Positions 1-64,000 of a stretch of 64,000 nucleotides of DNA are shown piece by piece. The stretch comes from a virus (lineage: Duplodnaviria > Caudoviricetes). Every line of letters begins with the position of its first letter. Positions within the stretch are counted from its first letter, which is position 1. The translations under genes and the position numbers were made by a program. The stretch lies in the IMG/VR virus record IMGVR_UViG_3300028903_000004, positions 59,437 through 123,436 of that record. One strand, given 5' to 3'. The notes beneath the pieces are model-generated. The model was not told the origin of the DNA. It saw nothing but the letters and a program-made list of their open reading frames with translations, and made no database searches.

Positions 1-165
1 ATTGAACAGCTTAGAGAACAATTAACTAGAGACCCACACAAATACCCTCTTCCTAAAATATGGTTAAATCCTGAAGTAAATAGTATTTTTAATTATAAAT
101 ATGAAGACATAAAAATATTAGATTACCAATCATATCCAACCATTAAGATGCCAATTGCTGTTTAA
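1..165 (+). CDS. thyA: Thymidylate synthase, C-terminal fragment (gene begins upstream of window)
   Basis: Frame 1 reads IEQLREQLTRDPHKYPLPKIWLNPEVNSIFNYKYEDIKILDYQSYPTIKMPIAV*, the typical ThyA C-terminus. Confidence 0.9.
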   Translation: MEQLREQLTRDPHKYPLPKIWLNPEVNSIFNYKYEDIKILDYQSYPTIKMPIAV

Positions 166-189
166 TCTTCATAATTTTATAAAAAAAAT

Positions 190-220
190 AAGCCCTTGGT
201 GTTGAATCAGGGCTTTTTTT
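190..220 (+). terminator. Rho-independent terminator after thyA
   Basis: AAGCCCT...AGGGCTT stem followed by T-run. Confidence 0.75.
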
Positions 221-233
221 ATTTATCGTCTGA

Positions 234-241
234 ATATTTAT
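234..241 (+). promoter_or_regulatory. Putative phage late promoter ATATTTAT (representative copy; about 22 copies listed in findings)
   Basis: Same octamer lies shortly upstream of most structural-gene starts, on the coding strand. Confidence 0.7.
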
Positions 242-258
242 ATTAAAAGTAATTTAGT

Positions 259-1035
259 ATGGCATCATTAAAAAACATCATAATTGAAGAGCTTAGAGGT
301 GTTTCCGAAATAGTAAAACCAGAAGAAGTAGATTTAAGTTCTTTTGTAATGCGAAATACATTAAACTCGAAAATATGGAAATCTGAAGATAAAATTGACC
401 CTAAAATTAGAAAACAATTATTGAAAATTGCTGATGATTTTGTTGAATTTTTAGATATTCCATGGGTTGAAGTTATAGATGTAACGTTAACTGGAAGTTT
501 AGCAAATTATAATTGGTCAGAATACTCAGATATTGATTTACATATTATTTTTAATTTTCAGGACATTAATGAAAATGAAGAACTGGTTAAAGATTTTTTA
601 GATTCAAAAAGAAAAATATGGAATGATACTCATAATATAACAATTTACGGTTTTGAGGTTGAAATTTATGCTCAAGATATAAATGAACCGCATACATCTA
701 CTGGTGTTTATTCGCTAGAATATAATAAATGGGTTATAAAACCAAATAAATTGAAGCCAAGATTTGATAAAATTTTAATCAAGAAAAAAGCATCTGAATT
801 AATGACCAAAATTGATGATATTATTGAAATGTATCATGAAGGTAAGTATGAAAGAGTTGTGAATGAATCTGAAAAATTATGGGAAAAAATAAAAAAAATG
901 CGTAAAGCGGGTCTTGAAAAAGAAGGTGAATTTTCATATGAAAATATTGTTTTTAAAGTATTAAGAAGAAGTGGTTATATTAATAAATTTATGAAAATTA
1001 AAGACCAAGCTTATGATATTTTAAATTCTATATGA
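259..1035 (+). CDS. Pol-beta superfamily nucleotidyltransferase
   Basis: GSLANYNWSEYSDIDLH (GS...DxD) plus a third acidic strand (FEVEIYAQD). Confidence 0.75.
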   Translation: MASLKNIIIEELRGVSEIVKPEEVDLSSFVMRNTLNSKIWKSEDKIDPKIRKQLLKIADDFVEFLDIPWVEVIDVTLTGSLANYNWSEYSDIDLHIIFNFQDINENEELVKDFLDSKRKIWNDTHNITIYGFEVEIYAQDINEPHTSTGVYSLEYNKWVIKPNKLKPRFDKILIKKKASELMTKIDDIIEMYHEGKYERVVNESEKLWEKIKKMRKAGLEKEGEFSYENIVFKVLRRSGYINKFMKIKDQAYDILNSI

Positions 1036-1074
1036 TATTTATTAATAAATAACAATTTAATTAAATAGAAATTT

Positions 1075-1422
1075 ATGTCACTTCATAACGAAGTTCCAAC
1101 AATAATACATTCAGCCGCTGATGCTGATTTTAGTAAATATACTTATTTTCAAGTTTTGGCTACTGCTAATACTAGTGCTGTAATTAATGGGACATACGTT
1201 TACATGAATGCAGGGCTTCTTATTACAATTTTAGTGAAAAGTATTTCAGGTAATGATGTTTATGTTTTGGGCTCACCAATTAATACGACAACAGGTGTAT
1301 CATATGCTGGAACTGAAGATATGCCTCAATTAGGTGGTAGTGCATTTTTAGAAGGAAATGATAGTTATTACTTAATTAATGTGGGAAAAGAACTGCCTAC
1401 TCCACCTCCGACTAAAATCTAA
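1075..1422 (+). CDS. Hypothetical protein (late-promoter driven)
   Basis: 115-aa ORF, ATATTTAT at 1035-1042. Confidence 0.6.
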   Translation: MSLHNEVPTIIHSAADADFSKYTYFQVLATANTSAVINGTYVYMNAGLLITILVKSISGNDVYVLGSPINTTTGVSYAGTEDMPQLGGSAFLEGNDSYYLINVGKELPTPPPTKI

Positions 1423-1488
1423 ATAATGTAATTTATTAAAATTACTACATATTTATAGACAAATAATTTTATTTTAAAAGAAATTGTA

Positions 1489-2268
1489 ATGAAAAAAGAT
1501 ATGATTAATCCTATAAGTCTTAAAGGGCAAGATAAATTAAATAGAATACATGAATTAATGGGGAAAATTAATCCCGTTATTAACGAAAATGTTTCTAATT
1601 CTGTATTAGAAATTTATCATAAAGGTGCAGATGGTAAAAATTATGGTATTGTTAGAGAAAATTATAAATATTACATTAAAATTGCAGAAGATAAAAATAA
1701 TTTAACTGTAAAAGATTTTCAATATATTGGTGGGCTTAAAAATAAAAATGATTATGTCTTTGAATCATATGCCAAAGCTGTTAAACATTTAAAACTTAAA
1801 TTAATGAGTTTAGATGAAGCTTATGGTATTGAACATGATTACGATAATAATGTATTGATGAAAGAAGGCGCATTTTCTTATGGTTTTAAAACTGAAGAAG
1901 AAACCAACGAAATGTTAGAAAATGAATATGTTGAAGAAGACGATTCAGATAAAATAGTTGACAAAGCTGACTATACAAAACATAAAAAAGAATCTGATAC
2001 AGATGATTTTGATGATACAATAAAGCTTAATGATGCTCAAAAGTCAAAAATAAAAGATAAACTTCAAAAAAAATTTGATTTAACTGAAGAAGAAGCTAAT
2101 TATCTTGTTGATGAAATTTTATCTTGCGAAACTTGTTATAATTCAGTTAAAGAAGGCTATGATGATGAAGAATATGGTGATGAGGATTATGAACGTGCAT
2201 CTAGAGAACAACAATATTATGGAAGAAGTCCTGAAGCTGGTGCTTTAGACGAAAAAAAAAAACTGTAA
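1489..2268 (+). CDS. Putative prohead core/internal protein; probably extended by -1 frameshift into 2262-3152
   Basis: Acidic, with I/L-x-E motifs; ends GAA AAA AAA AAA CTG TAA on an A11 run; late promoter at 1449. Confidence 0.65.
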   Translation: MKKDMINPISLKGQDKLNRIHELMGKINPVINENVSNSVLEIYHKGADGKNYGIVRENYKYYIKIAEDKNNLTVKDFQYIGGLKNKNDYVFESYAKAVKHLKLKLMSLDEAYGIEHDYDNNVLMKEGAFSYGFKTEEETNEMLENEYVEEDDSDKIVDKADYTKHKKESDTDDFDDTIKLNDAQKSKIKDKLQKKFDLTEEEANYLVDEILSCETCYNSVKEGYDDEEYGDEDYERASREQQYYGRSPEAGALDEKKKL

Positions 2269-3152
2269 GCGAAACTGAAATAGACGAAGTTAAATATAAA
2301 CTTAAAATAAAAGACCCAACATCAGAACCACCTCAAGAGCCAGCATTTTCTGATTCTAAAGGTGGTTCTGATTTTAACAATACTGATAATAATAGCAAAT
2401 CATTTGATAATAAATCAGACAATGAAATGGCTGATGATTCGGATAAGCCATTTAATGATAAACCATTCGATGCTGGAGTTGAAGTTTCAGAAGAAGATGA
2501 CCCTAAAAAGTTCATTCAGCAATTAACAGGAAAATTAGGTACTTCCTTAAGAAAATATAATAAAGAACAAGGTAATCCAGATTTTGAATTAGAAAAATTT
2601 GTAATTAATTCTATAATTTCTGCAACACATAGCGGTATTATGGATGAAGAAGACCAGAAAAAAATTATTAAGAAAGTTAAAACTGCTGGTAAAGATGATA
2701 ATAATGTAAGTGTCGATACAAACAATAATAAAGATGATAATGAAAATGACGATAAATCAAAACCAACAGATAACAAAAAAAATAAAAAAGAACCTGTAAA
2801 ATCATCTGATGAAGAAAATGATGAAAATACTGAAAATAGTGAAGATTGGTCGCCGACTGAAGAATCATATAAAAAAAATAATGAAAAGTTGAAAAATTCT
2901 AAAAAAAGTGGTATATTTGAAGATGAATTAAATAATATTATTATGAATAGAATTAATGAAACGTTTAATATTGATAATATGATTGAAGAAATATTAGGCA
3001 ATATAACCACAAATCCTCAAAAACCAGATGAAGAAACTATAAAAAAACCTAGGACTGATGAACCAGTAAAAAATCCAAGACCAAGACGTGAAAGAATTTG
3101 GAGACCAGAACCAGGTGAATCACCAAACCCAAAAGCTAGAAAAAATGGATAA
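2262..3152 (+). CDS. Acidic hypothetical head-associated protein; frame is open from the A11 run (first ATG 2427)
   Basis: -1 frame reads TVSETEIDEVKYKLKIKDP... with no stop into the 241-aa ORF. Confidence 0.6.
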   Translation, partial: TVSETEIDEVKYKLKIKDPTSEPPQEPAFSDSKGGSDFNNTDNNSKSFDNKSDNEMADDSDKPFNDKPFDAGVEVSEEDDPKKFIQQLTGKLGTSLRKYNKEQGNPDFELEKFVINSIISATHSGIMDEEDQKKIIKKVKTAGKDDNNVSVDTNNNKDDNENDDKSKPTDNKKNKKEPVKSSDEENDENTENSEDWSPTEESYKKNNEKLKNSKKSGIFEDELNNIIMNRINETFNIDNMIEEILGNITTNPQKPDEETIKKPRTDEPVKNPRPRRERIWRPEPGESPNPKARKNG

Positions 3153-3564
3153 AAAAAAATTATATTTAATTTTTATTAATGAAATAGGTAAGAATTGGAA
3201 AGGTGAATTTATATATGAATTCCTTTTTTCAAATTCTACCGAAGGAGTGGATGGTGAAGCATGGGATGAATACCCCGCATCAGGTAAACCAGAACCGCCG
3301 AGCCAACAATTCATTAAAGCGGTAGGTTTATTAACTTCTGAAATAAAATTTGATATTATTCAGAAGAGTGATACTTTTAGTGTTTGGGATGCAGTGGATG
3401 GAGTAATTGCATTGGCTTGGGAAAACATAGATGATTATGATGAATATCCAGAGTCTAGAATATTTTTTAAGTTTGGAGATACACTTGAAGATGTTGAAGA
3501 TAAACTTTATGAAAGGGATATAAGATTAATTCTAACAAAAGTTCAGGAACATGAAAAAATCTAA
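3145..3564 (+). CDS. Hypothetical protein (likely start MDKKKLYLIF)
   Basis: ATG at 3145 overlaps the upstream stop; globular-looking 139-aa ORF. Confidence 0.65.
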   Translation: MDKKKLYLIFINEIGKNWKGEFIYEFLFSNSTEGVDGEAWDEYPASGKPEPPSQQFIKAVGLLTSEIKFDIIQKSDTFSVWDAVDGVIALAWENIDDYDEYPESRIFFKFGDTLEDVEDKLYERDIRLILTKVQEHEKI

Positions 3565-4312
3565 AAATAAAATTAATGAATCGGAAATTTATATAACCGA
3601 TATTAAGGATATGCAAGTAGTTAAAAATAATATGAAACCTGATGATAAATTATATGTTATTGGGAATTCAGAAACGTCTAAAGTTAATGAAGAAAAAGAA
3701 ATTAATAATAATACCCTTATGATTGTTGAATATTATAAAGATATGGAAGGAGAAACTCCTTTTATAGTTAATGGTATTAAATGGATGTATGTATGGGGAA
3801 AATATCCTAATGGTAAAATTGATATAGCTGTTTATCGTTTTGACCATAATTTGACTTATGGTTATGATTGGTTTAAAAGTTTTATTTTAAATAAACAAAC
3901 TAATTTGTCACCAAAAAAAGAAATAGGTGAAGATATTAATTCACCGACTAGTACAACTAATAATAATCAAAATGGAATTACTCATAAATTTCAAAAGGAT
4001 GTTGATGATTTATTTCAAAAAATAGCAGATAATGGAAATATTAAATCTGCATTATCTAAAATCAGTACACCTGTTGAAAAGTATGAATCTATTGTTAGAT
4101 TCGCTGACTTAATTGGCGTACCTAATGATAAGTTAGGAATGTTAATAAATGACATTAAAAATATTTCTACTTCAAATTCAAATCAAACAGAGTCAGTAAA
4201 AGAAGAATCAATTAATTCAGGTAACATAAACAATTTAAATGAAAATAAAAATCCTAGAATGACTAAAGCCGCATTAGCAAATTATATCATAAAATTAAAT
4301 AAAAACGTTTAA
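3551..4312 (+). CDS. Hypothetical protein, possible head core protein
   Basis: 253-aa ORF with several INE/VNE/LNE motifs, in operon before terminase. Confidence 0.6.
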   Translation: MKKSKNKINESEIYITDIKDMQVVKNNMKPDDKLYVIGNSETSKVNEEKEINNNTLMIVEYYKDMEGETPFIVNGIKWMYVWGKYPNGKIDIAVYRFDHNLTYGYDWFKSFILNKQTNLSPKKEIGEDINSPTSTTNNNQNGITHKFQKDVDDLFQKIADNGNIKSALSKISTPVEKYESIVRFADLIGVPNDKLGMLINDIKNISTSNSNQTESVKEESINSGNINNLNENKNPRMTKAALANYIIKLNKNV

Positions 4313-4324
4313 AAATAGCATAAA

Positions 4325-5578
4325 ATGGAAAAAGAAGAAAAATATAAAAAACTTATTCAGGACATACTCAGTAAAACAAAAACTGATAAAGCCCTCAATG
4401 AGAGTCGTGTACGCTATGATGAAGCTCATTCAGAAAGAATGTTACCTAAATTAGAAAGGGATTTAAGAGAACGTAAACATTCTTTAGGTGACCATCCAAT
4501 TTTTCCTGAAAGTGATGAACTGCATTTTGAAGAAAAAATTATAGGTGAAAGATTCGGTGAAGTTATTCGTGAAGTAAAACGTTATTTTAATACGAATGAT
4601 ATTGATAACGTTAAAATCATGCAAGAAATGTATCCAATGATTAAAGAATGCATGAAAATTGAAGAGAAAAACAAAAAAGAGTTGGAAGAATTGGCTATTA
4701 AAATGATTCGCGATGAATATAATATACCAGAAGACATGGTTGAAATCGAAGCAGAATTGACGCCAAATATAAATATGGAAGGTACTAAATTAAATGCCAT
4801 TCCTATTAGAGTTGATGAAGTTGATTTTGATTCTCATGAAGATATTGCAAAAGCTAATTCTGAAGTTTATAAAAGAAGATTTATAAATGCGATGAATCAA
4901 GGTGCGGCCATGAAGACAAATCATATGTTTCATATGGTTGATGAAGATTTAACTAAAATTGACCCTACACTACCAACAAAATATGGAAAAATCATGTCAG
5001 CTGCTGATTATATGTATTATATTGTAGATAATATTGATAACAGTCCAGCTATAACTGGTGGTATTGTGAAACTTGAACTCCCTACTAACGAAGATGGAAT
5101 ACCTAAAATCAAAGCACAGGCGATGATATTTCCTGTATTAATACATGAATTAGTTAAAGGAGTGATGGAATTATTAGCTGCTCATGGTTTACCGAAAAAT
5201 CCTAAAATAAGAAATTATGTTTTAGGTAAAGCTGATTATTTAAAAGCTGAAACATGGGATATGCGATTAGGACCTGCATTATGGAGTAAATTAACTAAAC
5301 TAATACCACCTGAAGATTTTCATCTTAAACACTATTTATACGCTGATTTGTGTTCATTACCAGTAGAAAAATTCAATAGTGATATGCGTGAAATTATGGC
5401 TGGAACAAAGCTTGGTAAGGATATTGTTAATAAAATGTTAACCAAAATTAAAATCGATTTACAAAAAGAAGAATTTAATAGGGTTATGGATGAAAGACGA
5501 CAAGAATCCGAACGAAGCTCTAATATTATTGACAATACTGATGATTTAGAAGACTATTGGAACCAAATAGGATTTTAA
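4325..5578 (+). CDS. Hypothetical protein, head-gene region
   Basis: 417-aa ORF followed by terminator; IHELVKG motif. Confidence 0.7.
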   Translation: MEKEEKYKKLIQDILSKTKTDKALNESRVRYDEAHSERMLPKLERDLRERKHSLGDHPIFPESDELHFEEKIIGERFGEVIREVKRYFNTNDIDNVKIMQEMYPMIKECMKIEEKNKKELEELAIKMIRDEYNIPEDMVEIEAELTPNINMEGTKLNAIPIRVDEVDFDSHEDIAKANSEVYKRRFINAMNQGAAMKTNHMFHMVDEDLTKIDPTLPTKYGKIMSAADYMYYIVDNIDNSPAITGGIVKLELPTNEDGIPKIKAQAMIFPVLIHELVKGVMELLAAHGLPKNPKIRNYVLGKADYLKAETWDMRLGPALWSKLTKLIPPEDFHLKHYLYADLCSLPVEKFNSDMREIMAGTKLGKDIVNKMLTKIKIDLQKEEFNRVMDERRQESERSSNIIDNTDDLEDYWNQIGF

Positions 5579-5611
5579 AAATGCCTTGAATATCCAAGGC
5601 ATTTTTTTTTT
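5577..5611 (+). terminator. Rho-independent terminator
   Basis: AAAAATGCCTTG-loop-CAAGGCATTTTT with long T-run. Confidence 0.85.
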
Positions 5612-5785
5612 ATAATAATCAATTAATTTTATTTAATTTTTTAATGATTACTAGAAGCACAATGAATATTTAAATACTCTTAGACTGAAATACTTGAAAT
5701 AATAGCTAAATTATGGCTTAATATAGCTATAACCGTACAAAAAATAATATTTTATATAATCAGCATATTTATTATAAAACTAAAT

Positions 5786-7564
5786 ATGTTGACTAATAAT
5801 GAAATATTAGAAGAATTTGCAAAGGGTCTGGTTAATCCAATATATATTATTGAAAATTATTTAAAAACATTTGATAAAACTCAAGAAGGTTTTGTACCAT
5901 TTAAATTATTTCCCAGACAACGTGAAATAATTGAAAGTTACATGAACCACAGATTTTCTATCGTTGCAAAGCCTAGACAGGCTGGTGTGTCAACGACTAC
6001 GGCAGCATTTGCCGCCGTTAAAGTGGCTTGGGCTGACCCAGATAATCCCGAAAAAATATTAATTCTTGCCAATAAACAAGACATGGCACAAGAATTTTTA
6101 GCTAAAATTAAAGATTTTTTATCTCAATTACCAAGGTGGGTTTGGGGTTCAAATTATTATGGAACTGTAGAAAAAGAGAGTAAAGAAATTTTTTTAACTA
6201 ATTCTAAAAAGCATTTAGTTTTACCTAATGGTTCGCAAGTTAAAGCTCTTGCTACATCTAAAGATGCTCTTCGTGGTTATACACCTACATTCCTTATAAT
6301 GGACGAGGCAGCATTTATTGATAATGGTGCTGAAGTATTTGGTGCAGCCCTTACAGCACTTGGTACTGGTGGTAAAGCTACTTTAATTTCCACACCAAAT
6401 GGATATGATGAATTATATTGGAAAACATTTGATGGTGCCAGAAATAAAACCAACGATTTTCACATCGTTGAAATGCATTGGTATGAAGATTTAAGATATA
6501 ACAAAGATTTAGTATGGTTAAAATCAAGCCCGAATGGTGATGATATTATTCGCGAAGAAGAAAAAACTTTTACACTTGAATCTTTTAGGAAACGAATTGA
6601 TGAAGGATGGAAACCAACATCAAGTTGGTATGAAGAAATGTGTCGTGGTATGAATAATGACAAGCGAATGATTGCTCAAGAGCTTGATGTTTCATTTGTA
6701 GGTTCTGGTGGTAATGTAATTGATGAAGAATTTATTGAATTTCAGGAAAAAAATAATTGTATGGACCCAAAATGGGTTAGTGGTAAAAATAAGGAATTTT
6801 GGATTTGGGAACAACCGATTGAAGGTCATCAATATATCATGGGTGTTGATGTTGCCCGTGGTGATGGTGAAGATAGTTCAACTATTGTTATAGTGGATTT
6901 CACAACAATGGAACAAGTGATGGAATACAAAGGAAAGGTCCCGCCAGATTTGTTAGCACAGATAGTTGAAGAGTATGGGAATTTATATAATGCTTATACT
7001 GTGGTTGACGTTATTGGTGTAGGGGTTTCAACTATTTTAAAGTTATTAGAAGTTGGTTATAAGCGTTTGCATTATGATGAACCACGTAGCAACGTGCTTA
7101 AAAATCGTAGAGATTTGAATCAATACACTAAGAATGGTAAAATACCTGGCTTCAATGCGCAATCGGTTCGTTTACCTATGATTGCAAATCTTGAATATGC
7201 TATTAGAACAAATACCATTAAAGTTAGGTCAGTTAGAATGACCTCTGAAATGAGAACATTTGTTTATAAGAATGGGAAACCAGACCATATGCATGGATGT
7301 CATGATGATTTATTGATGTCATTGGCAATGTGTTTATGGGTATTGGAACAAAATTTTAAGAAATTGGAAAAATTGGAAAATCAAACAAAAGCCATGTTAA
7401 AAAGTTGGGTTTCTAGTAGCTCTTTAAATGAAAAAGAAAAAAGTGGATTTGTGCCAAAAGGTACTAAAGAGAGTACTGGACTACCAAATTTTACTCCAAG
7501 TATAGCTAAAAATATGCAAGACCCTAAAGGTGAATTTTTGTGGCTATTTAGTGGTATGCGTTAA
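5786..7564 (+). CDS. terL: Terminase large subunit (T4 gp17-like)
   Basis: KPRQAGVST deviant Walker A, LIMDEAAF Walker B, ISTPNG motif III, MGVDVARG RNase H nuclease, HDDLLMS. Confidence 0.95.
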   Translation: MLTNNEILEEFAKGLVNPIYIIENYLKTFDKTQEGFVPFKLFPRQREIIESYMNHRFSIVAKPRQAGVSTTTAAFAAVKVAWADPDNPEKILILANKQDMAQEFLAKIKDFLSQLPRWVWGSNYYGTVEKESKEIFLTNSKKHLVLPNGSQVKALATSKDALRGYTPTFLIMDEAAFIDNGAEVFGAALTALGTGGKATLISTPNGYDELYWKTFDGARNKTNDFHIVEMHWYEDLRYNKDLVWLKSSPNGDDIIREEEKTFTLESFRKRIDEGWKPTSSWYEEMCRGMNNDKRMIAQELDVSFVGSGGNVIDEEFIEFQEKNNCMDPKWVSGKNKEFWIWEQPIEGHQYIMGVDVARGDGEDSSTIVIVDFTTMEQVMEYKGKVPPDLLAQIVEEYGNLYNAYTVVDVIGVGVSTILKLLEVGYKRLHYDEPRSNVLKNRRDLNQYTKNGKIPGFNAQSVRLPMIANLEYAIRTNTIKVRSVRMTSEMRTFVYKNGKPDHMHGCHDDLLMSLAMCLWVLEQNFKKLEKLENQTKAMLKSWVSSSSLNEKEKSGFVPKGTKESTGLPNFTPSIAKNMQDPKGEFLWLFSGMR

Positions 7565-7585
7565 TATTTATTTAAAAACAAATTT

Positions 7586-7816
7586 ATGGGATTAAAAAAT
7601 AAAAATGTGTTTATTAGGAAAGTAAATCCTAAAATGGTTTATAGGTGGTCGCCTATGGATGCCAATCAAAAGGTAATTAAATCAAAAGGGAAAATCAAAG
7701 GTGAATCATGTACCGCTATTCCAAATTCTCAAGGTTATGACAATAAAACTGGTTATGTATATAAAATAATTAACGATAACCACAACGCGTACATGGAATG
7801 TGATTACGTTAAATAA
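7586..7816 (+). CDS. Small hypothetical protein
   Basis: 76-aa ORF with late promoter at 7564-7571. Confidence 0.6.
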   Translation: MGLKNKNVFIRKVNPKMVYRWSPMDANQKVIKSKGKIKGESCTAIPNSQGYDNKTGYVYKIINDNHNAYMECDYVK

Positions 7817-7865
7817 ACTTTATATTTTTAAAAAAATGATTATAATAAACTAAAAAAATCACTAT

Positions 7866-9935
7866 ATGGCTCAAAAACTAACAATATTTCAAGGATTAAC
7901 AAGATTATTTGGACCTGATGGTTATGATAAAAATAGACCACTGGATAGTAGTAATAAATATAATATTGGGAATGAGATTTTACTTAAAACCAAAGATAAA
8001 GCAGAATATGAAACAGCTAAATTACAAGCTCAGCAGGCAAAATATTTAGGGCAATTATGGCGTAAGGTTGATGGAGAAATGTTTCAACAATCAATTCATT
8101 ATGAAGTTACGAGAATTGGTTCGTATGCGGATTTTGAATCTATGGAATTTTATCCTGAAATCGGAGCTGCATTGGATATTTTTATGGAAGAATCTACGAC
8201 CGTAAATAATAAAGGTAAAATTCTTAACATTTATTCTGAAAGTAAACGTGTAAAACGTGTGTTAGAAGATTTATTTTTTAATAGATTAGATATTCACACA
8301 AATTTACCGATGTGGGCTCGTAATTTATGTAAATATGGCGATAATTTTGTTTACTTAAATACTGATGATAAAAACGGTATTATTGGTTGTAGACAGATGC
8401 CTAATTTTGAGATGGAGAGGAGAGAAGGTGATATTTTAAATTCAATGAACGCAAGTAGAGATGTCTTAACTAATGATAATCAAAGTAATTATAATAGAGT
8501 TAAATTTCATTGGAAAACTAAAAATATAGTATTTAACTCATGGCAAATAGCTCATTTTAGATTATTAGGTGATGATAGAAAGCTTCCGTATGGTACTTCG
8601 TTATTAGAGAAAGCTAGGAGAATTTGGAAACAATTATTGCTTTCTGAAGATGCTATGTTGATATATCGCGTAACTAGAGCACCTGAGCGTAGAATTTATA
8701 AAGTTTTTGTTGGTAATATTGATGATAAGGATGTTGAACCTTATATAAATGAGATTGCTAATCGTTTTAAACGTAAACCAGTTATAGACCCACAAACAGG
8801 ACAGATGGATTTACGTTATAATCAATTAGCACAAGACCAAGACTTATTTATTCCAGTTCGTGATGAAAACGCTGCAACCCCAATTGATACCTTACCAGGT
8901 GCAAGTAATCTTTCTGAGATTGCTGATATTCAATATTTGCAAAGGAAATTATTTACTGCTTTACGTGTTCCTAAAGCATTTTTAAATTATGAAGATGCTT
9001 ATGGAGACGGTAAAAATTTAGCTTTACAGGATATTAGATTTTCCAGAACCATTAATCGTATTCAACAGGCATTAATTATGGAATTAAATAAAATTGCTAT
9101 TATTCATTTATATATTCTAGGATTTACAGATGAATTAGATAATTTTATCATTACATTAAATAATCCATCTACTCAAGCTGAAATGCTTAAAATTGAATAT
9201 TTGCAATCTAAAATTACATTATATAATGAAGCTGTAAGAGATTCTGGTAATGGTTTTGCTGCTATGTCAATGACAAGAGCTAAACGTGATATTCTTGGAT
9301 GGTCTGATGAAGAAATTAAACAAGATTTACTTGAACAAAGAATGGAAAGAGCAGCTGCAGCTGAGCTTGAAAAAACCGCTAAGATTATTAAGCATACGGG
9401 TATTTTTGATAAAGTTGATAAAATTTATGGTGACCCTAACTATGACCCATATACTGATACTGAAGAAGGTGATATTGGTAGTACTAGTAAAAAAAGTGGG
9501 GGTAGTGGATTTGGTGGTGGATTTGGTGGCGGATTAGGTGGCGGATTAGGTTCTGAAATAGGCGGAGCTGGTGAAAAAGAACTAGAATTCGGCGGTGAGG
9601 AAGGTGAAGAAGCTGCTGGTGATGAAGAACCTGAAGCTGGATTAGATTTAGGTTCTGAAGAAGCAGTTTCACCTGAAGAAGCAACACCGACTAAAGAAAC
9701 TATTAAAAGAGCGGGAAAAATATTAACTGAAAAAAAACACATTTTAAGTAAAAAATTAGAATATCGTCAAAAAAAATATCAAGAAAATTTTCTTGATAAA
9801 TTAACAGGTTCATTAAATAAAGAAGACCATTTAAAGGATGAAATTACTAAGATTTATGATAAAAGTATAAAAATTAATGAAGGTATTAATAATATTATTG
9901 GTGATATTGATGAATTACTTAAAGGAAGTGATTAA
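7866..9935 (+). CDS. gp20: Portal protein (T4 gp20-like) with Gly/Glu-rich C-terminal extension
   Basis: EDAMLIYRVTRAPERRIYKVFVGN, IDTLPGASNL, DIQYLQRKLFTALRVP, DIRFSRTINRIQ. Confidence 0.95.
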   Translation: MAQKLTIFQGLTRLFGPDGYDKNRPLDSSNKYNIGNEILLKTKDKAEYETAKLQAQQAKYLGQLWRKVDGEMFQQSIHYEVTRIGSYADFESMEFYPEIGAALDIFMEESTTVNNKGKILNIYSESKRVKRVLEDLFFNRLDIHTNLPMWARNLCKYGDNFVYLNTDDKNGIIGCRQMPNFEMERREGDILNSMNASRDVLTNDNQSNYNRVKFHWKTKNIVFNSWQIAHFRLLGDDRKLPYGTSLLEKARRIWKQLLLSEDAMLIYRVTRAPERRIYKVFVGNIDDKDVEPYINEIANRFKRKPVIDPQTGQMDLRYNQLAQDQDLFIPVRDENAATPIDTLPGASNLSEIADIQYLQRKLFTALRVPKAFLNYEDAYGDGKNLALQDIRFSRTINRIQQALIMELNKIAIIHLYILGFTDELDNFIITLNNPSTQAEMLKIEYLQSKITLYNEAVRDSGNGFAAMSMTRAKRDILGWSDEEIKQDLLEQRMERAAAAELEKTAKIIKHTGIFDKVDKIYGDPNYDPYTDTEEGDIGSTSKKSGGSGFGGGFGGGLGGGLGSEIGGAGEKELEFGGEEGEEAAGDEEPEAGLDLGSEEAVSPEEATPTKETIKRAGKILTEKKHILSKKLEYRQKKYQENFLDKLTGSLNKEDHLKDEITKIYDKSIKINEGINNIIGDIDELLKGSD

Positions 9936-9976
9936 CTTTCTATAGAAATATTATATTTATTAGAAAAGATTTAGTT

Positions 9977-10750
9977 ATGCAAAATTTCGGTAAAATAAAA
10001 AATGCTTTCAATGAAGTTCTAATTGAAGGAATTTTAAAAAAGTCTGATAAAAATAAAAAAATTTTTCAGTCTTATATTAAGGCATTAAAAGAAGATAAAA
10101 TTTTAAAGACTCAATATTTAGTTTATAAAAATTTAGAATCTAAAGTTGAGCCAGATTTAAATATGGCGATAGATTATGTAAATGAAAACATTTCCTTACT
10201 AAAAAGTTTTTCTCCGAAACAAATTATTGAAGCTAATAAAAAATTAGTTAAGCTATTAGGTGAATTTAAAAAAATGTTAGATGAAAAATATGATGAAAAA
10301 TTAGAAAAACTTCATGAAAATATTTCATATTTAGTTACACATAAAAATACTAACATTAATGCTACATTTAATCGTAAAAAACAAATTGCAGAATATATTA
10401 TCATACCAAAATCAAAAGAACCGATTTCTGAAAACATAGTACCTACTAAAGTCTTATGTGATATAGCTATTAGAAGATTTAATGAAAAATATTCTGACCT
10501 AACTGAAAATGAAAAATCTTTAGTTAAGGTTATTATTGAATCGGATAGTGAAAATCAAACAATTTTTTTTAAGAATATTAAAAATACGTGTATTAAATTA
10601 ATTGACGAAAATCTTAAAAATGCAGATATAGAAACTAAAGAAAAATTGTTAACTGTTAAAGATAAATTATTAAATTTGGAATTTAACCAAGAAACATTTT
10701 CGGAAAGTGCTATAAAATTAATAAATTTAGCTAATGATTTGAGTGAATAG
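9977..10750 (+). CDS. Hypothetical protein, probable prohead core component
   Basis: Helical 257-aa ORF between portal and protease; late promoter at 9953. Confidence 0.6.
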   Translation: MQNFGKIKNAFNEVLIEGILKKSDKNKKIFQSYIKALKEDKILKTQYLVYKNLESKVEPDLNMAIDYVNENISLLKSFSPKQIIEANKKLVKLLGEFKKMLDEKYDEKLEKLHENISYLVTHKNTNINATFNRKKQIAEYIIIPKSKEPISENIVPTKVLCDIAIRRFNEKYSDLTENEKSLVKVIIESDSENQTIFFKNIKNTCIKLIDENLKNADIETKEKLLTVKDKLLNLEFNQETFSESAIKLINLANDLSE

Positions 10751-11123
10751 AGTTATGATGGAACAAGCAAACTGGGAACTAATTGTTCATAGGCTAGATA
10801 CAATAGCTAAAAATCAGGAAGTCACTACTGATAAATTGAATAATATTGAGGAAAAACTTACAAAATTTGAAAGTATTAAAGATTCAGTTAATGACCTTAA
10901 AAGTTGGAAAAGTTCATTACAACAAGTCATATCAACGAATGAATTAAAAGAATTAAGGTATTGGAAACTGAAAATGGATGAGATTACATCACCGAAATTA
11001 TTAGATGAAACACTAAAAGATATCGATAAACTCAAAACATTTAGGACCCAAGCTTTAATGATATGGGTGGTTGTTCAAGCTATAATGGTTGTATTAATTT
11101 TTTTAAAAGATATTTTATCTTAA
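10743..11123 (+). CDS. Coiled-coil protein with C-terminal transmembrane helix (holin-like membrane protein)
   Basis: ALMIWVVVQAIMVVLIFL hydrophobic C-terminus. Confidence 0.5.
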   Translation: MNRVMMEQANWELIVHRLDTIAKNQEVTTDKLNNIEEKLTKFESIKDSVNDLKSWKSSLQQVISTNELKELRYWKLKMDEITSPKLLDETLKDIDKLKTFRTQALMIWVVVQAIMVVLIFLKDILS

Positions 11124-11144
11124 GATTTTTATAAAAACATCCTA

Positions 11145-11172
11145 TTGACAAATCCTGATTTCATATTATATT
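11145..11172 (+). promoter_or_regulatory. TTGACA-N16-TATATT promoter nested in an inverted repeat
   Basis: TTGACA 11145-11150, TATATT 11167-11172; flanking arms AAATCCTGAT/ATCAGGATTT. Confidence 0.55.
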
Positions 11173-11193
11173 TATGATATCAGGATTTTTTAT

Positions 11194-11628
11194 ATGAAAC
11201 GTGGTAAAGAATTTAAAGTAGATGTAATTCCGAATTTAAATGTTGTATTTGGTACAACGGACAATAAAAAGCCAAAATCAGTATACATTAATATATCTGG
11301 ATGGGCAGACCCTATAGTTGATGATAATTTTAATTACAACAGAATTATACAAAATATTCATAAACAAATTAAACAAAATATATATAATTATGGTAATCAT
11401 TCTATCTTTAATTTAAATAGAACTATTGTGGATTTTGATATGCGTCAATCTGGAATTATATTTGGAAAACGAAGTTATATGAATTGTGAAATTGTATTAT
11501 ATCAAAATAGTGAATATGCTCTAATGTCAGATGAATTAAATGAAGCTTTAATGAATATTTTAAATGTTGTAGTTAATAAAAATTTAAATGATAATAAGTA
11601 TTTTAAATTTCATAGAAAGAAAGAGTGA
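11194..11628 (+). CDS. Hypothetical protein
   Basis: 144-aa ORF with its own promoter and terminator. Confidence 0.65.
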   Translation: MKRGKEFKVDVIPNLNVVFGTTDNKKPKSVYINISGWADPIVDDNFNYNRIIQNIHKQIKQNIYNYGNHSIFNLNRTIVDFDMRQSGIIFGKRSYMNCEIVLYQNSEYALMSDELNEALMNILNVVVNKNLNDNKYFKFHRKKE

Positions 11629-11651
11629 TGATAAAATATTATAATAAATTT

Positions 11652-11682
11652 AACCCCTAATCAATTTGGTTAGGGGTTTTTT
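11652..11682 (+). terminator. Rho-independent terminator
   Basis: AACCCCTAA...TTAGGGGTT plus T-run. Confidence 0.8.
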
Positions 11683-11717
11683 ATTTATATACATATATTT
11701 ATTATGAAAATGGTAAT

Positions 11718-13463
11718 ATGTATAGTGATGAGTTAAAAATATTAAAACCAGGTCAAACTGGGTTTGGAATTATGATTGAACAAGACGCAGGTTATATTTC
11801 TCCTAATGATATTAGGAATAAACCATTCTTAAATGAAATGCAAAAATTGGGTGAAGGTAAGGGTATAATGATTGAACCGTTAATAGTTTATGCAGTTCTA
11901 CAAAAATATGGTGTTGAAAATAGAAATGGGCGTATTTATCCAGAAGCTATTCTTAAGAGAGAAGTAGAAAAATATCAGCAATTAATTCGTGAAAAACGTG
12001 CAATAGGTGAATGCGTTCCAATTGGAACCGAAATATTTACTAAAAATGGCTGGAAACGAATTGAAGAAACAATTATTGGAGAAGAAATATTAACATTGAA
12101 TATTAATTCAGACCAATTAGAATTTCAAAAAATTACTAATACTACTAAAAAAATGTATAATGATGATATGATTCATATATACAATAATAGTAGTTTTGAT
12201 ATAATGGTTACTAAAAAACATAAAATTGTTTTATGGGATAGAAATAATAAACCATATATTTTAACAGGTGAAGAGTTATATAATAAATTAATAAATAATG
12301 ATTCAAAAATTAGTCATTCATATATTAAACATTCCGCCAATTGGATTGGAAAGGAACCTGAGTATTTTAACATTCCCAACTCAGATATAAAAATTAAAAC
12401 AGAACATTGGGCTGCATTTTTAGGAATATTTTTGAGCGAAGGACATTGTAGCGGAAGTAAAGGTGGTAAAAAAAAGAATTTAGTTTGTATTACGCAAAAA
12501 AAAGAAGAAACAAAAGAAAAAATTATTAATCTTCTTAATAAACTTCCTTTTAAATATTCTATATCTGGTAATAGGCAATTTAATATTTATGATGATAAAC
12601 TATATGAATATTTATTTGAGTTAGGAAATTCTCACGAAAAGCACATTCCAAGTTACGCTAAAGAATGGTCTAAAAATTTATTAAATATTTTACTTGATTG
12701 GTTATTAATTGGGGATGGTAAAAATAGGAAAAATAGGAAAAATAGTTTGTTAAAAGAATATTTCACAACATCAAATAAATTAGCTGAAGATGTTTTTGAG
12801 ATAATGTTAAAATTGGGGAATGGTGCTACGATGAATGTTATTTCTCCTGTTGACCGAGAAATTGAAGGGCGAATTATTTTAGGTGAAAATAGTAAACCAT
12901 TACATTTAATTCATGAAAGAACATCTAAAGGAATTTATATGGATACTAGATATATAAAAACAGAATTAGTACCTTTTAATGAAAATGTGTATTGTGTAAC
13001 TGTACCAAATGGTACCTGGTTAATGCGATATAATGGGAAAATATCTTGGACACATAATAGTGACCATCCAGAAACTTCAATTATATCTAACGATAGAATT
13101 TCACACAATATTTTAGAAACATGGTGGGAAGGTAAAACATTGTTAGGTAAATTAGAAATTATAATGTCTCCAGGTTTCATCAATCAAGGAATTATTTCTT
13201 GTCAAGGTGACCAAATTGCAAATCTTCTTAGAAAAGGAATCATGGTAGGTGTTTCATCTAGAGGTGTTGGTTCATTAGAAGAAGTTGCAGGTAAACATAT
13301 CGTACAAGATGATTTTGAATTAATTTGTTGGGATATTGTTACAAGTCCAAGTACACCAGGTTCATGGATTTTTAATAAAAAAGAAGATATGAGGGGATTT
13401 TCTGAAAGCAAAATAAATAAAAAGCCTATTTTAATTGATAAATTAAATAAATTTTTATCATGA
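11718..13463 (+). CDS. gp21: Prohead core protease (T4 gp21-like) interrupted by an intein
   Basis: NRNGRIYP, GE/SDHP (catalytic His), GVSSRGVGS (catalytic Ser), WDIVTSPS; 232 aa after splicing. Confidence 0.92.
   Translation: MYSDELKILKPGQTGFGIMIEQDAGYISPNDIRNKPFLNEMQKLGEGKGIMIEPLIVYAVLQKYGVENRNGRIYPEAILKREVEKYQQLIREKRAIGECVPIGTEIFTKNGWKRIEETIIGEEILTLNINSDQLEFQKITNTTKKMYNDDMIHIYNNSSFDIMVTKKHKIVLWDRNNKPYILTGEELYNKLINNDSKISHSYIKHSANWIGKEPEYFNIPNSDIKIKTEHWAAFLGIFLSEGHCSGSKGGKKKNLVCITQKKEETKEKIINLLNKLPFKYSISGNRQFNIYDDKLYEYLFELGNSHEKHIPSYAKEWSKNLLNILLDWLLIGDGKNRKNRKNSLLKEYFTTSNKLAEDVFEIMLKLGNGATMNVISPVDREIEGRIILGENSKPLHLIHERTSKGIYMDTRYIKTELVPFNENVYCVTVPNGTWLMRYNGKISWTHNSDHPETSIISNDRISHNILETWWEGKTLLGKLEIIMSPGFINQGIISCQGDQIANLLRKGIMVGVSSRGVGSLEEVAGKHIVQDDFELICWDIVTSPSTPGSWIFNKKEDMRGFSESKINKKPILIDKLNKFLS
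12012..13058 (+). mobile_element. Intein with LAGLIDADG homing endonuclease in prohead protease (349 aa)
   Basis: Starts CVPIGTEIFTKNGWK, ends VYCVTVPNG...WTHN followed by Ser; FLGIFLSEG and LDWLLIGDG motifs. Confidence 0.92.
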
Positions 13464-13618
13464 TACAATCCGCGTTTTTTTAGCATTTAAATAAGATTTA
13501 ATAAAAAAAATGTAAAAATAAGCTTAAAATGTAAAACATTTTTTATCAGATAATTAATTTTTTCATTTTAAGCATATATTTATTAACAAAGAATAATCTT
13601 TTATTGAACTATTTGACA

Positions 13619-14998
13619 ATGGCAGATAAAGAAAAAAAATCAATCGTGGAAGAAGCTTTACTTGATATTAATGTGATTCAAGAAGCTTTAAAGAAAAACA
13701 CAAAAGAAATACTTCGTTCTACAATGAAGGAAGAAATTGAAGAACTTATAAAAGAACATGTAATAAACGAACAGGGTTACGAAGAAGAAGACATTACGTC
13801 TAATGATGCTGATGATAATGACACTGAAAAAATTGAAACTGGAGAACTAGACAGTGAAGAAGAAATTGAAAAAGACAATCCTGCTACACTTCCAGTAAGT
13901 GATGATGAAGAAGAAACAGAAGCAGAAATGGATTATGATGAGTTAGATTTAACAGCAGCATCAGATGAAGAAGTAATTAAAGTTTTCAAAAAACTTTCAG
14001 CTGACGATGAAATCGAGGTAGTATCAGACAAAGAAGTTAACGTCAAAGACCCAGATAGCGGTAATGAATATATCGTTAAGGTTAATGATGGCAAAGTAAG
14101 AAGAGAAGACGATACTCTTGATGAACCAGAAATGGATACTGAAGATGATTTAGAAATTGAAATTGAAGATGAACCAGAAATGGATGATGAAGATGAACCA
14201 GAAACTGATATCGAAGATGAAAGCGTAGAACCTGTTTATGAAATTACATTGGATGAAGACATCGTAAGAGGTCAAGGCCATGATACAGAAGCTAAAGAAA
14301 CCACTACTCCTAATAAAGGTAAAATTGATGGTCAAAAAGCTCCTGTTGATTCCAAAACATCTGGTGATAATTTAAAAGGTGGATTTGATGAAGATAATCC
14401 AAATGACGGAAAAGATGGCCACGCTGAACATGTAATGGAAAGCGAAGAAGATGAAAATTCAGAAGATGAAGAAATTGAAGAAAATAAATCTCGTGCATTA
14501 GCTGATTTACATGCGAATCGTATTAGACCTGAAGGAAAGAAAGAGTATCATACCGCTCCTATCGGTAGAGCTGATGAATCTGTTTCCAAACAAAAGTTTA
14601 ACGAACTGTTAAATGTAGCTAAAAAACTTCAAACTGAAAACAAGGAAATCAAAAATGCCCTTAGTCAGTTTAAGAAAATGTTAGCTGAATCAGTAGTTTA
14701 CAATACTAACTTAACTTATATGGTTAAAATAATCACTGAACATTCAACCTCTAAGGAAGAAAAGAAGATGATTATGCAACGATTTGATGAAGTAAAAACA
14801 TTAAAAGAATCAAAAGCACTTTACAAAACCATAATTAGTGAGTTAGCTAATAAAAAATCGATTACTGAATCCATAGAAAATAAAATTGAAAAATCAAAAA
14901 CAAGCGGTGCAAGTAATCAGTTGACTGAAACAACAGCATATGTTGATGAATCAACAAAAAGAATAAAAGACTTAATAAAAAGAGTCGAAAATAGATAA
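13619..14998 (+). CDS. Prohead scaffolding/core protein (gp22-like)
   Basis: Very acidic, coiled-coil C-terminus, located between protease and capsid; likely ATG 13619. Confidence 0.75.
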   Translation: MADKEKKSIVEEALLDINVIQEALKKNTKEILRSTMKEEIEELIKEHVINEQGYEEEDITSNDADDNDTEKIETGELDSEEEIEKDNPATLPVSDDEEETEAEMDYDELDLTAASDEEVIKVFKKLSADDEIEVVSDKEVNVKDPDSGNEYIVKVNDGKVRREDDTLDEPEMDTEDDLEIEIEDEPEMDDEDEPETDIEDESVEPVYEITLDEDIVRGQGHDTEAKETTTPNKGKIDGQKAPVDSKTSGDNLKGGFDEDNPNDGKDGHAEHVMESEEDENSEDEEIEENKSRALADLHANRIRPEGKKEYHTAPIGRADESVSKQKFNELLNVAKKLQTENKEIKNALSQFKKMLAESVVYNTNLTYMVKIITEHSTSKEEKKMIMQRFDEVKTLKESKALYKTIISELANKKSITESIENKIEKSKTSGASNQLTETTAYVDESTKRIKDLIKRVENR

Positions 14999-15012
14999 TT
15001 AAATTGAAAATT

Positions 15013-16797
15013 ATGTCACACTTATTAACATCAGGACAAGTTGGTAATATTGGTATTAATCACCTTAAAGCTATTCGTCAACAAACCCAAGAAAGATGGG
15101 AAGCTTTAGGATTTCTTGACGGACTTAAAGGTCATATAAAAGAAAACATTGCTATGCTATATGAAAATCAAGCTAAAGCATTGTTAACTGAAACTACAGA
15201 CGCTGGTTCTAGCGGTTCATTTGAAACTGTAGTATTCCCTATCGTTCGTAGAGTTTTCTCAAAACTTTTAGCAAACGATATTGTATCAGTACAAGCATTG
15301 AACATGCCAATTGGTAAATTGTTCTATTTTGTACCTCAAACTTCTAATAGAATTGATAAAGCTACTGGACAAGCAGGAGACCCATGGCAAGATAACCCTC
15401 GTTACTCTGCTCATACAAGTATGGCTACAGACCATCTTCCATCATGTATCGGTACTACTGGCTGTACAGCAACAACTTTCAAAACTAGAAATCTTTATGA
15501 TTTATATTACAATGATGGTTTATTCGATAATTCAAAAGGTGAAATTACTATTGTTTACACTAGCGGTAACGAAGTAATCCCAGGTCGTATTCTTCCTAAT
15601 GGTAATTTCTCTGCAACTACTACATTTGTAGCAGCTACTGATGGAACCGTTAGAAATGTTATTTTACAAATTTCAGGTTTCTCAGAAGTAAATAAAGGTA
15701 GATTGACTGGTCCAGATGGAAATGAAATGGATACTGAAGCATTCTTAGCATCACTAAAAATTGTTAATAATTCAGGTTCTAATATTTCTGACCCAGATGG
15801 AAAAGTTATAATTGCTGCTAATGCTGAAATTCCTTTCAGATTAGTTACTCAAAAATATGGTAAAGGCATCGTTCAATATGGTGATATTTGTGATGCTGGT
15901 GGCAATCTTTATGTTGAACTTGACCTTACACACCCAGCCATTTCGTCAAGAGAAACTTACGATGGTTATATTGGTTGTTCAGGGTTCACTGCAAATAGTA
16001 TGACATTCCAAGCTTCTTGGGCTCGTTATGCATCTCTTGAACTTGAAACTGAACTTGGTGAAGTTTCTTTCAAACTTGATGAAGTTGTTGTTTCTGTTGA
16101 AGAAAGAAAATTACGTGCAACTTGGTCACCAGAATTAGCACAAGACGTTGCTGCATTCCATAACATTGATGCTGAAGCTGAACTTACAGCTATGTTATCA
16201 GAACAAATAGCATCTGAAATTGACCGTGAAATTCTTCGTGACCTTCGTAAAGCAGCTGCATGTCAATTCCGTTGGGATTATGCTGGTTGGAGAAAAGCAA
16301 GTAATGCTGCTAATCCTTATACTCAAAAAGAATGGAACCAAACTCTTATTACAAGAATTAACCAAATCTCAGCTCAAATTCATAAATCAACGCTTCGTGG
16401 CGGTGCTAACTTTATTGTAGTAAGTTCTGAAATCAGTGCAATATTCGATGACCTTGAATACTTCCACGCATCAGATGCTTCACCAGAACAAGACCAATAT
16501 AATATGGGTATTGAAAGAATCGGTTCATTAAGTGGACGTTATCAAGTATATCGTGACCCTTATGCACCTCCATACTCTATGATTATTGGACATAAAGGTA
16601 AATCATTACTTGACACTGGTTATATCTACGCACCATATGTACCTCTACAATTAACTCCAACAATGTACAATCCGTTTAACTTTGCTCCAGTTAAAGGTAT
16701 TATGACTCGTTATGCTAAAAAAGTCGTAAACAACCGCTTCTATGGACATATTAGAGTTGACGGAATCCCAACATTTAATATTAACGAATTACGTTAG
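15013..16797 (+). CDS. gp23: Major capsid protein (T4 gp23-like)
   Basis: RKLRATWSPELAQD, DAEAELTAMLSEQIASEIDREI, YAPYVPL, KGIMTRY; LLTE/T probable maturation site. Confidence 0.96.
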   Translation: MSHLLTSGQVGNIGINHLKAIRQQTQERWEALGFLDGLKGHIKENIAMLYENQAKALLTETTDAGSSGSFETVVFPIVRRVFSKLLANDIVSVQALNMPIGKLFYFVPQTSNRIDKATGQAGDPWQDNPRYSAHTSMATDHLPSCIGTTGCTATTFKTRNLYDLYYNDGLFDNSKGEITIVYTSGNEVIPGRILPNGNFSATTTFVAATDGTVRNVILQISGFSEVNKGRLTGPDGNEMDTEAFLASLKIVNNSGSNISDPDGKVIIAANAEIPFRLVTQKYGKGIVQYGDICDAGGNLYVELDLTHPAISSRETYDGYIGCSGFTANSMTFQASWARYASLELETELGEVSFKLDEVVVSVEERKLRATWSPELAQDVAAFHNIDAEAELTAMLSEQIASEIDREILRDLRKAAACQFRWDYAGWRKASNAANPYTQKEWNQTLITRINQISAQIHKSTLRGGANFIVVSSEISAIFDDLEYFHASDASPEQDQYNMGIERIGSLSGRYQVYRDPYAPPYSMIIGHKGKSLLDTGYIYAPYVPLQLTPTMYNPFNFAPVKGIMTRYAKKVVNNRFYGHIRVDGIPTFNINELR

Positions 16798-16818
16798 TAT
16801 TAATTCTAAATATATTAT

Positions 16819-16846
16819 AAAAAGGCTGTCGAAAGATAGCCTTTTT
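16819..16846 (+). terminator. Terminator after capsid gene
   Basis: AAAAAGGCTGTC-GAAA-GATAGCCTTTTT. Confidence 0.85.
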
Positions 16847-16869
16847 ATTTTAAATGAATATTTATAAGT

Positions 16870-17631
16870 ATGAAACAGTTTATTAAACAAAAATTATACG
16901 AAAGATTGGTTACTGAAAAATTAACCGATATTGATGATGATGTTGATTTAATTTATAACATGTATTTTAAAAACGACATCGAAGAAATTCAAAATACTGG
17001 AGTTGCAAGAACAACTATGTTTAAGTCTGATAAAACAAATACCAGTATTTTAAAATCTAAAGAATGTGTTGAAGCAGATTCTAAAAATAGATGTGAAATA
17101 TTAATTAATCATGGAATAAATTATTATAATCCTTTTAAAAAAATAATTAGTATTTCGATTAATAAAAATGCTTTAAATGTTATTTTCAATAATAATGGTA
17201 ATTTAATAGATGCAATTAATTATCTTCCAGATGAACAAAAAAAAATGTTTAAAACTGAGTTTACTGAAGAAAAAATTAAAGGTAGCATTCATCATGAATT
17301 AACACATTGGATTGACGACACAATGCATAATGAACATATTAAAAATAAAATTTCAAAAGCTAATGAATTTGGAAATTATAATCCAGATTCAGATTCAATG
17401 ATTACTTCAAAAATCGAAATACAAGGACAGATACATAACATTAAACAATTATATAATAAATATAAAGATATTTGGGATAAACTAACATTCAAAGAAATGA
17501 TTGAACTATCATCATCATTAACTAGTATTTACAATAAGTTAGATTACGATATGAAAAAACAATGGTTACGAGACATTAAAATTAGAATGGACCGAGAAGG
17601 ATTATTAGGGAAAAATATGGCAAATACATAA
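16870..17631 (+). CDS. HExxH zinc metallopeptidase-like protein with N-terminal leader
   Basis: IHHELTHWIDD and downstream EIQG; leader MKQFIKQKLYERLVTE. Confidence 0.6.
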   Translation: MKQFIKQKLYERLVTEKLTDIDDDVDLIYNMYFKNDIEEIQNTGVARTTMFKSDKTNTSILKSKECVEADSKNRCEILINHGINYYNPFKKIISISINKNALNVIFNNNGNLIDAINYLPDEQKKMFKTEFTEEKIKGSIHHELTHWIDDTMHNEHIKNKISKANEFGNYNPDSDSMITSKIEIQGQIHNIKQLYNKYKDIWDKLTFKEMIELSSSLTSIYNKLDYDMKKQWLRDIKIRMDREGLLGKNMANT

Positions 17632-17663
17632 AAAAAAACTCGATAAAAATCGAGTTTTTTTTT
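17630..17663. terminator. Bidirectional terminator between convergent genes
   Basis: A-run-CTCGAT-loop-ATCGAG-T-run. Confidence 0.85.
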
Positions 17664-17775
17664 ATGTTTATGCTATAAAACATAATATTATTCATTTTTA
17701 TAGGTTAAATGGTAACATTTATTCAACTAATGGTTAAGTGTAACAAATTGATTTATATTAAGTTTATTTAGCTTT

Positions 17776-18369
17776 TTATTTATTTTTTTTATTTAAATTA
17801 TCAAACAAATTTGAATGATTTTTTTGTTTGAAGATATTATACGGTGTAAATTTACCATCCTCAGAATAATTTTCCCAAAAAGATGAGATAAGTGAACTAC
17901 ACATAGTTACACCAATACAATTTTCATCTTCCTTTAGTTTTTTAAGTGTATCTGAAAATTCTCGTAAACCGCTGAAATCATATTCCTCAAAAAACTTTTT
18001 TAATAATTTTGAAGTCATATGTTTAATAAAATTTTCATAGGCTAAAATTACTTTACTAAAATCTTCTTTCATAATAATAACCCTATCGAAAGTTGAGGCG
18101 AAAACTATTCGATGGTCAAATAATACTTCTTCATTATGAATCATATCCCAAAACGGCTTCATATCACCAGTTATTTGTAAGTCAGAAAAATTCATAGGAT
18201 AGTCATCCGACATCCATTCTGGACGTTCAATCTCATTTATGAATAAATCATTATATAACTCATATATTATACTCCAAATAATCACATACATTCTATTAAT
18301 GTCATCAATTTCAGAGAATTTAATTACATACCCATCTTTATTGATTCTATAGATTATTGTCTTACTCAT
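17776..18369 (-). CDS. Hypothetical protein (host-type promoter)
   Basis: 197-aa ORF. Confidence 0.65.
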   Translation of the reverse strand: MSKTIIYRINKDGYVIKFSEIDDINRMYVIIWSIIYELYNDLFINEIERPEWMSDDYPMNFSDLQITGDMKPFWDMIHNEEVLFDHRIVFASTFDRVIIMKEDFSKVILAYENFIKHMTSKLLKKFFEEYDFSGLREFSDTLKKLKEDENCIGVTMCSSLISSFWENYSEDGKFTPYNIFKQKNHSNLFDNLNKKNK

Positions 18370-18390
18370 TTTAAAAAAATAATTTATTTA

Positions 18391-18422
18391 CAAATATAAT
18401 TAAAAAAAAGGGAAAAAACAAA
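18391..18422 (-). promoter_or_regulatory. Bacteroidetes-type -33/-7 promoter TTTG-N20-TATATTTG, overlapping the terminator hairpin 18402-18436
   Basis: Plus-strand CAAATATA 18391-18398 and CAAA 18419-18422. Confidence 0.65.
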
Positions 18423-18472
18423 TTTTTCCCTTTTTATTTTTTTTTTTGTATGATTAACATTTTTTTGATTAA

Positions 18473-19309
18473 TTAGGCTCTATTACCACAGTTAGAACAG
18501 TATTTATCTTTTTTGTGTAACTTGGAGCCACAAGCAGTACAATACCTTTTAATTTGAATATCATTAACGGTATTAATTTTCTGCGAAATAGGGAGAAGTT
18601 TTGCTGAAACTGTCCAGAATGGTAATATCCCCCAATTCTTATGAACAGTTTTCATTTCTTGGGCAGAATATGACCCTTCTTCTACACGACCTGTTTCAAT
18701 CTTTCTTTTAATTATTTTACTATAAGATGTTTTGTTCGTTGAAATGTCATTGTTGTAAAATCCTAAATTTGATGATGTTGATAGTATGGAATTATAAGCT
18801 GTGTTTGGTGAATTTATTGTAGTTGATATATTACTACACTCTCCATCAGTAGTAGATATAATAATTGGATGACCATCATAATTAAAAGGATTAGTATCTA
18901 ACGTAGTCACAAACCAAATATTTGCTGAATAACTTAGATTTGGAATAATAACTTGTTCACGATAAAATTCAACTTTTAAGTCGCCATTATCTTCAATAGC
19001 TTTACGAACTTCATCAGTATTAGATACCTCATAAGTTTCAAATTTAAATTTTTTTGGAACATCCAAATAACGGTCAAGAAATACACGTTCACCTGGTCTA
19101 AGTACTAAACCACCTTGTGAAATTTTATTACCATTTAAACTAATAACAGCTAATATATTGCTATTAGTTGGATTAAATAATTCTAATTGAAATTCTTGTC
19201 CTTTTTGGAGATAATAAGTTGGGGTTGAATTTTTCCCATAACATTTAATCCTACTTTTATTGATTGCGATGTTGGCAGTAGGCATACCATTTGAATTAGT
19301 TAAGTTCAT
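18473..19309 (-). CDS. Hypothetical protein with C-terminal zinc ribbon
   Basis: CTACG...CSNCG at C-terminus; beta-rich N-terminal domain. Confidence 0.7.
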   Translation of the reverse strand: MNLTNSNGMPTANIAINKSRIKCYGKNSTPTYYLQKGQEFQLELFNPTNSNILAVISLNGNKISQGGLVLRPGERVFLDRYLDVPKKFKFETYEVSNTDEVRKAIEDNGDLKVEFYREQVIIPNLSYSANIWFVTTLDTNPFNYDGHPIIISTTDGECSNISTTINSPNTAYNSILSTSSNLGFYNNDISTNKTSYSKIIKRKIETGRVEEGSYSAQEMKTVHKNWGILPFWTVSAKLLPISQKINTVNDIQIKRYCTACGSKLHKKDKYCSNCGNRA

Positions 19310-19337
19310 TTTAATTAACTTTTAATAAATTGTTATT

Positions 19338-19412
19338 ATTAACATGCTAATCTTTTTGTGACCGCAATCACTTAAAGCCCAAATTTGACTCAAGACTAAC
19401 ACTAATGTTAAT
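19338..19412 (-). ncRNA. Candidate structured 5' leader (three-way junction)
   Basis: Nested complementary segments between the promoters and the start codon of the zinc-ribbon gene (see findings). Confidence 0.4.
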
Positions 19413-19463
19413 CATACAATAATAAATATAATAAATTATAAAAAAATGTAAATAAAAACTTTA

Positions 19464-19880
19464 TTAGTTATTAATTTTAATTGGTTCTATTGAAATAACT
19501 TTAGTACCTTTACCTTTATTTTTTAAAGTAATTTCTTTTTCCATTGGGTATTCGATATTATTTTTTAATGTTTTTTTTATATCAATTAATTTTTTATCTG
19601 CTTTAACTGTTAAAATAACATAATATTTTCCTTTTCGAAAATTTCTAGTTTTTATTAAATTATTTTTATCCATTGAATAATGTGAACCTGGTTCAATTTT
19701 ATTAATATTTTTTATATCATCTGGAGAATCAAGTTCTAATATACAATAAAGTGTTATAATATTTGGTAATGAATTATAATCAAATGATGGTCCTTCATTA
19801 AAATCAATTAAATTAAAGTCATCATATTCATCGAAATTATTATAATATTCTCGCAATATTTTTTTAATTAATTCCTTCAT
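19464..19880 (-). CDS. ADP-ribosyltransferase-fold-like protein with N-terminal leader
   Basis: TLYC (R position), GSHYS, YPMEKEITL (ExE) in ART spacing; leader MKELIKKILRE. Confidence 0.45.
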   Translation of the reverse strand: MKELIKKILREYYNNFDEYDDFNLIDFNEGPSFDYNSLPNIITLYCILELDSPDDIKNINKIEPGSHYSMDKNNLIKTRNFRKGKYYVILTVKADKKLIDIKKTLKNNIEYPMEKEITLKNKGKGTKVISIEPIKINN

Positions 19881-19882
19881 AA

Positions 19883-21292
19883 CTAATAATTATTTCTTAA
19901 TTCTACTTGATTAATTATATCAAAATTAACAATATCTTTTATTGTTCTAACTTCTCTGTTAGTTGAGAGTTCGATGTCTAACCAATAAGTATTTGGTAGT
20001 AAACTAGATGTATCTAATAAAAAATAATTCTGGTCAAATGCCATTTCTACAGGTTGATAATCGATTACTGTATATTCCGCAGGTCCTTCCTTTATGTATA
20101 ATCTATATCTAAGTGTATCTAAAATATCGCGTTGGTTAATTGTAAACGGAATTCTAGCTGAAACAATGACTTTGCGAATATCACCCCTAACAATTTTCTC
20201 ATCACGTTTGATACCAGTAATATTAAATCCATAAACTTTAGGTATTTCTTCATTTGTCCCAATATTATAATACCCATTTCTGTTTATAACAAATTCAAGT
20301 TCAACATCAGATAAATTTACCCCATTAATACTTAATGAAGACCAAACATCTCTAAACATTGTACAATTCCCATAATTTGCATTAATTGGAACATTAATAT
20401 CAATAGAATAAACACCAGTTGTTACGTGAGTTACATCTGTAGGTGTATATGTACTAAAAACAACATCATTATTATCATAAATAGTAACAGTTGGATTAGA
20501 ATCTAAATTAGTCGGTAATCCACCAGCATTAACATATAGATATAATTTATTGTTTTTATTCATATAAAAACGATATCTATCATCTCTAATTACCTCAGTA
20601 TAAGTTGTTTCAATAAATGGTTCATAAAAAGTTTGAGTGTGTCTAGTGAAGAATCCAACATATTGTAATTCTTGGGTTGGAGTATTTTCTAGTGCATATG
20701 AATAAGCAAGAGCCAAACCATAATTTGTTTCACCAGAAATAATAGCATTTACATAATTTGTAATATCAATTTCAATATTTTCATTACCTCTTTCAAAATG
20801 TTGTGAACCGATTGTTACGGCACTAGTGTTTCCACTATATGCACCACTTCCACTAGGCCAACTTACACCTGTTCTTGCATAAACCCAATTAGAAGGGGTA
20901 TTACTTATTGAAGCATCACCTGCTAGATACGTACATGAGTTATAATCATAACCATTACCTTCATCAAAATGTTCATCCAATGGAAATAGGATTAAATCAA
21001 AAGAGCATGCCCTTTCTTTACCATCACATGTTTCACCATTTAATAATCCTAAATCAAAACAACTTGTATTTGTCATTCTAAGTGTGTGCTTCATTTTATT
21101 TAAATCTGGAAAAGTACCACCTGTATATAGACTTCTTAATCTTGTTTCATCAAAATGAAAAATAAATCTAGAATATTCTAAATCATATACATTACCACCA
21201 TAAAATAATTCAGCAATAGGGCTTCTACCCGTATTTGTTGTATTATTACGAATAATTGTATTATTTTTATCAAAGTAAGTTCTAACAACCAT
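19883..21292 (-). CDS. Virion structural protein (beta-rich, baseplate-region)
   Basis: 469 aa, late promoter at 21308-21315, next to spike-like gene. Confidence 0.6.
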   Translation of the reverse strand: MVVRTYFDKNNTIIRNNTTNTGRSPIAELFYGGNVYDLEYSRFIFHFDETRLRSLYTGGTFPDLNKMKHTLRMTNTSCFDLGLLNGETCDGKERACSFDLILFPLDEHFDEGNGYDYNSCTYLAGDASISNTPSNWVYARTGVSWPSGSGAYSGNTSAVTIGSQHFERGNENIEIDITNYVNAIISGETNYGLALAYSYALENTPTQELQYVGFFTRHTQTFYEPFIETTYTEVIRDDRYRFYMNKNNKLYLYVNAGGLPTNLDSNPTVTIYDNNDVVFSTYTPTDVTHVTTGVYSIDINVPINANYGNCTMFRDVWSSLSINGVNLSDVELEFVINRNGYYNIGTNEEIPKVYGFNITGIKRDEKIVRGDIRKVIVSARIPFTINQRDILDTLRYRLYIKEGPAEYTVIDYQPVEMAFDQNYFLLDTSSLLPNTYWLDIELSTNREVRTIKDIVNFDIINQVELRNNY

Positions 21293-21323
21293 AATATTAA
21301 TTTTTATATAAATATCATGATGA

Positions 21324-22256
21324 TTAGTCTAATTTAATGTTTTTAGAGTTAACACTTGATAAATCAAAATTAGCTAAATCATTATAAATAGGTTGTGGAG
21401 CACTTGCTTTTAAACCTGAATAAGGATGAAAATGATTTATCATAAATTTAATAGAAGCTTCCATAAATTTTACAATGACATCTCCATAAGGAAGTGGGTG
21501 GGCTTCATTTGCAATTCTAGACATTTCATCGATTGTTATTAAATCTGACGGGTCAGTAAGTTTGAAATTTTTTGTTCCTCCGTGTGTAATTAAATGAATT
21601 TTATCTGCAACAATGTTTGCAACAGTATATTTTTTTCCTTGCGTAGTTTCTTTGGTTAAATTCAATGGTACATCAAATTTAAGTTGAAAATAACCAATAT
21701 TCTCATTATTAAACTCTAGTATATTTTTAGATTTATGTTGACCAGCTCTAATTAATACCTCTCCGTTTTTAAAAATAATATCTGAATTATCTCGACCTTG
21801 TATAGAAATATAAGATTTATCTGGAAATACGCCACGAGCTTCTGGTTTAAAACTTGGAGCCTCTTCTACTTCAACTGACCCAGTTGCTAATGCAGATTTC
21901 GCTGTAAAGAAAAACGGGTCCATTTTAAGTTTTTGTGGTTGAGATATAATAGGACCAATATAATATCTGTCAATATAATTAGTATCTTTAAGATTTAATT
22001 TTAGGACGAATACAGCTTCACCGACTTTAGGAGTTACTTGAAGATGTTTTGGTAATAATGGAAAAGCCATAGTTAGCTTTTTTTCTTCATCAGTTTTTTT
22101 ATCATCAATACCCTTAATACTGACAATAATTCTACCAGCATCACTCTCGTCATCAATAGCTTCAACTCTACCTATTGATATTACATCTAATTTTGCTGAA
22201 TTATCATAAATGCTTTTAAGGTTAAAAGCATGTTTTTTTAAAATACTACTACTCAT
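21324..22256 (-). CDS. Baseplate hub/spike protein (gp5/gpV-like OB fold)
   Basis: GRVEAIDD...GRIIV...PKVGEAVFV OB-fold pattern and C-terminal HFHPY (HxH) motif. Confidence 0.65.
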   Translation of the reverse strand: MSSSILKKHAFNLKSIYDNSAKLDVISIGRVEAIDDESDAGRIIVSIKGIDDKKTDEEKKLTMAFPLLPKHLQVTPKVGEAVFVLKLNLKDTNYIDRYYIGPIISQPQKLKMDPFFFTAKSALATGSVEVEEAPSFKPEARGVFPDKSYISIQGRDNSDIIFKNGEVLIRAGQHKSKNILEFNNENIGYFQLKFDVPLNLTKETTQGKKYTVANIVADKIHLITHGGTKNFKLTDPSDLITIDEMSRIANEAHPLPYGDVIVKFMEASIKFMINHFHPYSGLKASAPQPIYNDLANFDLSSVNSKNIKLD

Positions 22257-22434
22257 CCCTATTTCCGTTTAATCTGTTTTTTAATTCTTTATTAGCCTCT
22301 TGAAATAATTTTTCAATGCGTACCATTTCATCATAATCTTTAAGCATTCTTTGTTTAATGGCTTCATGCTCTTGCATCATATTTTTAATTTCCATTAAAA
22401 TTTGATTGCTTGTCATTTCAGAAAATTTACTCAT
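22249..22434 (-). CDS. Small coiled-coil hypothetical protein
   Basis: 61-aa ORF overlapping the downstream start. Confidence 0.55.
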   Translation of the reverse strand: MSKFSEMTSNQILMEIKNMMQEHEAIKQRMLKDYDEMVRIEKLFQEANKELKNRLNGNRDE

Positions 22435-22447
22435 AATTCACATTTTT

Positions 22448-22870
22448 TTAATATAAAACTCCTTGTCCACTTGCAAAATTTGTAGTAGCACCTTGAACGA
22501 CTACAGTACCAATACCACCACCAGCTGCCGTAACGGGTATTCCAGGTGGAATTACCACATCAATTTTAGCTTGTGTTATTAATGCATTAAATATTTCCTC
22601 AACTCTTATCTTTTCCATTTTTTCGGCAATATTTTCACTACCATCATCAAGTACTCCAACTGGTGCACCAGCTTCTCGTTGTCTACTTATAATATATGAT
22701 GCTGTTTGTGACGCACTAAGACCTTGCCTCATAGATGCACCAGTATATAAAAGTTGTGGAGGAACGGGTGGCTGTGGTTTAAATTTAAGCTTAAACGCGG
22801 CAATAATAATTGCTAATACCGCTCCAATACTAGCTATTTTTTTATAATCATTTTTATCAAAAGTTCCCAT
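22448..22870 (-). CDS. Hypothetical protein, baseplate operon
   Basis: 140-aa ORF, Gly/Val-rich C-terminus. Confidence 0.6.
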   Translation of the reverse strand: MGTFDKNDYKKIASIGAVLAIIIAAFKLKFKPQPPVPPQLLYTGASMRQGLSASQTASYIISRQREAGAPVGVLDDGSENIAEKMEKIRVEEIFNALITQAKIDVVIPPGIPVTAAGGGIGTVVVQGATTNFASGQGVLY

Positions 22871-22872
22871 AT

Positions 22873-24321
22873 CTAAAATTTATTAATCGTTCTTATGATA
22901 TCTTGCGGAACACCAAGTAAACTCATAGTTAATTTCTTTTTATTACTAATTAATTCTGATTGAATTTTATCCTTAACTTGAGATTGAAGATTTTTAATTT
23001 CTTTCAAAACTTTTTCAAGTAATATTTTAATAACTAAAGCTTTAACTATATCAATAACTTCTTTGATTAAAACTTTTAAGTTTTTAATCAATTCATCAAT
23101 TCCATTAAATGTGGCATTTGTTCCTTGAACTATTCTAAAATTAACCATAAAAAGTAAGATTAATTTAGGTGAGAATATCATTCCAATTATACTCTTAACA
23201 AGCGCCTTTATTAATTTAACAAAAAAATTTAATTTCACATTATATCTATCTTTTGGGTCACTATTTTTTGATGCTTCATCCGCGATATCATTAATCGATT
23301 TATTAATAGCAATTGTTTTACTTTCAATAGAATTAGCAGTAATTATCGTGTTAACTGAATCATTTAAGATTGTTGTATTAATTTTTGTAGCATATGTATC
23401 ACATGTTTCTAATTTAGATATACCTAAAGTTTTCATTTTAGCTTTTTCACTAATATCAAGTAATTCTACATTTGTAAACGTGAAAAAACTATCATCAATA
23501 ATATCATCTGGTTCTGTTTCTAAAAGTTTATCAATAATGTTATTTAATTTTTCTTCCATTTCAGATTGAACTGTAGTTTTTTCTATGATATTACTGAATA
23601 TATTAAATATGTTATCTATCATTTTAGCAAAAAATTGAGCATCTGGAAATAATTTAATACTATCAACATAATCATTATTCCAGTCGGATAATTTTTTATT
23701 ATTGCTATAATAATCACTAGCTTTAATAGTAATTATATTTGTTTCTGTGCCGTATTGTTCATCAAATTTTACAGCAACTATATCATTCACAAATCCGACT
23801 TGATGACCCCAATATTGTTCAACGCCACTATTTTGTATTGTATAAAATAAAAAAGTATTAGCATCAGTACTGTTTATTTGTGGAGTAATATCACTATAAA
23901 TAAAATTACCGTATTCAGATGCTGGGTCTAGTTTAAATATATTACAATAATCGATTTTATTTACATTAAATTGATAACCACTGCCATTATATTTAAGTTC
24001 ATTTGGAATAGAAGGATTAACTCCACAACTAGTTAATTCTTTTAAGTTAAGTTTAATTGCAAATTTAATTTTATCTTCTAAATCACCTAAACTATTAATT
24101 AATGCATCTGAAACTGAATCTCTGATGGCTTCATATCCAGCTAATTCTTTAATTAAATCAAGTAAAAAGTTAATTGGGTCCTTTTTAATAGTTTGAAGAC
24201 TTTGCCACAATTGATTAGCCTGCGACTTATATTTAATGTGTTGGTTATGGGTATCATCTACCAATACTTTTAGTGCAGCCACTTGTGCAAATACTTCGGA
24301 TTTTTGTTTTTGAATTTCCAT
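22873..24321 (-). CDS. Hypothetical helical protein, baseplate operon
   Basis: 482-aa ORF tightly packed with neighbours. Confidence 0.65.
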   Translation of the reverse strand: MEIQKQKSEVFAQVAALKVLVDDTHNQHIKYKSQANQLWQSLQTIKKDPINFLLDLIKELAGYEAIRDSVSDALINSLGDLEDKIKFAIKLNLKELTSCGVNPSIPNELKYNGSGYQFNVNKIDYCNIFKLDPASEYGNFIYSDITPQINSTDANTFLFYTIQNSGVEQYWGHQVGFVNDIVAVKFDEQYGTETNIITIKASDYYSNNKKLSDWNNDYVDSIKLFPDAQFFAKMIDNIFNIFSNIIEKTTVQSEMEEKLNNIIDKLLETEPDDIIDDSFFTFTNVELLDISEKAKMKTLGISKLETCDTYATKINTTILNDSVNTIITANSIESKTIAINKSINDIADEASKNSDPKDRYNVKLNFFVKLIKALVKSIIGMIFSPKLILLFMVNFRIVQGTNATFNGIDELIKNLKVLIKEVIDIVKALVIKILLEKVLKEIKNLQSQVKDKIQSELISNKKKLTMSLLGVPQDIIRTINKF

Positions 24322-24326
24322 TTATA

Positions 24327-24710
24327 TTAAACATCATATTCTTCGTTATCATTATCCGACCAATTTTTTAATTTATCCCTTAGTGTTTTAAAATCTTCAA
24401 GGGTTACTGAATTAGTATTTGTGGAAGATTCTTCTGGAATACCATTTTGTTTAATAATTTCGGATTTAAGTTTACTTAATTCCAATTTGATTTTAATGGC
24501 AGAATCTTTTATTTTTAACAAATTAGCCTTTTCTCTGGCAATACTTGTAATGTCAGCAACATCTTCAGGTTGTGCTGCATGTACCATTTCATTAATAGCT
24601 CTTTGAGCATCAATTTGTTGATTGCAAGCATCATTATATGTTTCTTGCATTAAATAAGTTAAACTATCAATATCGTTTAATTTTAGTTTGGTTTTCTTAC
24701 GTCTAGGCAC
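24327..24710 (-). CDS. Hypothetical helical protein (GTG start)
   Basis: 127-aa ORF; late promoter at 24781-24788. Confidence 0.6.
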   Translation of the reverse strand: MPRRKKTKLKLNDIDSLTYLMQETYNDACNQQIDAQRAINEMVHAAQPEDVADITSIAREKANLLKIKDSAIKIKLELSKLKSEIIKQNGIPEESSTNTNSVTLEDFKTLRDKLKNWSDNDNEEYDV

Positions 24711-24804
24711 GGCTTTAATATTTATTATATTTGTTATACTAATTTATATCATCAATCATCACTAATTCCGCTCTATATATATAAATATGCAGCAGCCTTA
24801 ATTT

Positions 24805-25569
24805 CTACAAAATACCATTTTCTAAAAATTCGTTTTTAATCGATTCATATAATTTTTTATAGCGTTTTAAGGCACATCTTATATCTTTAGTGGTAAGGTT
24901 TGTATTTTCACGGATACTAGCTAATATAGATATTTTATTATATTTTTTACCACCTTCCATATCCTTAAAAATGCTTTCCCAATTATCTAGAATATCGACT
25001 AAAGCAAACCCTAGTTTACGTTCATTTTCATTCATGATTTTATGTTCATGAACTTCATCCTTTTTTAGTTCATTTTTTATTTCATTTGAAATTCGTTGAA
25101 TTAATGATGATAGGTTATACATTGATTCTGTAGTACTTTCACTATCAACCAAATCAAAATTCTTTTCAGAATCTTCATCATCATCATTAAGATATATGTC
25201 TTCGAAAGATGTAAGTTGTTTAAGTTTCTTATCATCTTTGATTAAAAGCCCCAAAATATAGTTTTTACATATTGTACCATAGTAAGAATAAGCCTTTTTT
25301 CCTTTCCCTTCCTCAAATTTATTTGCTTTTGTCATCAAAAATGAGAGTGTATCAGCATGTAATTCCTCAAATGATACACTCTTTCTATATAGTTTATAGC
25401 GTCTGATGATTGATTCAATCATCTTATTTAACGGCTCTTTCAAAAACGTATTATAAATTTGATTACGTTCAGCTTGGTCGTCAGATTCTAAGAACCTAAA
25501 CACGGCATTTTCTTCTAAGGGACCGAAATATAAATCACTAGTTCGTTTACGACCTCTACCTTTAGCCAT
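24805..25569 (-). CDS. Late-transcription sigma factor (T4 gp55-like, sigma70 region 2)
   Basis: KFEEGKGKKAYSYYGTICKNY resembles the sigma region 2.3 FDP..G..F.tY motif; no region 4 evident. Confidence 0.6.
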   Translation of the reverse strand: MAKGRGRKRTSDLYFGPLEENAVFRFLESDDQAERNQIYNTFLKEPLNKMIESIIRRYKLYRKSVSFEELHADTLSFLMTKANKFEEGKGKKAYSYYGTICKNYILGLLIKDDKKLKQLTSFEDIYLNDDDEDSEKNFDLVDSESTTESMYNLSSLIQRISNEIKNELKKDEVHEHKIMNENERKLGFALVDILDNWESIFKDMEGGKKYNKISILASIRENTNLTTKDIRCALKRYKKLYESIKNEFLENGIL

Positions 25570-25577
25570 CTTATTTA

Positions 25578-26384
25578 TTATTTCTGATATGTTATTTCTC
25601 TTTCATAATTATAAAAATACTCATGTTTAGCTGTTTCTAGCCAGAATTGAGATTCTTTTGCATCCATTTCTTTAGCATACATATCAAACAATGAGTTATT
25701 TCTTTGATTTACGTGTTTATAGCCAAGTTTTGGGATTACCATAATAGGAACTGATTTTTGAGTTAATCTTAATAAGAATTCATATATGAAATACAATTTA
25801 ATATTTGTTTTCATTCCACCATTTTCTTCAAAGGTAGATTTACGCATAACAATTCCATCAATATTAAAATTTTGATATCTTAATAGTGCATCGTTATCTA
25901 ATACGCCCATTTCATCACAAAATTCGTGAGCCCATACGGCTTCATTCATGAAGCCCATGAATTTACCTTCTTTGTTAACATCAACAATTATTGGCATATA
26001 AACATCGAAATTGTAATGATTCCTATACTCAACAACGTTTTTAAACCATATTCTTGAGTATTCATCGTCAAATTCTAAGAAACTAAACCATTCAGTCTTA
26101 ACTTGGCTAACGCCTAAATTAATTTGACTGCAGACATCTGAATTCCCAGTATTTTCGATTATTCTTACATTATTACCGATTTCACCATAATTAAAATCAC
26201 TTAAAAATTTTAATAATGTTTCATCGGATTTAGCAATAATTAACACCTCATCTGGTTTAACTATTTGAGCATTAATGCTATTTATGGCATTAGTGAAGTA
26301 TTTTTCGTTAATTTCATTTATTTCATGTATTGGTAATATTACTGTGATATCTGATTTCATTTTAATTTGATTTTTGTTCTTCAT
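25578..26384 (-). CDS. Glycosyltransferase family 2 (GT-A)
   Basis: ITVILPIH, NLGV...WFSFLEFDD. Confidence 0.8.
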   Translation of the reverse strand: MKNKNQIKMKSDITVILPIHEINEINEKYFTNAINSINAQIVKPDEVLIIAKSDETLLKFLSDFNYGEIGNNVRIIENTGNSDVCSQINLGVSQVKTEWFSFLEFDDEYSRIWFKNVVEYRNHYNFDVYMPIIVDVNKEGKFMGFMNEAVWAHEFCDEMGVLDNDALLRYQNFNIDGIVMRKSTFEENGGMKTNIKLYFIYEFLLRLTQKSVPIMVIPKLGYKHVNQRNNSLFDMYAKEMDAKESQFWLETAKHEYFYNYEREITYQK

Positions 26385-27480
26385 TATTCATTTTACTAGT
26401 TATGTTTACTAGTTTAGCTTCAATTTCAGCTATTCTGGTATTAAAGAAATGTGTATATACTTCTTTAATTTTAGCTCTTTCTTCATCTTCAGTATAAAGT
26501 TTATTAGTTTTTTCCATTTCATCAAAAAGCTCCTGTGGGACATTATCTTCTAACCACAATTTAATGAATTCAGCAACTAAATTAGGAATATGAAGAATAT
26601 TGTTAGTCCAAACACCATTGTTTTTTATATCTATCTTATCTCCTTCAACATTTTCCATCCATTCTGGTATCATATTCGGAATAGTACCAATTACTGGAAC
26701 ATTACATCTCATTGATTCTAATGGAAATGTACCAAAACTTGAAATTTGGTCAACCCAAACTGATAAACAACATTCACTTAAAGTATCAGCAAAAGCTTCC
26801 CTTGGCATTCCTCTCATATCTTTAAAAGTTATCCATTTATATATTGGATTTTGCAAATAGAAACTTTTAACTATCTTTAGAGCATCTTTTTGGTCTCTGG
26901 TATGAATAGCAATCATAGGTTTTTTTGGCTTACCATTGTCTTTGAAATATGTTGGAATAGCCACAGGAATTTCCCATGTTCTTAGATTAGGGAATAATGA
27001 TTTTACATATGAACTAATTTTTGGGGATGTTGTAATAACATCTTCTATTCCATAGAATACCCAACTCATACCAATATTCATTAATTCAAGAATATAATCA
27101 TATGATTGGCATAAAACTATACGTTTACATGGGAATTTACTTGTTTGTTGCATAACATTACTAAAGATTTCTGGTATTACTATGAAATCTGAAGCACTGA
27201 TATTTAAATCTTTATTTTCTATGGATTTATGCGGTAATTTAGCGTATTCGGCTCCTAACCAACTTTCTACCCCATGATAATCATTCTTTTCATGTAAAAT
27301 ACAGGCATTATAACCTAATTCATTTAAAATTTTCACATGCTCATAAATGTTAGCTATACCTGCTGTTGGATTTCCTTTAGTATCCAAAGTAAAAAAATAG
27401 ATTGTAAAATCTTTATTCATGATTTTATCAATCGCCGTATGAGCTAGTTCCTTTGCTTTTTGAATTTGTTCTTCAGTCAT
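26362..27480 (-). CDS. Glycosyltransferase (GT-B/GT4-like)
   Basis: AGIANIYEH, IVIPE, SSFGTFPLESMRC (ExFG..P.EAM-like). Confidence 0.75.
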   Translation of the reverse strand: MTEEQIQKAKELAHTAIDKIMNKDFTIYFFTLDTKGNPTAGIANIYEHVKILNELGYNACILHEKNDYHGVESWLGAEYAKLPHKSIENKDLNISASDFIVIPEIFSNVMQQTSKFPCKRIVLCQSYDYILELMNIGMSWVFYGIEDVITTSPKISSYVKSLFPNLRTWEIPVAIPTYFKDNGKPKKPMIAIHTRDQKDALKIVKSFYLQNPIYKWITFKDMRGMPREAFADTLSECCLSVWVDQISSFGTFPLESMRCNVPVIGTIPNMIPEWMENVEGDKIDIKNNGVWTNNILHIPNLVAEFIKLWLEDNVPQELFDEMEKTNKLYTEDEERAKIKEVYTHFFNTRIAEIEAKLVNITSKMNNEEQKSN

Positions 27481-27503
27481 TTTAAAACTTTTTTTATTTT
27501 TAA

Positions 27504-27878
27504 TTATATATCAATTTTTTTAAGTATTCTATAATATTTCAAAGTATTAAATGCAAGTTTAAAAGATATAGGCATATTTCCTATGGCTCTTTCAAAACCT
27601 AATGCATCATCAACTTCATCATTGTTAGATATAAGAATATCAATTAAAGTTTTAACTAATTCATATTTAGTTAAATCAATTTCTTTACCTTTTTTAAATT
27701 TTTTAATTGTTTCTTGTTTTTGAACTAATTTTTCTTTTTTAGCTTCAATCTGGTAATAAAAAACAGTTTCAGATTCTTCTTGAAAGTCTTCTTTAAATTC
27801 AGGCTCACCGCCAATTAATTTATCGATAGCTTCAAAATCTATTATATAAACTTCATTCCCTATTTTAAGTAAACTCAT
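27504..27878 (-). CDS. Hypothetical protein
   Basis: 124-aa ORF in operon. Confidence 0.6.
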   Translation of the reverse strand: MSLLKIGNEVYIIDFEAIDKLIGGEPEFKEDFQEESETVFYYQIEAKKEKLVQKQETIKKFKKGKEIDLTKYELVKTLIDILISNNDEVDDALGFERAIGNMPISFKLAFNTLKYYRILKKIDI

Positions 27879-27891
27879 GATTACTTATAAT

Positions 27892-28482
27892 TTATTTAAT
27901 GTTATTAATTTTATTCAAAATTTCATTATCATCCATAAAATCAAATAATGAGTCAAATTCATAATCGCATTTAACGTTTTGATTATATACTGATTTTATT
28001 TTAATTACTACTTTATTTGATGGTTTATTTTCAATTAATAATGGATTAGCTGTTATTAAAACATCAACATCATTCCATAATTCTTCATATTTGGTTTTAA
28101 ATCTAATATTTGATATTCGGCAACCAGTTTTAGATAAGAAAAAATAAGTAGCTGGAATACTATTAACCGCTTCTTTACTTACTAGCCACAATTCATGTTC
28201 TTCATCATCAATTATTTCCATGTTATACAAATTCAGTCTATTAATCAAATTATCATATAATTCATCGGCATGACCGAATATTTCAAGAGCGGCTTCCTCA
28301 TACATAAATTTATTCATTTCATCAATACCACCAGCAAATGGAAAATGTTTAAGTAAGTCAAATGAATCTACTGGTGTTTGTTCAACATCAGCATTTTCTG
28401 GAATTTTGTACTTACTATATACATAGTCAAATTGACCTATGAAATCACGTAAAACTTCGTTAATATCAATACCTATTTTCAT
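27892..28482 (-). CDS. HAD-superfamily 5'(3')-deoxyribonucleotidase-like protein
   Basis: IGIDINEVLRD N-terminal motif; YNQNV near C-terminus. Confidence 0.6.
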   Translation of the reverse strand: MKIGIDINEVLRDFIGQFDYVYSKYKIPENADVEQTPVDSFDLLKHFPFAGGIDEMNKFMYEEAALEIFGHADELYDNLINRLNLYNMEIIDDEEHELWLVSKEAVNSIPATYFFLSKTGCRISNIRFKTKYEELWNDVDVLITANPLLIENKPSNKVVIKIKSVYNQNVKCDYEFDSLFDFMDDNEILNKINNIK

Positions 28483-28508
28483 AAAATTAAAAATAAAAAA
28501 TATTTTTC

Positions 28509-28519
28509 AAATGTAAATA
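28509..28519 (-). promoter_or_regulatory. TATTTACATTT element (second promoter class; also 19444, 37770, 41312)
   Basis: Exact 11-mer upstream of four minus-strand genes, TTTACA-N16-TAnnnT geometry. Confidence 0.6.
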
Positions 28520-28520
28520 T

Positions 28521-29372
28521 TTACCAACGAATATATTTAGGAATATACTCCCACCACATTTTTTTATTGGTAATTTTTTTATTTTTTTGCTCCGTAGATT
28601 CATTTAAAATTACACGTTCTTTATTTACTGGTGAAGAGATTGTATTTTTATTTTTATCGTTTCTAGAAGAGTCATAAAGATTTAATATCTTCGATATAAT
28701 TGGATTTCTTACGATATCATTAGCGGTAAATTCAAAAAAACCAATTTCTTCAATGCTCCTTAATCTATTCATTGCATCGTATAAACCAGATTGTTTGATA
28801 TTGGTATATCTATCAGATTGGTCCATATCACCAGAAATGATAAATTTACTATTTATACCAATTCTAGTTAATAAAGTTTTCATTTGATTTGGTGACATAT
28901 TCTGGGCTTCTTCCATAATAACAATAGCATTGTCAATATTAGCACCTCGAATATATGCTAATGCTTTTATTTCAATAATTCCATCCATAATCATACGGTC
29001 TCTAGCTGCTTTGCCAATAAGTTTTTCTATAATTCCAAGACTAGATTCAGCATAAGGCATGATTTTTTCCATAATATCACCTGGTAAAAAACCATGTTTT
29101 TCTTCTACTTCCACTGCTGGTTTGAAAATGATAATTTTTTCAAAATTATTTTCTTTTGATTGTAATAATTCTATTGCCCTAGCAATAGATACATAACTTT
29201 TTCCTGTACCAGCTGGACCGCTGCAAATTACAATTTCTTTGTCAGTTATAAGTTTCACAAATTCTTTTTGTGCTTCATTTTTAGCTTTGAATTTAAGTTT
29301 TTGCCCTACAATATTATTTACTGTATCAGAAACAGTAAATTCGTAATTTTCATTATTTTTTCTTCTTCCCAT
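28521..29372 (-). CDS. phoH: PhoH-like ATPase
   Basis: GPAGTGKS, GFLPG, LAYIRG, EEAQN, LTRIG, GDMDQSD, DIVRNP; likely start MGRRK at 29372. Confidence 0.92.
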   Translation of the reverse strand: MGRRKNNENYEFTVSDTVNNIVGQKLKFKAKNEAQKEFVKLITDKEIVICSGPAGTGKSYVSIARAIELLQSKENNFEKIIIFKPAVEVEEKHGFLPGDIMEKIMPYAESSLGIIEKLIGKAARDRMIMDGIIEIKALAYIRGANIDNAIVIMEEAQNMSPNQMKTLLTRIGINSKFIISGDMDQSDRYTNIKQSGLYDAMNRLRSIEEIGFFEFTANDIVRNPIISKILNLYDSSRNDKNKNTISSPVNKERVILNESTEQKNKKITNKKMWWEYIPKYIRW

Positions 29373-29373
29373 T

Positions 29374-30243
29374 TTACAATTTTCCTTTAAACTCTTTATT
29401 TTTATATTTTTCATCTAGTTTATGGCTTCGGTATTTTTCAAAGATATTTTCTCCTTCGACCATAGGTGTAGCAAAAAATTTTATTATGTAATTCCCATCA
29501 TATTCAACAATTTTATCAAATTCTGTTATCATATATTGAAATTCAAGAAAATCTTTTACTCCCGCATCACCGTTTGTGACAAACCCTACCGATTTAATAT
29601 CAAGTAAGTCTGAATTTTTTGGAGCACTTTGAGCTTTACGAATTGAACTAATTAAAAAAACTGTCTTTTTATCATATTCATCATAATATTTTGGAATGTA
29701 AAATTCTAGTAATCTTTTAGATTCTGATATTTTTCTAATTAAAAGTTTTTTAGTATATTTTTCTATCTCTAGTCTTGGGTGAATTTCGCGATTAATAATG
29801 ATAGAAAACTCATTAATAATTCCATAATTACCTATTCTTTCAAGTGATTCTAAAACGCTTGCAGTAATTGGTCTATTATTAATTTCCATTAAAACTTTAT
29901 AATCATCAAATGGGTCCCCCTTAATTTTTCTATATAAAGGCTTTTTAGATGACTTAACCGAGATATCGTAATTGATAATCTCACCATTTTCATTTAAAAT
30001 CGGTTTAATATTATTTCTAAGCTCTTGAGTCGCTTCAATTACTTTATATAATCTAGCTCTCAGTAACGTTACTTCTTCAGTTAAACGCCCCTGTAAAAGG
30101 TCATCTGCTAATGTACCTTGCATGTGTCTTTGAACCGCATTTGTATCATCACTAAGGTTATTACCGATTTGACCTAAAGCATTTTTCTCAACCTTAGATA
30201 AAGCAATTGATATGTGAAATATAGCCCTTTTAAACCAGTTCAT
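29374..30243 (-). CDS. Hypothetical protein
   Basis: 289-aa ORF. Confidence 0.65.
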   Translation of the reverse strand: MNWFKRAIFHISIALSKVEKNALGQIGNNLSDDTNAVQRHMQGTLADDLLQGRLTEEVTLLRARLYKVIEATQELRNNIKPILNENGEIINYDISVKSSKKPLYRKIKGDPFDDYKVLMEINNRPITASVLESLERIGNYGIINEFSIIINREIHPRLEIEKYTKKLLIRKISESKRLLEFYIPKYYDEYDKKTVFLISSIRKAQSAPKNSDLLDIKSVGFVTNGDAGVKDFLEFQYMITEFDKIVEYDGNYIIKFFATPMVEGENIFEKYRSHKLDEKYKNKEFKGKL

Positions 30244-31228
30244 TTTGTAAAATATTACAAATTTTTATTGATGATGTTCCGTCACCGAATGGTGAATTAA
30301 TATTAACTTTATAGTTATTAATATGTGATAAAAATACAATGCTTAAATCAGATGGTTCTGGAACCATAAAACTAGTTAATCCTACTGATTCAGGTCTTTC
30401 TGTTACTTTTCTACAAACCAAACATTTTTTGTTAAAAAAACTACATTCTTCTTGTATTCCACCACTATCAGTTATTACCATTCTGGATTTAACTAATAAT
30501 TTTATTAAATCTTCGTGACTCAATGAATTAATAATTCTTACGTGTGTTAATAAATGTCTATGCTTTTGAACATTTGGATTTGGATGTAATGGAATGACAA
30601 AATCTAAATTTTTAAATGTTTTCGCTATTTCATTAATTTCAGTAAACCATTTAGCCATATTATCATGATTTTCACGTCTATGCAAAGTAACTAATATTGT
30701 ATTTCCATATTCACATTCGGATTTATATTGAATAAGATTATCCAGTGATGTATTCCCTACAATATATTTTTTCCCTTCAACTTTTTCAGCAATTAAATTA
30801 TCGTAGCTTAATCGGGTTGGACAAAAATGAATATCGGCAATGCTTGAAACAATTCTTCTATTAGTTTCTTCTGGATATGGATTATTTTTATCATAAGTTC
30901 TAAGTCCAGCTTCAAGATGAATTACCTTAATCTTTCTATTAAAAGCTGCTAAAGCAAGAGCAACAACAGATGTGGTGTCACCTTGAACTAAAATATATTC
31001 AATACCTTCAAACCATTTATCTGGTAAATTCATGCACGATTCAATTATTGAATCTAATCGGTTTTGCCCAGATTTCATTGTTAAAATAAAATCTGCATTT
31101 TTAGGTGCGATATCTACATGTTGTCCAGTGAATAAAGTTTTGTACTTTATTCCTCTTTGTTCCATTTCAAGTATTAAGGGTTTAATTTTAATATATTCTG
31201 GTCTTGTACCATATACTAATAAAATCAT
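30230..31228 (-). CDS. wecB: UDP-N-acetylglucosamine 2-epimerase (non-hydrolysing)
   Basis: GTRPE, VQGDT, HLEAGLRT, PEE.NR, TLHRREN, HPNP, TDSGGIQEE, TERPE, PFGDG. Confidence 0.93.
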   Translation of the reverse strand: MILLVYGTRPEYIKIKPLILEMEQRGIKYKTLFTGQHVDIAPKNADFILTMKSGQNRLDSIIESCMNLPDKWFEGIEYILVQGDTTSVVALALAAFNRKIKVIHLEAGLRTYDKNNPYPEETNRRIVSSIADIHFCPTRLSYDNLIAEKVEGKKYIVGNTSLDNLIQYKSECEYGNTILVTLHRRENHDNMAKWFTEINEIAKTFKNLDFVIPLHPNPNVQKHRHLLTHVRIINSLSHEDLIKLLVKSRMVITDSGGIQEECSFFNKKCLVCRKVTERPESVGLTSFMVPEPSDLSIVFLSHINNYKVNINSPFGDGTSSIKICNILQNELV

Positions 31229-31803
31229 TTTTCGTTAAATAATAAAAACATTACATTATACTTAGTGAACGGCTTTTTATCAACCAATTCAAATTTTGGA
31301 TAATTTTCTTTGACAAATTCCTCAACATCTCTATGCTTTATGTGTGGAACAGCACTGGCAAGACTACCCGAATTTGTTGTATATAAACAAACATTTTTTG
31401 ATACTGAGAATAAGGTATCCATATGTTCTTTAAAAACACTATCTTCTACTAAATGATAAATAACGTCTAAACTGAGTGCTAAATCATATTTGTTTTTCTT
31501 AATCTCGTTTATGTCTGTCACAAATTCTTTTGATTTATCACTTTTAAATTTATTCGAGCAAACACCAATAATCGTTTCACTAATATCGTATCCAGTATAT
31601 TTTTCATAGCTAACCAATTTTTGTAATTCATTACCATCGCCACATCCGAGCTCTACGATAGTTTTAAAATTGTTAATTGTAATCAATCTGTTTATGTAAT
31701 CAGATTTGAATTTAACTGATTCTGGGTCATGACTACCAAGACCAGAATCACCACCAGCTTTATATCTGGATTCCCAATAATTTTTTACAAAATCATTATC
31801 CAT
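31225..31803 (-). CDS. Class I SAM-dependent methyltransferase
   Basis: YWESRY...SGLGS, VELGCGDG, GYDIS, SLDVIYHL. Confidence 0.88.
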   Translation of the reverse strand: MDNDFVKNYWESRYKAGGDSGLGSHDPESVKFKSDYINRLITINNFKTIVELGCGDGNELQKLVSYEKYTGYDISETIIGVCSNKFKSDKSKEFVTDINEIKKNKYDLALSLDVIYHLVEDSVFKEHMDTLFSVSKNVCLYTTNSGSLASAVPHIKHRDVEEFVKENYPKFELVDKKPFTKYNVMFLLFNEK

Positions 31804-32395
31804 TTTTTTGCAGTGTTAAATAAACAATATTCAAATTTTTATATATCTCGTTTGGGTATTTTGAGTTTTCTCCATTAAGTCTAAGCTTAACATCATCTTC
31901 AACTAATTTAATCCCAAGAAAATTTTCAATTTCTTCAATACTCACTCTCGGATAATCAAATGTTAAAACAAAATATCCACCAATTTTAACTTGTTTGAAT
32001 AAGTTCTCTATAGCTAATAGACGTTCTTCTTTGGTTTTTAGATGTTCAATTGTTGAGATATTGACAACGAAATCGAATTTATTTTCAAATTCTTTTTTTT
32101 CAGTTGTGATGTTATATTCATAGGTTTCCCTGAATTCAGACTTACAAATATCCGAATGTAGGCATTCACCAATTTTATCCAGTTCATCTCTAAAAATTAC
32201 ATGAACTCCTTCATAACCCCATGAAGAGTTATGAATTTTGGGAATACTAAAATCTTTTAGTTTGCGACTATTTATGAAGTCGGTAACAAATTTATATTCA
32301 TAAATCCTAGACCAAGCTCCAGATTGCATATATTTCAAATCGTAACTATCATTTGCCTTGGCAAATTTAAAATCTATTACTTTAAAATTATTCAT
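31796..32395 (-). CDS. SAM-dependent methyltransferase-like protein
   Basis: WSRIYEY, FDFVVNISTIEH, KIGGYFVLTFD. Confidence 0.75.
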   Translation of the reverse strand: MNNFKVIDFKFAKANDSYDLKYMQSGAWSRIYEYKFVTDFINSRKLKDFSIPKIHNSSWGYEGVHVIFRDELDKIGECLHSDICKSEFRETYEYNITTEKKEFENKFDFVVNISTIEHLKTKEERLLAIENLFKQVKIGGYFVLTFDYPRVSIEEIENFLGIKLVEDDVKLRLNGENSKYPNEIYKNLNIVYLTLQKNG

Positions 32396-32958
32396 TTTTT
32401 TAATATTTTAAAAGCTGTTATATGTGGATATAATTCATTATCAAAGACAAACTCAACCGTGTAACTTAAAATTTTCCAATCATCATAATTCCATGCTGAT
32501 AAATGCTTTTCATGCTCATTACCATATATTTCATCTTGTGGTTGTTCGCCAAATGGAGTACCAAAAACTAAAATCGCGTATTTAGCCTCTAATTTTGGCG
32601 ATAATTGAATGAATTCATCTTTTTCAATATGTTCTGAACCATGCCAGAAAAAGATGCACTCGGCTTCTGATAATACATCAATATTTCTTATATTCCCAAG
32701 AATTATTTTATTGGGGTTACATCCATTAGCAATAGAATCAATAACATTTTGCTGGAAAATTTCCACAATTTTCCAATCAATATTATTTGCCTTACAAATT
32801 TTAATCCACCACTGAGTTCTTGGGTCCAACCAATTGCGAAAACCAATATTTAAAAAAGAATTAATTTTATTACCAAACAATTTGAATAAATTAACAACTG
32901 TTAATTCTCTTTTTGAATATTCTAAATCAGGTATAACAAATTCATTTACCATATGCAA
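32392..32958 (-). CDS. Methyltransferase-like protein
   Basis: FLNIG, VEIF, WHGSEHI, TPFG...HLSAW; start may be 32952. Confidence 0.55.
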   Translation of the reverse strand: MHMVNEFVIPDLEYSKRELTVVNLFKLFGNKINSFLNIGFRNWLDPRTQWWIKICKANNIDWKIVEIFQQNVIDSIANGCNPNKIILGNIRNIDVLSEAECIFFWHGSEHIEKDEFIQLSPKLEAKYAILVFGTPFGEQPQDEIYGNEHEKHLSAWNYDDWKILSYTVEFVFDNELYPHITAFKILKK

Positions 32959-33656
32959 ATTTTTTTAATTGTTGGTGCTCCCCTTAAATATCCTCGATTA
33001 TTTCCTACTAACCAAGTGTTAAGAGTTGAACCTATATCAATATAAGTATTCTTTTTATTTAAAGACCAGAATTTAGCCGCTAGCATATTACCGAGTGGAC
33101 CAGCACAGAATAGAAATAATTTACCTTCATAGTCTTCAATTGGAAAATTATCGAGTAAATAAAAATTATCTTTCAAAGCTGTATTTGTTATTGGTACAAA
33201 AGCTTCAATCTCAAATGGTAAATTCTCAACCTTGGCATCCGCATTGGCAAATAAAATAATGTCATGGTTTTGGAATTCTGGGATAAAATTATCCTTAAAG
33301 AAATTGTAATTTCCGTTAACGAAAATATTGACCCATGTTAAATTGGTTGGTGCGACTTTAACGGTATCTCGCATCCATTTAACATCATCCCAGCTGACGC
33401 AACAAGGGCATGATATGCCAACAAAATATCCTTCCTCATTATAAGTAAAAGATTTCAATAACTCTTGTTGTTCTTTAGAATCCCTTTCAGGATTAAAAGT
33501 CCAATTATCACAATTTGTGATAGGTTGATTTTTTAATATTGCAAATTCGCCATCCGCATATTTGGAGAATGTAAAATGTTCACCTCTTCGCAATGCTTCG
33601 AAAATAATCTTAATATCTTCAACAAAGCTTTTGTCTTCATTAACCGTGAATTCCAT
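32946..33656 (-). CDS. GT-D fold (DUF1792-like) glycosyltransferase
   Basis: FSKYADGE (cf. RFGDGE), CAGPLG, IDIGS. Confidence 0.6.
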   Translation of the reverse strand: MEFTVNEDKSFVEDIKIIFEALRRGEHFTFSKYADGEFAILKNQPITNCDNWTFNPERDSKEQQELLKSFTYNEEGYFVGISCPCCVSWDDVKWMRDTVKVAPTNLTWVNIFVNGNYNFFKDNFIPEFQNHDIILFANADAKVENLPFEIEAFVPITNTALKDNFYLLDNFPIEDYEGKLFLFCAGPLGNMLAAKFWSLNKKNTYIDIGSTLNTWLVGNNRGYLRGAPTIKKICIW

Positions 33657-34389
33657 TTATTGTTTTCCATCCGTTACGTTTGCAATATTGGCAAATTTCA
33701 CTTCTTAAATTTAAGTGATTTCCTTTTCGCCAAGATGCATTATTATCACTACCAACAGAACGAGCAATTGTAGGTTCTGTACACCAAATATCTTTTCTTG
33801 TAGCTGGGTGTGGTGGAACAAAAGTCTTGATATTTCCATATTTTTGAGCTAGATATGAAAACATAATATCTTCACCGTTATCAAATGTAGGGAATTTTTC
33901 ATACCATAAATATTTTCCCCATTCTTGTTTAAAAAACCAAGCATGACCTACTAAATCTACTTCAATTGTCTTATCGCTTTGAACGCCATTCCAACCTACT
34001 TTGACATGAGGAAAGTAATCACCATTTTGATTTATCAAAATCCCGCTACCACCCAATATTCCGCAAGTTTCTGGTTTGTTAATAGTATCTAAACAATTTT
34101 TAAACCAGTTTGGTTGTGGGAGTATATCATCATCAAAAACTGCAACATATTCAGTTGTAAGTATTGGAATAATTGTAAAACGTCCCCAAAATTTGGTATT
34201 CCAATTGCATTTATATGTTTTAATTTTTTTATTTTCTGGTGAAAATTGTTCAATTTCTACATCATCTGGGGTATTATACCATACATGAATATTTTCAGGT
34301 TTTATTGTTACTGTTTGCTTTAAAACAGAATTTATTTGTTTTTCAAGCATTTCTGGTCGTTTATAAACATTTAAAATAACACTTATCAT
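33640..34389 (-). CDS. Glycosyltransferase family 2 (GT-A)
   Basis: ISVILNVYKR, VFDDDILP, GEDI. Confidence 0.8.
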   Translation of the reverse strand: MISVILNVYKRPEMLEKQINSVLKQTVTIKPENIHVWYNTPDDVEIEQFSPENKKIKTYKCNWNTKFWGRFTIIPILTTEYVAVFDDDILPQPNWFKNCLDTINKPETCGILGGSGILINQNGDYFPHVKVGWNGVQSDKTIEVDLVGHAWFFKQEWGKYLWYEKFPTFDNGEDIMFSYLAQKYGNIKTFVPPHPATRKDIWCTEPTIARSVGSDNNASWRKGNHLNLRSEICQYCKRNGWKTINGIHG

Positions 34390-35960
34390 ATTTTAGGATT
34401 ATAATCAATTAAATAATTTCTTATTTTAGTAAAATCTAATCCATAGATTTCATTGTTTTCAATATCAATTATATTTGAAAACTTAAAACTATTGATATCT
34501 GATATTCCAAAATCAGATTTTAAATCAATACAAACTCCGTTGACGTCAAAACACGACACATTTAATTCTTTTAAATTAAAATTCTGAATTGATTGAATAT
34601 TCTTTGTTAAATTTTTATCCAATCGACTATTGATTTCTAAAGAACCCCATGGTTTCCAATCTAGTAAACCCAGTAATTTTTTTGACATAAATCTACCAAC
34701 GCCAGTCGGTTCACCCACTCTACCAGTTTCATAACCAGCCCAATAGCAGAGATATTTTTTAGTTAAAAAATAGATATCAGTTATCCCACCATAATCATAA
34801 TCATTATTAATTAAATAATCATAATGGTAGAAAAACTCCACTGATAATATACTATCAGAATCAATTTTAATACATGCATCTGGATTAAAAAGTTTGGCTT
34901 TTTGATATAAAAAATTTTGTTTTTGGGATAAAGGGGTGTTTGGATATTCATAATAAATAAACCCATTTTTTTCAGCTATTTTTTTTGATTCTTCTCCTTC
35001 GGAACCACAGCATAATAATATGACTTCGATTTTATCTTTCAGTTCATTTCTTAATTGATTATAATGACCTAAAACAAAATCGCTAATTTCATGTCGTTTA
35101 TATATCGGTATACAAACAGCAATTTTATTCATAGCGATTATTTTTTGAACTTTTCTAAAACTATAATTCATTTGAGAATCATGTTCACCATGTATTACCA
35201 ATGTTTTTTTTACGTGAAACATCGAATACCCCATGTTATGTAATCGTTTTGAAATATTATTCCCAACACCAGAGCTAGCATTTTTATTTCTTTCCCATAA
35301 ATTTGGATTTATGGCATCAATCCTAAATTCTAGTGCTTCAAAAAAATTTCTTTCAGCTATAAAACACAAATCATTAAATTGAGTTTTATACACATCTTCT
35401 AGTTCCACAATCTCAAATCCAGTCCAACTAGCAAATTTTGTGGTTTTAGTTGAATTTGCTATTAATAGATTTAGGCATATTTTCTTATTATCATTGATAT
35501 TATTAAATTTTGTTATTGCTTTGTTAAAGAAATCATCTATAAGTCTAACATCATCTGGTAAATAGATAAAATATTTTGAATTTATATTTTTGCAAAAATT
35601 CATAGTATCAGAAATCAATTTCCAATATTGTTTTTTACCATGATTTTTTGAGTATCTATTATAAACAATATTCAATCTATTTTCATATTCTGTTAAATCC
35701 AATATGTTATCACTGCAATCGTCAAATATTCCAATAATAATCTTAAGGTCTGAAGAATTTTTAATAATATCATCCAGCAATTTTTTTAACATTATTTCCC
35801 TGTTGAAGGTAGTAATAACAATACATATATCATAAGTAGAATCATTAGGTGTTAAAGGCGTGACAGTATTTAATATTTCTTTTAATTCAATTGGTCCTGC
35901 CTCCTTTTTATTAGCAAATCGGCTCCATTTATTTCTAATATAGCCATCTTTTTTAGACAT
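34386..35960 (-). CDS. Tandem two-domain GT-A glycosyltransferase
   Basis: Domain 1 IVITTFNR...YLPDD; domain 2 VCIPIYKR...KIDSD. Confidence 0.75.
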   Translation of the reverse strand: MSKKDGYIRNKWSRFANKKEAGPIELKEILNTVTPLTPNDSTYDICIVITTFNREIMLKKLLDDIIKNSSDLKIIIGIFDDCSDNILDLTEYENRLNIVYNRYSKNHGKKQYWKLISDTMNFCKNINSKYFIYLPDDVRLIDDFFNKAITKFNNINDNKKICLNLLIANSTKTTKFASWTGFEIVELEDVYKTQFNDLCFIAERNFFEALEFRIDAINPNLWERNKNASSGVGNNISKRLHNMGYSMFHVKKTLVIHGEHDSQMNYSFRKVQKIIAMNKIAVCIPIYKRHEISDFVLGHYNQLRNELKDKIEVILLCCGSEGEESKKIAEKNGFIYYEYPNTPLSQKQNFLYQKAKLFNPDACIKIDSDSILSVEFFYHYDYLINNDYDYGGITDIYFLTKKYLCYWAGYETGRVGEPTGVGRFMSKKLLGLLDWKPWGSLEINSRLDKNLTKNIQSIQNFNLKELNVSCFDVNGVCIDLKSDFGISDINSFKFSNIIDIENNEIYGLDFTKIRNYLIDYNPKI

Positions 35961-35961
35961 A

Positions 35962-36057
35962 TCAACATTTTTTGTTTTTATTTTTTTTATTTTTAATAGT
36001 AAAAGTTAATTTTCTATCATTTTTACCAGTACCACCTTTCATTGGTTTAGCTACCAT
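35962..36057 (-). CDS. Small basic peptide (31 aa), not in ORF track
   Basis: MVAKPMKGGTGKNDRKLTFTIKNKKNKNKKC*; fills the gap between two GT genes. Confidence 0.35.
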   Translation of the reverse strand: MVAKPMKGGTGKNDRKLTFTIKNKKNKNKKC

Positions 36058-36066
36058 AAAAATAAA

Positions 36067-37719
36067 TTATAAAGTATTATATGCTAATATATAAGTATCA
36101 ATTGTTTTTTTAATATGACTATCTAAATCAAAAATTGATAGGTCTTCTGGTACTGGATGAAATTCAGAACTAATTATTTCACCTAATTTATCTACGATAT
36201 AAATGATTGCAGGTTTACCACATAGAAATCCTTCAATAGTTGTTCTACCTAAAAAAATACCAGCTGTTTCATCACATTTATAATAAAATTCTTCTATCTT
36301 TTCTGTAGGAGGAAAATATTTTACGTGTTCATTAGCTCTACTTAATGCATTACCATATCCATCAGTATCTTTTCCAACTAACCATAATTCTTTATTTGAT
36401 TCTTGACATTTAATTACTAAATCTTCTATCGCTTTACGTCTTAAATAATCCATAGTCCCAACAAATAAAGTAACTTTTCTATTTGTTCCACTAGGTAATG
36501 TTTTTTTCTTGAATCTATTCATATCAAAAGCATTATAGATAATATCAATCTTATCTTCTGGTATTCCAAAATTATCAATCATATACTGTTTAATTGATGG
36601 ACGTATAGCAATATATCGTTTAATTCTATCATCAATAATTGGGTTTTCCAAATCAATTACTTCAGACCTAACAATATTAACAAAAATACCATCAGGATAT
36701 AATTTAAGCAAATATTCAGTGATTGGAGTATGATTTGTATGAATAACATCAAATCTTACGTCCTCTATTTTATAAAGCATATCCACTTTTGAAGGTTCAA
36801 ATCCATTTGGCGTATTAAACCCCCATTTACCATCACCTCGCTTAAAACCTGGTGGTTCACTCAGTGTATAAGTCTTAATTCCTAATGGCTTACATATAGC
36901 TTTAAATTTATCACTTACACTTGAAGAAATTACACTAACATCACATCCAGCTTTTGCTAACCCTTTAACAGTTTCTAAAGTTGAAATTTCTGAACCAGTT
37001 AAACCATTAAATTGAAGACAACCTACTAATAATTTAAGTTTTCTTTCTTTGAAATCTTCATGTAATTTTATTGGTAATTTATCCTTGTTGGTTTCTACAA
37101 AATATTTTCTATTTTCTTCCCATTCTTGATTAGTTATTCCAATTGACATATGGTTAATTCTTATATCATAATGAACACCAATTTTAACGCCTTCTAAGTG
37201 ATTTTTGAAGCAAAAATCTACATCATAAAAATGAAATCCTTTGATTTCTAGATTAAACCCGACTTTTATCCTTTGTCTATGAACTGATAAAAATACACCA
37301 TCAACAATAACAGTTTGAGTAATTTTATTACCTAAATGCTCACTATATTTAGATAGCCATGTTTTACCTTCGTGAGTATGAAAAACTTGACCATACATTT
37401 CATTTCTCTTTTCCCACCATTGTCCAGATGCTGGTAATAATTTCGAACCAGCTACGCCTAAAATACCATAATCTGGATTTCTCTTAAAATGATTTATTAA
37501 TCGTCTTCCCCAATTTTGCGTCACTATTAATAAATCATCATGAAGAAACACAATAATATCATATTTAGCTTCTTTTAGAGCTTTATTATATGGATTAGTA
37601 AGACCTTCTCCGTTATTGACATATTCGATTACTTCTATGTCTTTAATCCCAGCAGTATCAATGATATGCTGTTTGTGTTTTGGATTTGACTGTCTGGTAC
37701 AATAAAATACTGAAATCAT
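36067..37719 (-). CDS. Bifunctional glycosyltransferase (GT-A N-terminal + GT-B C-terminal)
   Basis: YNKAL...FLHDD...DGVF...FHFYDVD; then TGSE...IYNAFD...GRTTIEGFLCG. Confidence 0.8.
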   Translation of the reverse strand: MISVFYCTRQSNPKHKQHIIDTAGIKDIEVIEYVNNGEGLTNPYNKALKEAKYDIIVFLHDDLLIVTQNWGRRLINHFKRNPDYGILGVAGSKLLPASGQWWEKRNEMYGQVFHTHEGKTWLSKYSEHLGNKITQTVIVDGVFLSVHRQRIKVGFNLEIKGFHFYDVDFCFKNHLEGVKIGVHYDIRINHMSIGITNQEWEENRKYFVETNKDKLPIKLHEDFKERKLKLLVGCLQFNGLTGSEISTLETVKGLAKAGCDVSVISSSVSDKFKAICKPLGIKTYTLSEPPGFKRGDGKWGFNTPNGFEPSKVDMLYKIEDVRFDVIHTNHTPITEYLLKLYPDGIFVNIVRSEVIDLENPIIDDRIKRYIAIRPSIKQYMIDNFGIPEDKIDIIYNAFDMNRFKKKTLPSGTNRKVTLFVGTMDYLRRKAIEDLVIKCQESNKELWLVGKDTDGYGNALSRANEHVKYFPPTEKIEEFYYKCDETAGIFLGRTTIEGFLCGKPAIIYIVDKLGEIISSEFHPVPEDLSIFDLDSHIKKTIDTYILAYNTL

Positions 37720-37791
37720 AAATAAAAAAACCTTTAAATTATCATACTTAATTCTAATAATTTAAAGGCAAATGTAAATATTAAAACTTAA

Positions 37792-38811
37792 TTATTTATT
37801 AAATCTTCTGTAAGCATTTTCACTAACAATGTTTATTTCTGGTTTACCAATAAACTCCGATAATGTTTTAGCATTTGTATAACTCATTGCAGTTTTAAGA
37901 TAATGAATAAAATTTTCAGTCCATTTATCTAAAGTATATTCAACTTTTCTAAATCTTATAACACCTTCAGATGTTTTTATTTCTCTCGCACCCCATTTCT
38001 TTTGAACAGCTTTAGTACTCATTCCTCTGAATTTTTTATATATAGGAAATTTGTGTTTATAAAGCCATTCGGCTGTATTTTGTGAAACTTTAATTTTATT
38101 CCAAAGGTAATTAAAACCAGCCGATTCCAAAGATTTATTAAATATTGAACCTATCATTACGTAATCAGCACCTAAAGCTAATGATTTAATAATATCTGAG
38201 TATTTTTTCATTCCACCATCAGCAACAATTTTCGCTGGTCTTTCAATAGTACGAGAAATATCATAACATTCTTTAATTAACGAAGCCATTGGATAACCAA
38301 CACCTGTATGTTCAGTAGTTAAACATCCGTTACCATTTCCAATACCAATACGAATAAAATCAGCACCAGCATTAGATAAAAGTTTATATGTTTCAGGGTT
38401 GGCGATATTTCCGACCATTAAAGTCATATTCGGGTATTTTTCTTTTGTTTTTAAAACAACTTCTAATAATTTAAGCATATGTCCATTGGCTATATCGATA
38501 AGATATTTTCCATTTGGTGATAATTTTTCATTTTTTAAACATTCATTAAACTCGTTTAAACCATATGAATAAAAATAAAAATTATCACTTATATATGTTT
38601 CTTCTTCACCTCTTGGAAAACATGGAATAATTCCTAATTCTGTGAATTTCTTAGCATTTTTAGCATTAATAACTGTATCCATTGGAGCTGTTATTAACGG
38701 TAAAAATCCATTAGAATATAATGGATTTATCTCAATAGTTCTAGTATTAATACTACTTGTAATTTTTGGCTGTATTAGAATGTCATCAAAATCATATTTC
38801 ATATTTTTCAT
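37792..38811 (-). CDS. IMP dehydrogenase/GMP reductase family protein (no CBS domain)
   Basis: FDDILIQP, APMDTV, IDIANGH, GIGNGNGCLT (catalytic Cys), ADGG, FRGMS, SEG. Confidence 0.88.
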   Translation of the reverse strand: MKNMKYDFDDILIQPKITSSINTRTIEINPLYSNGFLPLITAPMDTVINAKNAKKFTELGIIPCFPRGEEETYISDNFYFYSYGLNEFNECLKNEKLSPNGKYLIDIANGHMLKLLEVVLKTKEKYPNMTLMVGNIANPETYKLLSNAGADFIRIGIGNGNGCLTTEHTGVGYPMASLIKECYDISRTIERPAKIVADGGMKKYSDIIKSLALGADYVMIGSIFNKSLESAGFNYLWNKIKVSQNTAEWLYKHKFPIYKKFRGMSTKAVQKKWGAREIKTSEGVIRFRKVEYTLDKWTENFIHYLKTAMSYTNAKTLSEFIGKPEINIVSENAYRRFNK

Positions 38812-39389
38812 CTTTTACCAGTAGAACCAAATCCATCAGAACCTCTATCGGTATCTTTAGAAACTTTATCAATCTTTGTTAATTCAGTTAAAATACTGTT
38901 TGCAACATTTGTAAAAACTGCTTGAGCAATTCTATCACCATTTTGAATTGTAAACGTTTCATTACCTAAATTAATGAGAATAACTTTAACTTCTCCTCTG
39001 TATCCACTATCTATCGTTCCTGGTGTATTTAAAACTGTAACCCCATTTTTAGAAGCTAATCCACTTCTAGGTCTTATTTGAATTTCATACCCTTCTGGAA
39101 TTTCAAAAAATAATCCTGTTGGAATAGTAGCTCTTTCAAATGGATTTAAAGTAATCGGATTTTCAATGAAAGCTCTAAGGTCAAATCCAGAGTCAGAAGA
39201 TTTAGCATATTCTGGGTCGGGATTATTTGAAGTATTTTCAAATTTTAATTTGATTTTATTAAATTTACCTTGTTTAATATACTCTTCTTCAAAGATTTTA
39301 TTATACTTAGAAATAACTTCATTAATATCCTTTCCTTTTGCTATTTCATTCATTATTTCTTCTTGAATTTTTAAAATGTCGTTTTCCAT
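38808..39389 (-). CDS. dut: dUTPase (trimeric)
   Basis: GFDL, RPRSGLA, GTIDSGYRG, RIAQ, RGSDGFGSTG. Confidence 0.95.
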   Translation of the reverse strand: MENDILKIQEEIMNEIAKGKDINEVISKYNKIFEEEYIKQGKFNKIKLKFENTSNNPDPEYAKSSDSGFDLRAFIENPITLNPFERATIPTGLFFEIPEGYEIQIRPRSGLASKNGVTVLNTPGTIDSGYRGEVKVILINLGNETFTIQNGDRIAQAVFTNVANSILTELTKIDKVSKDTDRGSDGFGSTGKR

Positions 39390-39952
39390 TAAATTTTATT
39401 TTTTTCTTCAATTATTGCTAGTTCATTCGCTTGTCTTAAAATTATACCAAGCGTTGTTGTGTGCCATTTAGCTTGTTTATCTTCTTCATCTTTATCGTAA
39501 TTCAAAATAGCTTGATATTCCTCATCATTTAATTCGATTCCTGCTAACATAATATAACGCACAGAACGTTCACCAACTCTCATTGAAATTAATTCATTGT
39601 TAAAGTCATAGAGAATTCCTTGTTTTTTATGCCAATCAGAATCTTTAGGTAAGTATAATTTTGCTTTGCCAATTTGGTGAAGTAGGGATATTTTAAGTAA
39701 AGACTTTTCTGGAACCTGTAATTCTTCAGGAAGTATTTTATTAATATAAACAGCGTACTTAGCTACTTTTAAAAGATGGTCAATTAACCCACCTTCAAAT
39801 GCATTGTGAAGGTCTTCTCTTGTAGAGGCAGGAGCTTTAATAAAAGATTCTCCTAAAATTTCAACTAATTTGTCATTAAAAAAACCGTATTTTTCAAGTG
39901 TTGCATAATACGTTTTAGTGTTTTTTACTATTTTTTCTTGTGTTAATCCCAT
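39389..39952 (-). CDS. HD-domain-like protein (HD replaced by HQ)
   Basis: APAS...HNAFEGGLIDH...LLHQIGK. Confidence 0.7.
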   Translation of the reverse strand: MGLTQEKIVKNTKTYYATLEKYGFFNDKLVEILGESFIKAPASTREDLHNAFEGGLIDHLLKVAKYAVYINKILPEELQVPEKSLLKISLLHQIGKAKLYLPKDSDWHKKQGILYDFNNELISMRVGERSVRYIMLAGIELNDEEYQAILNYDKDEEDKQAKWHTTTLGIILRQANELAIIEEKNKI

Positions 39953-40024
39953 TATTTAATTTTTTTTTGTTAATGATTTATTTTTCTGTTTTACAAATAT
40001 ACTTTAAAAAAATACTTTTTTCAA

Positions 40025-41251
40025 CTATTTTTTGACAATTTTTTTATACCATTCTGCCCTTTGTTTAGTAACAATATCCATAGAATATCTATCTTTAACA
40101 GTTTCATATAAATTATTTGCTATTTGAGAAATCAATTCTGGATTTTCAATAAGTCGTTTTATACTTCTATACCATTCCTTATGATTTTTAACAGAAGGAA
40201 TCAATATTGCATTCCCATTAGGATTAATTTCGCCACCCTTTTCAAAAACATTAACGCAATCAATTTGATATGGTCCAAAATCTTGTGCAATTAATGCTTT
40301 TTTATGAAATCCAGCTTCAATTACTTTTAATTGACTTTTAACTTTATTAAAAATGTTTTCTTCGAGAGGAGCTAGAGAAATATCAAAAAGATTGTAATTT
40401 GTAGCATATGAAGTAATTGGTTTAGTCCAAACTCTTCTATATGGTTCATTTTCTACATTTGGATATTCTTCTTTCCTAAATTTCAATAGAAAATTTTTAT
40501 ATTCTGGACTGATAGTTGTAAAATTTTCGGTAAAAATCTGTTCGTATTTGAACCATACACTTTCAGTTGGAGTAATTTTGCGTTGTTCTTCTTTTCCAGT
40601 TTTTTCATCAATAAATGTAATAGTTCCGCGTAAATCATATCCACACAAAACAAATTGAACCTTATCTAATAAACCATCAGTTTTTAATTTTCCAACAACA
40701 CCTTTAAGAATTTCTAAATCTCTTAAATGTGATGACCCGCCAAGCCAGCCAATCCTTATTCTATTGCTAGGTTCTGGGTTAGGAATATATTGTTTTTCTG
40801 TTAAATCAATTGCATTTGGGAAGACAACAACATTTTTATTAAAATTTAACATTTCTTTTTGGAATATTGGAGTCGTTGTTGTAACATAATCCGCATATTT
40901 CATATTGCGGACTATTTTTTCAGGTAGATTATTTTTTTTAATTATAAGATATGCTGGGTGATGTTGACCAGGTGACCAATAATCATCCAAATCCATAACA
41001 CCAACAATATTTAACTTTCTTAATCTATTCATGGTGTCCTCAATTTTCTCATAAGGTCCAAATGTTCTATGGAAATGAATAATATCGTATTGAGATAACC
41101 AATTTTCATCTTCAATTTTTGGATTATATTCAATATCAATTTTGAATTCTTCTGGGAATGTTTTTTCCAAATAAATGTGTGGATTTGTACTCCTATAATA
41201 TGACACACCAGTTCGGTCACTAGGAACAACTAAAATTCTAATTTTTTTCAT
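40025..41251 (-). CDS. Glycosyltransferase (GT-B/GT4-like)
   Basis: GVSYYR, MDLDDYW, IGWLGGSSH, DISLAPL..N.FN..KSQLKVIEAG. Confidence 0.82.
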   Translation of the reverse strand: MKKIRILVVPSDRTGVSYYRSTNPHIYLEKTFPEEFKIDIEYNPKIEDENWLSQYDIIHFHRTFGPYEKIEDTMNRLRKLNIVGVMDLDDYWSPGQHHPAYLIIKKNNLPEKIVRNMKYADYVTTTTPIFQKEMLNFNKNVVVFPNAIDLTEKQYIPNPEPSNRIRIGWLGGSSHLRDLEILKGVVGKLKTDGLLDKVQFVLCGYDLRGTITFIDEKTGKEEQRKITPTESVWFKYEQIFTENFTTISPEYKNFLLKFRKEEYPNVENEPYRRVWTKPITSYATNYNLFDISLAPLEENIFNKVKSQLKVIEAGFHKKALIAQDFGPYQIDCVNVFEKGGEINPNGNAILIPSVKNHKEWYRSIKRLIENPELISQIANNLYETVKDRYSMDIVTKQRAEWYKKIVKK

Positions 41252-41321
41252 TGAAACACGTTTAATATATTTTATATTATAATCTAATTGTAATTATAAT
41301 CTATTATCATTAAATGTAAAT

Positions 41322-41352
41322 AAAAAAGCCAGCTAAAAGCTGGCATTTTTTT
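41322..41352 (-). terminator. Rho-independent terminator
   Basis: AAAAAAGCCAGCT-loop-AGCTGGC. Confidence 0.8.
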
Positions 41353-41358
41353 ATAATT

Positions 41359-41913
41359 TTATTTTGATTTTTTTAATCTCCCTTCTTTTATTAAAGTTTC
41401 AATCACCTTCTTTTTAGTGTCTTCGGCTAAAGTTTTTATAAAAAATTTGCTTAAAAATTTAATCATTTCATCATTTACAATTTCTCTAACTTGACTTTCT
41501 GTAAGCCCGATTATTTTTTCTTGCTGTCTAGATTCCGTTAATGTATTTTTTTTAACCTGAGATTTTGGTAAAGGAACTTTTTTTTCATCTTTTTCAAAAT
41601 CCATTACATCTTCTAATGAAAAAGCATAACTCGGAAAATCACCTGCATGGATTGGATTTTTTATCATTGATTCTTTAATTGCGCTTGGTAATTTAGAATT
41701 TTCCAAGTTTTTATAAAATTGTGTAGGGTCATTTGCAATAGGTTTTGTAATATGTCGTTCAGAAATAAGTTCTGAAACGGTTTCTTCGGTTATTGCTCTT
41801 GGGTCAATATTACCACTTTTATAATCCCCAGATTCAACTTTTTCCATTATGGCTTTTGCACTACCTAATATGTTTTTTAATTGGTTAGTATCAATTAGTT
41901 TTGGTGTTTCCAT
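41359..41913 (-). CDS. Hypothetical protein
   Basis: 184-aa ORF, several ITE/LTE motifs. Confidence 0.6.
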   Translation of the reverse strand: METPKLIDTNQLKNILGSAKAIMEKVESGDYKSGNIDPRAITEETVSELISERHITKPIANDPTQFYKNLENSKLPSAIKESMIKNPIHAGDFPSYAFSLEDVMDFEKDEKKVPLPKSQVKKNTLTESRQQEKIIGLTESQVREIVNDEMIKFLSKFFIKTLAEDTKKKVIETLIKEGRLKKSK

Positions 41914-41914
41914 A

Positions 41915-42328
41915 TTATTCTACTTTTCTTATGTGTTTCACATTTTTCATGGAACCATCACCATATTGATTAAATGGTGGTATATCAGGACTGTATTTAT
42001 CAATTGATTTTTTACTAAGTCTAAATCCTGTTGGTTCCATTCTTGTTATTCTATCTATTCTTAAAAGTTTCCATTTTCCGTTTTGAGTTGTTGTAAACCC
42101 AAAAGGTTGAAAAACCCTTACAACATCATTATCCTTAAGAGATGTACCAAAAGCGTAAAAATCAACTAACCTCATACTAGGAGTAGTTTCTTTTTCACCT
42201 TGATACCAAACCTTATATCTAAGATTCGAATCAATCGCTTTTTGTATATCTTGAATAGTTATACCTTCGGATAACAATTTTGTTTCCTCTAATATAATTG
42301 ATTCAAATATATTGTAAAGGCTAATCAT
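41915..42328 (-). CDS. Standalone WYL-domain-like protein
   Basis: IQKAID...KVWY...RLVDFYAFG...VRVFQ...WKLLRIDRI. Confidence 0.6.
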   Translation of the reverse strand: MISLYNIFESIILEETKLLSEGITIQDIQKAIDSNLRYKVWYQGEKETTPSMRLVDFYAFGTSLKDNDVVRVFQPFGFTTTQNGKWKLLRIDRITRMEPTGFRLSKKSIDKYSPDIPPFNQYGDGSMKNVKHIRKVE

Positions 42329-42336
42329 ATTTTTTT

Positions 42337-42681
42337 TTAACTAATAACTACTTGACCAACATTTAATGATGTATCTGGTGCTTGATATGTTGAATCTGGT
42401 GTATACCCCCAAGTTGAAGCATTATTAGCAAAAGCAGCAAGTCTACCACTACCAGCTTCAGCTGGATTACCAGCAATATCAGTTTGTGTACCAGCATTAT
42501 AATTACTTGTATCTAAATAATTATTAGTACCACGCCCAGCTTCTGGGGTTATTGTATCAGATAATGCCCTTGTATGAGTGGCTGTGTAATTATTAGCAGC
42601 AGCCGTATCATTATATGTATTAATCGGAATTAATACATTACGTTGCTGTATAGCAACTTGTTCTAGTTTACTTTGTCCCAT
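42337..42681 (-). CDS. Hypothetical protein, probable virion component
   Basis: 114 aa, Ala/Thr/Asn-rich, late operon. Confidence 0.6.
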   Translation of the reverse strand: MGQSKLEQVAIQQRNVLIPINTYNDTAAANNYTATHTRALSDTITPEAGRGTNNYLDTSNYNAGTQTDIAGNPAEAGSGRLAAFANNASTWGYTPDSTYQAPDTSLNVGQVVIS

Positions 42682-42682
42682 T

Positions 42683-43120
42683 TTATTTAATTATTTTTTT
42701 ATCTTTATTCATATATTCAATTAAATATCTTATAGCTTTTAATTCATCTTCTATTGATTCATAAACAGTTTTATTAGCCATAATATATTTATGCTTTGAA
42801 CCTTTAATTACATTTGGTAATTTTATTTCGGTTGGATTTGAATTATCTCTATCCTTTGTGTGTGGTTTTTTAAATTGATTTTCTTCGCCAGCATCCATCC
42901 TACTTTTTTTAGGATAATAAACTGATTTAGATAAATTTTCCAATGTTTTATTTAACCATTCATGCATTTTTTTACCGCCATAATTCACATATTTTTCATC
43001 AGTGCCATCTCCTTCATAGTTATCGAAAAAACTTTTTATTTTTTTCATGTTTTCATAACTAAGTTTTTTATCCAAGATAGGACAATAATGATATGTTTTT
43101 TGTAAATCTTTGTTTGGCAT
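42683..43120 (-). CDS. Hypothetical protein
   Basis: 145-aa ORF. Confidence 0.6.
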   Translation of the reverse strand: MPNKDLQKTYHYCPILDKKLSYENMKKIKSFFDNYEGDGTDEKYVNYGGKKMHEWLNKTLENLSKSVYYPKKSRMDAGEENQFKKPHTKDRDNSNPTEIKLPNVIKGSKHKYIMANKTVYESIEDELKAIRYLIEYMNKDKKIIK

Positions 43121-43677
43121 TATAATTTAGATTTTAAAATAACTTTATAATTTTGTTCAATATCTTTTGTTCCAATGTTTTCAATTATATAATTTAAAAT
43201 AATAGCTTTTTCTTCACCACTTAAACTTTCTCTTTTAACACCATTAATTAATGTTTCAATTGCCGATGAAATATTTTTTTTATTAAATTTCGATGATAAT
43301 TCATCTAAATCTGGAATTTTATTTTTATTTATATCAGAAATATCTTGTTTTGGAATTATTTCCTTATTAGATAATTTTTTAGAAATAATATCTTCAACCA
43401 TTTTTTCCATTTTTAATTGAGCTTCATCAATATTTTCATCTTCTTCTTGCATTATAGGATACCTATCCCCATGACTATAAGGCGTTCCCGTATAACCATA
43501 TGGATATCTAAATTTTTGACGAGCAGTTTGAACAAACTTATCTGTTGTTTGAGCTGGAGCTGTTTTTATTTGTGATGTGGTTTCATGTGATTTATCACCA
43601 TCAATAATGCTGCCATCACTATCAATTAATTCATCAACATTTATTTTCTTTATGTCTTTTTTTTTAAATGTTCTCAT
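43120..43677 (-). CDS. Hypothetical protein
   Basis: 185-aa ORF; late promoter at 43694-43701. Confidence 0.6.
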   Translation of the reverse strand: MRTFKKKDIKKINVDELIDSDGSIIDGDKSHETTSQIKTAPAQTTDKFVQTARQKFRYPYGYTGTPYSHGDRYPIMQEEDENIDEAQLKMEKMVEDIISKKLSNKEIIPKQDISDINKNKIPDLDELSSKFNKKNISSAIETLINGVKRESLSGEEKAIILNYIIENIGTKDIEQNYKVILKSKL

Positions 43678-43737
43678 ATATAACCATTTCTTTATAAATA
43701 TATTCTAATTTCATAATATTTATAGAAAAACATAATT

Positions 43738-45645
43738 ATGAATGGATTTATTACAAAAGTCGATATTTCTGATAATAGGCAAGTTAAGCAATATGAAAGA
43801 ACTGAGACCCAACTATCAGGTTCAACTAAATTCGGCTTACCTTTTAGTGCACTAACTAACGGTCCTGATACTACTAATGAACATGAATATACTATTTATG
43901 AAGTTACTTCTGTTTTTTCAGGTAATACAGGTACAACTAATTTTACTTTCGGTGCAGTTTGGATGGAATTAGCTGAACCTTATATCTCTGCTATAACAAA
44001 TTTAAATAGTGGTGTTACTCAAAATCTAGGTCCTATTTATGTTGGATTTGATTCAACAGTTATTGATGGAAATACTGTTTATTTAAATTATACTGGAATT
44101 TCATATCCATTACAAGTTACGGCAATAACTGAAACTGCACCTGGTGTATTTACTGGTCGTTGTAGGTCTGAATATGTAACTTATTATACAGCAGGAAGTT
44201 TAGATTATACAGGTAGAACTATATGGGTTGATGTAAGCGGAATTACCAGAACTGAAAGACTTATTGTAACTAACAACCCACAAGTTGGATATGTTTTGAC
44301 TTGTGCCGATGCTGAAGGTATGGCGGATTGGAGTCCTATTTCTGCTGTTACTTCAGGGACAACATTTTGGAGTGGTGGTTCTGGAACATATGCTGTGGTT
44401 TTAAAATATAGTAATAGTAGTTCATCTGGAAAATTAAGTGTTAGCGAAGGTTCTGGGAATACAGCTTCTGGGGCGTATTCACATGCTGAAGGTGGTATAA
44501 ATCTTGCAACAGGCTTAGCATCACACGTAGAAGGAGGTTATAATAGTGCTATTGGTGATGTTTCGCATGTAGAGGGTTTGTATAATTCAGGCATGGGTAG
44601 TGGGGTACATGTAGAAGGTAGTACAAATAAAGGAATTGGAAATTATTCACACGCCGAAGGATATAAAACAACTTCTTATGCAAATTTTAGTCATAGCGAG
44701 GGTGATACCACAATAGCATCAGGTCTATCATCACACGCCGAAGGATATAAAACAACTTCTTATGGAAATTATAGCCATAGTGAGGGTAATTCCACAATAG
44801 CATCAGGTCTATCATCACACGCCGAAGGTGTTTCTACTAAAGCGATTGGTATTAATTCACATGCAGAAGGTAGTTCTACTACAGCAATTGGTAATAATTC
44901 ACATGCTGAAGGATACGAAACATTAGCTAATGGAACTTATTCACATGCTGAAGGATATCAAACAGTCGGTAATGGATTTGGTTCTCATATAGGTGGTTAT
45001 AGTGATGATAAAGGTGGATTAATTGCTGAAGGGGTAGCATCATTTATTCATTCATATTCAATTAAAGGTAATATATCTAAAGCATCTGGTAATTATAGTG
45101 CTATTTTAGGTGGACAAAATAATAATATTCAAAGTGGAGCAGCATCTTCAGCAATTATTGGGGGATATAATAATTTAATTATTGATACCGCACAAAGGTC
45201 AGTAATATTAGGTGGAAATTCAATAACAGCAGATACTAGTGATACTATTTTCGGCCAAAATATGACATTGTTTGGTGATTTACATGTTTGTGGTAGTACT
45301 TCAGTATTTGCAACCGAGGTTATTTTAGCTGAAGATAATAACATAATATTAAATTATAATGGAAGTCATGCATCCGCTATTGGGGGTGGATTTATAATTG
45401 AAAAAGGTAAACTAGATAATAGTAATATTATAATCAGTTCAACAACCACTGGCGATGTATCATTTAATACTGGAATAATTATTAATGGGGATAATGGATT
45501 TAGTCAACTAAGATTAATGCAAAACTATACACCAACTGATAGTAAAGATGATAATGGAGATGTTGGTTGTATTGCATGGGATGATAATTATTTATACATA
45601 AAGGTAAATACAGGATGGAAGCGAACAGCTTTAATTGAATGGTAG
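43738..45645 (+). CDS. Fibre/adhesin-like virion protein with 14-aa SHAEG (YadA-head-like) repeats
   Basis: About a dozen SH[AVS]EG units; C-terminal G..G.I.WD..YLYIK...W.R module. Confidence 0.75.
   Translation: MNGFITKVDISDNRQVKQYERTETQLSGSTKFGLPFSALTNGPDTTNEHEYTIYEVTSVFSGNTGTTNFTFGAVWMELAEPYISAITNLNSGVTQNLGPIYVGFDSTVIDGNTVYLNYTGISYPLQVTAITETAPGVFTGRCRSEYVTYYTAGSLDYTGRTIWVDVSGITRTERLIVTNNPQVGYVLTCADAEGMADWSPISAVTSGTTFWSGGSGTYAVVLKYSNSSSSGKLSVSEGSGNTASGAYSHAEGGINLATGLASHVEGGYNSAIGDVSHVEGLYNSGMGSGVHVEGSTNKGIGNYSHAEGYKTTSYANFSHSEGDTTIASGLSSHAEGYKTTSYGNYSHSEGNSTIASGLSSHAEGVSTKAIGINSHAEGSSTTAIGNNSHAEGYETLANGTYSHAEGYQTVGNGFGSHIGGYSDDKGGLIAEGVASFIHSYSIKGNISKASGNYSAILGGQNNNIQSGAASSAIIGGYNNLIIDTAQRSVILGGNSITADTSDTIFGQNMTLFGDLHVCGSTSVFATEVILAEDNNIILNYNGSHASAIGGGFIIEKGKLDNSNIIISSTTTGDVSFNTGIIINGDNGFSQLRLMQNYTPTDSKDDNGDVGCIAWDDNYLYIKVNTGWKRTALIEW
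44647..44828 (+). repeat. 84-bp tandem duplication within SHAEG repeats
   Basis: TCACACGCCGAAGG recurs at 44647, 44731 and 44815. Confidence 0.8.
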
Positions 45646-45665
45646 CAGTTTAAAATTAATTATTT

Positions 45666-47393
45666 ATGGGAGGACCAGGAAATATACGGAATTATTTTTT
45701 TAATAAAATAGACGCTAAACTTAGCAATAGCGAATTTTATGATTTTTATTTAGCTAGTGATGAATTTTCAGTCAAAATATTAGATGGAATAATATCTGGA
45801 GATAGTTTAATAGCCGAATTTGATTTTAGTAATCCAAATATTGCTCCATCAGGAATTACTTCAACTAGCACAATTTATAGTTTATCTACTTGGAATAAAG
45901 CTGTAAATACTGGTTTAACACTAAACAATATCGGGTTAACTGGTTTAGATAATGGATTAATTAAATATGAAAAAGACCCAGTTGATATTGCAAATACTGG
46001 ATTAACAAGTATTTTAACTGGTATTACAATGGAAATATTATCTGGTGAAACATCACTTATTTTACATCCTGTTAGTGGCTATACTGGACAATTTATTTAT
46101 CCTATCAATATTTTAAGTTCATCAACACTTGGTCATTATGCCCAATTATGTGGTGGATTTTATCAAGGATTTTATAAAATTGATGATAATAGTTATCAAA
46201 CATTACCAAATCGATTTGCTAAAGGTTGGACTGTTGAATTTTGGTTAAATAAAAACAATAATTGTTCTGGTTATACAGGTACAGTTTTAAATGATGTTTA
46301 TACTGGTAATACAGGATTTTTCTTTTATTTAGGTACTAGAGCAGAAAATAAATTTTGGAGTGTTTTTGAAGGATTGAATTCGGGTTCTACTTCTGCTTGT
46401 ACTTCTGGTTGTACTTATTGGTGTACTATTCCAAAAGAATATGAAATTAGAACAACATCTGGTTATCCATTAGACCCACCACCATTAACGATTTTTGATA
46501 TTACGAATAAATTTTTGATTTATAGTCGAGCACAAAACTCAAATAATAATTGTAATTGTGGCTGTGGAAATTCAGGTTTACGACAAAGTGACCCGTATAT
46601 TCAAAGGAAAGGTTATACTATTTGTAATTTTACTGGTGATAGTATTACCTTAACAGCAACCACAATGGAATTAGTTGATAAAAGAAATAAATTTACTATT
46701 TTTAGTCGAGCTACTGCTGGAAAAAATTGCACTTGTAATGGAAATTATCATTCTGGTGGTACAACCACTTGTAAATATAGTGGTGATTCGAGACCATTAA
46801 TGGAATTAGATTGGAAAGCTGATTTAGAAAATAATGCTTTTGGTTTAAGAATTAAAGAAGATGGTAGTATTGGATATAGAGCATTAAGGTTTAGTTGTAT
46901 AACTGCTACTACATCTGGCATAACAACAGTAAAAAGCGGAATAACAGTTGAGGAATCGTATAGTGCTAGCGGAATGGTTCAAAATGATAGATGGACCCAT
47001 GTGGCAGTAAAATGGGTTGCGGATACAAGACTTAATGATTGTGAATTATTATGGAAAGCACCGCGAAATGGAAAATTGATGTTTTATATTAATGGTCGTC
47101 TGAAATATGTTGTTAGAAATTGTAAAGAGATTATACCCAAAAGATTAAATGAATATAATGAAAAACAAGAAGGAGTGCCTTTTAATATAAGTATTGGTGG
47201 TGGAACTCAAGGATTGCTTGAATCAATGACATTTGATGGTCAAGATATGAAAGATTTGGGGTTATTGTTAGAAACATATTTTGCAGGGACTTTTATAGGT
47301 GGAATAAATAAATTCAGATTTTATGATGAACCATTGAGTTGGTGTGAAATTAAAAATAATTTTGAATTTGAATCTGAATACTTTGGAATCTAA
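45666..47393 (+). CDS. Virion protein with LamG/concanavalin-like elements and Cys-rich inserts
   Basis: WTVEFW, WTHVAV, FYINGRL, IGG, FIGGINKFRFYDEPL. Confidence 0.65.
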   Translation: MGGPGNIRNYFFNKIDAKLSNSEFYDFYLASDEFSVKILDGIISGDSLIAEFDFSNPNIAPSGITSTSTIYSLSTWNKAVNTGLTLNNIGLTGLDNGLIKYEKDPVDIANTGLTSILTGITMEILSGETSLILHPVSGYTGQFIYPINILSSSTLGHYAQLCGGFYQGFYKIDDNSYQTLPNRFAKGWTVEFWLNKNNNCSGYTGTVLNDVYTGNTGFFFYLGTRAENKFWSVFEGLNSGSTSACTSGCTYWCTIPKEYEIRTTSGYPLDPPPLTIFDITNKFLIYSRAQNSNNNCNCGCGNSGLRQSDPYIQRKGYTICNFTGDSITLTATTMELVDKRNKFTIFSRATAGKNCTCNGNYHSGGTTTCKYSGDSRPLMELDWKADLENNAFGLRIKEDGSIGYRALRFSCITATTSGITTVKSGITVEESYSASGMVQNDRWTHVAVKWVADTRLNDCELLWKAPRNGKLMFYINGRLKYVVRNCKEIIPKRLNEYNEKQEGVPFNISIGGGTQGLLESMTFDGQDMKDLGLLLETYFAGTFIGGINKFRFYDEPLSWCEIKNNFEFESEYFGI

Positions 47394-47414
47394 TATTTAT
47401 TAATAAATAATAGT

Positions 47415-48875
47415 ATGGCAAATGATAAATTAATTTTAAGGACATTATCAAGTCCATTTACATACCCTAATCCAGATAATACTAAAAATAGTGTATTAAG
47501 TTGGGAAGATGTTGACAATAACTTCATTTTCTTGAAAGGTAGGTCAATTTCTGGTTTAACATATGCAAATGATACCATAACTATTAAATTAACCGATGGA
47601 ACTACTTATCCAGCTGTAATTACTGGAATTAGTAGTGATACATTTGTTACTGGAGGTACTGTAATTGCAGATACTTTAATGTTGTATCGTAATGATAATG
47701 TTGTAATAACTATTGATTTAAATAGTGATGATTTATATTGGACTTCTGGTTCATCTGGTAATTATTCCATTAAGGCTAAGAATGATAGTGGATTAGATGC
47801 TATTGCAAATTATTCTATCGCACAAGGATATGGAACATTAGCTAATGGAATGGCTTCACATGCCGAAGGTTCTGCCACAACTGTTAATGGAAATGCTTCT
47901 CATGGCGAAGGTTATAATACAACAACTGTAGGTGATTTCTCACATTCTGAAGGCGAAATAACATTATCTTATGGTAAGTCATCTCATAGTGAAGGCTATA
48001 AAACAACAGCTCAAGGTGATTATTCACATACTGAAGGTACTTATACAATAGCAAATGGTAGTTATTCACATACTGAAGGTAGTTATACAACAGCTCAAGG
48101 AAATTATTCACATGCTGAAGGTTATACTACAACATCTGTAGGTACTAATTCACATGCTGAAGGTGAACAAACAATAACATTTGGTGTTTCATCTCATGCT
48201 GAAGGCTATAAAACAACAGCTCAAGGTGATTATTCACATGCTGAAGGTTATAGAACAACAGCATCAGGTAGTTCATCTCATGCTGAAGGTAGTTATACAA
48301 CGGCTAAAGGAAATTATTCACATGCTGAAGGTTATACTACAACATCTGTAGGTACTAATTCACATGCTGAAGGTTATAATTCAAGAACGATTGGTGATTA
48401 TTCACATAGCGAAAATTTTAATACATCTGCTATTGGTAATCATTCCCATGCTGAAGGTATTACAACTACAGCACAAGGACTTGCTTCACACAGTGAAGGT
48501 ATGTTTACCACTGCAATAGGTCAATATTCACATGCCGAAGGTTATATGTCAATAGCATCTGGTGATACTTCACATGTAATTGGTAGGAATAATTTTGCAG
48601 GTGGAAATTATTCTTTTGTTGGTGGTTATTATAATTATTTAACAAGTGAAGCTAATAATAGTGCGATTCTCGGTGGTTCACAAATTACTGGGTCATCACC
48701 AAATACCATGTATGTTGGTTATATTAATCTAACTACTCCTGGTGGAGTTCCATCAAATAGCGGTGATACTTCAGGAGAAATCGGTGCTATTAGGTGGGAT
48801 GGAGACTATTTATATATAAAAACAAATAAAAATGGGGGTGCGTGGGGTAGAATAATGTTAAATTATAATTTTTAA
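47415..48875 (+). CDS. Second fibre/adhesin-like protein with SHAEG repeats
   Basis: About 17 SHxEG-type units; LSWEDVDNNF N-terminal motif; same C-terminal module as 43738. Confidence 0.78.
   Translation: MANDKLILRTLSSPFTYPNPDNTKNSVLSWEDVDNNFIFLKGRSISGLTYANDTITIKLTDGTTYPAVITGISSDTFVTGGTVIADTLMLYRNDNVVITIDLNSDDLYWTSGSSGNYSIKAKNDSGLDAIANYSIAQGYGTLANGMASHAEGSATTVNGNASHGEGYNTTTVGDFSHSEGEITLSYGKSSHSEGYKTTAQGDYSHTEGTYTIANGSYSHTEGSYTTAQGNYSHAEGYTTTSVGTNSHAEGEQTITFGVSSHAEGYKTTAQGDYSHAEGYRTTASGSSSHAEGSYTTAKGNYSHAEGYTTTSVGTNSHAEGYNSRTIGDYSHSENFNTSAIGNHSHAEGITTTAQGLASHSEGMFTTAIGQYSHAEGYMSIASGDTSHVIGRNNFAGGNYSFVGGYYNYLTSEANNSAILGGSQITGSSPNTMYVGYINLTTPGGVPSNSGDTSGEIGAIRWDGDYLYIKTNKNGGAWGRIMLNYNF
47981..48374 (+). 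repeat. 210-bp (5 x 42 bp) internal duplication
   Basis: 47981-48164 is nearly identical to 48191-48374. Confidence 0.8.
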
Positions 48876-48901
48876 TGAATAATAATAAATAAAAAAGAAT
48901 T

Positions 48902-49183
48902 ATGGCACTAAAAAACACAAATGGAAATTATTTACGAATTAGTAGTTTATTTATTGATGTTGTAAATCCTAATATCTTAATAGCACGTATGGAATTATGG
49001 GCTAATCAAGAAATTAGATTTAACCCTTCAAATTTTGATAAACCTCAAGTTTTACAAAAACAAATTGATTCAATTATAATGTTTGAAGCAGGATTAGATT
49101 ATACCTCAATAAGAGATAGTATTATCACTAAAGCTTATTTATATTTGAAAGAAAACGGTTATTCAGATTGGGAAGATTGCTAA
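48902..49183 (+). CDS. Small fibre-associated hypothetical protein
   Basis: 93-aa ORF after fibre gene, ends AYLYLK...WEDC. Confidence 0.55.
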   Translation: MALKNTNGNYLRISSLFIDVVNPNILIARMELWANQEIRFNPSNFDKPQVLQKQIDSIIMFEAGLDYTSIRDSIITKAYLYLKENGYSDWEDC

Positions 49184-49210
49184 TTTTTGGATATTTATAA
49201 ATAAAAAGAT

Positions 49211-49582
49211 ATGAACTTTTTTATTAATAAAAATGCAACATTACCATTGTTAAAAATGGAACTGATTCAGGATGGGCGATATGATTTTAGAAACTTTCAT
49301 GAGCTAATCCAAAATTCAGATATATTTTTTTCAATGACTGATATTGATACTGGTTATAAGAAAATTTGTAGGGAACCTGCTGGCTGCGCGCTAAAACCTA
49401 ATTCTTGCAATGAAGAAGAGGAATATTATATTACATATCAATTCACAGAAAGGGATACAAATAGACCTGGTTCATATCGCGGATTATTTGAAATAGTATT
49501 TCTTGATGGTTCAGGAACTTTAATAGTTCCAATTCGAGAAGAGTTAATAATTCATATTTTAGATGGCTCAATTAAGGTGTAA
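49211..49582 (+). CDS. BppU-like/Ig-like structural protein
   Basis: FFINKNATLP...YQFTERDT..PG.Y.G.F; late promoter at 49191. Confidence 0.5.
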   Translation: MNFFINKNATLPLLKMELIQDGRYDFRNFHELIQNSDIFFSMTDIDTGYKKICREPAGCALKPNSCNEEEEYYITYQFTERDTNRPGSYRGLFEIVFLDGSGTLIVPIREELIIHILDGSIKV

Positions 49583-49603
49583 CTTTTTACACCTTTTTTT
49601 TTT
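49574..49603 (+). terminator. Rho-independent terminator
   Basis: AAGGTGTAA-loop-TTACACCTT plus T-run. Confidence 0.85.
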
Positions 49604-49632
49604 GACTTTTTTACTTTAATATTGTATATTTG
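49601..49632 (+). promoter_or_regulatory. Bacteroidetes-type promoter TTTG-N20-TATATTTG for DNA polymerase
   Basis: TTTG 49601-49604, TATATTTG 49625-49632. Confidence 0.7.
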
Positions 49633-49714
49633 TAAGATTAGTAATCTACATCCATATTAACTAATATTTGGATTTTTAGATTATATCGAATAATAAAATA
49701 TTAAAGTATTAAAA

Positions 49715-52700
49715 ATGAAAAAAGAAGTTCCGATTGAACAAATTGAATCCTTTTTAGAAGGTAAAGACCAACAAAAATACATTGTAGCAGTTGAAGGTTC
49801 TTATGGAAGTCAATATGTTAATTTAATAATTAATAACCCTGAAAAAGGAAAAATAATTGAAAAAGTTAAGTATAAACCATTTCTTTGGGCTAAACCAGAG
49901 GGAATGTTAAGTTTATTCAAAGGAAACAAAGAGACTATTAGAAAAGCCATGAGTGATGCTGGTATTAAAGCTAAAAAACTTAAAATATCGAACGATGAAG
50001 GCTTTATTCCAGAAAGAATGGCTAATGGTTTTACTTTATTAATTGAAGGAAATTGCACTTATGGTGAATTAATTAACTTCTTCAAAAGAGGCGGTGTAGA
50101 CATTTTTTCAGAGCAACATAAAAAAAATTTTATTACGCTATCAATTGTTGAACAGTTTATGATTCAAACTGGTAAACGATTATTTAAAGGAATGGAAGAT
50201 TATGATGACCTTCATAGACTTCAATTTGACCTTGAAACCACGGGTCTTAATCCTAAAATTAATAGAATATTCGCTATAGGTATTCGAGATAACCGTGGTC
50301 ATGAAATAGTTTTAGAAGTAGATGGTGAAACCGAAGAAGAAATTAAAAATAAAGAATTACTTGCAATTGAAACCTTTTTTGCTATTGTAGATGAATTAAA
50401 ACCAGATATAATTTCTGGCTATAATTCTGAAAATTTTGACTTTGATTTTTTTATAGAAAGGTGTCATCAATTAGGAGTTAATATAGAAAATATCGCGATT
50501 ACACTAAACCCAGAATATAAAATACAAAGAAAAAAATCAACAGTAAAATACGGTTCTGAAACTGAATATTATGAACAAACTTTAATGTATGGATATAATA
50601 TTATTGATATTTATCATGCTGTACGCAGAGCTCAAGCTATTAATTCAAATATTAAAAAAGCTGACTTAAAGTATATTACAAAATATTCAAAGATTAATAA
50701 ACCTAACCGAGTTTATATTAAAGGTGATAATATTTTTCATACATGGTCAGATAAAGAAAACAAATACGCTTTTAATGATATTAACGGAGATTGGTATAAA
50801 ATAACTGATAAACATCCTCTAAAAGAAGGGTATCAAATAGTAGAAGGTAAATACATAGTTAAACGCTATCTTTTAGATGACCTTTGGGAAACGCAGCATG
50901 TAGATTTCTCATTTAATCAGGCATCATTTTTGCTTTCTAAAATTGTTCCGACCAGTTATAGTAAAATTTGTACAATGGGTACTGCTTCGTTATGGAAGCT
51001 TTTAATGTGTGCATGGTCATATGAACAAGGTTTGGGTATTCCTGATTATGAAGAAAAAAGAGATTTTACTGGTGGACTTTCAAGACTTTTGGTTATTGGT
51101 TATACAAAAGGATTTGTTAAATTTGACTATGCTGCTCTTTATCCTAATATTGAATTAACTTGGGATATTTTTCCTGAACTTGATATTAGTGGGGTTATGA
51201 AAGGTATGTTACTTTATATAGCTATAACCCGTGATAAATACAAAGACCTTAAAAATGTTCATGAAAATAGGGTAAAAGAAATTGAAAAAAATATGCTTGA
51301 ATATGAAGCTAAAGATGAGTTAACTCCTGAATTAAGAAATAAATGCCTTAAAGCAATATCTAAACATGATAAATTAGCAAAAGATGCCGATAAAAAACAA
51401 TTACCTATTAAAATCTTAGCTAACTCATTTTTTGGGTCCTTCGGTGCTTCATATATTTTTCCGTGGGGTGATATTAATTGTGCTGAAGAAACTACTTGTA
51501 GGGGTCGTCAATATTTACGTTTACTTATAAGTCACTTTAAAGAAAAACATGGTTTTCGTCCTTTAGTTGGTGATTCGGTTACTTATGATACCCCAATATA
51601 TGTAAAATGGAAAAATAATGGGATGATTGATATTATTCCGATATGTGACATTTTTAACGAAAATTCAAATAATTTTGATAAATATAAACTTAGAGATTTA
51701 GAAGAAAAACCATATCAAGTTTTAACAGTTAACGGTTGGAAAGAGATAAACTATGTTTATAAACACGAATCAAATAAACCCATTCACAGAATTTCAACAA
51801 AAAATAGAATGGTATGTGTAACAGAAGACCATTCACTATTTCAAAATGGAAAACAAATTAAACCATCATCACTTAAACGAAATGATTTAATTGATGTTAG
51901 TGAAATTGAACATTTAAACAAAGAAGGGATTTATGACGAAGATTTATATTTTTTATTTGGTTATTTTTTGGGTGACGGCTCTAGTGTCTACGGTAATAGA
52001 AAACAATATTATAAATCCAAAAAAACTGGAAAGATTAACATAAATAAAGGAAAAAGATACGATTTTAAAATATCTGGTCAAAATTTAGAAAAACTAGAAA
52101 GATTAAAAAAAATTATTGAAAGTAGGTTTAATATATCTGTTAAAATTAAAGACCATTTAAAATCATCAAAAGTTTACAATTTAGTTTCCAATGATAAAAT
52201 GATAGTTAAATTTTTTGCCGATAATTTTTATACATCTTATAGGGAAAAAAGAATTCCATATTTTATTTTAAATTCATCAAAAAAAGCCAAATTAGCGTTT
52301 TTGAATGGTGTTTTTTCATCTGACGGATATGGTGATGATTTAGAAAGTGCATCGGATATCGGAATGAAATCGCAAGTGGCAATGGCTGGAATTTCATATT
52401 TAATGGATTGTTTAAATATAGATAAAAAATTAAAATTACGAAAAGATAAAAACTTCATTTCACTTAAACTAAAAAATAGAAATAGAAATAATTCAAACTT
52501 TACGAATAAAACAAAAATGAAATCCAATGAAGTTTGGAATAACGAAATAATTCATAATAAAAATAAATTTGTCTATGATATTTCAACCGAAGACGGAACA
52601 TTTATTGGTGGAATTGGTGGGGTGAATTTAAAAAATACTGATGGTTTTAACTTCGCAATTCCAGAAAATATCGATTCAGTTGAGTATGTTTCAACTGGAA

Positions 52701-54175
52701 ACCATAGGTTCACTGAAAAAGGTAAACTCTATAAAGGTATTAAAGCCGTTGTAGCAGAATTTAATGACAAATATATGATTGGGCGTATGGGTCTTGATAT
52801 TGATGAAATAGGTGAAGCGACAATTAATTTTTCTCGTAAAAATTATGCCGACCTTATTGATGGTGAAATAAAACTTGTAGGAAATACCGTAAAATCTAAA
52901 AAAATGGAACTTTATATTGAAGAATTCATAGATAACGGTATTAGGATGTTACTTGAAGGTAGGGGATATGATTTTATTGAATACTATTACGAATATATTG
53001 ATAAGATTTTTAATTTCCAAATCCCAATTATGAAGATAGCATCTAAAGGTCGTATTAAACAAAGCATTGATGAATATAAAATGAAATGTAAAAAACTAAA
53101 TAAAGCTGGTAATCCAATGCCTCGTCAAGCTCATATGGAATTGATTATTAAAGATAATATTAATGTTAATTTAGGTGATACGATATATTATGTTAATACT
53201 GGGAATAAAAAATCACATGCCGATATTAAAACAATTAAAAATAAAGAAACTGGTGAAATAGAAGTTGAATTTAATTGTATTTTAATTCCTAATGAGCAAA
53301 TTGAAAATGACCCAGATTTAACCACTGACAAATATAATGTTGCCAAATATATTGACAAATTTAACAAACGAATTAAGCCATTATTGGTCGTTTTTCATCC
53401 TGATATTAGAGAAAATATTCTTATTGATACTAAAATTGATAAATCAACCAAAAAAGTTATATTGGAAGAAAGAAGTATTTTTACTAGAAAAGAAACTGAA
53501 CTTGTTTCTGGCATGCCTTACAATCCAGAAGACCAAGATGATTACGAATATGATTTAATGAAAATGGAAGATAAAGAAATAAGGTTTTGGATTTCGATAA
53601 ATAAAGTTCCAAATAATATAGATTTAGATAAATGGAAATCAATTAAAGCTGATTATTTAGAAAGGCTAGAAAAAGCTAAAATCAATGGATTAGAATATGA
53701 AATGTTTGAACTTGAAAATAAATTAAAACGTTTAGAAGTAGAAGATTTTGATGCTTTTTCAGCATTATTTGATAATGATATGAATGCTGCTTATTTGTGG
53801 ATTATTGAAAATCTTAAAGTTGATTTGGATTTTGATGAAACATCTAAAGAATATATATTAAAATCATTAAAATGGGATGAAAAAATATGTAATTTAAATG
53901 ATATATTCAAATATAAAAGTATTGCCGAAGAAAGAGCTTTATTTTATTCAAGTTTAGGTAGTGATATTACAATAGAAGAAGCATATAAAGAATGGGAAGA
54001 ATATCAATATCAAAAAATGGCTGAAAAATCTGGAATGTCATTGGAAGATTATAAAAGATATATTATAGAATGGGAAAAAAAGTATAGAAAAGAAAAAACA
54101 AAAGCTATTGTACATGCTGACAGATATGATGATAGTGAATCTGATAATGATGATATTGATGGTGATGATGAATAA
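49715..54175 (+). CDS. polB: Family B DNA polymerase with intein
   Basis: ExoI FDLETT, ExoII YNSENFD, FDYAALYPN, KILANSFFG, GD/TDG split by intein. Confidence 0.93.
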   Translation: MKKEVPIEQIESFLEGKDQQKYIVAVEGSYGSQYVNLIINNPEKGKIIEKVKYKPFLWAKPEGMLSLFKGNKETIRKAMSDAGIKAKKLKISNDEGFIPERMANGFTLLIEGNCTYGELINFFKRGGVDIFSEQHKKNFITLSIVEQFMIQTGKRLFKGMEDYDDLHRLQFDLETTGLNPKINRIFAIGIRDNRGHEIVLEVDGETEEEIKNKELLAIETFFAIVDELKPDIISGYNSENFDFDFFIERCHQLGVNIENIAITLNPEYKIQRKKSTVKYGSETEYYEQTLMYGYNIIDIYHAVRRAQAINSNIKKADLKYITKYSKINKPNRVYIKGDNIFHTWSDKENKYAFNDINGDWYKITDKHPLKEGYQIVEGKYIVKRYLLDDLWETQHVDFSFNQASFLLSKIVPTSYSKICTMGTASLWKLLMCAWSYEQGLGIPDYEEKRDFTGGLSRLLVIGYTKGFVKFDYAALYPNIELTWDIFPELDISGVMKGMLLYIAITRDKYKDLKNVHENRVKEIEKNMLEYEAKDELTPELRNKCLKAISKHDKLAKDADKKQLPIKILANSFFGSFGASYIFPWGDINCAEETTCRGRQYLRLLISHFKEKHGFRPLVGDSVTYDTPIYVKWKNNGMIDIIPICDIFNENSNNFDKYKLRDLEEKPYQVLTVNGWKEINYVYKHESNKPIHRISTKNRMVCVTEDHSLFQNGKQIKPSSLKRNDLIDVSEIEHLNKEGIYDEDLYFLFGYFLGDGSSVYGNRKQYYKSKKTGKININKGKRYDFKISGQNLEKLERLKKIIESRFNISVKIKDHLKSSKVYNLVSNDKMIVKFFADNFYTSYREKRIPYFILNSSKKAKLAFLNGVFSSDGYGDDLESASDIGMKSQVAMAGISYLMDCLNIDKKLKLRKDKNFISLKLKNRNRNNSNFTNKTKMKSNEVWNNEIIHNKNKFVYDISTEDGTFIGGIGGVNLKNTDGFNFAIPENIDSVEYVSTGNHRFTEKGKLYKGIKAVVAEFNDKYMIGRMGLDIDEIGEATINFSRKNYADLIDGEIKLVGNTVKSKKMELYIEEFIDNGIRMLLEGRGYDFIEYYYEYIDKIFNFQIPIMKIASKGRIKQSIDEYKMKCKKLNKAGNPMPRQAHMELIIKDNINVNLGDTIYYVNTGNKKSHADIKTIKNKETGEIEVEFNCILIPNEQIENDPDLTTDKYNVAKYIDKFNKRIKPLLVVFHPDIRENILIDTKIDKSTKKVILEERSIFTRKETELVSGMPYNPEDQDDYEYDLMKMEDKEIRFWISINKVPNNIDLDKWKSIKADYLERLEKAKINGLEYEMFELENKLKRLEVEDFDAFSALFDNDMNAAYLWIIENLKVDLDFDETSKEYILKSLKWDEKICNLNDIFKYKSIAEERALFYSSLGSDITIEEAYKEWEEYQYQKMAEKSGMSLEDYKRYIIEWEKKYRKEKTKAIVHADRYDDSESDNDDIDGDDE
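51575..52636 (+). mobile_element. Intein with LAGLIDADG endonuclease in PolB catalytic GDTD motif (354 aa)
   Basis: Starts SVTYDTPI, has TEDHSL block B, FGYFLGDG and LNGVFSSDG, ends VYDIST...LKN before Thr. Confidence 0.92.
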
Positions 54176-54199
54176 AAAAGGGCTCGAAAGCCCTTTTTT
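54174..54199. terminator. Bidirectional terminator
   Basis: AAAAAAGGGCT-CGAA-AGCCCTTTTTT. Confidence 0.88.
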
Positions 54200-54201
54200 A
54201 A

Positions 54202-55374
54202 TTAATATACATAAAATCCTAAAGGTCTATATTTTAAATGTTTGTTCAAGTTTTCTGATTCATTTGCTTGACGTTCAATCATTGATGTGGAAGACATTCG
54301 TTTTAATCTTTCAGATAATCTTTCTAAAATAGCTTTCCACTCTTCATTGCCTTCACTTAATAAACTTTCATAATCCATAGTAACACTTGCATCTGGAATA
54401 TTTAAAGAGCCGCTATATTTACCTCTAACGCGTCCAAGAGTAATTTTAGCTTTTGCTACCAATAACTGACGAATTAGAATTTTAGTGGGTTCATTAAAAT
54501 CTTCATATGATAATTTATCTAAAGGAACTTCATTTGGGAGTTTGATAATATCTTTATTTTCAGCTCTACATCTGTCAGGGTCAGCACCTGTATCATAATA
54601 ATAATACCATACATGACATCCTGCAAGACCAATTCCGCTAGCTCCGATACCATTAATACCTGTAGCCGCTCCATGACCAAAAGAAAGTCTTGAACCAGGT
54701 GTACTCATTAAATGCAATAATCTTGTTCCATTAGGACCAGCAGTTATTTTATACATTAATTCACTTCTTAAAAGTCTATTTTTAAGATTATAATCTGATG
54801 CGGTTAATAAAACATCAAACGCTGGGGCAATATAATATCCGCCCATAGCACCGCCACCATAACCACCTAAACCACCAGCAGTGGTACCATATCCACCACC
54901 CATCTGAGCATATCCACCACCAAAACCATAATCTATTCCACCTATTTGAGAAAATAAAGCCAAGTCCATAGAACCTGGTGTAATCCAAAGAATTTGATTA
55001 ATTTCTCTTCCAGCTGGAATGGTATAAACTTGTTGACCTGGAACGATTTCAATATAATCTTTCTTTAATTCCCATGGACCTCTAGCTTGAAGACCTACTT
55101 GTTTTGAATATGCATAAGTATATTGTGTCATGAAATCTAACGACCTAGTACTTAATGCAAATGCAATATCAATAGTATCGATATTTTGACCTAATAATGA
55201 TGGCCATTGATGCTCAATTAACCAATCTTGTACAAATTGAGCGTAGTCTTCAATACAAATTTCGAGTAATGTACATAACATTTCATCGGTTAGTTCTACT
55301 TTACGAATAGGAGCACCGAGTTCTGTTCTTACTTGTCTATATAAACGTTCACGTTCTTCTGATGTTGGCGACAT
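54202..55374 (-). CDS. Neck protein (T4 gp13-like)
   Basis: LGAPIRKVEL, AKAKITLGRVRGKY...; Gly-rich inserts. Confidence 0.8.
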   Translation of the reverse strand: MSPTSEERERLYRQVRTELGAPIRKVELTDEMLCTLLEICIEDYAQFVQDWLIEHQWPSLLGQNIDTIDIAFALSTRSLDFMTQYTYAYSKQVGLQARGPWELKKDYIEIVPGQQVYTIPAGREINQILWITPGSMDLALFSQIGGIDYGFGGGYAQMGGGYGTTAGGLGGYGGGAMGGYYIAPAFDVLLTASDYNLKNRLLRSELMYKITAGPNGTRLLHLMSTPGSRLSFGHGAATGINGIGASGIGLAGCHVWYYYYDTGADPDRCRAENKDIIKLPNEVPLDKLSYEDFNEPTKILIRQLLVAKAKITLGRVRGKYSGSLNIPDASVTMDYESLLSEGNEEWKAILERLSERLKRMSSTSMIERQANESENLNKHLKYRPLGFYVY

Positions 55375-55453
55375 ATAAATCTTTTTATTATAAATATTTG
55401 ACTAAATAGAAAAAAAGTTGTATTTTTGTATTTAATTAAATATTTATGAGTAT

Positions 55454-55618
55454 ATGAGTAAATTTAATAAAAAGCCAGTTAGAATAAATGTTTTATTAGA
55501 TAATGATTTACGTAAAGCATTTAAAAAACATTGTATTGATAATGATTACATATTATCTGAAAGAATTCGTTATTTAATAATTAAGGATTTGGAAAATGAA
55601 AAAGAGAAAACAATTTGA
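55454..55618 (+). CDS. Ribbon-helix-helix (CopG/Arc-like) DNA-binding protein, not in ORF track
   Basis: MSKFNKKPVRINVLLDNDLRKAFKKHCIDNDYILSERIRYLIIKDLENEKEKTI*, 54 aa. Confidence 0.65.
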   Translation: MSKFNKKPVRINVLLDNDLRKAFKKHCIDNDYILSERIRYLIIKDLENEKEKTI

Positions 55619-57209
55619 ATTTTTAGATAAAGCAATTTCTGTTCACGGAAATAAATATGATTATTCCTTAGTTGATTATAAAAATTGTAAAGAAAAAATA
55701 AAAATTATATGCCCAATACATGGTATTTTTGAGCAAACCCCAGATAATCATTTATCAGGTAGGGGGTGTCAAAAATGTTCGAAAAATTTAAAATTAGATG
55801 TTAAAGAGTTTATTAAGAAAGCAAAAGAAATTCATGGTGAAAAATATGATTATTCTTTAGTTGAATATATTAATAATTATACACCAGTTATAATTACGTG
55901 TCCAATACATGGTACCTTTAAACAAAAGCCTAAAGACCATTTATTAGGTAAAGGTTGTAAATTATGTGGGTATAAAAACTTATCTATGTCACAATATGAA
56001 TTTATTAAGAAAGCAAAAGAAATTCATGGTGAAAAATATGATTATTCTTTAGTAAAATATAAAAGTTCTAAGGAAAAAGTGGTTATTATTTGCCCAATAC
56101 ATGGTATTTTCCAACAAGAACCTGAATCACATCTTAGAGGTTGTGATTGTAAATTATGCGTTATAGATAGCCAAAAAAAGAAAAATTTTGTTTTTGTTAA
56201 TGAATTAATAAAAATTCATGGGGATAAATATGATTATTCTTTATTTGATTATATTAATTCTAGAACTAAAGTGAAAATTATATGTAAAGAACACGGTATT
56301 TTTGAGATTATGCCAGCACATATATTATCAGGTCAAAATTGTAATAAATGTAGTTGTATTATTTCAAAAGCTGAAATTGAGTTAAAAGATTTTATTAAAT
56401 CCCTCAATATTACAATAATCGAAAATTCAAAATCAATTATCCCACCAAATGAATTGGATATTTTTATCCCATCTCATAACATCGCCATTGAATTTAATGG
56501 GCTTTATTGGCATTCAGAATTATTTAAAGATAAAAATTATCATCTTAATAAAACTATTCAATGTGAAAAACAAAATATTAGATTGATTCATATTTTTGAA
56601 GATGAATGGTTATTCAAAAAAGATATCGTTAAATCAAGATTGAAACACATATTAGGATTAACTGAAAATAAGATATATGCTAGAAAATGTGAGATTAAAG
56701 AAATATCACCTGAACAAGCTAAAAATTTCATGGATGAAAATCATTTACAAGGTTACACTAATTCAAAAATAAGAATAGGTTTATTCTATAAAGATGAATT
56801 AGTATCTGTAATGTTATTTAATAAACCAAGATTAGGTATTGGCCAGAATTATGATGGGTATGAACTATCTAGGTTTGCCTCTAAATTAGGATTTTCAGTA
56901 ATTGGTGGGGCAAATAAATTATTAAATTATTTTATAATTAAATTTATGCCAGAAAAAATTGTTAGTTATGCTGACAAGAGATGGTCCGATGGGAATTTAT
57001 ATGAAAAATTAGGTTTTAAATTAACACATACTAATAAACCAAATTATTGGTATATTGTTGATAATATGAGGAAACATAGATTTAATTTTAGAAAAGAAAG
57101 ATTAAAAAAGGAAGGATTTGATACCAAAAATAAAACAGAACATGAAATAATGTTAGAAAGAGGAATTAATAGAATATATGATTGTGGAACATTATCATAT
57201 GAATTATAA
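55596..57209 (+). CDS. Hef-like homing endonuclease: 4 zinc-ribbon repeats, Vsr/PD-(D/E)xK-like nuclease, GNAT-like C-terminal domain
   Basis: 4 x HG.KYDYS...C..HG.F.....HL.G..C..C; ELDIFIP...IEFNGLYWH; ELSRFASK...SYADKRWS...Y.KLGF. Confidence 0.78.
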   Translation: MKKRKQFEFLDKAISVHGNKYDYSLVDYKNCKEKIKIICPIHGIFEQTPDNHLSGRGCQKCSKNLKLDVKEFIKKAKEIHGEKYDYSLVEYINNYTPVIITCPIHGTFKQKPKDHLLGKGCKLCGYKNLSMSQYEFIKKAKEIHGEKYDYSLVKYKSSKEKVVIICPIHGIFQQEPESHLRGCDCKLCVIDSQKKKNFVFVNELIKIHGDKYDYSLFDYINSRTKVKIICKEHGIFEIMPAHILSGQNCNKCSCIISKAEIELKDFIKSLNITIIENSKSIIPPNELDIFIPSHNIAIEFNGLYWHSELFKDKNYHLNKTIQCEKQNIRLIHIFEDEWLFKKDIVKSRLKHILGLTENKIYARKCEIKEISPEQAKNFMDENHLQGYTNSKIRIGLFYKDELVSVMLFNKPRLGIGQNYDGYELSRFASKLGFSVIGGANKLLNYFIIKFMPEKIVSYADKRWSDGNLYEKLGFKLTHTNKPNYWYIVDNMRKHRFNFRKERLKKEGFDTKNKTEHEIMLERGINRIYDCGTLSYEL

Positions 57210-57323
57210 CTTGTCTATATAAACGTTCACGTTCTTCTGATGTTGGACCCATAATAGTTTTTATTATAAATATTTAACTAAATAATAAAAAAGTGATATT
57301 CTTATTGCTAATTTTACTGAATA

Positions 57324-57587
57324 TTAGCTATTATACAATTCTACGATTATTTTTATAGCAGTATTAATATCATAAAAAGAAATTTCAGGTACTAGAACTT
57401 GATTACCAACAATTATAACTGGGATGTTTTCACTTTTAGTTAATTTATATAATTTTAGAAAATCTTTTCCACCTTTTTCAGTATTAACATTAACTTTTTC
57501 GTATGGAATTTTTAATTCATCAAGTTTTTCCATAAGTTTTTTGCAATATGGGCAATATTCGATGTAAAAAACCTTAACCTTTTTCAT
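57324..57587 (-). CDS. Glutaredoxin-like protein
   Basis: CPYC active site, NIPVI. Confidence 0.85.
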   Translation of the reverse strand: MKKVKVFYIEYCPYCKKLMEKLDELKIPYEKVNVNTEKGGKDFLKLYKLTKSENIPVIIVGNQVLVPEISFYDINTAIKIIVELYNS

Positions 57588-59463
57588 TTTCGTCTTTTTT
57601 TAATTGTTCTATGTAATTTAATATCATTCTTTCTTCTTCTGATATTTCTTTTATAGGAGTATCACCCATTATAGTAGAAATAATTTCTTTTTTATTTTGT
57701 AAAATGTTCCACATTCTTAAAGAAATAGTATCTTTAAATAATTGATAATAAACGGTTACGTTATTATTTTGTCCGATACGATAAGCACGGTCTTCGGCTT
57801 GCTCATTATTTCCTGGTACCCAATCAAATGAATTAAATATCACAATATTTGATACTGTTAGATTTATACCTACGCCAGCAGATTTAATATTACCAATAAA
57901 AACCTTAATTTTTGGGTTGGTCATAAAATTATCGACAGCATTTTGTTTTTCTTTTGTGGATAATGCTCCGTAATGTACAACGCATTCATTACCAAAATGT
58001 TCTTGCAATTCAAGTAATTCATCAGTAAAATTAGTAAATATAATTACTTTTTGATTTTGTTCTATTGCATTTTCTGCTAATTCTATTGTATAAGGAATAG
58101 CTTCCATTGCAATGAATTGTCTTAGAAGAATTAATTCAATTAAATCACGTTGTAATGTCCCATCCGTAAATTCTATTCCATTTTTTTCTGCTTCTTCCCT
58201 TTTTTTATCAATATATTCATCCCATAACTCATTATATCGTTCCCAAGCTTTTTTGCTTAATTCTTGAAGTACTGGTATAATGGTTTTTTCTGGCATATCC
58301 AAAACATCTTCTTTTTTTCTTCTTAGGATGATATTTTTTGTTTTATTTGAAAGCTCATCTAAATTACTTGCACCATCAGTTAACCATATTTGCTTTCTTT
58401 GACCATTTTGAAGCTGTTTAAAGAACTTTTTTCCAGCACAATATCTTTTAGCAAAAAATACCCAATTATCAGCTATAGGTGCTTTAATTATCTTTAAAAG
58501 GTTAAAATAGTCCATAGGACGATTGGCAATTGGTGTTCCAGTTAATAGCCATACTTTATTTATTCCATGATTAATACATAAATCGGACATTATTTTGCCT
58601 CTAATCGATTTTGGGTTTTTAAGGTAATGTGCTTCATCAATAATACATAAATCAAATTTATGATTAGCAATTTCTTGTTTAAATTCAATTACAAGGTCAG
58701 TTGGTTTTTCCTTTTTGCCTCTCCTTTTGTTTAAAGAATGAAAGTTCTTTAAAATATCATAATTAATAATTGTAAATTTATTTGGTTTCCATTTACTACC
58801 AGAAATAATTGAAGTATGGTCTGTAAACATGTTAATTTCTCGTTCCCAATTTATTTTAACACTAGAAGGGCAAACAATTAATATTTTTTCTACACCAGAT
58901 TCTAATGCAGCAATAATTGCTTGGTAACTTTTTCCTAACCCCATATCGTCAGCCAAAATACATCCATTTCTTGATAATAAAAATTTAATACCTTCTTTTT
59001 GATGATTATATGGGTTTCTATGCAAAGTATCAAGGTCAATATATTTTTGAAAATCAACATCAATATTGATAGGTTCTAGATAAGGGTCATCAATTAGTTG
59101 AGTTTTTGGGACCCAATACATTTTAGATTTTTCTTGATTTTGTTTTACCTTTCCATAAATATGTAAACTTTTTTCTGTTTCTGCGAGTATATATTGAATT
59201 AATATACGTTTTGGCGTAAAAGATAAATTTTCTTTTCTTTTTAGTTCTTCTCCTAGAAATTCAGAAATTTCTATAATTCGATTTATTTTAATTGGTTCTT
59301 TATTGAAATTATCAATGATATATTTTGATTGGGTTTCAGTTAAGCGTAATTTACCATTTTTGTTAAATTCCTTTTGCATTAATAAAATATAAGGATTCTT
59401 ACCCTTATAACTTTTTAATAACTCAAGAGCTGATTTATCCTTAATATCATCCAATTTAATCAT
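57574..59463 (-). CDS. SNF2-family (DEAH) helicase/ATPase
   Basis: LADDMGLGKS, DEAH, LTGTP, GVGINL, QAEDRAYRIGQ. Confidence 0.92.
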   Translation of the reverse strand: MIKLDDIKDKSALELLKSYKGKNPYILLMQKEFNKNGKLRLTETQSKYIIDNFNKEPIKINRIIEISEFLGEELKRKENLSFTPKRILIQYILAETEKSLHIYGKVKQNQEKSKMYWVPKTQLIDDPYLEPINIDVDFQKYIDLDTLHRNPYNHQKEGIKFLLSRNGCILADDMGLGKSYQAIIAALESGVEKILIVCPSSVKINWEREINMFTDHTSIISGSKWKPNKFTIINYDILKNFHSLNKRRGKKEKPTDLVIEFKQEIANHKFDLCIIDEAHYLKNPKSIRGKIMSDLCINHGINKVWLLTGTPIANRPMDYFNLLKIIKAPIADNWVFFAKRYCAGKKFFKQLQNGQRKQIWLTDGASNLDELSNKTKNIILRRKKEDVLDMPEKTIIPVLQELSKKAWERYNELWDEYIDKKREEAEKNGIEFTDGTLQRDLIELILLRQFIAMEAIPYTIELAENAIEQNQKVIIFTNFTDELLELQEHFGNECVVHYGALSTKEKQNAVDNFMTNPKIKVFIGNIKSAGVGINLTVSNIVIFNSFDWVPGNNEQAEDRAYRIGQNNNVTVYYQLFKDTISLRMWNILQNKKEIISTIMGDTPIKEISEEERMILNYIEQLKKDENEKG

Positions 59464-59592
59464 AATATTAAATATAGTTATTTATATCAAAAAATCAACT
59501 TTATTTTTTATCTAAATTATTGATATATTTATATCAAAGTTCATTTTTTACTAATTGGTTTTAAACAATAATGAAATATGAATTGGTTTATT

Positions 59593-59751
59593 ATGAGTAA
59601 AGAAAGTTTAGAAAACGAAAAAAAAGCATTGGAGGAATGGCTAGAAAAAGTTAAAGAAAATAACTCCAATGAATATGAAGATTATTATCTTAGAGAATAT
59701 ATTAACGAGCAAATTAATAAAATAAATAAAGAACTTGAAAAATATATATGA
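59593..59751 (+). CDS. Small helical hypothetical protein (52 aa), not in ORF track
   Basis: MSKESLENEKKALEEWLEK...LEKYI*; ATATTTAT at 59525. Confidence 0.45.
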   Translation: MSKESLENEKKALEEWLEKVKENNSNEYEDYYLREYINEQINKINKELEKYI

Positions 59752-59862
59752 ATAATTTTTTAGCAAATATTAAATTAAAATTAATTATTATCTAAATTAT
59801 TGAAAATATTAATTTATTTTGGTTTAATATTGTTTTTTAGATATTTATTTAAAAAACGAATT

Positions 59863-60381
59863 ATGGGTCAAAATAAAGTACCAATTAATAGAGCAGATAA
59901 ATTCTTTTCTGGTGAAGATTTTGATTTAGAAATTGAAATGGGTCGCGAATATCTTGAAGGTGATTTGAATATGACTGTAATCTTATTCAGAGTAGATAGG
60001 ATTAGTACTGAAACTGATAGCATTTATGGAGAAACTGTTAAGGATGGAATTCGTTATCTACCACCAGTTGAAATTAAGTGTTTGGTTAATCTTATGGAAC
60101 CAGAGAATAAAACCTATAATTCTGATGGAAGTTTAAGATATTTGCAAGACGGACAATTAACGCTAACTATTTATCAAAAACATTTAGAAGAACTTGGTGT
60201 TGATATTACTTATGGCGATTATATAGGATATCAAGTTACAGAATCTGAAATGAGATATTTTAGTGTTGTTAATGACGGAATAAAGAATTATAATAATTCA
60301 AACACAATTCTTGGTTATAAAGGAGCATATAGAAGAATTTTATGTGCACCAGTTGATAAATCAGAATTTCGCGGTCTTTAA
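59863..60381 (+). CDS. Neck/head-closure protein (gp14-like)
   Basis: Likely start MGQNK after late promoter 59841; DSIYGE motif; lies before tail-terminator-like gene. Confidence 0.55.
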   Translation: MGQNKVPINRADKFFSGEDFDLEIEMGREYLEGDLNMTVILFRVDRISTETDSIYGETVKDGIRYLPPVEIKCLVNLMEPENKTYNSDGSLRYLQDGQLTLTIYQKHLEELGVDITYGDYIGYQVTESEMRYFSVVNDGIKNYNNSNTILGYKGAYRRILCAPVDKSEFRGL

Positions 60382-60405
60382 AATATGTACTAAAAGTGTT
60401 ATAAT

Positions 60406-61443
60406 ATGGGCGCACCAAAAGGGTTTAGAAAAAATATAAAGCTTTATCCGCAAAAAGTAGGAGTGGAAAGGCGACAAGAGATGTTGGACGCGATTAACTA
60501 CAAAGCTAGTTATTTGCCTAGGGGAGTTATGTATGAAGATATGGACGCTAGTTTTATAGATTTCATTAAAAAAGAAGTTAATTTTTCTGTTAATGGTGAA
60601 ACCATTCCAGTTATTTTCCTTACAATTCAAAGATGGGCTGAATTGGCAAGAACATGGGAATTTACTGGTGAATTTAAAGATTTAAGTGTTCCATTCATTA
60701 CAATTGTAAGAAAACCAGATGTTCAAGAAGGAAGTAATCAACAAGGATTATGGAATATACCAGGTCGTCCTACATTTACTTATATTAAAGTTCCGCGTTG
60801 GGATGGCGTAAGAAAAGGTATTGATGTGTATAAAATTCCACAACCAGTTTCGGTAGATATTACATATGAAGTAAGAATATTTTCAAATAAAATGAGAGAA
60901 GTCAATAATTTCAACACCAAAATGCAACAAATTTTTAGGTCTAGACAGCATTATATTAATCCTAATGAACATCCAATGCCATTACACTTAGAAAATATTG
61001 GCGATGAAAGTAATATTGATGATTTTGAAAATCGTAAATTTTATGTTCAATTATTTGAGGTCTTGCTTAAAGGATATATCATGGATGAAAAAGAATTTGA
61101 AGTCGTTCCAGCAATAGATAGAACAATGCTATTTACTGAAGTTACCGAATCATTAAATAATTCCCCAAAAATCGTTATTAATTCAAATGAAGATAATAAA
61201 ACTGTAACATTTACTGTTATCGCAAAACCAATGTCAGAACCAACATTTTCAACTAAAATAGATTTTAATTACCGATTTTTAAGACTTAATTTAATAAATA
61301 ATGTTACTTCAGTAGATTTATTACTTGATAATGAACCAGTACATGTGCCATTTGTTGCAATGGCTGGTCAGACATTACATATCAAAATCCATAGGGATAT
61401 AAATAAGACTGCAAAATTTCAGTTACTAGGTAATTTGATATAA
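60406..61443 (+). CDS. Tail completion/sheath terminator protein (gp15-like)
   Basis: IPVIF...RW...PFITI...PVSVDITYEVRI pattern. Confidence 0.55.
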   Translation: MGAPKGFRKNIKLYPQKVGVERRQEMLDAINYKASYLPRGVMYEDMDASFIDFIKKEVNFSVNGETIPVIFLTIQRWAELARTWEFTGEFKDLSVPFITIVRKPDVQEGSNQQGLWNIPGRPTFTYIKVPRWDGVRKGIDVYKIPQPVSVDITYEVRIFSNKMREVNNFNTKMQQIFRSRQHYINPNEHPMPLHLENIGDESNIDDFENRKFYVQLFEVLLKGYIMDEKEFEVVPAIDRTMLFTEVTESLNNSPKIVINSNEDNKTVTFTVIAKPMSEPTFSTKIDFNYRFLRLNLINNVTSVDLLLDNEPVHVPFVAMAGQTLHIKIHRDINKTAKFQLLGNLI

Positions 61444-61445
61444 CC

Positions 61446-62801
61446 ATGACTTGTAATAATAGTAATTCAAATATTAACAAAACTTTTATATTAGAGCCGT
61501 TAAGTATTACAAGTGGTTCAACAACATTAACGGCTTCTACTGCTTTATACACAAACCAAGTGAAAAGTTATAGTGGTAATACTACTATTACAATGGGTAC
61601 TAATATCATTAGTTTTAATCATGATATATCTATTGAAGGTAATGTTACCGCCGAAATTTATTACGGGGATGGTAGCCAATTATCTGGAGTTGCAAAACAT
61701 GATTATTATACAACCGCAGTTACATTGGATGATACGATATTGTATTTTAATAGAAATGACCAATTATCTGCATATACATTAGATTTAAGAAATTTATTAT
61801 TTACAGGTGGTTCTGGATTAATATACGCTAGACATGTATTAAAGAATACTGATGTAATTAACGACTCATTACCGAGTAATTTATTTGCTGGCGAACCTTT
61901 TGTTAATACAGCTGAAGGTATCATGTATTTTTCAGGAGTTACCTCTTCTGCAATTTCTGGTTGGACTAAATCTGATTCTGGAAGTACATTTTGGGAAGTA
62001 GGTTCTAATCTTTATGATTTAAATATTAGACATAGAATTACAAAATATGAAAATCAAACTGGTAATGGATTAGTTGGTAAATTTCTTTCTGGTAGTACTG
62101 ATGGTTTTGTATTAGCTAATATTTCAGATATTAAAGGTATTGATACGTATGTAACCGCATTTACATATAATAATAATATACTTACTATTTCACAAAATGA
62201 TAAACCAAATTTAACAGCATATATTAATTCATTTACAGGTTTAACAGTTAATGGTGATTTAAATATTACAAGTTTAAATACAAATAAAGTTGTTTATACT
62301 ACAAATTCTGGAATTTTAACGACTAATTCTACATTTGAATATGATGATAATCTTAATAAATTAAATGTTAATAATATTGATGTTGTCAATGATTTAGTTG
62401 TATATGGTAATTTAACTATTTGGGGTCAATCTGTATCAGCCTTTACATCACAATTGTATGTTGAAGATAAAAATATTACATTAAATTGGAATCCAACTGG
62501 AAGTACTTCTTCAACCTCAATTCAAGCAGGTTGGACAATTCAAGATGGTGATGGTTTAACTGGTGATATAAATTTAGAAATTGTAAGGATGAAAAACCTT
62601 ACAGGATTAACAGTAAATGAAATTCCAGATGTAACAGAATATGCTGGACAATCAACAGGATATGCAAATAGAGGTTGGATTACACAATTAAATGATATTG
62701 TAATTAGAAGTACGGATATTACCGATACTGGTACTGCTGGTAGTATTAATGGTGTAAGAGTATTGGCTGAATTTGATATTTTAGATGGCGGTACTTATTA
62801 A
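61446..62801 (+). CDS. Tail fibre-like virion protein
   Basis: YYGDGSQL, L.AGEPFVNT, VEDKNITLN, C-terminal DGGTY; S/T/G-rich. Confidence 0.65.
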   Translation: MTCNNSNSNINKTFILEPLSITSGSTTLTASTALYTNQVKSYSGNTTITMGTNIISFNHDISIEGNVTAEIYYGDGSQLSGVAKHDYYTTAVTLDDTILYFNRNDQLSAYTLDLRNLLFTGGSGLIYARHVLKNTDVINDSLPSNLFAGEPFVNTAEGIMYFSGVTSSAISGWTKSDSGSTFWEVGSNLYDLNIRHRITKYENQTGNGLVGKFLSGSTDGFVLANISDIKGIDTYVTAFTYNNNILTISQNDKPNLTAYINSFTGLTVNGDLNITSLNTNKVVYTTNSGILTTNSTFEYDDNLNKLNVNNIDVVNDLVVYGNLTIWGQSVSAFTSQLYVEDKNITLNWNPTGSTSSTSIQAGWTIQDGDGLTGDINLEIVRMKNLTGLTVNEIPDVTEYAGQSTGYANRGWITQLNDIVIRSTDITDTGTAGSINGVRVLAEFDILDGGTY

Positions 62802-62931
62802 TTTTAAAAATATTGTTTAAATAAATGAATAAATAAATATATCCAAATGTAAGTTTAGGCATATTTATTTATAAGCGGTTATATAATCGTAAAATAAATA
62901 ATCCTATATAGGAGTTTAAAACGTCATATAT

Positions 62932-63630
62932 ATGGCAGAAAGAAAAACCACTTTCTTAATTAAAAGAAGTAATGTTCCAGGTAAAGTTCCATCGGCTGGC
63001 GACTTATTATTAGGTGAATTAGCATTGAACACTGCCGATGTAATTTTATATGCATCTGGGACAACCGTAAATGATATTTTACCGATTGGATGGGATAGAG
63101 TATCGCGAACAGGTGATACCATGACAGGTCCATTAATAATTAATTCTGATTTAACAGTAAATGGTAACATTTCACTTAAAACTAATACTATAACAGCTAT
63201 AACTGATACTATATTAAGTGCTTCAACAAATTATGAAATACCAACAACTAAAGCTGTATATGATTATATCACTAATAACAACTTTAATAAAATTACTGTG
63301 ACATTTGATGGCTGTTATACTTATATCCCAACAAACACAATGGCAAAAACGATGGCAGACGGCAATTATAATATAATAGCTTGGAAAATTGTTGGTAATA
63401 ATCAAACAAATAGTGGATGTACAGCTTCAATTGATGTATTAATTAATGGAGTAAGCGCAGTTGGAAGTGGTAATAAGCCAAGTCTAACTAATGCTACAGC
63501 AAATTATGCAACAATATCTGGTTGGACTACAACGGTAATTAATGAGAATGATATAATTGGTTTAAATATTGCAAGTAATAATGATGCAACATATTTAAAT
63601 GTTGTTATTATAACTCGAAAAAATAATTAA
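62932..63630 (+). CDS. Tail fibre-like protein
   Basis: N-terminal IKRS..PGKVP....L..GELALNTAD motif typical of T4-like fibre subunits; GDTMTGPL. Confidence 0.7.
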   Translation: MAERKTTFLIKRSNVPGKVPSAGDLLLGELALNTADVILYASGTTVNDILPIGWDRVSRTGDTMTGPLIINSDLTVNGNISLKTNTITAITDTILSASTNYEIPTTKAVYDYITNNNFNKITVTFDGCYTYIPTNTMAKTMADGNYNIIAWKIVGNNQTNSGCTASIDVLINGVSAVGSGNKPSLTNATANYATISGWTTTVINENDIIGLNIASNNDATYLNVVIITRKNN

Positions 63631-63635
63631 AATAT

Positions 63636-64000
63636 ATGGCAACGAGAACATGGAAAGGAACAACAAATGATAATCCAACGGTAGCAACAAATTGGGAAGA
63701 AGGAGTGGTACCAGTTGCAGGCGATAACGTTGTATTCAACTCAACTTACAGTAACCCATGTACGTTGGTTGCTGATTTTCCAGCGACAGGGCAATTTCAA
63801 AGCCTTACAATGGTAGGTTATACAGGTACTTTGAATTTTGGTGATTATAAAATGTATGTAGGCCAAGGAAATTATAACGGAACAATCTTGGATGCAGGGA
63901 GTACTGCCGATTACACATGCGGAAGCGGTGGAATTGAATTATATACAAATGCTACAACAACAATTAATTATAATGTAATTAAATGCAATAATGTAAAACT
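63636..64000 (+). CDS. Virion/beta-helix-like protein, N-terminal part (runs off window)
   Basis: MATRTWKG...ATNW..GVVP..GDNVVF; open to window end. Confidence 0.6.
   Translation, partial: MATRTWKGTTNDNPTVATNWEEGVVPVAGDNVVFNSTYSNPCTLVADFPATGQFQSLTMVGYTGTLNFGDYKMYVGQGNYNGTILDAGSTADYTCGSGGIELYTNATTTINYNVIKCNNVK

Follow-up and report, generated by a model that had tools for sequence, protein, structure and literature searches.

A four-residue motif, [ST][GA]xT, is present about fivefold above chance in seven proteins of an uncultured jumbo phage. The excess is confined to outer proteins of the virion and to their add-on domains, and the cores of the capsid and sheath proteins are largely spared. 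The DNA that was analysed (the window, 64,000 nucleotides) is part of IMG/VR record IMGVR_UViG_3300028903_000004, which is 123 kb long and 36% complete. In the genome sequences compared, the motif and one GT-B glycosyltransferase co-occur in two very distant phage lineages, the only independent ones. Phi-[Ser/Thr]-[Gly/Ala]-x-Thr, in which Phi is hydrophobic, may be the acceptor sequon for phage-encoded glycosylation of the virion surface, a reading that we hold to be evenly balanced. The original prediction had proposed such a sequon and a glycan-coated virion. The tests of distribution and location were favourable to it, but the gene context of the glycosyltransferases also suits DNA modification.

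Motif excess and its controls

The open reading frames (ORFs) of the record were split into seven motif carriers (Table 1) and the remaining 135. Each protein was shuffled 2000 times as a whole, and shuffles within blocks of 40 and 20 aa were used as local controls. The pooled carriers contain 63 motifs, where 12.1 ± 3.3 are expected from whole-protein shuffles (z 15.2) and 13.2 ± 3.4 from 20-aa block shuffles (z 14.6). The excess stands against both kinds of shuffle. The hand counts of the original prediction (16, 14, 13, 6, 5, and 4) were all reproduced, with 12 of the 13 copies in the 635-aa fibre protein located within aa 1-242. For the capsid, the four motifs that had been listed (TGCT, TATT, SATT, and SGFT) are present, but the count was one short since SAHT at aa 135 is a fifth. 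A chance expectation of about two had been estimated for the 451-aa protein; the shuffles give 1.7. Taken singly, six of the seven carriers are enriched (p ≤ 0.009), the exception being the 486-aa fibre protein (5 motifs against 3.3, p = 0.23).

The other 135 ORFs of the record have 13 motifs against 14.8 expected. As had been stated, no motif occurs in the polymerase, the terminase, the portal protein, or the SNF2 helicase. Depletion in non-virion proteins was considered, as the window alone gives 1 against about 9, and was rejected because the record-wide figures indicate no depletion outside the carriers. Permuted motifs are flat in the seven carriers: T.[GA][ST] (18 against 12), [ST].[GA]T (13 against 12), [ST][GA]T (11 against 12), and [ST][GA]..T (8 against 12). 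The neighbouring pattern [ST][GA].S (19 against 11-13) is likewise flat. SGxT, TGxT, SAxT, and TAxT are individually enriched (z 4.4-14.2). The 40- and 20-aa block shuffles and the permuted motifs rule out a compositional artefact. Codons at the motif positions of the seven carriers are diverse; the excess is therefore a protein-level signal, and a DNA-level motif was ruled out.

Position 2 is Gly or Ala and position 4 is Thr, not Ser. Pro is never found at x in the seven carriers; this position is otherwise free and often hydrophobic. The residue at -1 is hydrophobic in 60% of motifs compared with 33% in the background, and Phi-[ST][GA]xT occurs 38 times against 3.7 expected. TCT is overused for the Ser of position 1 (21 of 41, compared with 85 of 315). 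The original prediction had set the motif apart from the O-glycosylation sequon of the host, D[ST][AILVMT], which is not enriched in the seven carriers (14 against 13.5).

The carriers were also said to have apparently unrelated folds and to share no single domain repeat. Motif spacing is irregular (4-83 aa) with no regular period. An all-against-all BLAST of the carriers found no similarity except in the YadA-like part, itself motif-poor, which rules out a common domain behind the motif. The folds differ as well, and include an HK97-type capsid insertion, a ConA-like jelly roll, and a YadA-like fibre.

Table 1. Features of the window, with [ST][GA]xT counts and, after "vs", the number expected.
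Feature	Coordinates	Strand	Evidence
Major capsid protein, T4 gp23-like, 597 aa	15004-16797	+	Pfam Gp23 E 5.5e-71
469-aa clade-conserved late protein	19883-21292	-	4 motifs vs 0.7
GT2 (25578-26384) and GT-B-like (26362-27480)	25578-27480	-	Pfam GT2 E 6.4e-12; weak GT1, PDB 8xsg putative glycosyltransferase
Two clade-conserved proteins flanking PhoH (28521-29414)	27892-28482, 29374-30243	-	Homologue comparison
Variable glycan module	30230-37719	-	Pfam: UDP-GlcNAc 2-epimerase, methyltransferase(s), two GT2, GT2_5+GT4 fusion
Soluble GT-B glycosyltransferase, candidate initiating enzyme	40025-41251	-	phrog_7162 glycosyltransferase E 5.9e-40
635-aa fibre protein, motif-rich N-terminal domain and YadA-head-like repeat part	43738-45645	+	13 motifs
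575-aa receptor-binding-type protein, ConA-like/CBM40-like jelly-roll core	45666-47393	+	16 motifs vs 1.3
486-aa YadA-head-like fibre protein	47415-48875	+	Pfam YadA_head E 1.5e-9, phrog_25468; 5 motifs
451-aa protein	61446-62801	+	14 motifs vs 1.7
232-aa protein, tail-fibre-like N-terminus	62932-63630	+	PHROG tail fibre E 6e-6 to 1e-4; 6 motifs vs 1.1

Location and turnover of the sites

An insertion in the major capsid protein (about aa 121-335) contains all five of its motifs, at aa 135-329. Across 74 members of the capsid family, the insertion has 239 motifs against 69.5 in shuffles (3.4x) and the core has 12 against 27 (0.44x). The insertion domain accounts for 93% of 261 capsid motifs. 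All control motifs are raised 1.6-2x in the insertion, [ND]GxT among them at about 2x, compared with 3.4x for [ST][GA]xT. The positions turn over: the proteins average 3.5 motifs each, while the site entries number 58. At one loop, PNNK has become [ST]GNT in separate sequences. Capsid motif sites are less conserved than the remaining protein, while the number of motifs stays about threefold above chance. In two complete 360-kb relatives, the tail sheath contains 9 motifs (G001) or 8 motifs (G002), none of them within the sheath core defined by Pfam. For the tube, portal, terminase, and neck proteins the count is 0-1 each (the G002 tail tube has none).

Ser, Thr, and Gly residues of the fibre families are slightly better conserved inside the motif than outside it. 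Thirty-one homologues of the 635-aa protein retain 5-15 motifs in the N-terminal domain, where motif columns 27, 47, 84, 91, and 158 are conserved. An AF2 model of this domain (pLDDT 75) puts 9 of 12 motifs in coil and 2 of 12 at strand ends; Foldseek gave no informative match to it. Foldseek matches to the 575-aa protein include lectin folds of the CBM40, pentraxin, and neurotoxin Hc types. Its homologues, the most distant at 28% identity, retain 4-21 motifs. Part of the motif columns in this family are conserved (SGDT at 126, [ST]GxT at 137, and SGIT at 424) and others have been gained or lost. The AF2 model of this protein is of low confidence in its motif-rich segments. The motif appears to lie on outward-facing add-on domains and mostly in loops, where the original prediction had expected it; the AF2 models are weakest where motifs are densest, which counts against this reading.

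The 469-aa protein has 2-9 motifs in the 14 homologues listed, among 38 distinct ones found. A late-promoter-like ATATTTAT is located at -23 of its gene. Its match to a DNRLRE domain is weak, and a PDB sequence search and NCBIfam gave nothing informative. No family was detected for the 451-aa protein with Pfam and PHROG profiles.

Phage distribution and the glycosyltransferase genes

G001 and G002 have 6 and 10 enriched ORFs, and among the genomes compared motif enrichment is a clade trait. Copies per protein reach 16 in the window and 33 in relatives. T4, phi92, immuto, Mel-JY01, RM378, LR756508, and LR756511 have no enriched ORFs; four of these, apart from T4 and phi92, have about 40% capsid identity. 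T4, phi92, and the outgroups rule out a generic property of fibres. The second lineage is represented by LR756501, a 735-kb phage with only seven proteins in common with the window. It has at least nine specifically enriched ORFs with flat controls after its repeat ORFs are dropped. In four of six IMG/VR relatives of LR756501, motif-rich ORFs are found within 10 kb of the GT-B gene. The sets of motif-bearing proteins differ in G002 and LR756501. The hosts of both lineages are probably Bacteroidota. A megablast search of the phage collection with the window as query gave nothing informative.

The GT-B enzyme at 40025-41251 is the sole non-housekeeping window protein that is present in all motif-positive genomes (66% identity in G001, 49% in G002, and 36% in LR756501) and missing from four motif-free T4-like outgroups. 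Among the relatives compared, enrichment is absent where this conserved enzyme is absent, a result in favour of the original prediction. Distant homologues (22-26% identity) are found in phi92 and LR756511, both without the motif, which counts against the proposed link; the one in phi92, gp164, is annotated as a GT-B fold and is 26% identical. The Pfam matches of the window enzyme, Glyco_transf_4 (E 0.016) and Glyco_trans_1_2 (E 0.066), are both below cut-off. Its gene ends 2.5 kb from the fibre genes. The GT2 and GT-B-like genes at 25578-27480 are found in G001 and G002 and are missing from LR756501 and all outgroups. Querying the PDB with the sequences of the three conserved glycosyltransferases yielded little of use. 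The region 30230-35960 has no homologues in the motif-bearing G001 and G002, and of these two only G001 has the GT2_5+GT4 fusion (36067-37719). Co-occurrence had been expected for the whole cluster at 25578-41251. It holds for the one conserved GT-B and, within the clade, for the GT2 and GT-B-like genes, but not for the cluster, the middle of which is missing from G001 and G002.

No TM-like segment was detected in any ORF of 24327-42328, the GT-B included, and Pfam identified no flippase, lipid-carrier enzyme, or oligosaccharyltransferase family in the glycosyltransferase region. This is consistent with direct transfer in the cytoplasm. The glycosyltransferase genes are neighbours of dUTPase, GMP-reductase-like, PhoH, and HD genes, and ATATTTAT is missing upstream of them. 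Such surroundings are also typical of glycosyltransferases that modify DNA, and a role of this kind is possible. T4-type pyrimidine hydroxymethylases are ThyA-like enzymes in which Asp replaces the specificity Asn. The sole ThyA-like ORF of the record adjoins the window and reads PFNIASY, with Asn as in ordinary thymidylate synthase, and so gives no sign of a dCMP hydroxymethylase, in a record that is 36% complete.

Possible roles of the motif

In the favoured reading, the motif is an acceptor signal for a modification of virion surface proteins, most likely one in which soluble phage glycosyltransferases would O-glycosylate them in the host cytoplasm. The conserved GT-B could add the first sugar to the Ser or Thr of the motif, in outward-facing domains of capsid, sheath, fibres, and receptor-binding proteins. 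The GT2, the GT-B-like protein, and the variable module with its epimerase and methyltransferase may extend and vary the glycan. We infer the modification as such, that it is a sugar, the accepting residue, and the enzyme that acts first.

The motif could instead be an unmodified small structural element, such as a strand end, turn, bulge cap, or trimer contact, of beta-rich fibre and decoration domains, with the glycosyltransferases acting elsewhere. We consider this unlikely. In the 575-aa family and the 635-aa N-terminal domain, several motif columns persist in homologues of 28-50% identity, several of them down to 30%, and some are strictly conserved. The -1 and x positions favour hydrophobic residues. 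These features count against glycosylation and would also suit a structural role. So would the better conservation of motif residues in fibre families and the frequent strand-end positions in the AF2 model. The interchange of Gly and Ala, however, is a poor match to a turn requiring a positive phi angle. Capsid sites are poorly conserved and still threefold too numerous, unrelated folds and other protein sets in G002 and LR756501 carry the motif, and the fibres of T4, phi92, immuto, and LR756508 are not enriched in it. The motif also tracks one enzyme family. It appears highly improbable that the excess is a statistical or compositional by-product of low-complexity or collagen-like stretches rich in Ser, Thr, and Gly. 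LR756501 does provide false positives of this kind in one collagen-like ORF (391944-395534, with 60 matches purely from GPT triplets) and three giant period-3 Ser/Thr/Gly repeat ORFs, all of which were excluded, and the enriched ORFs persist once they are removed. For the window proteins, this reading was ruled out by the block shuffles, permuted motifs, and irregular spacing, and Pro at x was never seen.

A further reading is that the motif serves another modification or ligand (phosphorylation, nucleotidylation, ADP-ribosylation, or a host surface component), that the glycosyltransferases glycosylate phage DNA, and that co-occurrence reflects ancestry or host range. This seems rather improbable to us. 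T4-type DNA glucosyltransferases are likewise GT-B enzymes, and the genes lie among nucleotide-pool genes without the late motif. It counts against virion glycosylation that the co-occurrence rests on two lineages, both probably on Bacteroidota. A published account of large aquatic phages with predicted Bacteroidota hosts leaves DNA or virion as the target of core glycosyltransferases open (PMC12619734). However, no other window enzyme fits the motif distribution, with the nucleotidyltransferase-like 259-1035 missing from G001 and the zinc-ribbon protein 18473-19309 missing from G002. The ThyA-like gene, in a record 36% complete, gives no hint of a hydroxymethylase. A multi-glycosyltransferase set with epimerase and methyltransferase also speaks against this reading, as it makes an oligosaccharide beyond the usual decoration of DNA bases.

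Comparison with known systems and significance

Virion glycosylation by the motif's proposed enzymes would have several parallels. Bacteroidota possess general O-glycosylation that is periplasmic and lipid-linked, with the sequon D-[ST]-[AILVMT]. A short sequon in many unrelated proteins would be common to that system, of the presumed host phylum, and to the phage. The host sequon is unenriched here, in contrast, and the phage cluster has no membrane proteins and virions are assembled in the cytoplasm. Serine-rich repeat adhesins are initiated by cytoplasmic GtfA/GtfB of family GT4 and extended stepwise, and Aah/TibC heptosylate autotransporters. These systems also use soluble glycosyltransferases directly on many sites of folded or folding Ser/Thr-rich, beta-structured surface proteins, with a GT-B initiating and others extending, as is proposed here. 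Their acceptors are Ser-x dipeptide repeats or strand-loop-strand units, unlike the four-residue motif. The sequence relation to GtfA, GtfB, and TibC observed here consists of weak Pfam GT4/GT1 matches.

In mycobacteriophages, phage-encoded glycosyltransferases are described as glycosylating capsid and tail-tube subunits (Freeman et al. 2023, Cell Host Microbe 31:1216, as related in PMC12619734 and PMC11256854). Like those of the Che8 type, the present phage encodes soluble glycosyltransferases of its own close to its structural genes. The virion proteins proposed as their targets are made in the cytoplasm, and the particle would acquire a glycan coat. According to these sources, the mycobacteriophage glycans are at the C-termini of the subunits, whereas the present motif is internal and multi-copy. 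Its copies lie in fibre and receptor-binding proteins, in the sheath, and in capsid add-ons, and are absent from the tube. The hosts also differ, being Actinobacteria and probably Bacteroidota. Mycobacteriophages are the sole documented case of phage virion glycosylation in the sources consulted, which mention no sequon for it, and literature searches found no published account of [ST][GA]xT. The 'Moraphages' (PMC12619734) are large uncultured aquatic phages of Bacteroidota. They group with reference phages of the T4 group, are predicted to infect Flavobacteriia, and share four glycosyltransferase orthogroups in their core genome. The present phage may belong to this lineage or to a sister lineage; that paper reports neither the motif nor a link of glycosyltransferases to virion proteins.

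More broadly, and tentatively, divergent Bacteroidota jumbo and huge phages might share a cytoplasmic O-glycosylation in which Phi-[ST]-[GA]-x-T is read by the GT-B. Variable glycosyltransferase modules would diversify the glycan, the particle would be glycan-coated, and sequons would turn over like the glycan-shield sites of enveloped animal viruses. We place this slightly short of an even chance. If the motif is structural, it would be a new recurrent building element in fibre domains, and should the GT-B act on DNA, a clade-wide signal without explanation would be left. If glycosylation is true, a candidate enzyme and its substrates are named, and sequence would suffice to predict virion glycosylation in thousands of large uncultured phages. 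There would also be implications for how phage surfaces escape recognition by hosts or grazers, adhere to polysaccharide matrices, or resist proteases.

Motif frequency in the window

Recounting the motif [ST][GA]xT reproduced every hand count of the original prediction, and the enrichment that it proposed was also found. The seven carriers, which are the major capsid protein and six other proteins (see table), contain 63 copies, compared with 12.1 expected from whole-protein, composition-preserving shuffles (z 15.2) and 13.2 expected from shuffles within 20-residue blocks (z 14.6). When counted individually, SGxT, TGxT, SAxT, and TAxT are all enriched. Variants of the motif that are reversed, shifted, gap-changed, or end in Ser are at or near expectation in the seven carriers. 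In these proteins, Ser or Thr precedes 72% of all [GA]xT triplets, and Pro is never found at x. The residue at -1 is hydrophobic (Phi) in 60% of the copies against a background of 33%; Phi-[ST][GA]xT occurs 38 times, with 3.7 expected. All fixed motif positions have varied codons. Therefore, the signal is at the protein level.

The motif is enriched in few proteins, without depletion elsewhere in the record. The remaining 135 ORFs of the whole record have 13 motifs (14.8 expected). The 486-aa carrier, with 5 motifs and 3.3 expected, is not significant taken singly. The motif is distinct from the host O-glycosylation sequon, as had been claimed, and D[ST][AILVMT] is only at expectation in the window proteins. 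NxS/T is likewise at expectation there. At the first motif position, TCT codes for Ser in 21 of 41 cases; across all Ser codons of the seven carriers the figure is 85 of 315.

Features of the window (coordinates in nt)
Coordinates	Feature	Basis or remark
5786-7564	Large terminase, T4-type
7866-9935	Portal
11718-13463	Prohead protease (Peptidase_S77) + intein with LAGLIDADG domain
15004-16797	Major capsid protein, gp23-like	carrier
19883-21292	469-aa protein	carrier
24805-25569	Sigma-70 region-2-like protein	Pfam E 0.0012; directly downstream of conserved GT2
25578-26384	GT2 domain	Pfam/PHROG
26362-27480	GT-B-like protein, weak	Pfam/PHROG
30230-31228	UDP-GlcNAc 2-epimerase	Pfam/PHROG
31225-31803	Methyltransferase	Pfam/PHROG
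33640-34389; 34386-35960	GT2 domains	Pfam/PHROG
36067-37719	GT2_5+GT4 fusion	Pfam/PHROG
40025-41251 (-)	GT-B	Pfam/PHROG
43738-45645	635-aa fibre	carrier
45666-47393	575-aa protein	carrier
47415-48875	486-aa protein	carrier
49715-54175	DNA polymerase with LAGLIDADG insert
57574-59463	SNF2 helicase
61446-62801	451-aa protein	carrier
62932-63630	232-aa protein	carrier

Carrier proteins and relatives of the phage

The source record is 123,436 bp and 36% complete (CheckV), and the window, with a GC content of ~28%, is its right-hand 64 kb. The nearest deposited phages, at ~40% capsid identity (conserved parts only), are LR756508, Microcystis phage Mel-JY01, Flavobacterium phage immuto, and Rhodothermus phage RM378. 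Relatives in IMG/VR number in the hundreds and include complete genomes of 290-370 kb. The phage may belong in or near the "moraphages," a lineage of large phages from aquatic habitats that are predicted to infect Bacteroidota and share four core glycosyltransferase orthogroups; the target of these enzymes was left open (PMC12619734). For comparison, two relatives with complete genomes were used, G001 (368 kb) and G002 (363 kb). The prohead protease has 581 aa in the window; its G001 homologue has ~241 aa and aligns over only 0.2 of the length. The DNA polymerase (1486 aa) has its LAGLIDADG domain at aa 742-834. Only 0.4-0.5 of the protein aligns with its G001 and G002 homologues, an indication that it holds at least one intein or endonuclease insert.

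The carriers were described as having apparently unrelated folds, and no sequence similarity was found among the seven except for a motif-poor, YadA-like repeat part common to the 635-aa and 486-aa proteins. The 232-aa protein has a tail-fibre-like N-terminus. The modeled core of the 575-aa protein is a jelly roll of the ConA-like/CBM40/pentraxin type, a receptor-binding type of fold. Motifs were expected in exposed loops. In the predicted N-terminal fibre domain (AF2, pLDDT 75), 9 of 12 are in coil and 2 are at strand ends, and 1 is inside a strand. The 575-aa protein also possesses a Cys-rich run at aa 239-254 of four consecutive xxxT units (SGST-SACT-SGCT-YWCT), kept as TGCT-SGCT-SGCT in close homologues and placed by the model in a low-confidence insert. 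This run may bind a metal or form disulfides.

The motif excess is a trait of the clade. Between 4 and 21 motifs are retained by homologues of the 575-aa protein, even at 28% identity, and 5-15 by 31 homologues of the N-terminal domain in the 635-aa fibre. There are 6 strongly enriched ORFs in G001 and 10 in G002 (e.g., 33 motifs vs 6.2 expected), many of them non-homologous to the window carriers. Every motif of the window capsid is within its large insertion. Across 74 capsid proteins, this insertion has 239 motifs (69.5 expected; control motifs 1.6-2.0x) and the conserved core has 12 (27 expected). In the tail sheaths, G001 has 9 motifs where 2.5 are expected and G002 has 8 where 1.3 are expected; every one precedes the conserved core. 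These sheaths are enlarged, at 944-996 aa (G001 144678-147512; G002 205930-208920). Tube, portal, terminase, and neck proteins have 0-1 motifs. By comparison with T4 gp23 and gp18, the insertion domain and the sheath domains outside the core face outward.

Glycosyltransferases and co-occurrence with the motif

Enrichment was predicted to accompany glycosyltransferases across related phages. When window proteins were compared among three motif-positive and six motif-negative genomes, this held for GT-B: apart from housekeeping proteins, no other window protein occurs in all positives and is missing from the four T4-like negatives. Motif-negative phi92 and LR756511 have GT-B homologues of only 26% and 22%. 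The key motif-positive genome is LR756501, a 735-kb phage with only 7 proteins in common with the window and a capsid match of 20% over 40% of the length. Its GT-B homologue is full-length (36%). At least nine of its ORFs have a specific [ST]GxT excess (24 vs 2.7, 13 vs 1.4, and 16 vs 2.7), with flat controls and a preference for a hydrophobic -1 residue, as in the window. Left out of this count are a collagen-like ORF and three ORFs of period-3 repeats. The former (LR756501.1 391944-395534) encodes 1196 aa with hundreds of GPT/GPQ/GPV triplets; the latter are giant ORFs of Ser/Thr/Gly repeats (111378-124287, 411185-419677). Both kinds mimic motif matches, so masking is needed in any survey. 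Among IMG/VR relatives of the LR756501 enzyme, 4 of 6 have motif-rich ORFs (29 vs 5 or 37 vs 4.5) <10 kb from its gene. It counts against a glycosylation signal that the link between enzyme and motif comes from two independent lineages, with a host phylum that is probably shared. T4 fibre, baseplate, sheath, and head proteins include no enriched ORF (27 motifs, ~25 expected), and phi92, immuto, Mel-JY01, RM378, LR756508 (484 kb), and LR756511 (595 kb) have zero enriched ORFs.

The original prediction assigned the motif to the whole cluster at 25578-41251. Its GT2 next to the sigma-like gene, the weak GT-B-like protein, and GT-B (66% identity in G001, 49% in G002) are kept in both relatives, as are the sigma-like gene and two unknowns; 30230-35960 is absent there. 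No TM-like segments were found in any protein of the block.

Candidate roles of the motif

The best fit is a modification signal on outward-facing virion domains, read by a phage enzyme for which GT-B is the leading candidate; virion glycosylation directed by such a sequon is given about an even chance. The motif could instead be a structural element. Part of the set is positionally conserved with hydrophobic flanks, as such an element would be. In certain strongly conserved columns, S/T and G/A swap while x varies freely. Other columns are lineage-specific, and at one loop PNNK has become TGNT or SGNT in different sequences. The capsid motifs are scattered over 58 site entries (mean 3.5 per protein in the 74 capsids), and in the window capsid, conservation is lower at the motif sites than elsewhere in the protein.

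The glycosyltransferases could also act on DNA. ATATTTAT, a late-promoter-like box, is the most over-represented upstream 8-mer in the window and precedes 17 ORFs (e.g., at 5786, 11718, 13604, 19883 (-), 43738, 47415, and 54202 (-)). Its place is 20-28 nt 5' of the start codons of structural genes, among them those for the 469-aa, 635-aa, and 486-aa carriers, and it likewise precedes the terminase, protease, and neck genes. The minus-strand block with the glycosyltransferase genes (24805-43120) has none inside; the sole box serving it is at its head, before 43120-43677. The sigma-like protein is probably the late sigma factor, because it is kept in the clade and is present in immuto, Mel-JY01, and LR756508. 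Within the block, the glycosyltransferase genes are interspersed with PhoH, a GMP-reductase/IMPDH-like gene, dUTPase, and an HD hydrolase. A location amid nucleotide-pool enzymes, lacking the late box, resembles that of DNA-modifying glycosyltransferases. Beside the window, a ThyA-like gene encodes the Asn found in ordinary thymidylate synthases, which, in this incomplete record, lends no support to hydroxymethyl-base glycosylation.

No publication describing the motif turned up in literature searches. If a phage enzyme, foremost GT-B, does read it on outward-facing virion domains, this phage would have a sequon-directed form of virion glycosylation, a process that mycobacteriophages are known to have.
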